Part shown: piece after piece, positions 1 to 64,000 of the stretch
Layout of the letters: each line of letters starts with the position of its first letter
How positions within the stretch are numbered: the stretch's first letter is position 1
Source of the DNA: PVC group bacterium (ex Bugula neritina AB1)
Lineage (GTDB): Bacteria; GCA-001730085
Direction: 5' to 3'
NCBI GenBank assembly: GCA_001730085.1
Contig: MDLB01000105.1
Location: 69 to 64,068, forward strand
DNA length: 64,000 nucleotides
The notes under the pieces: model-generated
Seen by the model: the letters and a program-made list of their open reading frames with translations, nothing else
Database searches by the model: none
Told to the model about the DNA's origin: nothing
Translations under genes and position numbers: made by a program

Positions 1-417
1 AAGGAAAAACAGAAGAAAAATAATAAATGTCAATATTACAATTAAAGCTATCTTAAATATAAATAAAATTATAATTAACATTTAAACTTATATCGATGTT
101 TTTTATAAGTTCAAGGTAAAAAAAATTTCTTATTACGGCTCTTTCGAAATACCTCCTATCCCTTATTGAAAAAGATTTAGAAAACTTTCTTATTTCAAAA
201 AAAGTTCACATTTTAAATAAATAGGTTTTTTTTTTAGGAATAACAAAAATCAAAAAAAACAACAGAAAGATGTAGTATTTTCACAGATCTTATTCAATAG
301 GATTAGTGGAAACTCTCCAAACAAGATTATATTCCTAAGAGATCTTATCATATTTTATATTTATTTTTAAATATTTAAAAAAGTATCATAAAAAGATAAT
401 CGCAGATGGTTAACTTA

Positions 418-1941
418 TTAGGCACTGCGATAAGTCTCTTGCCCATTTAGCCAATTTTTAACATCTTGTTCCTTAATTGCTTCTCGATCTATCATGTATT
501 CTTCAAAAATAGACCAACTCTTCCGAGGAAGAAGAGTAGAGTAACTGTAGCCCTCAGGATGATCTTTGCGTTCTTCTAATGTTTTTATACTAAGAAACAG
601 AGCCATTGTCTCACCATGGGCAGCTGCGACCTCTAAAAATTTTTCATGATTTTCTTTCTGTTTAGGTGAAACTATCCTAAGCAATTCCCAATAGAGGATC
701 CATTTAAGAAAAGGCTTGCAGGCTCTATTGCATAAGATATCCTTCGATATTTTCAATTTGTATTTACCATCAGAAAAGTCTACAAAGGCTGGGGCACCGG
801 CTGGGGTACTCGCATTCCCTTGATGAAATCCCTCCGTCACATAAATAGTAATTTCTTTATTTTCCGCCTTACGAAGTTTTTCCCCAAAAGCGTTATTGTA
901 AGAAAAAGATCGAAGGATGTCCCCTATAGTCATTCTAATAGCTTCTAAGTCTTCATCGTATGAGATCTTTCCCGAGGATTCTTCTTCTACTTTGAATCCT
1001 CCACTCTTAATCTTCACTTCCATAAATTTAAACTCTGTAAAACGATCCCTGGTCGCTACAACAAATGGGCCACAATTATCAGGAAGCTTACGAATTTTTT
1101 CATCCTTAATTCTCTTCTCCGCTTCAATCGCTAGTTTTTCTATCTTCCCCTTATAATCTTCCTCTTCAAAATCTTTATTAAGAGAGTTTACGATCTTAGT
1201 AAAAGATGCCTCGAAAAGCTTCTTTGTCTCTTCCTCTAACAAGGCCTGTGTCTCTTTGAACCAGGCCTTGTTCTTTTCCTCGGACCAGGCCTGGTTCTCT
1301 TTCTCTCTGTTTAAAGTTTCCTTCAGATTTAAATAATCATCCATATTTATATATACAGTCCTATCACTTTTATTAATAAGAGAAAAATCAAAATCTGCGC
1401 CTCGTACAAAAACATATGTTAAGGAAACGTCCCTCATAGAGGGTGAAGAGTGTATATATACTAGACGTTCTAAGTTAGTATATTTTGAACTAATTCTTTC
1501 AAAAGGTCTATTGGTATCACGCATATCCAAAACTCCTCTACCACGTCCCAACTTACGTGTGTGCTCACCATCATATGGTTTCTTAACAGCACGTAAAGAT
1601 CCATTATAACTCTCATCAATCACTCCGAAGCTTCGCTCTATATTTGATGAGATAAAGTCTTCAAATAGACGCCTAGAATCCTCCTTGAGGATCTTCTTTT
1701 CCAGAAGCCTATAGCTAAAACGATCAGGCATCCAGGGCTTAGTACCATTTAGATGTATAGCTACTTTCACATATTCTACGTCGGGCGCATTTAAGTTAAC
1801 AGGTGGGTCTTCCTTTTGCGAATCAAAAGAGTTTTTAGAAAGATTCGATAGAGAGGAAACACCAAGAGAGTTGATATTTTTATCTGAAAAAAAATTAAAA
1901 AAACAAAAAGTTACAAGTGTTAAAAAAATAATTTTTTTCAT
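418..1941 (-). CDS. Secreted hypothetical protein, about 507 aa, tandem paralog A. It has an N-terminal signal peptide, a K/E-rich coiled-coil-like centre and a conserved C-terminal region.
   Basis: An intact ORF with a genuine ATG (plus-strand 'cat' at 1939..1941) and a GGAG Shine-Dalgarno 6 nt upstream. A hydrophobic N-terminus (MKKIIFLTLVTFCFFNFF). It is a paralog of 2699..4153, sharing the motifs PDNCGPFVV, GFHxGNAxxPAGAPAFVDFS and LKWILYWELLRIVSPKQK. No family was recognised. Confidence 0.8.
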   Translation of the reverse strand: MKKIIFLTLVTFCFFNFFSDKNINSLGVSSLSNLSKNSFDSQKEDPPVNLNAPDVEYVKVAIHLNGTKPWMPDRFSYRLLEKKILKEDSRRLFEDFISSNIERSFGVIDESYNGSLRAVKKPYDGEHTRKLGRGRGVLDMRDTNRPFERISSKYTNLERLVYIHSSPSMRDVSLTYVFVRGADFDFSLINKSDRTVYINMDDYLNLKETLNREKENQAWSEEKNKAWFKETQALLEEETKKLFEASFTKIVNSLNKDFEEEDYKGKIEKLAIEAEKRIKDEKIRKLPDNCGPFVVATRDRFTEFKFMEVKIKSGGFKVEEESSGKISYDEDLEAIRMTIGDILRSFSYNNAFGEKLRKAENKEITIYVTEGFHQGNASTPAGAPAFVDFSDGKYKLKISKDILCNRACKPFLKWILYWELLRIVSPKQKENHEKFLEVAAAHGETMALFLSIKTLEERKDHPEGYSYSTLLPRKSWSIFEEYMIDREAIKEQDVKNWLNGQETYRSA

Positions 1942-2048
1942 AGAAAGCTCCGAAAAATATTAAAATAAAATTAAATTTTAAATATAATTATTATATTAAT
2001 TACAAATACTTATTTAAAAAAATAAAAAAATTATAAATATAGGTTATG
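1942..2048 (-). promoter_or_regulatory. Conserved 5' block of paralog A (promoter or 5' UTR with Shine-Dalgarno).
   Basis: Near-identical to 4154..4261, which lies upstream of paralog B. It is extremely AT-rich, with GGAGCTTTCT immediately before the ATG. Confidence 0.4.
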
Positions 2049-2300
2049 TCAAATAGATTTTTGGTAAAATTTTATGACCTTAAAAAAAGACCTCCAACGT
2101 TTATTTTTACTATAAAAAGGTATGTGCCATCCTAAATCATTGATAAGGTATTCATTTTGATCAGAGTTTTCTTTAGCGAAAGAGTTTAAATCAGCAGGAG
2201 ATTGTCTTGCAGCTGAAAGCCCTTTAGAGTTTGGATTGACAAAAGGGTTCTTAAGATCAAATATTTCTGAAGAAATACCTAAAGGAAAAAGAGAAGACAA
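2049..2300 (-). CDS. Small hypothetical ORF of 83 aa (ORF83). It has a TTG start and no internal Met. It is possibly not a real gene.
   Basis: An ORF sitting inside the duplicated unit. The copy in unit 2 is reduced to its last 7 codons plus a stop (4262..4305). There is no ATG. Confidence 0.2.
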   Translation of the reverse strand: MSSLFPLGISSEIFDLKNPFVNPNSKGLSAARQSPADLNSFAKENSDQNEYLINDLGWHIPFYSKNKRWRSFFKVIKFYQKSI

Positions 2301-2698
2301 AGAATAAATGTCAATATTACAATTAAAGCTATCTTAAATAAAAATAACATTATAATTAATATTTAAATTTATGTCGATGTTTTTTATAAGTTCAAGGTAA
2401 AAAAAATTTCTTATTACGGCTCTTGCGAAATACCTCATATCCCTTATTGAAAAAGATTTAGAAAACTTTCTTATTTCAAAAAAAGTTCACATTTTAAATA
2501 AATAGGGGCTTTTTTTAGGAATAACAAAAATCAAAAAAAACAACAGAAAGATGTAGTACTTTCACAGGTCTTATTCAATAGGATTATTGGAAACTCTCCA
2601 AACAAGAGTATATTTCTAAAAAATCTTATCATTTTTTATATTTATTTTTAAATATTTAAAAAAGTATCATAAAAAGATAATCTCAGATGGTTAACTTA

Positions 2699-4153
2699 TT
2701 AGGCACTGCGATAAAGCTCTCGCCAATTAATCCAGTTTTTAAAATCTTGTTCCTTAATTGTATCAAATCTGTAGCTATTAAAAATAGACGGGTCTCCCCA
2801 AACAAGCTTTTGCTCGCGTTCTAACCTCTCTAGATTAGACACCACACCCTCTATATCATCATGGGCATTTGCGACCTGTAAAAATTTTGCGTAATCTCCT
2901 TTCTGTTTAGGTGAAACTATCCTAAGCAATTCCCAATAGAGGATCCATTTAAGAAAAGGCTCATACCTTAAGATATACTCCGATATTTTCAGTTTGCATT
3001 TACCACCAGAAAAGTCTACAAAGGCCGGGGCACCAGCTGGGCTCCTCGCATTCCCTTCATGAAACCCGGACGTCAAATAAATAGTAATTTCTTTTTTCTT
3101 TGCCTTACGAAGGATTTCCTTAAAAGATGGCTCGGCAGAAAAATCTATAAAGATCTCCCCTATAGCTCTTCTAATCTCCTGTTCGCTACCTCTTCGCCAC
3201 TCTTTCGAGAATCTTTTTTCTAGTTCGACTCCTCCACGATTCATCGTCGCTTTTATACATTTACGCTCGTCAAAAGGATAAGACATGCGCCATTCTTTTC
3301 CACGCCATACAACAAATGGGCCACAATTATCAGGAAGCGTAGGAATTATTTCGTCCTTCCTTTTTTTTGCACTCTTCGTCTCAAGATCCTCTTTAATCTC
3401 TTGTTCTTCTGCTCTCTTTAAAGCCTCTGCCTCTTCCTTCCTCTTTAATCGCTCTTCCTCTAAAGCCTCTTCCGCTTTTTTTGCTCTCTCTTCCTCTTTA
3501 AAATCATCATTAAGAGACATTACGATCGTAGCAAAAGATTCCTCGAACAAACGTGCCTCTTCTTTCTGTCTGTTTAAAGTTTTCTTCGAATTAAAATAAT
3601 CCACATTTATATATACAGTCCTATTTCTTTTATCAATAGAATAAAAATCAAAATTTGCGCCTCGTACAAAAACATATGTTAATGAAATTTTCCTCATAGC
3701 ATGTGAACATGCTCTATATACTAAATCGTGTAAGTCTTTATAAGTTGCATCATCTCTATTAAAAGGTCTATTGATACCAAGCAGAGCCAAAACTCCTATA
3801 TTAGCTGCGTACTCATTATCATCAAATACTCCGAAGCTTCGCTCTATATTTGATAAGATAAACTTTTCAAATACACCACTAGAACCCTTTTTGAAGATCT
3901 TCATTTTCAGCAACTTATAGCTAAAACAACCATAAAACACAAACCGTTTATCACTACCACTTAGATTTATGGCTACACTCACATGTTCTACGCCGGGCGC
4001 ATATAAGTCAATAGCTGGGTATTTGTTTTGCGAATCAAAATACTTTTTAGAAAGATTCGATAGAGAGGAAACACCAAGAGAGTTGATATTTTTATCTGAA
4101 AAAAAATTAAAAAAACAAAAAGTTAAAACTGTTAAAAAAATAATTTTTTTCAT
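2699..4153 (-). CDS. Secreted hypothetical protein, about 484 aa, tandem paralog B.
   Basis: The ORF track extends this to 4165 from a TTG (MELSM...). The true start is the ATG at 4151..4153 (MKKIIFLTVLTF...), which has the same GGAGCTTTCT Shine-Dalgarno as paralog A. The 5' roughly 120 nt and the 3' roughly 60 nt are near-identical to paralog A. The centre is divergent and includes a charged EEER/KRKEE repeat-like segment at about 3360..3500. Confidence 0.8.
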   Translation of the reverse strand: MKKIIFLTVLTFCFFNFFSDKNINSLGVSSLSNLSKKYFDSQNKYPAIDLYAPGVEHVSVAINLSGSDKRFVFYGCFSYKLLKMKIFKKGSSGVFEKFILSNIERSFGVFDDNEYAANIGVLALLGINRPFNRDDATYKDLHDLVYRACSHAMRKISLTYVFVRGANFDFYSIDKRNRTVYINVDYFNSKKTLNRQKEEARLFEESFATIVMSLNDDFKEEERAKKAEEALEEERLKRKEEAEALKRAEEQEIKEDLETKSAKKRKDEIIPTLPDNCGPFVVWRGKEWRMSYPFDERKCIKATMNRGGVELEKRFSKEWRRGSEQEIRRAIGEIFIDFSAEPSFKEILRKAKKKEITIYLTSGFHEGNARSPAGAPAFVDFSGGKCKLKISEYILRYEPFLKWILYWELLRIVSPKQKGDYAKFLQVANAHDDIEGVVSNLERLEREQKLVWGDPSIFNSYRFDTIKEQDFKNWINWRELYRSA

Positions 4154-4261
4154 AGAAAGCTCCAAAAAATATTAAAATAAAATTAAAGTTTAAATATAAT
4201 TATTATATTAGTTTAAAATACTTATTTATAATAATATAAAAAAGATTATAATCATAAATAG
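4154..4261 (-). promoter_or_regulatory. Conserved 5' block of paralog B (promoter or 5' UTR).
   Basis: Aligns with 1942..2048. Confidence 0.4.
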
Positions 4262-4521
4262 AGGTTATGTCAAATAGATTTTTGGTAAAATTTTATGATC
4301 TTAAAAAAAGAATTTTAAGAAACCTCTAAAATGAAAGAAAAAATAATAAAAAAGAAAAAAATCCTAAGGTGTTATTTTTTTGAGCTTCTATTTTAGTGCA
4401 GAGGTTTTTTTAAAGAAATTTTAAAGCTGATTTTTATTGTCAAAGAAAATCATACCCTCAATAGATACAGTTTTTATTATTTAATAGCAAAGCAAATTAA
4501 AATGAGCAATACAAAATTATT

Positions 4522-4574
4522 GAGACCGTTGCAAAATAGCAGATAAGCTATCTTTTTTATTTTGCAACGGTCTC
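4522..4574 (-). terminator. Candidate intrinsic terminator hairpin downstream of the giant gene.
   Basis: A perfect 17-bp inverted repeat: gagaccgttgcaaaata (4522..4538) pairs with tattttgcaacggtctc (4558..4574) around a 19-nt loop. It is flanked by A/T runs on both strands and lies about 130 nt past the giant gene's TGA stop. Confidence 0.5.
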
Positions 4575-4706
4575 TTATTATGTATTTGATAAAAATCTCT
4601 CTATGATTAAGACATAAAAAGTTCCTCTAACAGGAAAAAGCTTTTAAATAAAGAATAGTCAAAAAAAAATCTATCCGCTAGCAAGACATATTTCTTACTA
4701 ATAACA

Positions 4707-7700
4707 TCAAACATTTTTAGATAATTTGATCATTGCTGAAAGATTTTTATTCAACAAGAGCTTCCTAGGACTTAAAACACCCGTCACACCTTCCACGTGA
4801 GAGAATCCACTCATCGCCTCTCGAAAAGGTAGAAAATGTTCGGGTTTAAGGAACCTTACATCTTTAAAAAATTCTACATCGAAGTTTTCTTCATCTCTCT
4901 GTTCATTTAACTTTTCTAAGACATAGGTAAAGCTTTCTCTAGACAAGCTCGTCTTCGTCAAACGATATAATAAAGTTTCTTCGGGAAGAAGATCTTGGAT
5001 CCTTTTATAAAACTCTTGGTCTGTTAACCCTCTATCTTCCAAGTTTCTCATTTCTAAAGTTACTCTATCTAAGGTATCTCTACCTATCCTTTTTTTATCT
5101 TGAATAAGAGTTTCTTTATAAAAATCTTTTTCGAAGTCAAAAAGATCTGATAAATCTTCAGCCCCTAAATCATTTTCAAGTGCTGACAAGGATAAGTCCC
5201 AAAGGTTGTGATCAAAAAGTTTGCTCAAAAACATTGCTGTTTTCAAAATATTAGCAGTCGAAGCTTCTGGATTAGTCTTTAGCTGATCTTTTATTTTTAG
5301 CCAATCCTCATCCGATAAAAGATCTTGTGCCTGCCATTTATCAAGATAACTTTCCAGACCCGACTCTAAAAAGGCTTCACTGATAGTCATTTTGACACGC
5401 TCATCTTCTACTGTAAAAACATAGGGTTCATCTTGCTGTGGAACAACTTCATAAGAAATATCTGATTTCTCACTCCATTGTTCAAGATTTATTCTATCTC
5501 TTTGATAGTTAACACTTGGATTAAGCAAAGACATTCGCACAGCGGCTTCCATCTCTTCAAAGCGATCAAAGAATATCTCATCATCTCTATATTCTTCCAT
5601 ATGAGGACTTTTTAAAATCTCCATAAACTTATCCACATACTCTTGCTGTTTATCCTTATTTTTACGGAGCTCTTTAGCCTCTTCAAGCTGTTTCACAAAC
5701 AGTGGGTCCATAGATGCCTTCTTTGCTAAAAGGGTATCTAATAATATTTCATCATTCTTATTTTTAGAATCAAGATACCCATCTTGGCGCATTTCTGACT
5801 CTTTAGAGAAAAGATTTCTAACCAAAGCTGTCGTTACTAAATCGGGTGCTGTTTGCTGTATTTGTCTTAAAGCGTTTAGGGCCGAAGCCTTCTTTTCAAA
5901 GTTCTCAACTTCCTTTGCTATTTTTAAAAGAAGATCCTTGGCCGCCAAAAGTTTTTCTCCATTCAGATCCTTTATATCCGTACCCAAAGCTTCTAAAATG
6001 CTTAATAACATCAAAATATAATCCTCATAGGAACCCATTTCGACATAACGGCTATCCCAAGATAGTCCAAAAGTCTGCATATCTTTCCGTTTCCTAAGGT
6101 ATTTTGTCATATCAGAAGATATACCTAATTCTTTTTGTAAGGCTTGCAAGTCACATCGTTTCACAGAGATAGCTTTCCCATTAACAATTCTTACAGAGTC
6201 AAATAAAACGTTATCCGTCAAAACATTTCCCCAATCCTTATCTTTTGACATAGGTGAGGTAGATCTTTTAACCAAAGAAGGTACAGCCTTTTCAAAAACT
6301 TCTTTAAACTCTTCGCTACGAAACTGTTGATCTCCCAAAAGGATTGATCTTTCTATTTGTTCGCTTTCTCCTCTCCTATAGCTCTCTAAAATTTCTACAA
6401 GTCTTTCTTGAGTAAAAATGGTTTCCATCGTCCCATTAGGATGCTCAACGATCAAAGGAGAACTCAAGCGATTCAAAGACCAAAGTTCAGCCAGATCATC
6501 TTCTTTCAAGCTTTCCTTAAAAAAGTCTTTTTTAAGGAAAGCCACATATTCGGGGTCTTTTTTCCTCTCCCCCTCTAGAGCAACCTCTTCTGTTGAAGAA
6601 CGCTCAAAAATCTCCGTATGCCTTAATAAAGCATCACTCGTAAATGGAGATTGAGGAGGATTCCCATTTGTGCTAAACAAGCTCTGAAGACTTTTTCTTT
6701 TTTCATCTTTATCCGAAAGGTTATTTTCTAAATCTTTTAAAACAGCGCGTATCGCCTTTTGCTCTATTTTTTTAAGTTTTAAATCGCTCTCTTCTATATC
6801 TTTAAAACTTTTTTGTATGATTTTTTCCTTCTCGCTAGCATCTTTCCCCATAATTCGTGAAAATAAAAACTTGCTTATCTGCTGAATATCATTATTCTTC
6901 TTGAGCTTTTCTATCTGTCTCTTTGGAAAAGAGCTAATACGTTCTAAAAATGTCTGGCTTTCCAAAGATTCTTTGCTCTTCAAGTCTCTCATTTTCTCTA
7001 GATCAAACATTTTAGCACCGTAGCTTTTGTGCAAATCATCTCTAGTGAAACTTTCTGATAAAGCATCATTCATTTCTTTAGCTGCAGAAGAAAGAGTTTT
7101 CGTCATCCCCGGAAACATCGTTTTTTCCTGAAGGTTTGTGAGCAGATCCCAATCCGATTTTTGGATATTCGTCGCAGAATAAAGAGCAATAAAGGCTCCC
7201 ATCATTTCTTCCTGTTTTTCAGGGTCGCTGATACCACTTAACAAAATAGCTTTTCGGATCATATCTATCGTCACATCTTTTTGATTAAAATTTCTCTTTT
7301 GCTCTTCCAGACTTTTAAAAACCCCTTGGGCTTCAAGTGAAGTATTTTTCTGAACCAATTCTAAGGCAAAGTCCTGTAAACTTTTATGGTCTTTATGCGT
7401 TTGGTGACATACATCCAGCCACTCCGAAACTTTCATCATAGAAGATATATCTTGCTTTAATCCCAAAGCCGATCCCTTGCTTAATAAATCTTGCACGCCT
7501 TGTAATAAGCTGCGATCATTTTCCCTTGCCAAGCGCACATCAACCATTGCTGCCAACATATTCGCACGAGACACGTCTACTTCTCCGTTTGAAAAACCCC
7601 CCAATTTTGTCAAAGCCATCATTGCATCTAGAGATAAATCTAACTTATTCTTTGTGAAAGCTGTTATCAAAGCCGCAGTCAAAAAGAATGGTTCAGATTT

Positions 7701-10700
7701 ACTTAAACTACTCTCAACTGCGTCTTTTTGGTCATCTTCCGCATAATCCCGAAGAATATTTTTCATAACACCCAAAAGCTTACTTTCATCCTTTTCTTCG
7801 ATAGCAGCTTCTAGCTCATGCAAAGCATTTTCAGCAGCATTTTCTCCCATATTTTTTAAAACATCCACCAAAGGTTTCATCTCTTTAAACTCCTCACGAG
7901 AAGTCAATTCCCCCATGAAAGCTACATTCAAATGCCCCATGCCGAACTCGCTCTTTTGTATACTTTTCTTGGGAGAAAAAAAGTTGAAGTTTTTGGCTGT
8001 TTTGATGAGATCATTCCCTCTGCCTTTCCCTAAAATACTTTTAGAGCCGGTTAAGTCATTATAAGATTTTTTTAAGTGAGCGGCCTGAGCATTGCTCAAA
8101 AGCCTTTCCGCTTGATAATTATGTCTACCCTCTACCATTTTGGGTAAATCTTGTTTAGGATGAACCATCGCATTTATAAGTTTACCCATTTCAAAAAGAC
8201 TTTGACTTCCAGATAAAATTCCCCCTTTGGGTGTTGGAACAGCGTTCTCAGCCGCAGCTCCAACTCTTCCTGTTATGATCACTTTTTTCGCGAGTCTTAT
8301 CTCTTCACGCAACGAGTGTAAATACTCTCTCAAGACAGGAAGATCTAACGGAGACAAGTTTTTCTTAATAAAAGACATCTGTTCAATCGCCGAATTATAA
8401 GCCTTTCTTAAACCTTCGATAGCTGTTTTTTGGTGTGACTTCAACTCAACATTTCCAGAATCATTCCTATTGAACTTCGCCAAAACCTTTCTCATCACAT
8501 AACGTTCTTTTTCTGACATTTGGGTATTAGACATCATTTTCTGCAAACTCTTTTTCGGATAATCAGATATCATACTTGTCAACGTGTTATATGTTGTTGA
8601 AAGAAGCTTTTGGCTCTCATTTTTTATAAGGTTCTCCCCAAAAGATCTTGACAACGGAGATTGATTCCCTTCGAGTGTTTTCAAGAATGTTTCTGGTAAA
8701 AGCATGAGGCGAGAGTGGTTATGATTCGCAAATTTACGGTCTCTCCCATAGGCCTGCCCAAAGTCAGAAAATGTGGTATCTTTTCCAACGAAATTCAAAT
8801 AGCTCACAGGGCTAGACTCAAGAGAACCTATGTCCCACCCAAATCTTAAAGATTTATTCGTCGCTATAAGCAATCTAGATAGGTCAAAATCTTTCAACAT
8901 TTCTATATCAATATTGGCTTCTTTCAAAAGAGCTAAGTCTTCGGGGTTCACTTTTTTATGTAATTTTTTGGCTTTCAAAAAGTCAACAATCGCTTCCACA
9001 ATCTTTTTGGAATCCACATTAGGGATCGTATTATTATTGATGATTTGATTAAAAGAACGACCTGAAGCTGTAGGGGGAGAGCTCACTAACTTGAACTCGC
9101 CTGTGTTGCTCGTATATTCTAGTTTTAAAAGCGAAGAGCCCGACCAAAGACTTTTTCCCACACCTATATCTTTCAAAGCATTTATTAGAGAATATTTTTG
9201 TTCCGCAAGACGCTTGATTTTGCTCTGTTGAACAGCAGAAGATGTGTACATATCCGGTTGCGTTGTAACATTCACACTCAAAAGCAACTGGAGCAACTGA
9301 GAAACACTCTCCTCATTCCAAAAGTCTTTCTTTCCTGTTTTTTCTTGAAGCATTTTTGTTAATGCACGTACAGATGCCTTTTGATTCTTATCCAACTCTT
9401 CTGCCTTTTGATTCTTATCCAACTCTTCAAAATTTTCTTTTTTGTTTGCTGATGCTTGTGATGCTTGTAAAAACGCATCCATATCTTTCAAAGATTTCTC
9501 CAAAAGAGCTTTGGAAGATGGATCTTTAAATTCAGGAAGAAGCTTTTTCACCTCCGAAAATTTAGAAAAGATAGCTTCTTCTCCCATGATCTCACTGTTT
9601 TTGATTTCGCCGGGAGTGAACGTGTCAGTCCTAGGCGTTATCATTTCAAAAAGCTTTTGAACTTCTGATAGGTTCTTAGATTTTAAATATGTTATGAATC
9701 CCTTTGACCAGTCTTTAAAAGAGATTATCTCTCCATCTGACCAGTTTTTATCCAAGCGATCGATTTCTTCTTGTTTTTTCTCGTACTTTTTCTTTAAGTC
9801 TTGTATTTGATCGAAGTTATTCTCTGCTGAATCATTCGTTAATTTTTGGATGTCTGCCTCAAGCTTATTCATCTCCTTTTGTATATCTCTTTTGAGTTTG
9901 TCTTTCAACTGAGAGCCAGGATAATTTTGATAAAAAGATGAGAGCTCTCGGTAAAGAGCCTTCCCACTAGGTCCATACATCTCTGGACCCATTGTTTTAA
10001 GATAGAAAGTGAATATCGAAATGTCTTGCCCAAAAAGCTTAGCCAAAGTCCCAAGGGCACTTCTGGATTCTGCCCCTAAAATAAGGTGGGCGATTTTTGA
10101 TACAGGTAGTGTTGTCCCTGTCATATAGAGAACATTTCCACCTCTCCTTTGGATTTCATCAATGATCCCTGTCACAGAAGACTGCAAAGAGTCGGGTGAG
10201 GTTCTCACAAGATCTAGCCTTTGTCCGTAAACTTTATCGACATCCATTTGGATGATCTTCTTGTAATAAGAGTCTTCATTTCTATGAACCGAAGATTTTT
10301 TCTGGTGCCTTCTTATATAACTTTCCACCCATTGACGAGCCTTAGCTCTAACAAAAATTTCATGCGCCGGATCTTGGGCTTCTTTCTTAGAAGAAAAGTC
10401 TAATTCTTTTTGGATAATATCCCTAACCTTTGGATCGGATTCACCTCCTCTTCTAAAGTAATCTTCCAAACTGTTTTGTTGTGTCGCACTTATAACAACC
10501 TCCATCGCTCTCATTTGCCAAACTCTTGGATTTGTTTCGGCGGCTTTCTCATTTTTCATTCGTTCTTTTGTTGCTAAATTTTGACCTTCACGAGGTTTTA
10601 TAACCGCTTCAAAGACCGCAGCCAAATATGGATCACTGTGCTGTTGATCAATGCTTGTTATATCTTCTCTGGCAGGTTTAACCATTGCTCTGTCTGCAAC

Positions 10701-25700: not shown

Positions 25701-28700
25701 TTTAATATCTGACAAATGATTTTTCCAAATATTTTCATACTCTTCAGAAAAAAGTTCATTCCCATACTCATCAAACTGAGCATCTTTTCTAAAGGTCGAT
25801 TTTTTCACAATAGCTCCCGTATTATCTATCGTACTTTTGTTCAAATGAGACATAATGATTTTCCCATTCAGATCATAAAGAAGATTAAGCTTTTTTAAGG
25901 AATTTATCTCATAAGGTTTATTCGGAGAGTCTGGTGTAAAATTCATCACTGTATCAAAAGTAAGTAAATCTCTATTATTGATATCCTTGACCGTCTGAAG
26001 CCTATGGCGTACTTCTTTGGAAAACTCACCTCCCCCTAGATAGGTCTCTTTCGTAGATGTGAACTCTCCCGCATTCATATGACTATCAAAACTGTAGTTT
26101 TCTACGGTTTCTCTAGATCTTAATAGACTTTTTTCAAAAACCTTAGTGCGCACTGCTCCATCATTTATATCTCCCCAATCGCTATCCAAAGCAAGCTCTT
26201 TATAGGTCAAATGAACCTGTTTCGATATCAACGCTTCTTCCATATCATAATCAATGTTTGTAACTGTATAATTAACAGTAGGCACTCCCAAGGTTTTTGA
26301 AGCACGTATAGAAGACTTTTCTTTACGCGCTTCATTATAATCCGTATAACTCACAAGGTTTTTATAAACCTCCTGTGCTTGCTGACCATCTCTTACTAAA
26401 TGCCTTTCTTTCAAAGAAAAACGTTTCAGACCATGCCAATTCTTACTGGGAATATTTTCATCATAAAAAGAATAATAACTATTAAGTGTTCTGGATAAAG
26501 AATAGTTATCCGGATCAGCAACTTTATCACCGGACATCTCTGATTCTTTAATAACAAAGTCTTTTTCAATAGCCTCTACAAGTCGACTACCACGAAATAT
26601 ACTTTCTTTGATTTTTTTGGATTGTAACTGGTAATCACTATCTCCCTCACCTAAACCTATTGGCTTAGAATTAACAAATAGCTCCGAAACTGTTTCTAGA
26701 GACCGCCCTCTCGGATCAAAAATGTTCATGTTGTCCACTTGATAATATCTGCGATTTTGATCTATGATTTTGCTATTCATCTCTTGATACATCGCAGAGT
26801 TGTCGAGATATGTTCCTCGTTCAGGATCAATCAAAATCAACGACTTGAGCCTATCTTCCATATTATACATATACGTATCAACACGTTTCTGAGTGATCCA
26901 GCCTGTACCTTGCTGACGTTTATATTCGACTTTATTCGTCATCCGGTCTAACTCAAACTCAGAACCCATGCTATCCTTTACATGAAGAGGTTCTGAAAAG
27001 TCTATCGTTTGATAAAAACTTATTTTTCGATTGAATTGGTCATATACAATATCATGTTCCAATTGGACGATCTCCGAATAAGAGTTTTGACGAGAAAGGT
27101 CAATATAACTATCTTTCTGTTTCCGTGTTTTTGTTATTTTAGCGCTTTCTTTCACGCGTCCAAAAGAATCATATTTGTATTGATTTTCCTCGATACGTTT
27201 AAGTTTATTGGTGAAAATCTCCCTCTGAGCAACGGACTTTTTAGAACCATCATAGGTACGCACTTCATCTTTCAAAACATAGTTTCTAAAGTAAGCACCA
27301 AGATATGCTTTTTCCAAAAATTTTCTTTCCACAAGATCCTTTTTTCCCTCTTCCATGCTAGGTCGATAGACATTAACAGCTTCTGATATTTTTAAACCAT
27401 TGGCGTTTTTGTTTATTATCGCTTCTTCATGTGAAACCTTGATCATTAAGTCATCATAACGTACTCTCATTTCCATTTGAGCAGTATCATCTGAACCATA
27501 TGCGAAAAACTTTGTTTGATTTCTTCCTTTGAACTCAACACACATTGTTGCCTTTAAGGCATTTTCCAAGGACTCATTCATCCCTTCTATCTGAATGAAA
27601 GCATCTCTCAAATCTTGAAAATTATTATAAGTCCACGCATATTTACCTTCACCTTTCGGAATAATCATGCCTGTATCTATCAATTTATCCAAAAGAGATT
27701 GATCATAATCTTTGGCTAAAAGCTCTCCATGTGAATGTATTGAGGTCTTTCTCATGAAAGCTTGGTCCAAAGACCTTACAGCAAAACTATCAAGACTCTG
27801 TTCACTTAAACGTCCTGTTTCGTAATACTTATAACTTCCTTTTTCAACTTTAGAAATGGTACCGCTTTCATCAGTAACAACCTTAAGGTTTTCTATTTTT
27901 CTAAAGTTTTCATAGGTATTTTTAATTTCTGTTATTTTTTGTAAGTTATTAGAAACAATCCCTACTTCTGGTGACCACTCCATCAAATCTTCATAATGAG
28001 TTACCCCTTTAAAGCTAGCATTTATGGTATGTCCATTCAAAGTGGTACTCATTTTTGAAAGATTATTGCTGTATGTGAAATATTTTTCTTCTGTATGATC
28101 TTCGTTATAACTTTTCAATGTTAAAGTTTCATTCAATCCATTGCCTTCCTCATAAACAACTTCTTTCATGATTTTGGCATTGGCTTCGGGGTCTTTGCTG
28201 CTATAACCTTTCCAGGATCTTTTGATATGTCTATGCGTCCCATCTTGAATGGCATCTTTACTTTGATAGATCAAGTTGTCAACCAGATCATATTTTCTCT
28301 CTATCTCTTCAACCAAGGTAGAATCTATCGAACTCGGTGGATTTTTGCTTTTGGAAATGACTTTTTCAAAAGTCAAACGATTGTATTGATCATAAGTTTT
28401 AAAAGATGTTGAGGACTTTCTAAGCCATGTTCCGGGTCCTGCCCAAGTGACTCTTCCTGTGATACCTTTAAAGCGCTTAGCCTCATCATATTTACCTTCT
28501 AAAAAGATATCATCAACAACTGTCCCATTTTTTTTGAGCCCCACTCTATTATCTTCTCTCAAATAATACGTATACTCTCCACTATTGATCATATGCCCAT
28601 TGATCAAAATAGGGTCTTCTCCAGGGGCTCTTTCTCTGATTTTACCTCTTGTTAAAATACTTTGATGTCCCCAAGAAAAAACATTCGCAAAAGATTTTAA

Positions 28701-31700
28701 CTCACCATCAACCAAGCGTTCTACTATTTTCAAGCCAACATTTTTGATCTCTTCTTGTTTATGGTTCTTGATACCATATTCTCCCGAGGGCTTAAGAAAA
28801 AAACTATACAGTCCCGTATTCAACGAATGTTCCGTATTAACATTTAAAAAGAAATTCTCATAACCTTCAGCCTTTATACTACCTAATAAACCACCTTTAA
28901 AAATTTCAATTGGAAGGTCATAGTGATACAGTATTTTACCTGTTGGAGCTAAAGAGCCATTGATCATTTCTCTCTCAAGAGTAACTCCCGGGATCTTTTG
29001 GCCATTAGAGTCTAATAAAACCATTTCGTCATTTTCATCAACAAAAAAAATAGAAGAGGAGAGGTCTATCGATTGTCTGCCTGGTCCAACGATAAAAGAT
29101 TTATTCTCCTCACTCTTTTTCATAAAACCATCCAAGTGCCCTTCCAAGTATTCACTAATATTTAAGTCAACAGGTGCCCCTTCTGGCCCATAAGGTTCAA
29201 ATTGATATCTTTGCAAGTAACCCGCATTATCTTGACTTAAACGTATGCTTTCTTCCTCATCACCTTCAAAGCTTGAAACACCATCAAAATCTAGAGCTTG
29301 CTTCCTTACCCATGTTTCTATATCTTCTTTAAGCTCCTCACCGTATTCATCGTAGGTGAATCGTGATATTTCTTTTCTAGAGACAGAAGAGTTTTGAATA
29401 ATACTCTTTCTTCTACGTTTCACTTTATCCGAAGCTCCTCCTGCAAAATGCTCAACCTCAGCGATTTCTTTACGTAAAAAATTCTTGTAGTCACTATCGT
29501 TATAAATATTTTCTTCAATTTTTTTCTCGTTTAAGAAAGCATCATACGTTGATATAACACTTTTCCATGTATCTATTTCATTAGGCGGGTTAACTGTTTT
29601 GGTTTTTATATGAATTTTTTTCTCTTTAGCCATCAGATCTGGGGTATAAGAAATATAATCAGTCGTCGTGACTCTCTCGAAGCTCTCTTGCCTCAAGCGT
29701 CTAATACTCCCGTTTTCATTGTAGCTTTTGATCATCAAAGAAAAAGGTTTTCCTTTTCCAGCAATAACCTTCCCATCCCTCGTTCTTCTGTGCTCTTGTC
29801 GGACTTCTCTCCTATGTTTATCATAGGTATAGCTAACCGTATCTTCTTCTAAAAGAGCTGTCACAATGTCTGGCCTCTCAATAGTTTCTTTTTCTAAAAG
29901 ACTTTCATCAAAAACAAAATCGTCAATGTTTTCTTCAATCAAAAGTCCTCTATCATAAATCGCACGTATCGTCGAAAGCCTAGGTTTCTCTCCTTCTCCT
30001 CTCATTGCTGTGATGATATTAGTAGCTTTCCCTTGACCGTTAAAATCTTTATTCCATATGACTTTCTCAGCCTTTAATAGAAAAGGTTCTTCATTAAGAG
30101 TTGTTTCTTTTTTAATATGTTGCTTTTCAACTCGACCTCTATGATCATATTTATAAGATTCCATTTGAAGGTGAGGCATATCTGTCAAACGCTCACCTCT
30201 ATATGTCCTTTTTTCTAAGGAATCACCAAAAATATTATACGAGTCAAAAAAAGTTTTACTAAAAATTTTACCTCTATCAGGGTAGTATATACTCCTAACT
30301 TCTTCTTTCAACCTCCCGGTCGCATCATGAAAAAGATTCTCTGTAACCTCTTCTTTATAGGCTACATCTGTCTGAATTGGGGAATAGCTTTTGGTATCTT
30401 TAGACGCCACAAAGTGGCTCTCTTTGTCGAAGCGATACGTATTCGTGATGATCACTTTTTCTTCTGGAACGTCTTTCTCTCCTGTCAAACCATTTTTAGG
30501 ATAATACCGTTTTTCTGTTTGAAAAACGCGTCCAAATCTATCTTGTGTTATTATTTCTCTTTCTTTGCTTAAACGATCACCTGTATCTGTCAAAGACTCT
30601 GTAACTTTTTCTTGGACTTCACCATTATCATAGTAAGATTCAAAATCAACGCGTTTTTGATCCCATAAATATAGATCCTTTTCTAAACCTGTATCCGTAT
30701 AGTAAGTTTTACGCATTTCCTGTGTCGCAAAACCCTTCTGACCTATAAAAGTTTCCATATCATATGTTTTATCAACAACCTCAACAAAAGATATCTCTCT
30801 TCCTCGATCTCTTTGGGTTGTACGTACAGATGTTTCCAGGTGATTCTGATCATATGAGCGAATATTTTCCACTTCCGAAGATAAAAATCCAGCAATGTAT
30901 GTCCCGTCTGATTGATCAAGTTGAGCTTCTTCGTAGATTTTTAAATTGTCTTCCAGAAGTAACCAACCTTTATCGGAATATTTTGAACGCGTTATTTCTG
31001 CTTTCGAAGTCGAACCTAAACCACTGCTCCAATTTGTTGTTTGCCAAGCATTACCATGAACATCTAGGTTATGTCTCCAAACATGTCTATCTATAACTAT
31101 TGATGAACCTGAAAAAGTGGAACGGTTTTTCTCAACAATCACCCTTTCAGAATGATCATATGTTTTGGAAGACTCAACTATCGTCGAAACGTTTTGATGA
31201 TCCTCTCCATAATAAGATTTTGTGCTATTTAAAAGATTATCAAAGTGATCATAAGTGTTATATCTCTCTTGATGTATCAACCGCCAATAGGTTTCTGGCT
31301 TTTGTAAATCCAGACTTTCATTCATTCTCATCCTGAATTTTTTATCAACCAATTCTTCGACTTTACGACCCGTCACATCATCATAAACATACGAAATCTT
31401 CTCAACAGACTCCGTTTGCTCATCTTTTTCTAAAAGATTTGTGACCGTTTTCGTTGCTGATTCAACAAAATGCTCTAAAAAAATACCGTATTTAAAGTCG
31501 TAAACAGTGACCTCTTTTTGATAAGGAGAGTCATCGGCATCATTTGAAAATCTAGCATAATGGTGAATAGTTTTGGATTTTTTTCGATCAAACGCATCAT
31601 ACCTGATATCTTCTTGATATTTTTCAATACGGTTTTGAAAACCATTTTGATCATTATAGCGTTCAACCATTTTACTTATCACACGGTTATTATCATCATG

Positions 31701-34700
31701 AAGAAGGTTTGAAATGGTTCTTGTTTCTTTCAATTCTTTAGGCGAATTTTCATCCAACTGAAAATAGATTTTATCAGTTGTTCTTAAAGCAAGACCCTTT
31801 GACCTTAAAAGATCATTGGTATAATCTTTATAAGAGTCTGTAACATTTTTGATAATTTGAATCCTTGACTTCAAAGATGCCAAAACCTTTTTTAGTGTAA
31901 GAAACCTTTGATCCGAAGGATTCATCTGTATCAAATCTACGAGATCATTGATCATTTCTGAAAGATTTTTTGCATTAGAGATATCATTGAAACTGACAAT
32001 ACCCGTGTCACTCGCTAATTGCTTAAGAAGGTCTTGAGTATCAGAGAAAGATATATTTGACTGGCTTACATCTTGCGCAAAAGCTTTCACAAGAAGATCC
32101 TTTTCTAAGATCGTCGCTTTAGCTGCAACAACAGCTTCATAAAGAGAGCGATACGTGTATTTTCTTTCTGCTAATTTTCGCAACTCATCAATAACATCGT
32201 CAATGGTACCGTTTGCAGCATCAATCACTGGTTGCAAATCATTGTTTTCAGTTAATCTCATGTTTTCTGCTATCAATAAGTTTTGAATATCTTTCAAGTT
32301 ATTCGCTTGCACCAAGTCTCTCGATATGTTTGAAAGTAACGGCGTATACTCTATTGTTCTTCTAGAAGTTTCAAGGTTCCAAGCATTATAAGCAAGATCT
32401 CCATTATCTTTACGAAAGCTAATATGACTTTTACTTTTCATAAGATCTTTCTTCAGTTGGATGTTGCGATAATCATTAGTATCATCAATAATCGAAGACA
32501 ACGAACCGTAAACTTCTATGAACTCATCTGTTTTTAGACCTGTTTCAAGATCATAGTTAAACTTTTCTTCTGTGATCGTCTTTTCTGTTCCGTGTCCAGA
32601 ACCTTCAGAAATCTTATGAAGAGCTTTACCTCGAATATCAAAACCTAATGTCCATTTCTTTTCCGAAACAATATTTGTCCCCTCTTGAGCAAGAGAGCCT
32701 TCATATGTTACACGTTGATCCTTGTTATACCTGTAAGTCGTTAAGGCGGTAGAAACTTTTGACTTATCAAAGTTTGAACGGTCAATCTTATTCGTCAAAA
32801 CATTACCAAACTGGTCAAATGTCAATTTTTGAACTTCTTGTCTATTAAATAAAAAATCATTTTTATTCAAATATTCTTCGGTACTTCTACGTTGATACGT
32901 CTCAGTTTTTTCATAAACATTTTGTAACTGAGCGTTATATCTCCATGACTTAGTTATTTCTCTTTTTTTATAGCCAGTATAAGGAGAAGCCCCTTTTTCA
33001 TGAAAGAAGTTATAAGCATCTAAGTCATTAGCCATCTCTCTAAACTCAAAAGATGTTTCTGTTTCTTTGCTCAGATTTCGATTTTTGCTCTCATAAAGGT
33101 ACTCATTCTTCTTTATGATAGACTCAACCGGACTTTCTTCTTCCAAACTATGATTCCCATATCTATCTGTAAAAATCAATCTCTCTCGATCATATTTATC
33201 ATAAAAAATATGATCTCTCGCTCTTGAAAGATAATACTTATTAGTAGCTAGAGGATTAGCTTTTTGATTATCATCACGAAGAATAAAACGACTTTGAGTT
33301 CTATCCGTCACTCGTCCGTAATCATCGTATGTATTAAATAATGAAATCGAGCTATCCCTATATATCTCTCTACCTGAACCAGGATCCCATACAAAGTGAT
33401 CAACCATCTCTTCACTCATATGACCCAAAGCTCCTGAGTCCAAACGGGAGTTATAATAAAATTTATGAGCATAGTCTATCCCCAAAACCGTCGAGGTATT
33501 AACGTCACCCCCTCCATATTTTGTTGTTTTTCTAGAGACTTCTCTGTCCCAATCATCATAAAGGACGTCTGAAATAAGGTCTCTTTTTTGAATAAGACCG
33601 GAAACGTCGGATATTTTGACATTCTTATCTCTAATGTTAAGTTCTCTTCCTTTTATGTTAACTTTTTGTCCATAATGAACACTTTCTTCCTGAATCAGTC
33701 GATTACCTCCTTGTGAATAGTCATAAGATCTCTCGATTGTTTTCAGGCTTCCTATCGATCCATTACCAGAGGTATACTCCAGCATTTTTTCGACATTCCC
33801 ACCTCTATCATAGGATTCCATCCATTCAACTTTCACAGACACCCTACTATCTCGCGATTCTCCCCATTTCGTTGTCTGTATTTGTTTAGAGATTTGCCCA
33901 TTTTCATTCCTAAAAGAGTGGATCTGATCGATTTGATCTCCCTCTTTTTTTGTATAAATTTCTCGACGATCCAAAGCATCAAATTTCAAAACACGAGATA
34001 CTGTTTCTGTCTCAAAATAGGTTTCCGAGTTAGCAGTATTATTCATAAGGATATTTTTTTCTTGTTTTCTTCTTTGTCTTTCTACCCTTTCAACCTCTCT
34101 TTGATACTCATCGTGCTTCAAAGAAATATCAAGCTTCATGATCATATTGCCTTGATTAAACCCTTCGTTATTTTTAGAGTTTTTCCAAGTGTAGTGTATC
34201 TCCTCTTTCTTTTGAAAGAGATCATTTTCTAAGCCTTTATATTTATGGTCTTTATAGTTAATAACAACATACCTAAAACCCATATCATCTGAGCCATTCT
34301 TATAAAATACCTTTTTCTTTTCCGACATCTTTCTACCAAAAACATCTCGATCAATGTCATAGATACGCTCTTTACTCAAGCGCTTACCAGAGAAGCTAAG
34401 AGACTCAGAGGTAACACCAACTTCCAAGCCTTTTTCATCATAGACATAATCTGAATAGACCTGTTGCCCTTGTGGTTGATAAGAAAGCCCTATGATCGAA
34501 GTAAAATCTTCACTTTCTTTATAAGTAGCATATGCTTTCGAATCTTCAATGATTGCTCTCGTGTGTATTTTCTTTGTAAGTTTTCCTGAATCCAAGCTTC
34601 TAGCTTCATCATTTTGATACTCAAAAATATCTGTATTCTTGGATAAAGCACCCTCTTTGAATTGATATGAAACTTGTTCGATAGTTCTACCTGCCAGGTC

Positions 34701-37700
34701 TTTTTCCTCTTTCAAAATCTGACGACTTTCCCACTCCCCTCTTTGAATAATATGTCCAAAATCAGAGATTTTCGACCTTCTCTCGTTTCTATCAAAATAT
34801 TTATTAAAAGTTTTCCAAATCAAATCAAAATCTTCTGCCGTGACTTTTTGTCCAAGTTTTAAATAAGCCTCTTCTTTAAACATCTTCTTGAGACCATCTT
34901 TCAAAAGGTTCTTATTCGACATGCTCCAAGAAACCGTTTCATCTCTTTCTTGAATAAGGTTATATTTTTTAAGGTTTTGATAAAGACCTGTCGGTAAGGT
35001 ATCAAAGACTTTTTTATAAATAATATTTTGGGTTTTGTCGGTATTCCAAACAGTTTTCTTTGGATCACTTTGATCACTCCAAAGAGATAACACTTCTTGA
35101 TAAGTATCATAATCATTTGCTTTCCAAATAAAATGATCAGAACCATCTTCTTCAAGAAGACCTTCTTGTATCCATGGGGACATATCCCAAGAAGATAAGT
35201 CCGAAGCTAACAGTCGAAAGGGATTATTCGCAACAAGAGTGTTCCCTCCGAAAGTTGTGATATCTTGAACTTTAGCTCTATTGAAAGAGTCAAACTCTAA
35301 AACCTTTGTTTCTTTTACCTTTCTCTTCGACCCCATTCCCTCGGAGATATCAACCGTGCGATAAATACGATCCATATGATCATATTCATAAAAACTCTCC
35401 AATGTCTGTAAGGTTACTAATTCTCCACTCTTAACCTCAATGGCTTTTCTCTTCACTTTTTCATGTATCTTAAAATTATAGGCATTGTATCTGATATTTT
35501 TTTCTTCTAAAGAAATGGCATTCTCTTTATGGGTTGTAAAAATTTTGTTTAAGGATAAGAAAGATTCATAAATGGTCGAGTAAACTTCTTTTTCATTCCT
35601 TAAACGATTCAAAAACCCAACCATATTACGCATATCATTTTGAGCTAACATTTCTTGATAAGCCTCTTCCTCTAACTCAGCTTCTTTAAGGATGTTTTTA
35701 GCTTCAATAAAGTTTTCTGCTAGCGAAAGCTCTTTAAAAACTCTATTCAATCTATCATTGACTAAATCTTCATTAAGCTTAAAAGCTCTTAGTGCCAAAT
35801 AAATAGACTCATACTCTTTACGGTCTAAACGCAAGTTATTCAAAAAATTTAAAAGACTATCCAGATCATTCATCGCCATAACAGAAATCAAATCAGGATC
35901 TTTTTGAAGGTTACGGAATCTTAATAAAATATCTTTGATTTCTGTAAAACTTTCACTTTGCAAGATTTTTCTAGCAAAAGCTTTATATCTAGCAATATCT
36001 TCAAGAGATGGATCGTAGGTATAAATATGACTTGTGACTGGCTGATTCAAATGGTCAAAATCTGTATGAACTGTTTTTTGATGACTCACAAGATTACCTC
36101 TAAAAAAACCTTGATTTAAATCAAAGTAAGAGTCCTGTAAATCCTCTGGCCGTGGTCTATAGACTTTCTGAACTTCTTCCACAAGCCTATTAGACATAAA
36201 AGCGTCATCATATTTCTTTTCGAAAACATGCTTTTCCCAGACGTTATCATATTTCTTGATAACTTCTTCTCGTGTTTCTTCTCTATTAAAATTATCATAC
36301 GTCAACCTTATTTTTTTAGCTTCTATCTCTTTCCACGTAGATGTTGCTGCCTCAAATACCTTTTGGCTTACCTCTTTTTCTACCACTTGATCATGCTCAT
36401 CATAAGATAAGAACTTTGACTCTTCTCGTTGCTTCAAAATCCAAGATCCGGAACTTTTCTCCCAGCCATATTCATCTATTTGCTTAGAAGTGAATCGATT
36501 TAAAGAGTCATATTCATTGGTTGTAACCCGCCTATTATGCTTCGACCACGAAGATAACGTGGAATCATAATGCAAAACATCCAAAGTTTCTTCGTGAACC
36601 AACTCATTGGGGTCTGAGTCTGTCTTATAAACATTTTTTTGGATCAATCGACGGCGCTCTGTATTCATTCGAGAAACATCATTTTCTGTATTTTTTTCAT
36701 ATTCTATGGTTAAAACTTCTGTAGCTCTACCTAGATTGTCAAAGGTATATCTTTTTCGAGCTTTAGATCTATCCACAGGTAAGCCTAAAACTTCAGATAT
36801 GACCTGTCCTTCCCATTGACTTTCAATATCAGCAACAACTGCATCCTGAACGTTCATTTTAGAAACAATAGCCTCTTTGACAACATCGAAAAGACTTATA
36901 CCCAAGTGATTTATAAGAGAGTTTGCAGGTAAACCCCAAAATCCCCTTAAAAAATTAGAAAATGTTGAAATCACCATCGTTTTAAAGGACTGTCCGTCTA
37001 TAAAGCCTCGAACCCAATTATAAAAACCCTTTTTAAAAGCTTCAAAAAGTTTGGGAAGTCCAATTTTTCTTTCACGATGGGTCAAAGTGTCTTGGCTTGC
37101 ACGTGATGTTACGTCGTACACTTGATGATATAAACCATCAGTATCTCTATCATTTTTTTGTAAAATGCGTAACCTTCTAAGTAGTTCTTCTTGCATATCA
37201 TCTGCTGTTATAAATTGCTTACCGGAAACGTTCTCTCCTGAGCGAAGTTGTAAAACACTATCAAAAATTTCTTCCCCATATTTGGTTGTAACAATAGAGT
37301 GAGATAAAGCTTGGCCCATCGTGTTATAAATATAATCATCATACTCTTCAAGGGAAACTCTGCTCCCATACATATCAAACTTTGAAGTCACTTTATGCGT
37401 TGTTTTTTCGAATAAGTTATATCTAAAATCAAAGTCGGATGAAGCATCTATCAAGGTTTTGTCATAAATCCTATTTCCATCTTCATCCAAAATGATCGAC
37501 CCATTTTCATATGTTCGCATAGTAAAGTTATATAGATATTGCTCTCTTCCTTTAAGAAGTCCTGTTTTTTCATTATAAATATTAGCGACTTCTTCTTCCT
37601 TTTGAAGACCAAAAATCCTATAAGCTTTGATATTATCATCATAAAAAAAGTCTTCTCCGGTTTGTGTCACTCTTCCCGATTGACGACCACTAACCGCATA

Positions 37701-40700
37701 GGTATAGTTATGAATAATAGCTCTCTTGAGTATCTTTTGATCTTCATGAAAAAATTTCCATTCACGATTACTCAAAAGTTGCCCTAATTCCGAATAAACA
37801 TGATCAAAAGTTTTTATCTCTTTACGTGACAAATAGTCTATCTGATGATTTGTCTCTACTTTCAAATTTTCATCATATGTCAATATTTTTCTGGAATCTT
37901 TCGTTTTTGTGAAGTTTTGAAAAAGTGCCTGTTCATCAATTTGATATGTATCCTCAGTCATTTTTGGTAACTGATTCTCGCTTAAAAAAAGAACACCATC
38001 TTTTTGATAACTTTTTTCATAAAGATCTGTAACCATTCCACGTGAGTCAAATTCACGAAACTCTTTCAATGTTATCTCTGTTTTTCCTACAAGATGAATT
38101 TTTTCATAAAGTTCAATTAAGTAAGAAAACTTTTCGAACGGATCCACAATCCAAGAGCCATCACCTCTAAGCGTATGTATATTGTAAGCTTGCATAGTAG
38201 GAACTAACTCTGCAGCTAAATCCTTTAGCTCCATCAAGTGAGCGTTCTTATTTTTAATCATCTCTTCAGAGGGTAAAAGGGGTTTATTTAACAAAATTTT
38301 GTTAGCAACTTCAGCTTCCTCAATGCTAAAAACATCATTTTGATGAAGCTCTGACAATAGCAGTTTGTACCTTGTCAAGCTGTTTAAAAGATCAGGGTTT
38401 TCTGAAGTGAAGCGTTTAAGATTCATCAAAAAGTTTGTATTCAGTTTCTGCCTAATAGGGAATGCTTTCGGGTTAGAGAGTGAAGAAAAATCGAGCTTTT
38501 CAAGGATTTGATTAAGAGAGATCTCCTCGCGTATAACAAACCCATGATCAACCTGATCTTTTATGTTATAAAGATACGGGCCAAAAAGCCCTTTGATAAA
38601 CTTGTTCTTATCTACGACTGTTAAACCTTTAAAGCTATCCATCCACGCATTGAAAGCAGCTTTAACACCTTGGATTTCTGGATAATTTTGCCCTGTCAAA
38701 ATCCCTCTGATTTTTCTCAAATCACTTTTATTCAAATCTGAAAGACTTTTTAATATATTTTGCAAATTTTTTAACTTTGAAGCAAAATAGTCCAAGGCTT
38801 CTTGCTTAGGCTTCGAGTAATCGTTATCATATAAAAAATATTTTTCTAAAACCTCACGAGACATCGAAGAGTCCCAATTTAAAGAAACCTCTTCTCCATC
38901 ATCTTTTTTACCAAGATTAAAACCTTCAGGCAATAACTCTGTTTCATAAACTTGAGCATAGCTTCCCTCATCTAGCACCACTTCATACTCTTTAGCTTTT
39001 CTTTTGAAATTATAATTGAAAGTGTTTTTACTATACTGCAAAGTTTCCCATAAACGGTTTTCAATATTATCAGCTAGATTAAGCTTAGCCTTAAACTCTT
39101 CCTCTGTGTCATCAATAGCATCCTCACTCCATGTGCTATGAGGTATCCCTTCTATATAATAGTCAATCAATCCGACAGATAATAAGTCTCTTTTAGGATC
39201 AACCCCAAACGGTAACTCATAAGAAGAAGTGCTCAGATCCAAGTTGATCGATTTTTTATGATAATCATAGATCACCTCTTTCACTTTTTTCTGAGAAAAA
39301 GCATAGGCGTCTTCATCGTCCGCAAAACGATATTTTGACCGGCGAGACATATCCCATAAAACCTGTCCATCATCATCATATTTGCGTTCATTTTCTATTT
39401 TTATCTCATCTTTATAATATTGACCTCCATCAAATGAAACATCTTTGATCTGACCCCAACGGTCATACTGTCTAGAAAGAGATACAGAAGAAGTTATAAG
39501 ACCTGTGTTATCTCCTCCTGTCTTCTTTTCATCATCATAGGTATCATAATGAAACGCATAAAAATAAACTTTTCCTGTGAGACCGATAATATTCCCTCGA
39601 TCATCTTGTGTTGTTTCCAAAAAGATATCATTCAGTATATTCCCTTGCGCATCTTTGATACCGATTTTATTATCGGGACGAAGAAAATAACTCATCTGTC
39701 CATTATTTAAAACATGCTTACCAATTCTCACAAAATCTTCCGGTAAGCTTGCCGAAGAGATTATTCCTCCATCAATATCAAAAGGAGCATCAAATGAAAG
39801 TGAAACAGGATTGTTATTTTGATCTTGAAGCTCTTTCAAGTTAACCCTAAATTCATCTTCTCTTATATTAACTATTGTTTTTCCATTTTTATCATATTCG
39901 TACCTTCTCGATATATCAAAAATTTTGTTTGCCTTCGCGTAATCTGTTTTTTTGACTTTTATGAATTTTTTACCATAAGGATCATACCCTCTTTCAAAAC
40001 TGGCAAGAAGTTGCCCATTATGATCATACGCTCCTTCATTGATTTGATATCTATCGTAAAAAAGAGCCCTTTCATCAAAAGCTCTCCCTGTTCCTAAAGC
40101 TTTTTCACTTTCCGGGTCCGTCAAAAACTCTGGAAGATCGAAATCAATACGACTTTTATCAAAAGCTAACCAAATAACATCTTCTGTCCTAGCCCCATTG
40201 TTAATACGATCTTCACGTTTTTTAATCAAGCGTCCTTGATCATCGTATCCCATGTCCCATGTGTAACGGAGAGAAACGTTATTAGCTGAATCATAAGTTT
40301 TCACATTTTCTGATATCCTTTGCCCTAAGCGGTTATATGCTATAGAAGAATATTCTGTTTGACTAATAAGATCACCTTGATCAATAAAGTCGTGATAAGA
40401 GAGTAATTGTCCATTTCGGTTATAAACCATTTTATCTCTACGGAAAGACTTCGAAACCCCGCCCTCTTTTTCTTCTTTATCTAAAAAGATATTTTGTCCA
40501 AGATCGTTATATCTCATATCCTTAACAAAAGTTGAAAAAGGTTTATCTTCACTGTTATAGCCGTCTTCAATGTAGCTCCTTAAACGCCCCCACAAATCAT
40601 ACTTAGTATCTTTACGTCGCGTCCGGATTTTAATATTTGGAGCAGCACTACTCGTGATTTGATCAAAATACCCAACCATTTGGTTCGCGACATTGTAATG

Positions 40701-43700
40701 AATATCCGAACGCGTTGTATAAGTTGTTTTGTTTAGGAAAGTATTGTATTTGTCAAAACCTTCTTCATAGTTAACCTCGCTATAAGCTGTGTTAAGCCCC
40801 GAAGAGTCATAAGAAAGCGCTTGCCAAATACGTGTTCGGGTCAAATCAGGATTCTTTGTGCTCTGTTCTTTTTCTTGAAAAAACCTCATTCTTCCAGCTG
40901 GATCATAGGTCATCGAATCTCTTTCTGTGAAAACTTTTTCTTCAAAAGATTTGGCAAAAAAACTTAGTTTTTGTTCAACCCGTCGATCATAATTCAAATA
41001 TGACCTGACCTCAGAGAAAATATCTGCACTGTATTCATCAAAAGGAGGTTCTAAAATAAACTCAGAAGAAAAATCAAGTTTATCAAACGCTTCTAAAATA
41101 TTATTTTGATTATCAATATAGCCTTTACTTCTCAACGATGTTATTAGGTCAAGCCTTTCTTTCTCATTGGAAAAAATTTCCGAAAAAGCATCTGCATTCA
41201 AAAGCCCTTTAGAATCAGAAGTTAAGTGATCCCAATACTTTTCCATAATATTTTTTTGGGAGTTAAACTCTATTGAGTTTATTGGTCCAAAAAGATCTGA
41301 ATAAACCAATTTGAACCCATCTTTATAGATAATTTGTCCATTCCTTAAAGATTCAAGTTCATCTTTAGTGAAATCAGTTATATCTATCTCGTACTCATTT
41401 ATTAGCAAACTTATCTTTTCCGAAATATTTTGATATGATTTTAATTGACCCAAATCATCATAAAGCATACCTATCCTTTGATCGATCTGAAGAAGCTCAG
41501 GCTTATCATCAGTGCTAATCTCTTCTTTATATCCGTTTATCTGATTGAGAGGGTTGTATTCAATATCTGTCCTATGGATTATTTTGCGCTGCATTGGTGA
41601 ATCAGAGCTAAACTTTTCTTCCACATAAGAGTTCATTTGACCGACATTGTTATATGTGATGTTACTTCGAACCGTCGTGTCCTTGGCATCAAATTCAAAA
41701 CCTATCCCAAACTTATGATTCACATCGACATAACCAAGGAGTTTTCCTGTTTTAGTATAGCGTATATCATTCCGTGTATTCATTTCTATAATATATTTCT
41801 CATTAGCGATCAATTCTGGGATTTTTTGTCCATAAACATCCAAAACAAAATCTCCCTCACTATGTTTTTTCTTAAAGAAAAGATCGGGCCCCAAAGATGA
41901 TGATTTTCTTATATAAATGGCTTCACGGGTTTTAGGATCACCTGAATCATAATAAATAATCGGGTATGACAAAGATGTGATTTTAGAAGAAACATCTATT
42001 TTCGCAACAGAACCATCCTCTGTATAAAGAAGCTTACCCTTTTCATCAGTCATTCTAAGTACGTCATTGGCTTCTTTCATCACAAGGTTGCCTCGACTAT
42101 CCCTATAGGCTATTTTTCCTGACATATATATCTTTTCTAAATTGTCAAATCCTACAAAGGCTTCCAAACCTCCTTTGTGAGTAAAAAGAGTAAGGTCATC
42201 CGAGGGAAGCTGTCCGTAAAAAGCTTGATAAATTTTACCTTCTTGGATATAAAAAAGATCCTCACCTTTCTCACTTTTCAGAGCGTCTGAAACCCTGTGT
42301 GTATCAAAATAGTAAGGCTGATTTTCATCATATTGATCCTCTGCATAAACCTTAAATTTCCCTGTTTTTAAAGGGTTTCCTTTTTGATCAAGAAGATAAG
42401 GTTGATTATTGATTTGATCTTGATAAGATGACTGTCTTCCGAACTCATCATATGTTATAAAGTTTCTTTTGACCCTTTGATATCGATTGATTTCTTCTTT
42501 ATTGATATCTTTTTTATATTGGAACTTTTTAAATAAGAGAAGTTCGTCAATATTATCTCTAGCTAAAACAGTGCCTTTATCATCAACATAAATATCTTGC
42601 AAAGAAACAGCTTCTCTTGTCAAAGGATCCGAAGAGTCATAGATATTCTCCACAAAAGATTCCTCGAAGGATCGCTCTTTTTCTGAAGAATAAAGACCCT
42701 GAAGCTTTTGTCCGTCCTTGTCATACAAAACAATTTTATTCCCATCAACATCATAAAGAGATTTTGATGGGTCCAAAAGTTGATATCCTTTATCATCTTT
42801 AACAACACGTTCAAAAGAAGATGACTCTGATATTTTTTGCATAATATCTTCTTGCATCTGACCCACAGAGTCATACAAAGCATTCGGGTAATTTTCTCTT
42901 AAAAGTTTAGAAATATCATAAAGCTGATTATCTATCCTGATTTTGCTCATTTTGAAAATGATATTTTTTGAAAAGATGATTTTTTTTAATTTTAAGATAT
43001 CTATAACATTTTCAAAGCTATCTTTGATTTCTAAGGTTTCACCTCTTAAAAGTTGCTCTTGTTCTTCAATATTCAAGCTATCCCATTCTTCGGGAAGTTC
43101 TAAAAGACTCTCGACTTCATCAAAGAAAGACCCTCTTTCATGATTTTCGTCATCATAGGAAATCTTTTGTCCGAAACGGTTATACTGTGTATTTGTTCGT
43201 TTAGTCTCTGTTACTTTTTTCGTTTTATCATTTTTCACAAACTGTAGGTAAGAAAGCTCATATCCTCGAGAATCATACTGCGTTCCTTTTCTTAAAGTAT
43301 GCGTGATCTCTTCAATCTTTAAAACTTTTTTAACCTTTTTTAAAGTCAAAAACTTTTCAACGCCACCTCTAAAAACTGTCAACTCTTTTTGATCCAACAA
43401 AGCGCTTTTTTCATCAACTGTTAGATCTTGAAAGCTCAAGCTTTTATCTTCTGAGATATTCTCATAGTCATAAGAATATTGCTCATTCGTTCCTGTATCT
43501 ATTTTCTTATTCGTTTCATTAAAAGCTATTTCTTGACCAAAACCATTGTAAAGAATCTGCGTTCTATCAAGTTTGTCAATCGTATTACTAAGGGTGTTAT
43601 AAACCGTTTCAGAAAAACTCGTCATTTGTCCAAGATTATTATAAATAACATTTCTTCTATGAATGACTTTCTTATCTTCAAGTTTTTGCCTAACCTTTTT

Positions 43701-46700
43701 CTTCACATACCCTACACGAATCTTGGACTTCTCAACATATTTATCCATAAAACTAACAAGTAAACCCTGCTTATCAGTCTCTAAATCAGTAGTTTTCTTT
43801 CGGATCAAAAAATCAAACTTTGTATTTTCTACGACTTCAGGAACAACCACATCAAACACACCCGCTTTTTCCAAGTCTTCCATAATACCCTCATAGGTTG
43901 TTAAGAAATTTAACATCTCTCCTTCTAACTTTTCTTCCTCTTTTTTATAGTCCTGTTTAACAGTTTTAAGTTTTAAAGAGGGCACACCCCCTATTTCTCT
44001 CGGAGAGTTTTCTGTTCCAATCCATTCATTGTGATAAAGGTTTATTTTTTCAATGATCGCGGTCATGCGATCGATCATATCTATCTTTTTTAAAGAAGGT
44101 TGAATAAGAGAGAGCTCTTCAGAAAAATAAGAAGACAGATTTTGCGAAGAGGAACTAAGTATATTTGTTAATCTTTCTTTTTTCCTTTCTATATCTTTTT
44201 GTAAAACATCTCCTTCTGAACTAAAGAAGAAATCCCGCTCTTCATAAATCCCATCTGAACTCGGTCTATAAGACTCTGTATAGATATGATAATTATTAAA
44301 AGCATCATCATCACGAACAATGAATTTTTGGGCAAAAGTGTTCTGACTTGTAGGATTAATATCAATATAATCATCGTTAAGATAAACCGAAGCCTCTTCA
44401 TACTCTTTCTGAAGTAAAAATACCTTTAGGCTTTCGATAAAAGCGCGTATTTTCATGGAAGCAACATATTTTTCTCTCTCATTGTCACTATTACTATAGG
44501 TATCAAGCCAACCATTCAAATTCAAAAGTGAAGAGATTTCATCCATTTCTAAACTAGAAAGTTTATCTTGCAAAGCTTCCCATTCATCACTTCCCAATGT
44601 TAAGAGGTTTTCAATAGATCCATTTTCTAAAACCTTAATAAGGTTTCGAAGGTTTTCTTCGGAAGAAAGGTTGAGATAAGTCGTTACTGCAGTTTGAAGA
44701 GCCTCTGACGAGCTATCTTCGTTAGCCTTAACCGTATTCAATCCCGTTTTGATCAAGCCATTAAAAATGGCATCATATTGTTTAGAAAACTGACCTGAAT
44801 ATAATGAAAGATCATCAAATTTTTGATCTATATATTTTCTATTTTCTGGTAAAGATGACCAACCTCCGGCACTTATAATGCTGTTAAAAGTGAAACTACT
44901 TTTCCCTCGTGGACCATATTTTTTAAGACCAAAAAAATCACCACGTGTTCCCCAGTAGTTATAGCCATCAGAAAGTAAACCTTCATCATTGGTATGAATA
45001 CTCACATCATCAACCAAATCTCCATCGCCCAAAAGCCCAAGCGTATTATTTTTTAAAAGAGTTGCTATCTCTTCTTCATAGCTTTTTCTATAATCCACAA
45101 GGTCAACATCTCCACGTGTGCCGACTCTGTCATTCGCTGCGTTAAGAACAATCGTACTCAAGTCATAAAATTTTAACTCTCGGGAAATAAAAGTATTCAC
45201 ATCCTCTATATCATCTAAAGCCTCAAAACTACCGTATGTTAAAGGTGATTCAATCGATTCAAGCAAAATCTCTGCATCTCTAGCAAAAGGAGCAGCTTTC
45301 ATATTATCAATAAGATCTTGATCAACCCCTTCTCTTAAAGCTTCCCTTGTCATAGAAATATCACCTTGATCAGAAGGCGTTACTTCTGTGCCTGTGATAA
45401 GCGACCCTGTCAATTTTTTCAATAAAAGATCTCTTGCTCCTCCAGCATCTAAGTAATTGGGATTTTTTTTCTCATCCAAAAGATTCATCATATTATCAAG
45501 CAATGTTTTTAAATGATTAATATTATCAAAAGCCAATTTTGCGTTAGCTTTTTCTGAAAGAACCTTCTCTCTATAGGTATTTAGATCTGCCTCACTGGCT
45601 TGATCTCCCATTAAAACTGTTTGCCTAAATAATTCAATATCCGAGACAACACTATCCAAAACATTATTAACAAAATTCAAAATGACTTCTGCAGATGCTC
45701 TACGCGAAGACTGCAAAAGGGTGTCTCCTGTATTGCGACTAAGGATAACTTCTGCTTTATTTTTCAAACGTTCGTATTGAACATAGGAGTCACAAACATC
45801 TTTAATCCTCATCGCACTTATGATTTTTCTTTTAGCCTCTACAGCCATAGCTTCGGAGATCCAGTCACCTGATTTTGCACTCAAATAGTTTGGTTCGCTT
45901 GTGAACCATGGGATATCCGGTACAACTTGATGATTGTTCAAAATAGATTCAATCTGACTCATGTCATAAATATTTAATATATTAGAACTTTCAGAAGCAA
46001 AGTGATCTAAAAACCCTTCCTCCTCTAACTCTCTTAGTCGATCTCTCTGTTCATCGAAACTATCTTTTAAGATTTTTAAAGGACTACCCTCTGCTTCATT
46101 ATCATTAGGCCCTATCCTTAATGATAATGACGGTGTTTCTTGTGTTATATCAGCATTTAAATTTTTGGCATATTCAGCCATACTCTTTATTTTTTTGAGA
46201 ACACTAGAGCTAGTGAAAGCGTTAATAATATCATCGGCCAGATCAATATCAGAAAAAGTTTCTTCGTTTAAACTTAACTCCCACATCATAAGAATGTGGT
46301 TCTTTCGCTCGACATCTCCATCCACCATAGCCTCTTGATACATTTGTTTTAAGTTATAAACTGTACCCTCATCATGTTCAGAGAGTTTAAACAAAAGATC
46401 TTCCGGTAAGTCTATCCAGTTCGGCTCTGTCGAAGTATCAAAATCCTCTATGCTGTTCATCATATCTGTTCTGTCGAAGTCCTTATTAGTGAATCTATCA
46501 TGTAGTTTATTTAAGAAATTTTTATAATCCCCATCTGAAACATCATCCACAGAAAACCTACCTCTTACTGATTCAAGTGTTAAACCAGAATTCTCTACAC
46601 CATTAAGTTTATCGCTTAAAAAAAGTTTAGTGTTCTCGAGCAAAGAAAAAAAATGAAAATATGAGTTTGTACCGCCTATACTTTCTAAATCCGAAATATT

Positions 46701-49700
46701 ATCATTGGGAATATTATCCTTAACACCTTGAGATATATTTTCTATCATTCGCTTTGCTTCATTCAAAAGCAAAGCCGCTTGGACCTTTCTCTCAACATCC
46801 TCCGGTGTCAAGTCAGGAAGATTCTCAGGAGACAGTGAAGGCAAAAAAGTTTTAGCAAGTTCATATTGTTTACTAGGACGCTCAAACATACTTAAGAGAT
46901 TAAATGGAGGGTTAACGGTATTGATAGATATATCGTAATCGGTTGTAAGCATCCCAGCATTAACCCAATCAGCAAAAACATTTGCTTTGTTATCCGAATA
47001 CATATCTATATCGTAATAAGTCATATCTATAGCTGAATCATCCAACAAATCTCTGATCCTTTTAAAGTTCCGCCTATAATCTCCCGTTACTTTCGTATCC
47101 TCATCTGTATGAAAAGAAGCGTGAATATGTTTATCCAATTCAAAGGTTGGATCTAACGTGATATCCGCAAAGGTGTTTTCTACCTGTTTTTTAAAAATAT
47201 CAATAAAGACATTCGTAGCATCTTGAAGGGTTTCACGATTATCCGAAGGGATCCTCTTAAAGATATTCAATACATCATGCAGATCAGTAGCTACGGCAAG
47301 CCTCTTAAAAGATTCCTCCCTCCAACGCTCACTTTTATTTTTAACAGATCTCATTTGAGCCACCTGAGAAGTCATCTCTGCATGGGCTTCCGAATATTTT
47401 TTTAAAAAAGTAGCGATCATTTGTTCGTGATATCCACTAAGGATTTCAAACCTTTTGATCGCATAGGTATAAAGAGTTTTTTGAATTTCATAGGATAAAG
47501 ATGCCTTAGAAGGCTGTGCTTCATTCACAGGGCTTAAGTGAGACAACGCAACCTTTGTTTCGCTTAAAGCTTGTTCCAAAGTAACATCGATCGCAGAGGC
47601 AACCTCATAGTCTTGACTGTTAAGGCTCTGAAAAACATCTTCTGTAAAGTATTCATAAACATCACTCTGTGGTGTTGATAGATTTAAGTTCTTCACTTTT
47701 TTTATCGAGGGATTGGTCCACTTTTCAAAAGTATCCAATAAAGCTATATTAGAGGACCTTGGAACAAACTTTTCACTCAAAGGTTTTTCTAGTAAAAGCT
47801 TTTTTTCTTCACTAATAAGCCTATCCATTTCGTCAAAAAAACTATCAACAGAATCCAAAACATGATACTTCATCATTTTTATTTTATGCTCTTCGGAAGA
47901 TACTAACATTTCTTTATTAGAACTAAAAAAGTATTGAATATGTTCATCACTTAATTCCGATATTTTATCCTTATAGTTTTCATTTTCGGCTTGAACATTT
48001 TCAAGATTACTTATGAATTTTTCTATTTCATAGCGACGTTTACTCGCCTTATTCTTTTCTAACAATTTTTCATAATAATTATTCATAGTTATCTCGATAC
48101 TCTCACGCACACTTTGCGTAAGAGAAATATTGAACTTTGGTTTAAAATGAAATATCTCATACCAATGAATACCTGCTTCACGATCTTCCTGACTTGCTCT
48201 ATCGTATTCAACCCTGTTCCCCTTCAAAAGCTCATCTTTTTGCTCTGCAGAAAAATTATCAATAACCCCTCCTATCTCCCAAAAGTTGTCCCACTCCTCA
48301 TCAGTCATAATTGAGGGTTTCTCGAATCGATCTTTCCATGCGAAACGTAAACCTAAGAAAGCCTCATCATCACCAAAGTAGCCATAATCTTCTAAACCAA
48401 AATACTCTTTCCACCTCTCGACTTCACCTGTATGGGAAGAATCTCTATCTGGTATCTCATACATACTTTCGGAAATAGAAACTTTTATTGACAGACGAAA
48501 GTCATCAATACCTTCTGAAATCAATTCTTTAGATTCATCGTATAAAGCAGGTGCTTGAACCCCATAACTAAAATCCCAAAGATTGAGTAGCTCCTCTCTT
48601 ATATCCTCTGAATAGCCTTTTTCAAAAAGTTTTGACTCTAAAACATTTTTGGAGTCAAAACCCCATAATAAAGTCCCTTGATGATTAAAGTTTTCTCTAA
48701 AAATACCTTTTTGTATCAACGAGTCTATTTGATGGTCAAAAAGTTCATAGTCAATAGACAACGCATCTCGATGGATAGTTCTATGAGCCTTACCAAGTAA
48801 AATGAGTTGATCTTCGGAAGACATTGTTTTATAACCATATGCCGTACTTAACCAAAAAGCTCTCCATTGATTGGCGTACGTAACAGGAGAACCATTTTCA
48901 TAAACGGTAAACTCTTCATCTTTCCAACCACTCGGAGCCTCAAAAAAGTTTTCTATCTCATTCCCAAATAGTCGTTCAATGACTTCAAATTTTTCTAAAA
49001 TGATATCAATCCGATCATTGATCAATTCTTTTTCGTCTTGAAGTTTATAGATCTGCTCATCATCTTCAGGGGTGTTTAAAGTATTAATAGTCAATATGAT
49101 TTTATCTAAGGCTCTTCTTTCACTCGCAAGGGTCTCTTCTAACTTCTCTTTATAATCATTCGTCACTTTTTCCATGATTCCTAAAGATGGAAGAGCCTCG
49201 GGGTCCAAACCTTCTGCGTTTTTAGCGACAATAATTTTATACATAAGTTCTCTCAAAACATTTCGAGTTGAATCACTAATATCTTTTGACTCATCTAAAA
49301 CTTCCGCTATAATTTGATATTCTGAACCCGCATATGTTTGGATCTGTGTATCTGCTATAAGTTTTTGTTTTTCCTTCTCCTTTAACAAAGTGAAAATATC
49401 TTCTTTTTTCTCTTCAAAACCTGACGAAAGTAAAAGTTCCGAAACATCTTTCATCTCTAAAGTTTTATTCAGAATGAGACCCTTTTGTTCAATATACCCT
49501 TTACTAATAAGCTCTTCCCATAACATCTCCGGAGTTAGATTTTGTACATTTCCTATTTCTAAAAAAGAAAAGTCTTCTTTATCAAGAACACCTTTCATTC
49601 CCTTATTTTTTAAAAGATCATAAATCTCTTGACGATAATTAGAAAAGACACCTTCCATATCAAAAAATTGAGCAGCAGAAACATCTTTTATGTTATCTGT

Positions 49701-52700
49701 CACGACACCGAGGGTTGCTATATACTTGTTTTCAACCAACTCTTGCCATAGTTTTTCGGCTTGATCAGCGTCATCCCCAAAAATCATTAAATCTTCAGAA
49801 GAAATAAAACCTCGAGACATCTTAAAGACATCTGAAACTTCAAACCTTTCTACCAAAGAAGACGTCGCTAAAGAAAATTTAACTCTTTCCTCATTCAAGA
49901 TAACCTCTCCACCACTTAGAATAGACAATTTTTCTTCTTCATTGAGCTGACTAAACCCATAACTAAGACTGTTCCAAAAAGCATCCCATTTAGATTCATA
50001 TAAAACCGTTTCTCCCTCTTCTTCGACAGAGTAAGGATTTTCCCAACCTTCTGGAATCCTAAAAAAAGCTCCAATTTCCTCAACACTTTGACCAACTTTA
50101 TAATTTTCTTGGTCATATTCAATTTCTTGTCCAAAAATGTTATAAGCCATGTTGTATCGAAAACTGATATTTCTCACGTTCGGCGAATCTTGTTGAATGA
50201 TCGATTCATCATAAGATAATGTTTTACCCAAATCGTTATAAGATATATTTTGACGCTGATAATAAGTACTTTTATCGTTAGTGAAGTGTGCTTCATAATC
50301 AATAGAGAAATCATTATCAATCTGATCAATCATGCTCGCTGTGAAATCTTTTTTATCTAAGTTACCATCTTGATTAATATCAAAATTTTTCCACATATCG
50401 GGTACAATATTTAGTAAAAAATCATGAATCATTAGTGATTCTATAAATTCAAAGCTATAGTCATATTCCAAAGGTTGTTGGATACCAAAAAGTTTTTCAA
50501 AAGCAATTTTCGCTAAAACAACCTCCACTTCTTTAGCTAAAAAAATGTTTTTTGGTTCAAAATATTCGTTATAAGTCTTTTCTCCCAAGATATCTATCAA
50601 TTTAGATGAACTCACAAAGTACTCATCCCCAAAGGATTCTTTGTAATCTTTTCTTCCTAGTTTCTCCAACATCTCTTCTGCCAAAATCATAAAGTCGTCC
50701 ACAGAGTAAGAAAAGACTGTTTGTAATTTTTCATTCAAAGAAAAAAGCTGTTCTTTAAGGGCTTGTCCTTCTAAAAGATATTTCTGTGTACTCTCACCTT
50801 TCTTCTGGATTTTTTCGAAATATTCATTTTCTCTACCTAAAAGATCATAATATATATTCTTTTTTTCCCTAACCGTTACCATATCCGGAGATGCTGTACT
50901 TAAGTTCACTTCTTTATAAAACTCTTCTTGTCCAACTTTGTTATATATCGTCTTTTCCCTATGCATCTTATTGATAAGGTTTATTCTTCCTTCCGTAAAA
51001 ACTTCTCCTGCGGTTATTGTTATCATTTCTTCCCCGTCATCTGTCATCGAACTAACAAAGGACATATTTTCATGAGAAGCCACCGCATCTAAAAGATTTC
51101 TCAAATCTTCAACAGATGAAGATAAAAAAGTTAGAGTTCCATCTTTCTCTAAAAGAAATTTTTGATCTGGAGTAAGAAAGGATTGCATTTCCTCAGAAGA
51201 AGAAGCATACCTCTTAATCTCTGTCGTTCCCATAAGGTGTGAGGATGTCGATCTTTTGTCCAAAAGCCCCGCAACGTTGTAATGCATATCCGTAACGGTA
51301 TCAACTGTTAAGAGGTCTGGTTTGCTCAAATCTTTAATACTCTCCACATACCCTGTCATCTGTGAAAAGTCGTTATAAGTCGTTTCCGACCTCAGCCGTA
51401 TCTCTCTCGTGCTAAGTTTCTCTGTGATTTTAACCCCCGAGTATTCCTTAGTTCCTCCAAGGTTTAACAAATGATCCTGATATGTAATACGTCCCTCTTT
51501 GGAGTTTTCCCAAGCTTCCAAAATAAAATCAATTTCGGAATTTTCATAACCAAACTTTTGAAGGCGAAAAAGTAAATCTCCCTCCGAAACAACATTCCAA
51601 TACAAAGATTGACCGGTTTGGTCAGAAGGGTCTTGTATTAAAAAATTATCTTCAATCAAAGTAGACAAAACTTCATTTGATGTGATCATCTCTCGTCTAA
51701 TTTTAAAATCTAAAAGGGTTTTTAAAGATAAAACTTTCTCATGCGAAAGCTGATCAAATTCATTTGAATCGTAATAAAAAACTTCTTCATTTTGCTCATC
51801 CCACATGACCTTAACATCATCCCTATCGACATATCTTTTTTGTTCTGTTTCGGATAAGTTGTGCCACTCTTTATCCGTGATATAAAAGTTTGATAAACTT
51901 TTATTATCTTCGGCAACAAGTGTCTTTTTTCTTAAGTTTTGCAAAGCTATTTTTTTAAAAGAAGAAAAGTTTGATTTGATATCTATAGAAAGATTGTCCC
52001 AATCGGACAAAGAAAAATATTGATAGGTCCCTGCTGGATCTTTTTTCTCCCCCATCACCAGCATGTGTCCATTACTCAAAAGACTTTCAAAAATAGCGAC
52101 TTCTTCGCCATTTGTTTCTTTATTCATAATGTTTTGTTCATAAAAGTCTTTACTTATACGATAAGTATCAAAGTAACTGCCCCAAGGGATATTTTTTAAA
52201 GAATAAGGCGGAGCCAAACCAGAGGATCTTGTCAAAATATACCTATCCCCATCAATTTCTATTTGACCTCCCTCAAAAAGCGTTTGTTTATTCTCTAGAC
52301 TCAATTGATCAAACACACCATCTTTTGCCCAAAAATCGTCCCAAGAATCCGTGAAAGATGATGACGATTCATCAAAAAAAGTCTTCCAAGACATACGATC
52401 AAGATCAAAGTCCGTTTGCATTCCCAGAGAATCTTCTTGATTATAATCAGCAAAAGCATAGTAACGTTCAGCGACACCTTCACTATTTTTTGATTCTAAA
52501 TAACCTTTTTCATAACCACTATCATCGTAGTGTATAGACTTCTTTTCTATCCTCGTGTCAATACCTCTATGATCTTTATTATCTTCGACATAACCAATAA
52601 TTTGACCTCTAGCATTATAAGAGGTTTCTCTGCGGAAGCTTTGGCTTTTTTCATCTAAAGAAAACCTTTTATTGACTTTTTTTAAAACAAAGTTTTCATA

Positions 52701-55700
52701 GTCAAAATTTTGAAAAAAACTTTTCATATCTGATAAGCGCTCATTCAAAAAAACATCATCTGAAGGAAAATAAGTATCCTCAGATAAAATGTGAATGATG
52801 TTCTGCAGATCTTCATCTAAATGTTTAAAAACGTCCCCCCTCATTGAATCTATGGCATAACGATCAATAAAATCTTTGAACCACGATAAAATTTCTTCTT
52901 GAATATCCAAAGTTTCTCCAGCATAAAGTTTAATAATTTGCTCTTCTGTTAAAAAGTCTTTGCACCAAGTGTTTTCCTCTAATATTCTTCGGTCAACTTC
53001 TTCCCGAAAACTCTCACCTTTTTTATAAACTGTACGCCTATATGTATCTTGGTAATCAAATTTGCCATATGTTATGTCTCTCATTTCAGTCATAGTAACA
53101 AGGTCAGGGTGAACATTTGAGCGCTGGATCTCATTATAAGATCTAATATTTCCTCGTTGGTCATAGAACATATCTGTTCTCAAAACACTCTCATGAATAC
53201 TTTGAAGAACATGATTATCAAAATCATCATAAGCAAATCGTTGAATATTATCTATATAATTTGTATTTTGACCTAGCTTATCATATCGCATCCCCGTACG
53301 GATAGTTCGAACCGTATTCTGTGTCTTAAATGAGGTTGAATCACTTTCTCGAGCAAGGTTTTTTTCTATATCTATGTAACTAATAAGTTGATCCAACTTG
53401 TTATAAGACATATGAGTTCTAAGTCTAACTTTTTCAAAATTTGAATTTCCAGAATTTTTTGAAAAAGTTTTATAAGCAATTTCCTGACCTAATTGATTGT
53501 AATGAGTGTAAACTCTTTTCTCTTCCTTAAGATTGTTGATCAGGCTTTCTTCTTTATAAAAGATCCCCGCATCTGTTATCAAAGCGATATCTGATTCATC
53601 GATTTTTAAATCATCATTCAAGTCAAAATGCTCATTGTAACTGACACGATGTTCCATCATATCTCTCATCATAAGATAAGCTTCATATTCATTAAAAAAC
53701 ATATCAAATCCAACCTGTCCGAGCTCCACCTTTTTTTGATCATAAGAAAAAACAGCTCCATCAAGATATTTTCCGTTCCAGATGTTTAAATTAACAGCGA
53801 TTTCCTCTAAAACACCATCCGACACATCAACAGTAAGCGCCAAAAGGTTTTCTTCATCAATATCCAACGTCTCTTCAGCAGGGTAAGCCTTTTTTATAGT
53901 TTTCCAAATAGATTCTCTTTCACCTGAAGATAAGTGTCCTATATGATCAAAAAGAGCTTGTTTATTCCTAGCTTTTGGAACAACTGTCACAAAGTTGGGA
54001 TTAACAGAGTCTTCGACTAATAAGCTCATTTCAATCAAAGTTGAGAGGTGATCCCCAAAACGTCTTTTTTGTATACGACCACTATTATTGATAGCTTGGA
54101 TCATAACATCTATATCTACTAAGCTTTCAAAAGTATCAGTCACTTTAGAAGCGATCTCATATTTTTTAATCACATTCGATTCTTTATCCCATTCTTTATT
54201 TTCAACATATTTACGTTCCCAACGGTTCATTTTTTCAACTGCTTCTGGAACGTTATACCAATGCGTATCTTCGCTATAACTCTTCACTCTAAAATGATCA
54301 TCATATTTAATATCATAACGAAAGCGGTCATTTTTTTTATCTGGATGACTTGAGTCTTCGGTGACATCAGTATAAGATGTCATTAATCCCATAAAGATTT
54401 TTTGTAAATTCCCATATCCATCTACATAGTCTAGTGATTTATACTTTATATCTTTCCTACTTGTTACTTTTTTAGAAGCACTTTCTGAACCTAAAAGGCT
54501 GATATTAAAAGAAAGATCCTCTGGCACAGAATCAGGTGAAATATTTTTTCCATCCGAAGACAAATAAAGGCCATTTTCTCCAAAAAAATAATCCAATATA
54601 AGATCATTTATATTTTGTTGAGAGATATCGCCTCTCCCATTCTCTTTTAACCATAATTTTTGATAAATAGATTCTCTCAAAGCCTCCCTATCGTTATCAA
54701 ATTGATCTTGACTTATAATAAAATGATCACTTTTAAAAATATTTTTTCCAGCTTTAAGATCTCTAATAAAAACTAATGCTTTATTTCTATCAAAATCAAT
54801 TTGACGACTGTCTCCCAATAATATTTTTTTAATCCAAGAAACCTTCGCATTAATAGGAATATCCAACGGATTAATATCACCTCCACCTAAGGAACCTATC
54901 GGAACTTCATTAATATCAAGCGTTTGAGAAACCTGAGAGTTTTCTCCAAAAAGATATTCTAATATTTTTTGATTGATTTTTGATTGATCCAAGTCCCCAT
55001 CATTACTCTTATCTTCATCTTCAAAAAGACGCATGTCATCATAAATACTTTGAGCCAAATCTTGTAAAGCCCCTTCTTCTTCCTTAAGATAATAAAAATC
55101 ATATTGATCAAAGACTTTAATATCATTCAAAAGTGCGAAAGCTACCTGTTGCAAACCTCTCCCTTCATAGCCAACTTGCTGATCTTCTTCTCCTATTTTC
55201 TCACGTTCATTTTTATACGAACTCAACATATTATTTTGATCATATCTTCCTGACCATCGTTCTAATGTTTCCAAAAGCTTCTCGCCATTTTGACCATATT
55301 CACTTATCCTTTTAGTTTCTTTTGTTCTAAGATTCAAATCACCTTTAAAAAAAGTATTTGTTGTCACGATTTTTTTAGGAAAAGCTGTATCTAGACCATT
55401 AACATGTTGCTCTTGCTGAAGATCATAATCTATTGTTTTAGAAAAAACTTGATTACCACGCTCATCATACTCATCTTGCCGATGCGTTAAGACATTTTCG
55501 TTAATATTACCATTCGCATATAAAGTCAGATCTCCCTTATAAAATTCCTGCGCCTTACGATCTTTTTTTCTTTCCGCATCTTTATAAAGATAACAACCCT
55601 GAAACTTAAGATATCTTTCTCCTGTGGAAGCATTAAGCCCATGTTCATATGATCCTAGTATTTTTCCATCCGAATTGTAACCGTAATCTTTGATGATCAA

Positions 55701-58700
55701 GTCAGATTTCTCTAAACCTTTGGGTTTAAGATGATCCCAATTTATATCATCGATATCAAATCCTTTTGACAAAGGGATCGCCATATTATTTCTATTCAAA
55801 ACAGGTAAAATTTTTCCTTCTTCATCTTTATATTCTAGTACGGGGGTGGCTTGCCAAAAAATATCCAACCATTCCCTTCCACCTTCTTTACGAGATGAGG
55901 AATAAGAAAGCTCTAAGTCATTATTATCGTATAAAATATTCCGACGTTTCTCGACAACATTCCCATTCGCTTCCTGCTTCAAGTTTTCTCTATCATATTC
56001 AAACAAACGATTCGCCGGATCATATTTCATATTTTTCATTTTCACCATACTTAGAACACCATTTGTCGTGACATGCTCTGTATAACTTTGGTTCCTACCT
56101 TGAGCATCATATTGGATATCAAACCTATGCATCTGAGAAACATTACCGTTTGAGGTATTTTTACTAAAGTATTCTTTACGTTTATCCTCATGATTGTAAT
56201 GAATCGCTTGCATATCCATAATATAATCAGCTTCATCAGCATTTACACCTTCTTCCTTATAAGCATAAAGCCGTTTTTTATGGTCATAAATCATGTCTGT
56301 TTTTTTGCTAACGCTCTCTGTCATTATGGGATGTTCAATACCTTTTTTCTCCCTCATTTTGGTGATACTTCCCGTTAGGCGATCATCAACGTTATAGCCT
56401 AGATTTGAAACATCCATAACGGTCTCACTATAGGATAAAACTTTGCCTGGATCTTCTATACTTTTATAAGTTATTTCATTAGTATCTCTATACTGAAAAA
56501 GTTTCCCACGGATAACTTTTGTATCTTTATCTATCTCTCCGTCTTTGATCAACCCTTCATTTGTATAGGAGTGAATTCCGGTTGCATCTCTTATGCTTTT
56601 TTGGATAGAATCTTCAATCATTTTTACCCGTTCACCTTCTTTATTCAAAATCCACGTCTTACTTTCCTGTGTATCGGTATTGTATTTAAGAAGATTGAAA
56701 TCATCCTCCATTTCTCCATAAACAGCATCTCCCCAAGATTGATGAGAAATTTTCTCAACTTTGACTTTATCAACCTCAAGATCTTTCTGAGTGATCACAT
56801 ACCCTTTCTCATTAAGAGCTTCAAAGTATATATCTTTTTTCTCATTCAAAAAGTGTTCGTGATCAAGCAAGTCTTGAACAATATCGTATTCGTTTAATAT
56901 TTCATGAAAGTTTTGAGAAGACAAAAAGATGAGTAACTCTTTCGGGTCTTTAATAAGATTTTCCCAGTCTTCTTTTGTGACTTTTAGATCTCTATTTTTA
57001 TAAATAAAATATTTATATTCTTCAAATTTCGTATCCAAAAAATCATTAATAGAGTCATAAAAAAAGTCTCTAACAAAGCGATTCGGAAAATCTCTAATAT
57101 TGTATAAATCATTTTGGAGAACTTGAAAGATATCAATATCTTTAGTCTCTTCCGCCTGCGGCGTCGTTTCTAAAAGTCCTGATGTTTTTAAAAGTTTTTC
57201 CCATAGGGCTTCTTCTAGATTGATATCTTTAAAATCGTTTGAAATTTTATTCATTTGCAAAAGTTTGTGATTATTTAAAAAAGACTCAACTTGCACCTTG
57301 GAATCTATTAAGGCTTGTATAACAGCATTTTTCTTGTCTTCATAAATAGTCGAACGTAAAGCATTCAATTTCTTTAACAATGTTTCACTATAAGAAGAAA
57401 AGTCATCAAAGTTCGTATGTGAAATAGCGTCCCACTGAAACATTTCTCCAAAAAGGAAATCAAAAATATCTACACTAGTATTAAGTTCTAAAGAAGAAAT
57501 ATCCACATCAACTGCTTCTTGCAAGCTCTCTGGTTTTTCTAATTCCTTTAAAGCCAAGTTAATATATTCTAAATAAGAGTTCACTTTATCATCTTTATTC
57601 TGAACCAAAAGCTCTGTTTTTCTAGAGATTTTAGATAAAACATCAAGATCTTTTGCGGTTAAAAGACCTTTCTCATTCAAGTAAGCGAGCTTTGAATCAG
57701 CATCCTCCAAATCATCCCAAGCGTTAGAAACTTTTGAATAGATTTGTCCAAAAAGATTTTCTTTGCTGTTATATACTCTCGTGTTATGTTGGACAGTTCT
57801 TTTCTTGTAAAAACGAAGATTATCCCTATCATCATACATAGCATCATAATAAAGTGACTCTTCATCGACAATTTCGTTATTCTCATCCAATTTATATGAA
57901 TAAATTTTGTATTTGCTAACTTGTCCATTCTTATACTCTGTTTGGAAAACTGCTGTTTCCAAAAGCTTAAATAAAGAATCTGAATATTTGGCAAATTGTT
58001 TATCAATTTGAAAGTCATACTTTCTTTCTATTTGTTTAAAATGATCTGTGACAAAACCATCTTCCGTTATATATCCTCGTTGAATAAGGTCCCTCCAAAT
58101 ACGTTTTTTAGGCCCTCCAATGTTTCTTTTGCTTATTCGCCCTTCACCTACAAATGGATCCCATAAACCCCATTTTTCAACTTTGGTTGGAGATTGATTA
58201 GATATCGTTTTCTTTGTATAGCCTAAAATTTCGCCATACTTATTGTAGGCATATGATTTCTTTTGATCTGTAACTTGCTTAGAATAAGTTGAAATATCTT
58301 TTGAAAAATTTTCGTTTCCTAAACTTTCTTGATATCCACTGGATTTTTTATCAACAGAGTTAGCTTCCCATAGAACTAAAGTTTCTTCTCCATCACTTGA
58401 ACGCGTATGTTCCCGGTAAGAAAGAACCTTATCATTTTTCGCCTTAGGGCTTTCGAATAAATAAGAGCCCTCCCATGTGACATTTTCGACACGACCAACA
58501 TGATCAGTTACTATTTTTTCATATCCTAAAAGATTTTTATAAGCATCGTAAGGATTTCCTTCTTTTGACTTCGCTTCCCATTGCGTACGGGTAATATGCC
58601 CATGTTGATCTGTGATTTTTTCATCATAACTTAATAAATTTTTATCTTTGTCATAAGTGGCATTTCCCCACTCTTTGACTTTGGGATTTTTCCCATAAAA

Positions 58701-64000: not shown

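Follow-up and report, generated by a model that had tools for sequence, protein, structure and literature searches.

What does a single 54.8-kb open reading frame encode in the small genome of an animal-associated bacterium, and is it one gene at all? The frame lies within a 64,000-nucleotide stretch of contig MDLB01000105.1, hereafter the window. One protein encoded beside it, OED34651.1, carries the source name "PVC group bacterium (ex Bugula neritina AB1)". The source is the bin AB1_div of the PVC superphylum, recovered from a Bugula neritina metagenome (Miller 2016; PMC5041132). AB1_div is uncultured, is found in bryozoan brood chambers and belongs phylogenetically to an animal-associated deep PVC lineage; the giant gene is not discussed in that study (PMC5041132).

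The giant gene and its locus

The open reading frame occupies 4707..59468 of the minus strand and, in the ORF listing and its translation, comprises 18,253 codons and one TGA stop. The preliminary description of this DNA had proposed a single giant gene with a proper ATG, a Shine-Dalgarno site and a TGA stop, and all of these are present; the Shine-Dalgarno-like site (AAGGA, 59474..59478, minus strand) sits 5 nt before the ATG. Over these 54.8 kb none of the five remaining frames stays open for more than 339 codons, and each contains 909-2,253 stops. The base composition puts log10 of the probability that 18,253 codons lack a stop at about -668. Codon-position GC is even along the entire gene (GC1 0.44-0.46, GC2 0.27-0.34, GC3 0.26-0.35), and the gene therefore looks coding from end to end. 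All 164 tryptophan codons are TGG and in-frame TGA is absent, so the standard code fits. These counts, together with the finding that read-through of the stop adds just three codons, led us to reject recoding of TGA as Trp, an idea prompted by a decayed paralog upstream of the giant in which a TGA is aligned to Trp. A downstream hairpin had also been described. Small stems do exist, but the folding of the 3′ 120 nt is no more stable than that of shuffled sequences (z = -1.22), and a terminator scan found no terminator.

The assembly is a short-read SPAdes metagenome, and this lends some weight to the view that the frame is mis-assembled or non-functional. Collapse of repeats is unlikely, since the internal repeats are diverged (22-34% identity at the protein level), the in-frame tandem duplications detected by TRF are few and small (four, of 27, 27, 45 and 87 nt) and colinear homologs occur in two other metagenomes. 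Given also the vanishing probability of so long a frame by chance, the uniform coding periodicity and the lack of near-identical repeats, we regard an artefact as extremely improbable. The giant is one genuine gene. The window has no RNA genes by Rfam and tRNA scanning, and the neighbouring genes in the window match no Pfam family.

About 2.9% of a genome of 1.9 Mb is given over to this gene. It had been placed among the largest prokaryotic genes known, a ranking that is now outdated: Omnitrophota alone have 5,761 proteins of at least 10 kaa, the longest reaching 147,155 aa (Nielsen & Lui 2026, bioRxiv 10.64898/2026.06.07.730766), and in other PVC phyla proteins of this size are "frequently detected" (West-Roberts et al. 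2023, bioRxiv 10.1101/2023.11.21.568195). The giant leaves the view of how large bacterial genes can get unchanged.

The long-YD repeats and their family

All detectable repeat units lie between aa 203 and 12,115 (23124..58862, minus strand), as located with self-derived and family-derived HMMs. Their consensus, W....YD..GR..SY.E...D..G....K.W, has a period of about 31 aa (29-33 aa inside runs), and we refer to it as the long-YD repeat. The self-derived HMM finds 63 units and an HMM built from relatives only finds 39 (0 in shuffles). About 40-63 units, some 2,000 aa, can thus be detected; they occur 2-10 at a time, with unique sequence between these short runs; the longest unbroken run is about 260-330 aa. 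The YD motif is enriched about 10-fold in aa 1-12,700 (67 observed against 6.7 +/- 2.4 in shuffles), with a single occurrence in the C-terminal part (0.6 in shuffles). The first 12,000 or so residues are mostly unique sequence, dotted with small clusters of a 31-residue repeat of YD type, a predicted β-hairpin.

The densest run (aa 6180-6437; 40158..40931, minus strand) was modelled by AF2 as a β-hairpin meander in which 17 long strands run antiparallel (pLDDT 80-97 over 256 aa). When this model was searched against the PDB with Foldseek, 10 of the top 13 matches (E 1e-5 to 8e-3) were Rhs cores or Tc BC components; teneurin-2 accounted for two more and SGS1 for one. The earlier claim of some 12.7k aa of YD/RHS shell-type repeats thus survives as to the presence of YD-type repeats in the N-terminal two-thirds, and fails as to their extent.

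Curated libraries name no portion of the giant. A lack of YD/RHS HMM matches across the N-terminal two-thirds had been set out beforehand as what would refute the repeat assignment, and formally this is what was found: searching the whole protein against Pfam in 4,800-aa tiles (E<=0.01) and 1,000-aa tiles (E<=10) returned sub-threshold noise and no RHS_repeat. NCBIfam, whose YD-repeat model we take to be TIGR01643, gave no match at all in seven pieces that included the densest YD runs. A PDB sequence search with four 5,000-aa tiles was equally empty. Six of the 14 marginal matches in a PDB profile search were Rhs chains, and a profile of three repeat units found no Rhs chain in the PDB.

These data bear on the possibility that the giant is a classical Rhs, Tc or teneurin protein scaled up, in which the repeats wrap a C-terminal cargo in one or more closed cocoons until aspartyl autoproteolysis frees it. 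The enriched YDxxG(R/Q) turn motif, shared with T6SS Rhs effectors, TcB-TcC of Tc toxins, teneurins and mosquito SGS1, would fit this, as would the predicted antiparallel hairpin sheet with its Foldseek matches, the marginal Rhs chains and a weak match of one family member to Pfam PF05593. However, the period is about 31 rather than about 21 aa, the predicted strands are longer, and the repeats escape both RHS_repeat and NCBIfam. The runs are short and scattered where an Rhs protein has one continuous shell, and even the longest falls far below shell size. The core and autoprotease motif (PxxxxDPxGL/DPxGL) is missing: neither DPxG[LWIVMF] nor PxxxxDPxG matches anywhere in the giant, and the four bare DPxG strings (1.5 expected) all lie away from the repeat/tail boundary. 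There is no plug, and the neighbours in the window include no recognisable delivery partner of the T6SS (VgrG, PAAR) or Tc (TcA-like) kind. Hydrophobic stretches of hairpin size follow the repeats. In a 1,200-aa AF2 tile the separate runs alone were confident and nothing closed, which is a weak negative given the shallow alignment. The scaled-up Rhs reading is consequently improbable, and the giant is not the classical Rhs/teneurin-style shell that had been suggested for it.

An exhaustive search among 1.84 billion sequences recovered 467 representatives with the repeat at E<=1e-3, 32 of them at <=1e-30. Their source names are Elusimicrobiota, Omnitrophota or simply "bacterium" (unclassified MAGs). 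One of 31 members touches PF05593 (E 4e-5). Eleven long members share a layout with the giant, namely a signal, repeats, one or more hydrophobic stretches soon after the last repeat, and a variable tail. In two relatives, P0002 and P0018, the tail is a RES toxin domain, of a kind that targets NAD+, and a small overlapping ORF follows one of the two; another member has a T9SS sorting domain. Visual inspection of the tails of relatives suggested GHSxG lipase-like and PLA2-like motifs, which had no Pfam or PDB support and were set aside. Judged by sequence, the long-YD repeat defines a rare, uncurated and Pfam-dark family of very long proteins, and the giant fits it in having units spaced by about 31 aa, great length, few cysteines and a signal. 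As a longer-period form of the YD hairpin set in a recurring layout, the repeat would broaden the range of designs known among Rhs-like toxin and adhesion proteins, and several hundred giant proteins that are currently dark would gain an annotation from a curated model.

Two colinear homologs of the giant itself were found in long-read metagenomes independent of the source. The closer, L005, is 34-45% identical over aa 9-2,813; its assembly is a long-read one at 3x, and the two frame breaks examined there both fall at A8 homopolymers. The other, L003/L004, is 21-29% identical over approximately aa 106-7,776. The flanks of the window, L003 and L005 have nothing in common. Neither the ortholog alignment nor the flanking protein matched a GTDB representative genome, the flanking protein had no exact match among encoding contigs, and an exact 40-mer matched nothing in JGI metagenomes or IMG/VR. 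Against a word index of 5.8 billion proteins, the N-terminal 5,000 aa retrieved P0001 and P0002 alone, by way of the repeats. In that set the three-unit profile had 0 matches and missed even P0001, a null that reflects the limit of the tool.

Signal, membrane zone and C-terminal tail

A hydrophobic signal or signal-anchor spans aa 9-31 (59376..59444, minus strand), preceded by three Lys and with a possible A-F-G cleavage site. The N-terminal signal anchor that had been predicted is therefore present, and an equivalent segment occurs in L005 and in P0070. Cysteine makes up 0.04% of the giant, 0-0.06% of the orthologous fragments and a median of 0.1% across the family, compared with 0.4-1.2% in the neighbouring genes. 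Such family-wide depletion would be expected of chains exported unfolded.

By hydropathy, the predicted transmembrane segments are restricted to one zone, aa 12,752-15,225 (13794..21215, minus strand), in agreement with the membrane segments proposed earlier for the C-terminal third. The zone has nine uncharged hydrophobic stretches, five of which are hairpin-sized (38-64 aa). Between the hydrophobic clusters lies a charged, helix-prone stretch (aa 13,841-14,761; 15186..17948, minus strand) in which three short segments resemble coiled coils and small perfect duplications keep the reading frame.

The remaining tail (aa 15,226-18,253; 4710..13793, minus strand) is acidic and helix-prone and has no family, PDB or database match. 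The C-terminal 5,000 aa gave 0 matches in the word-indexed set of 5.8 billion proteins. A PHROGs search with the C-terminal 8,750 aa, which addressed a tape-measure-like idea, was likewise empty, and no toxin domain was found in the tail by Pfam, PHROGs or PDB sequence search. The ATPase assigned to this part in the preliminary description was rejected: there is no P-loop domain, and the one loose Walker-A-like string, AVTGIGKS at aa 15,836, has no supporting domain.

Possible roles of the giant

Because about 3% of a small, symbiont-like genome is spent on this gene, the giant is almost certainly central to the dealings of AB1_div with its host, the bryozoan, or with the surrounding microbes. 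We lean towards a surface or secreted cell-contact protein that follows the logic of polymorphic toxins or large exotoxins rather than Rhs-type encapsulation, a reading we hold to be somewhat better than evenly balanced. The N-terminal signal would take the chain over the cytoplasmic membrane, and the repeat-bearing region would form an extended scaffold of β-sheet, Rhs-like but open. This scaffold may reach or bind another cell, either of the host or of a neighbouring microbe. The hydrophobic hairpins would then anchor the giant, or insert into the target membrane so as to pass or position the C-terminal part.

CdiA, MARTX and the large clostridial toxins combine a secretion signal, long repeats, a hydrophobic membrane-active segment and a variable C-terminal tail. 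The giant has its parts in this order and two of its relatives are tipped with RES. It differs in sharing no sequence or domain homology with those proteins, in the lack of a toxin domain or, among the neighbours in the window, of a recognisable immunity gene, and in a tail and membrane zone that are an order of magnitude larger.

A purely structural adhesin or holdfast fibre, with the C-terminal hydrophobic zone in its own membrane and nothing delivered, is a possible if fairly unlikely alternative. It would account for the signal, the long Cys-poor repeat-bearing region of extracellular type, the failure to find a toxin or enzyme domain, the life of AB1_div in animal tissue and the T9SS sorting domain, typical of surface proteins, in one family member. 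The commonest reading of such proteins is indeed as giant adhesins, or attachment giants of the Dockerin type (10.1101/2023.11.21.568195). Yet the C-terminal part, which at 5,500 aa comprises nine hydrophobic segments and a tail of 3,000 aa, goes far beyond the needs of an anchor, and the RES toxin tails of relatives point to delivery. Delivery of another kind would apply if AB1_div were an intracellular symbiont and the hairpins were inserted in a host membrane, their charged helical flanks in the host cytosol. Bilobed hydrophobic domains are a hallmark of chlamydial Inc proteins, and the giant, from a PVC lineage of animal brood tissue, has five uncharged stretches of hairpin size with charged, helix-prone flanks. 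We nonetheless give this little credence, since the N-terminus resembles a Sec-type signal, an 18-kaa type III substrate is implausible, the window has no type III secretion genes, the Pfam and word-indexed searches found no similarity to an Inc family and an intracellular life is presupposed. Very unlikely, finally, is a predatory or multi-enzyme giant of the Omnitrophota (Archaeovorin/Dockerin) kind that degrades prey cell walls. PVC affiliation, size, transmembrane segments and the Omnitrophota origin of some repeat-family members would suit it, but its marker domains are absent, with no SecA_DEAD, glycosyl hydrolase or transferase, peptidase (C39/S8), dockerin or TSP3 domain at the Pfam threshold.

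The cell-contact reading has a bolder form, which we consider doubtful. The giant and its two colinear homologs might belong to a class that has not been described, an inter-cellular bridge or injector that is complete in itself. An open long-YD scaffold of more than 12,000 aa would span the gap to host or prey, five bilobed hairpins would enter the foreign membrane, and the charged helix-prone segments with the tail, about 4,500 aa together, would come to lie on the far side. If so, delivery or tethering would be achieved without an Rhs cocoon or a dedicated injection machine.

Compared with the giants of Omnitrophota and other PVC phyla, the protein lacks carbohydrate-active and the other enzyme and dockerin domains named above, its transmembrane segments are gathered in a single zone instead of being distributed over its length, its host is a deep animal-associated PVC lineage and not a member of the Omnitrophota, and no tubule with exterior helices was recovered in the AF2 tile. 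The similarities are nevertheless broad. At 18,253 aa in a PVC-related genome it exceeds the 10,000 aa that mark these giants, its repeats are diverged rather than recent, and by hydropathy it carries a signal and transmembrane helices, the latter common in giants of PVC-related phyla (10.1101/2023.11.21.568195). It shares a large or complete Pfam darkness with 137 of 916 catalogued giants, and AF2 gives Rhs-like antiparallel β assemblies for Omnitrophota giants as well (10.1101/2023.11.21.568195; 10.64898/2026.06.07.730766).

The giant gene is a real, intact reading frame

The gene at 4707..59468 on the minus strand is a real, intact open reading frame encoding a Cys-poor giant of 18,253 aa with an N-terminal hydrophobic signal, patchy runs of long-period YD-type hairpins and a late zone of membrane segments. 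It is a member of a rare family in which one layout recurs. The ORF listing of the window gives an ATG start and a single TGA at the end, and the base composition puts the probability of 18,253 codons without a stop at ~10^-668. Across this 54.8 kb, each of the remaining five frames contains 909-2,253 stops, and the longest open stretch among them is 339 codons. Codon-position GC is constant (GC1 ~0.45, GC2 ~0.30, GC3 ~0.28-0.35) and the gene therefore looks coding over its entire length. The single uninterrupted frame of the preliminary description thus stands, as does its Shine-Dalgarno sequence (AAGGA, minus strand, 5 nt 5' of the ATG). The hairpin it placed downstream is weak: the 120 nt 3' of the gene are no more stably folded than shuffled sequence (z = -1.22), and a terminator scan found none for this gene. 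Its main worry, assembly collapse of the repeats, is unlikely because tile-against-tile BLASTP of the protein gave only 15 matches, at 22-34% identity, and TRF found only four small in-frame duplications. These short, perfect or near-perfect tandem duplications lie in the C-terminal part at 9375-9428, 15613-15671, 15661-15756 and 16304-16466 (27, 27, 45 and 87 nt, respectively). At the protein level, examples are MDGTIPKISKILPNN x2 and LNPEIQRL.KE.KDLSSKIDRM x2; they are a recent small-scale expansion amid otherwise unique sequence.

The source bin, AB1_div, is a deep PVC lineage with an "NPL-UPA2"-like 16S, recovered from the brood chambers of one bryozoan colony (1.91 Mb, 108 contigs, 34.7% GC, 20.8x coverage, 96% complete; Miller et al. 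2016, PMC5041132). The giant gene makes up ~2.9% of this genome. Its sequence has been public since 2016 and goes unmentioned in that paper. PVC-group phyla frequently encode proteins of at least 10,000 aa (West-Roberts et al. 2023, 10.1101/2023.11.21.568195), and 5,761 proteins of at least 10 kaa have been reported, the longest of 147,155 aa (Nielsen & Lui 2026, 10.64898/2026.06.07.730766). Of 916 giants catalogued in the latter study, 137 are Pfam-dark, and a signal peptide or TM helix is present in 94%. Since giants are common in PVC-group and Omnitrophota catalogues, the size and general architecture are expected in this part of the tree, and a place among the largest prokaryotic genes known can no longer be claimed. 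What is new is the description of the gene, the 31-residue YD variant, the layout that recurs across its family, the grouping of hairpin-type membrane segments into a single late zone, and the animal-associated host.

Repeats, relatives and shared layout

The YD motifs are real, but not over the ~12.7k aa first assigned to them. In aa 1-12,700 the pattern Y[DN]xx[GND][QRNKE] has 67 occurrences (6.7 ± 2.4 in shuffles), and in the C-terminal part it has one (0.6 expected). An HMM derived from the giant itself detects 63 repeat units, every one within aa 203-12,115; one built from relatives only detects 39, with zero in the C-terminal part and zero in ten shuffles. The units form runs of 2-10 at a spacing of 29-33 aa, with the consensus W....YD..GR..SY.E...D..G....K.W. 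Together they total ~2,000 residues, and by sensitive self-comparison the remainder is essentially unique sequence. A second motif, hydrophobic-x2-[KRQE]-G-[YFL]-[ILV], most often in the form L..KGYI(D/E)..G, is present 10 times (2.5 ± 1.6 in shuffles), at aa 461, 597, 885, 3320, 4481, 6112, 9837, 11290, 11480 and 12302 (minus strand, window ~22560-58090). Most occurrences sit in the segments that separate YD runs, where the motif may be the sign of a small linker domain.

Curated libraries give no match. With large tiles Pfam returned no family at E<=0.01, and 1,000-aa tiles at E<=10 gave nothing beyond sub-threshold noise; NCBIfam, PHROGs and PDB-sequence searches gave no match. The RHS and YD HMM searches proposed in the preliminary description accordingly found neither RHS_repeat in Pfam nor a NCBIfam YD model. 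The ATPase it placed in the C-terminal part also fell away, with no ATPase domain found and a single Walker-A-like string, AVTGIGKS, at aa 15,836.

When the N-terminal 5,000 aa were put through a word-indexed search, two proteins came up, each matched by way of the repeats. P0001 (7,394 aa, partial) fills its contig and has ~100 units at a strict period of 30-32 aa. P0002 (5,369 aa; L001 5459-21855, Logan SRR14932572 contig) starts with a signal peptide, carries 37 units and ends in a RES domain. A 96-aa ORF, a candidate immunity or antitoxin gene, overlaps the P0002 stop by 4 nt, with further small ORFs beyond. Exhaustive HMMER with the unit profile against 1.84 billion representatives gave 467 matches at E<=1e-3, 118 at <=1e-10 and 32 at <=1e-30, many of the 467 being 2,000-8,000 aa long. 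Named sources are Elusimicrobiota, Omnitrophota or "bacterium" MAGs, and PF05593 matched only one of 31 members scanned; the repeat family is both rare and uncurated.

Three of these matches resemble the giant beyond the repeat. P0123 shares 38.7% identity with aa 1147-2553 over 1,413 residues, and its contig (L005, GC 0.345; ENA ERZ25071824, a "3x" long-read assembly) follows aa 9-2,813 colinearly at 34-45% identity, with frame hops. Both frame breaks inspected fall at A8 homopolymers, suggesting sequencing errors. P0070 and P0041, on one 57-kb ENA contig (L003/L004), match aa 106-656, 1888-3192 and 5228-6547 in colinear order (22-29% identity); the contig also follows aa 7117-7776 at 21-26%, with faint matches farther along. 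By this colinearity, other uncultured organisms have homologs of at least the first ~7,800 aa. A search of GTDB representative genomes gave no match.

Three lysines, a ~22-residue hydrophobic stretch (aa 9-31) and A-F-G form the N-terminus, and a similar type is present in both colinear homologs. We infer a Sec-type signal or signal anchor, in agreement with the preliminary description. Cys is depleted, with 7 in 18,253 residues (0.04%) against 0.4-1.2% in neighbouring genes and 2.9% expected from base composition; the depletion runs throughout the family (P0003-P0151, median 0.1%). At ~aa 12,700 the composition shifts from Tyr/Asp-rich (Tyr ~5-6%) to Lys/Leu/Ala-rich (Tyr ~2%). The membrane part proposed for the C-terminus is supported by nine uncharged hydrophobic stretches in aa 12,752-15,225, five of them of helical-hairpin size (38-64 aa). 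They form two clusters kept apart by a ~920-aa charged, helix-prone stretch with three short coiled-coil-like segments. Acidic, helix-prone sequence makes up the final 3,000 aa, and the final 5,000 aa have zero homologs among 5.8 billion proteins searched. Eleven long family members share with the giant the order of a YD-like region, at least one uncharged hydrophobic stretch (30-74 aa) no more than a few hundred residues beyond the last unit, and a tail; in several, a hydrophobic segment is present at the N-terminus as well. Among ten tails searched for domains, that of P0018 carries a RES domain, as in P0002, and that of P0059 carries DUF11 and a T9SS sorting domain; the others are dark.

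Fold of the repeats and possible function

AF2, given a shallow alignment of the giant's own runs, models aa 6170-6520 as 17 antiparallel strands of 10-12 residues with tight turns between them (pLDDT 80-97 across 256 residues). Rhs, Tc, teneurin and SGS1 structures fill 12 of the 13 best Foldseek places in the PDB at E 1e-5 to 8e-3 (Rhs core 8qja; Tc BC components 6sue, 6h6e, 4igl and 5kis; teneurin-2; SGS1), with TM-scores of only 0.1-0.3. A single-unit profile placed six Rhs chains among 14 marginal PDB matches (E 0.7-7); a three-unit profile (31-aa period) found zero.

We propose that the chain would be exported and that its repeat-bearing region would make a beta-sheet scaffold, Rhs-like but open, with which to reach or bind another cell. 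The hydrophobic hairpins would then anchor the giant or insert into a target membrane, carrying or positioning the C-terminal part. This combination would follow the logic of polymorphic toxins and large self-translocating exotoxins, not Rhs encapsulation, a reading in which we place somewhat more belief than doubt. The main rival is a pure adhesin or anchor, which we regard as unlikely, if a serious contender.

The Foldseek neighbours would suit a classical Rhs cocoon, the shell-type architecture first described. The Rhs core motif PxxxxDPxGL was not found in the giant, and a 1,200-aa AF2 tile (aa 5228-6427), confident inside runs only and with pLDDT <50 in the 450- and 140-aa intervening segments, gave no closed shell or tubule; a cocoon is improbable. 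An Inc-like host-membrane effector, for which the hairpin-sized stretches and the animal host would speak, is just as doubtful. The size of the protein would fit an Omnitrophota-style multi-enzyme predation protein, and the empty domain searches weigh against this very improbable alternative. With a frame open over 54.8 kb and colinear relatives, an artefact is scarcely credible.

Neighbouring loci

No flanking genes are conserved between the giant's locus and the homolog loci. Upstream of the closest homolog (L005 753-4893) are a Cap4-nuclease-like ORF (E 2e-4) and a 1,243-aa STAND/AAA NTPase with TPR; they are defence-island-like and unrelated to the flanks in the window. L006 1-32770 (GCA_964640155.1, CAZXEQ010000008.1) carries two consecutive giant genes on the same strand, of at least 3,658 aa and then 7,589 aa (P0011, a repeat-family member), both Pfam-dark.

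Directly downstream of the giant, a ~2.3-kb tandem duplication carries two signal-bearing proteins on the minus strand, of 507 aa (418-1941, identical to GenBank OED34651.1) and 488 aa (2699-4165, 47% identical to the first), each followed by a short near-identical segment (56-205 and 2337-2486). They have no family match and no relatives in GTDB genomes. On the other side, a divergent plus-strand frame of at least 782 aa (61654-64000) runs past the window end and contains at least two modules of ~330 aa, with the motifs LIFSQQN, TGxPW..DILEQ and EENW..LV.EF and then a multi-TM block. Neither these modules nor a decayed third copy at 59916-61227 (+) matches a Pfam family. A frame change interrupts the decayed copy, as does a TGA, which at 60159-60161 occupies the exact position of a Trp in the paralogs.

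Follow-up and report, generated by a model that had tools for sequence, protein, structure and literature searches.

The 64,000-nucleotide window analysed here, from PVC group bacterium (ex Bugula neritina AB1), encodes a giant membrane-anchored protein in whose long YD/RHS-like part (aa 130-12,700) two recurring modules, (a) and (b), are embedded. Judged from their sequences, both are genuine protein domains without prior annotation, and structure prediction makes them most likely two separate small domains that each fold on their own. Module (b) is not private to the giant protein; database searches point to a widespread unannotated domain, an ancient and mobile module that occurs in cytoplasmic (Res) and extracytoplasmic proteins alike. 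An initial annotation had already proposed that the two modules recur, and this is borne out by an excess of regular-expression matches, by BLAST self-matches and by leave-one-out HMM scores far above those of shuffled sequences.

Results

The giant protein

All copies of the modules are enclosed by one ORF of 18,253 aa on the minus strand (window positions 4707-59468), in which residue n corresponds to nucleotide 59468-3(n-1). A TM helix lies at its N-terminus, and YD-type repeats interspersed with other modules make up about 12,700 residues. A hydropathy scan revealed 15 TM-like peaks, with TM clusters at aa 12785-13210, 13821, 14755-14997 and 15190. The C-terminal 3,000 residues contain Walker-A-like and DEAH-like motifs, readable as GIGKSKT and VDEAHMIG. 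Pfam searches with the whole protein in four pieces returned no family at E<=0.01, and NCBIfam searches with aa 1-5000 and aa 13501-18253 returned none. For aa 15700-16700, there was no match to Pfam SecA_DEAD at E<=10 or to any PDB sequence at E<=1, and a SecA identity of the C-terminal ATPase-like region is thus unsupported. A word-index homologue search found no relatives of aa 15650-16850 or of aa 3118-3780, a search for related loci with the latter segment in genome, viral and metagenome collections was equally negative, and no close homologue of the giant protein turned up in any collection searched. The flanking 507-aa ORF had no counterpart in an exact look-up, and the window contains no tRNA or Rfam families.

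Giant proteins of this kind have been described from Candidatus Omnitrophota, where they are reported to form RHS-like antiparallel β-helix tubes that carry exterior helices at regular intervals (West-Roberts et al., bioRxiv 10.1101/2023.11.21.568195); about 15% of the Omnitrophota giants are reported to be Pfam-dark (bioRxiv 10.64898/2026.06.07.730766). With these giants ('Archaeovorin', dockerin-type; West-Roberts et al. 2023) the window protein shares a length above 10,000 aa, an N-terminal anchor, a long RHS/YD-like repeat region, several clusters of TM helices, and Walker-A and DEAH-like motifs in its C-terminal part. Its 18,253 residues and 15 TM-like peaks agree with the size (>10,000 aa) and the numerous TM helices by which the Omnitrophota giants are recognised, but the divergent SecA_DEAD helicase domain that also marks them was not found; unlike them, the window protein has no detectable SecA_DEAD, dockerin or other Pfam domain. 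In sequence, the module region is closest to P0001, P0006, P0010 and L038, all from Omnitrophota MAGs. By analogy with these proteins and from the hydropathy scan, the region containing (a) and (b) is probably extracytoplasmic.

As the initial annotation had it, both modules are interleaved with YD-type repeats, of which an internal HMM identifies 18 units (consensus ...ItYNklGQmlSYkEe...IkYDklGQliSYdE). YD/RHS repeat proteins (PF05593) include the BC components of Tc toxins and the teneurins. The sequence around the modules has a YDxxGQxxSY periodicity, which is visible by eye and in the internal HMM; Pfam RHS_repeat reaches only 10.4 bits (E 0.93). Unlike in YD/RHS repeat proteins, the YD blocks are short and broken up by (a) and (b), and neither RHS core nor plug domains could be detected in the window protein.

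Module (a)

The regular expression W..[FWY]W has exactly four matches in the 18,253 residues, compared with about 0.15 expected from composition, and all four fall within aa 2376-3726. The copies align with each other well beyond this short motif: BLAST pairs aa 2331-2406 with aa 3681-3756 (E 2e-7) and aa 3131-3194 with aa 3504-3568 (E 1.6e-9). In leave-one-out HMM searches the omitted copies scored 12.3-25.1 bits, whereas 20 locally shuffled copies of the giant protein never gave more than 1.0 bit. There are four full copies of ~70-95 aa each, in line with the initial description of at least four clustered copies of about 70 aa; the fourth extends to nt 48147, just beyond the range of 48250-58110 originally given for the modules.

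All copies of both modules lie on the minus strand. Copy 1 of module (a) (52191..52475, aa 2332-2426; leave-one-out score 16.5 bits, also found by BLAST and the regular expression) directly follows a YD unit (aa 2276-2334), as does copy 2 (49830..50117, aa 3118-3213; 25.1 bits), which comes after the unit at aa 3069-3129 and was the copy modelled with AlphaFold2. Copy 3 (48735..49001, aa 3490-3578; 16.1 bits) is 48% identical to a metagenomic fragment, P0005, which matches module (a) at 49.7 bits in phmmer. Copy 4 (48147..48413, aa 3686-3774) scored 12.3 bits. The last two of the four full copies, at aa 3490 and aa 3686, have no YD unit before them. Outside the giant protein, module (a) was found only in this one metagenomic fragment and, as matches of its core motif, in other YD proteins.

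A shortened variant at 42984..43187 (aa 5428-5495) is assigned tentatively. It follows a YD unit (aa 5390-5449). Of the module's elements, ...LPEEW and the LNIEEQEQLLRGETLEI helix are retained, but the hairpin and the WxxFW helix are missing. BLAST aligns aa 3068-3155 with aa 5389-5479 (E 7e-9), and the variant scores 5.7 bits in the leave-one-out search, where the null reaches 2.6 bits at most. At 41292..41414 (aa 6019-6059), between a YD unit (aa 5963-6020) and copy 4 of module (b), only the core motif of (a) is present, FTKDELESLRNGQIIY; this occurrence is suggestive and statistically unsecured. Core-like motifs at nt 52872-52994 (aa 2159-2199) and nt 43344-43466 (aa 5335-5375) are likewise suggestive. 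A wider core family of eight copies was considered, but the additional members fail the leave-one-out test and are kept as suggestive only. Of the eight anchors of (a) or its core, six are found no more than 60 residues after a YD unit ends (P<1e-5).

The initial annotation had also seen in the ENW/EEWDxFW end of module (a) an echo of the ENWE motif in the divergently transcribed membrane-protein genes. This resemblance is not supported, as the (a)-core HMM aligns the segment WENFLEELT at only 1.9 bits, which is chance level.

Module (b)

Module (b), first described as a run of about 25 aa, is in fact a unit of ~60 aa, or ~75 aa including an N-terminal flank. An HMM seeded with four copies recruited two more, and in leave-one-out searches the omitted copies scored 10.0-36.0 bits, compared with a null maximum of at most 3.5 bits. 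The giant protein contains six robust and one or two probable copies. Six of the seven copies originally listed are robust, and the seventh, LIENGYIRMN, is a probable copy (hhalign E 6.6e-4). The coordinates quoted for individual copies hold, but the overall range of 48250-58110 was too narrow: three robust copies lie outside it (nt 40989-41168, 25452-25634 and 22485-22598).

Copy 1 (57939..58121, aa 450-510; leave-one-out score 25.6 bits, BLAST and HMM) includes RIWRDLIQRGYITEDG (aa 456-471, nt 58056-58103) and is 42% identical to a copy in the Omnitrophota giant ORF L038. Copy 2 (49590..49772, aa 3233-3293; 22.2 bits, BLAST and HMM), whose anchor is 66 residues past the core anchor of (a) copy 2, forms a tandem with a period of 76 aa together with copy 3 (49362..49544, aa 3309-3369; 27.5 bits, BLAST and HMM), in which we find WEELISKGYIEQKG (aa 3317-3330, nt 49479-49520). 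A divergent and probable copy directly follows (a) copy 3 (48561..48767, aa 3568-3636; hhalign E 8.6e-4 over 48 columns). Copy 4 (40989..41168, aa 6101-6160; 14.6 bits), recruited by the HMM and not part of its seed, is flanked by YD blocks on both sides. Copy 5 (25452..25634, aa 11279-11339; BLAST and HMM) has the highest score, 36.0 bits. At 22299..22598 copy 6 (aa 12291-12328, nt 22485-22598; HMM-recruited, 10.0 bits), of which the N-terminal half is clear, is followed from aa 12329 by the probable copy with LIENGYIRMN. Further divergent candidates chosen by eye (at aa 870, 2438, 2594 and elsewhere) mostly gave hhalign E>0.005 and were discarded.

The order (a) or (a)-core followed by (b) occurs three times along the protein (aa 3118 to 3233/3309, aa 3490 to 3568, and aa 6019 to 6101). 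The two modules are not akin to each other, as hhalign shows them to be unrelated, and neither resembles the YD unit (hhalign E 0.6 for (a) and 0.16 for (b)).

Module (b) in other proteins

We looked for relatives outside the window by running phmmer exhaustively against 1.84 billion proteins. Together with a pattern search of genomes, this located module (b) in Res subunits of type III restriction enzymes, in a TpsA exoprotein and a site-2 protease, and in LamG-repeat proteins and other giant proteins. A partial Omnitrophota giant protein with a dockerin domain (P0001) contains five tandem copies with a period of ~72 aa, and a TpsA exoprotein with a TPS secretion domain (P0009; E 3e-36 for this domain) has at least seven in tandem. 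In a Peptidase_M50 site-2 protease (P0014; gene neighbourhood uppS-cdsA-dxr-rseP-ispG), the copies adjoin the PDZ domain in the periplasmic loop.

Genomes were searched with a hand-made degenerate DNA pattern of the (b) motif, which occurs at 46 loci compared with ~2 expected; 45 of the 46 match the (b) HMM. The NPDW nuclease motif is present at 30 of these loci and at least one sequence hallmark of Res at 37, and all four full-length ORFs scanned against Pfam (L002, L019, L037 and L044) contain ResIII and RE_endonuc. The remaining loci encode LamG-repeat, outer-membrane/Big-domain and giant proteins, and these non-Res loci come from Bacillota, Omnitrophota, Margulisbacteria and Saganbacteria.

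The Res subunits (~1000 aa, from many phyla) contain one copy of (b), which opens the spacer between motor and nuclease. The segment directly after RecA2 (~aa 620-690) matches (b) along its length, with the pattern LWxxLxxxGYLDxxGDITxKF...FxLELP...IxDxhK. An HMM built from the window's (b) copies alone scores the Res segments at a median of 23.9 bits, compared with 12.0 bits for shuffles in which the pattern residues were kept fixed. Taken alone, the C-terminal half of (b) matches Res weakly (hhalign P 0.014), and here the HMM does no better than on shuffles. In EcoP15I, the 'helical spacer' comprises aa 620-810, after RecA2 (PMC4490356). The EcoP15I spacer does not align in sequence with the (b)-bearing Res proteins in this segment, and the predicted structure of (b) has no Foldseek match to the EcoP15I structure 4ZCF. 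The window protein itself contains neither ResIII nor RE_endonuc; what it has in common with Res is the spacer-region module only.

Predicted structures and database comparisons

The proposal that neither module belongs to a described family withstood the database searches: every copy of (a) and (b) stays below the Pfam-A and NCBIfam cut-offs, with single copies scanned at E<=10. When 20 copies of (b) were compared with Pfam, no family matched more than one of them even at E<=1, and NCBIfam gave the same result; a word-index homologue search with the 20-copy alignment found no relatives.

AlphaFold2 predicted, with fair confidence, compact structures for (b) (copy 5 with flanks, aa 11255-11345; pLDDT 79.9, pTM 0.70) and for (a) (pLDDT 74.3, pTM 0.63) from shallow input alignments of 5 and 7 rows, mainly internal copies. 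The predicted structure of (a) consists of a β-hairpin, a Trp-rich helix (WDxFW), a further helix (LSxEEKxxLL) and a second β-hairpin. Module (b) is predicted to have a short helix, the helix LWxxLxxKGYI, a small β-hairpin (xxDGxV/IT) and a long C-terminal helix (YxxDIFxLL). Neither model had a significant Foldseek match in PDB or BFVD; for (b), the best hit in PDB was the RHS BC component 4igl (E 5, non-significant), and nothing in BFVD was better than E 0.9.

Discussion

The most likely roles of the two modules are structural, (a) as a cap that ends YD blocks and (b) as a spacer, although we consider this no more than an even bet. Module (a) is proposed as a cap because (a) or its core is located at the C-terminal edge of YD blocks. 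There it would end the stretch of YD β-sheet and pass the chain to the next element, often a copy of (b). Module (b) would act as a non-catalytic element between YD blocks, either a rigid spacer or an exterior helical decoration. In secreted and giant proteins it forms beads-on-a-string arrays in tandem. Nothing suggests a role beyond that of a structural cap or spacer.

Module (b) could instead be a divergent binding domain of the winged-helix/HTH type, which would contact nucleic acid in Res and extracellular DNA or a surface polymer in giant and secreted proteins, the copies serving as adhesion or recognition units. Its N-terminal half, with a helix, a turn, a helix ending in GYI and a hairpin, resembles such domains (DEP, PF00610; wHTH-PRTase_assc, PF24409; DUF7417, PF24192; SWIRM), the predicted topology is helix, helix, β-hairpin, and one of its hosts is a DNA-translocating restriction enzyme. 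The weak matches of (b) are all HTH-like (DEP, E 0.018; DUF7417, E 0.004; the C-terminus of the Ada2 SWIRM domain, E 0.13; eS10, E 0.26), and wHTH-PRTase_assc reaches 28.7 bits summed over the eight-copy array of L027, above its cut-off of 27. However, single copies fall below every family cut-off (15-17 bits for the window copies, against 27-33), and the model did not superimpose on any winged helix in the PDB, although such folds abound there (nothing better than E 5; E 0.9 in BFVD). Unlike a canonical winged helix, (b) lacks the first helix and has an extra long C-terminal one. Moreover, its conserved positions are hydrophobic or Gly/Tyr and do not form a basic surface motif, and the periplasmic loop of the site-2 protease and the TpsA exoprotein are improbable settings for DNA binding. 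We regard a winged-helix identity as unlikely.

A reading to which we give similarly little credence is that (a) is itself a variant of the YD/RHS β-structure, in which two hairpins extend the sheet and an inserted helical loop corresponds to the 'exterior paired alpha helices' of the Omnitrophota tubes. It would fit the position of (a), which begins within or directly after a YD unit, the predicted β-hairpins at both ends with helices between them, and the report by West-Roberts et al. (bioRxiv 10.1101/2023.11.21.568195) that exterior helices are regularly spaced along RHS-like tubes. Against it, (a) and the YD unit show no resemblance in hhalign, two copies of (a) are found in non-YD, coiled-coil-like surroundings, and (a) is predicted to be compact when modelled in isolation (pTM 0.63).

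A more ambitious interpretation of both modules, which we think quite improbable, makes (b) a new ancient superfamily, common to the spacer of type III restriction motor-nucleases and to tandem arrays of surface proteins, in which it would bind ligands such as extracellular DNA or polymers of prey or host envelopes; (a) would then, as a new terminator domain, determine how long the YD β-sheet segments are. If this were true, Omnitrophota and other episymbiotic or predatory bacteria would have a new class of adhesion repeat in (b). There is next to no likelihood that the modules are chance recurrences of short motifs in a protein whose composition is biased towards K, E, L and S: the motifs first quoted are indeed short, in a very long protein, but leave-one-out scores of 10-36 bits against null maxima of at most 3.5, BLAST pairs with E-values down to 1.6e-9, and the independent recovery of the modules in unrelated proteins of other organisms all speak against it.

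The value of the present findings is in annotation and structure, not in concepts, because there is no sign of a new mechanism or system. Giant bacterial proteins are mostly unannotated, and two defined building blocks, which come with boundaries, consensus sequences and models, provide handles for parsing them. Module (b) connects cytoplasmic with extracytoplasmic contexts and merits a family model of its own. With such a model, a segment that is so far uncovered in many type III Res subunits could be annotated, and so could the arrays of repeats in TpsA exoproteins, LamG proteins and the site-2 protease.

Architecture of the giant protein

Modules (a) and (b) lie in a giant ORF that occupies window positions 4707-59468 on the minus strand, encodes 18,253 aa without a stop and contains all of the 48250-58110 region (residue n corresponds to nucleotide 59468-3(n-1)). 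From a hydropathy scan and reading of the sequence, the protein has an N-terminal transmembrane (TM) helix (aa 10-28), about 12,700 aa in which YD-type hairpin repeats mix with other modules, and clusters of TM segments at aa 12785-13210, 13821, 14755-14997 and 15190. The C-terminal 3,000 aa look cytoplasmic and contain a Walker-A-like motif, GIGKSKT (aa 15839; window 11934-11954, minus strand), and a DEAH-like motif, VDEAHMIG (aa 15981; window 11505-11528, minus strand). The G+C content is 33-35%, and there are only seven cysteines in the giant protein. Searched as four overlapping pieces, it has no Pfam-A match at E<=0.01; its N-terminal and C-terminal pieces have no NCBIfam match, and the C-terminal ATPase-like region matches neither Pfam (E<=10) nor PDB sequences (E<=1). 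Pfam recognises nothing in the flanking ORFs either. A paralogous pair at 418-1941 and 2699-4165 (both minus strand; 507 and 488 aa) is almost identical over the signal-peptide-like N-termini and conserved in the C-terminal halves, and neither member has a Pfam match.

The giant ORF contains further internal repeats. In its coiled-coil part there are perfect or near-perfect in-frame tandem duplications (15612-15755, 9375-9428 and 16350-16460, all minus strand), in which MDGTIPKISKILPNN, MDELSLRN(H/Q), EELDKNQKA and LNPEIQRL...KDLSSKIDRM each occur twice; they appear to have arisen recently by slippage or duplication, in contrast to the old, diverged copies of modules (a) and (b). A third repeat pair joins aa 6568-6674 with aa 10275-10365 (BLAST E 9e-11, including YFLRPDNKIGIKDAQGNILNDIFLE; window 39447-39767 and 28374-28646, minus strand), and a weaker fourth joins aa 8279-8392 with aa 9546-9660 (E 3e-4). 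Both pairs belong to neither module.

Module (a)

The giant protein contains exactly four matches to W..[FWY]W (aa 2376, 3161, 3535 and 3726), where composition predicts about 0.15, and each is preceded by a Trp at a distance of about 20 aa and followed by LSxEEKxxLLxG. Aligned to itself by BLAST, the protein yields two pairs, aa 2331-2406/3681-3756 (E 2e-7) and aa 3131-3194/3504-3568 (E 1.6e-9). HMMs built from three copies score the held-out fourth at 12.3-25.1 bits, compared with at most 1.0 bit for shuffles; the null for the module HMMs was the best score over 20 locally shuffled copies of the entire giant protein. The four units lie at aa 2332-2426, 3118-3213, 3490-3578 and 3686-3774 (minus strand). 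A shorter core motif, W..L s.EEq..LL.G..h.h, has further sites at aa 2173, 5349, 5465 and 6033, and leave-one-out scoring recovered aa 5465 alone, marginally (5.7 bits; null maximum, 2.6). A kinship of these extra sites with module (a) is suggestive only.

The initial annotation also saw the end of module (a) echoed in a divergently transcribed membrane-protein family, a likeness that does not survive scoring. The motif, FEENWE(N/S), is carried by plus-strand ORFs at 60162-60674 and from 61654 to the window end, upstream of the giant ORF; module (a) HMMs align it at 1.9 bits, which is chance level, and whatever else adds to the weak total derives solely from an unrelated stretch. The ORF at 61654-64000 (plus strand) encodes a membrane protein of at least 782 aa that runs off the window end and contains, twice over, SDILEQ...LW.IY.L.W...ENW.SLV.EF followed by a TM cluster. 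Shorter, broken-looking copies of this unit at 60162-60674 and 60697-61230 (plus strand) may be pseudogene fragments.

Module (b)

In self-BLAST, aa 457-503 pair with 3238-3287, 3316-3362 and 11286-11332 (E 1e-4 to 2e-6), and an HMM from these four copies recruited aa 6101-6160 and 12291-12328 unaided. Leave-one-out scores are 10.0-36.0 bits, with null maxima of at most 3.5 bits. Two more copies are probable, at aa 3568-3636 (hhalign E 8.6e-4) and 12326-12390 (hhalign E 6.6e-4). The remaining candidates chosen by eye failed the hhalign test.

Motif excess, self-BLAST pairs and leave-one-out scores against shuffles thus bear out the proposal that both modules are genuine recurring units, and the seven copies of module (b) first listed are all real or probable, at correct coordinates. 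The length of about 25 aa assigned to module (b) was an underestimate: the conserved unit spans about 60 aa (LWxxLxxKGYIxxxGxh...F.L...F..Y..DIF.LL), with an additional conserved flank, G-h-h-s-x-x-D-h, about 20 aa upstream, making the module roughly three times longer than supposed.

Order along the protein

With an HMM extended from internal YD-type matches, 18 YD units (consensus ...ItYNklGQmlSYkEe...IkYDklGQliSYdE) are found in the giant protein. Six of the eight anchors of module (a) or its core sit 13-55 aa past the end of a YD unit (P<1e-5 under random placement). Three times (b) comes after (a) or its core: aa 3118 (a) precedes (b) at 3233 and 3309, aa 3490 (a) precedes a (b)-like copy at 3568, and the core at aa 6019 precedes (b) at 6101. 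Profile-profile comparison of (a), (b) and the YD unit revealed no mutual similarity.

Known families and predicted folds

Single copies of both modules, searched at permissive thresholds, gave only scattered matches below cut-off. As far as the Pfam and NCBIfam libraries show, neither module is a known family, and the claim of novelty stands for both. The sub-cut-off matches of module (b) tend to fall in HTH-type families (DEP, E 0.018; DUF7417, E 0.004; in PDB sequences, the Ada2 SWIRM C-terminus, E 0.13, and eS10, E 0.26), and wHTH-PRTase_assc reaches 28.7 bits only as a sum over an eight-copy array at another genomic locus (L027). No family matches more than one of 20 copies, and NCBIfam gives nothing consistent. 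Because a canonical winged helix normally retrieves many PDB neighbours and Foldseek gave no significant PDB match to the module (b) model, module (b) is at most HTH-like, with no demonstrable winged-helix membership.

The AlphaFold2 model of module (b) with its flank (aa 11255-11345; alignment of seven rows; pLDDT 79.9, pTM 0.70) predicts a short helix, a main helix (SSQVDFLWQSLVSK), a small hairpin (YILEDGSI) and a long C-terminal helix (GALNIYREDVFDILFNSLT). For module (a) (aa 3118-3215; five rows; pLDDT 74.3, pTM 0.63), the predicted elements are a hairpin (YSVEE/ETVLY), the helices KWDAFWN and EEEKLSIL, and a second hairpin (EVIL/ERVK).

Relatives in other proteins

Searches of genome, viral and metagenome collections and word indices with aa 3118-3780 found no relatives, and no record matches the neighbouring 507-aa ORF exactly; those collections therefore lack both the window's genome and close relatives of it. 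An exhaustive phmmer search of 1.84 billion representatives with aa 2580-3779 gave 14 matches, which we characterised by window-derived HMMs, Pfam and source names. P0005, an 82-aa fragment, consists of module (a), scoring 49.7 bits and sharing 48% identity with copy 3, and the (a)-core motif is present in P0007/P0020 (E 1e-3) and P0013. Module (b) occurs in five tandem copies, repeating about every 72 aa, in P0001 (partial, 4,946 aa, from an Omnitrophota MAG, with dockerin repeats), in at least seven tandem copies in P0009 (1,257 aa, with a TPS secretion domain, E 3e-36) and once in P0008, a fragment with YD repeats. P0014 (L047, 4001-5506, plus strand) is a 501-aa RseP-type Peptidase_M50 site-2 protease encoded in the customary uppS-cdsA-dxr-rseP-ispG context; it has two to three (b) copies in the periplasmic loop immediately ahead of its single detectable PDZ domain, possibly replacing the first PDZ. 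The other matches, from Omnitrophota or Elusimicrobia MAGs or metagenomes, are to the YD parts.

We also back-translated [LIVM]W..L....Y[IL]D..G.[VI]T..F into a degenerate DNA pattern (about 39 bits) and scanned 596 Gb. It matched 46 loci, with about two expected by chance, and 45 of them contain a (b) HMM match. Among the non-Res carriers (for Res, see below) are a LamG-repeat protein from Bacillota (three copies), an Omnitrophota protein that combines Glucodextran_B with cadherin-like domains (two copies), an eight-copy array homologous to P0009, and giant ORFs of Omnitrophota, Margulisbacteria and Saganbacteria. In L038, an Omnitrophota giant, a copy 42% identical to the window's first lies among dockerin-like Ca-binding repeats.

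Type III restriction subunits

At least one hallmark motif of type III restriction (Res) subunits is present in 37 of the pattern-matched ORFs, and the NPDW nuclease motif in 30; hosts are Gammaproteobacteria, Desulfobacterota, Planctomycetota, Bacillota, Actinomycetota, CPR bacteria and one archaeon. Full-length Res-like ORFs are about 1000 aa long, and all four scanned against Pfam (L002, L019, L037 and L044) contain ResIII and RE_endonuc, identifying them as type III Res subunits. In these and about 30 further loci the (b)-like segment lies at about aa 620-690; it is highly conserved (LGQExSxxLWxxLxxxGYLDxxGDITxKFxPE..F.LELP...I.DEMKR) and has no Pfam coverage. EcoP15I Res (4ZCF_C) aligns only to query aa 14-576 and 893-981, and hence outside the segment; the corresponding region of EcoP15I has been described as a 'helical spacer' (aa 620-810) between RecA2 and nuclease (PMC4490356).

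Since the DNA pattern itself forces part of the match, each Res segment was shuffled as a control, with the pattern residues held fixed. With an HMM of the window's six copies only, the Res segments score a median of 23.9 bits and the shuffles 12.0; a wider HMM gives medians of 31.1 bits for the segments and 17.7 for the shuffles, and places 95% of the real segments above the control's 95th percentile. Taken alone, the C-terminal half of module (b) is weakly similar to Res in the expected register (hhalign P 0.014), and its HMM scores are no better than those of shuffles. The Res segment is, as judged from sequence, probably homologous to module (b), most strongly in the helix-hairpin half.

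Discussion

The giant membrane proteins described from Candidatus Omnitrophota (bioRxiv 10.1101/2023.11.21.568195) combine numerous TM helices with a divergent, SecA-DEAD-like ATPase at the C-terminus and extended RHS-like stretches of antiparallel beta-helix that bear exterior helices at regular intervals; about 15% of them lack any database domain (bioRxiv 10.64898/2026.06.07.730766). The window's giant protein fits this class, its ATPase part being putative: GIGKSKT and VDEAHMIG recall the SecA-DEAD domain by motif resemblance only.

The best-supported reading is that (a) and (b) are two small structural domains. The sequences show that the copies are homologous, where they begin and end, in which order they lie and how widely they occur, and the folds are predicted. 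Module (a), restricted in lineage, would sit where YD blocks end on the C-terminal side, perhaps as a cap or exit element. Module (b) appears to be helical, old and mobile: secreted and surface proteins contain it as a recurring bead, and in type III Res it would form the beginning of the motor-nuclease spacer. We infer a role as spacer or exterior decoration; a binding role is also conceivable. As domain families both modules are new and of an ordinary type, each a small structural element of a giant repeat protein. The Res segment merits a family model of its own, as does module (b), which is unexpectedly widespread.
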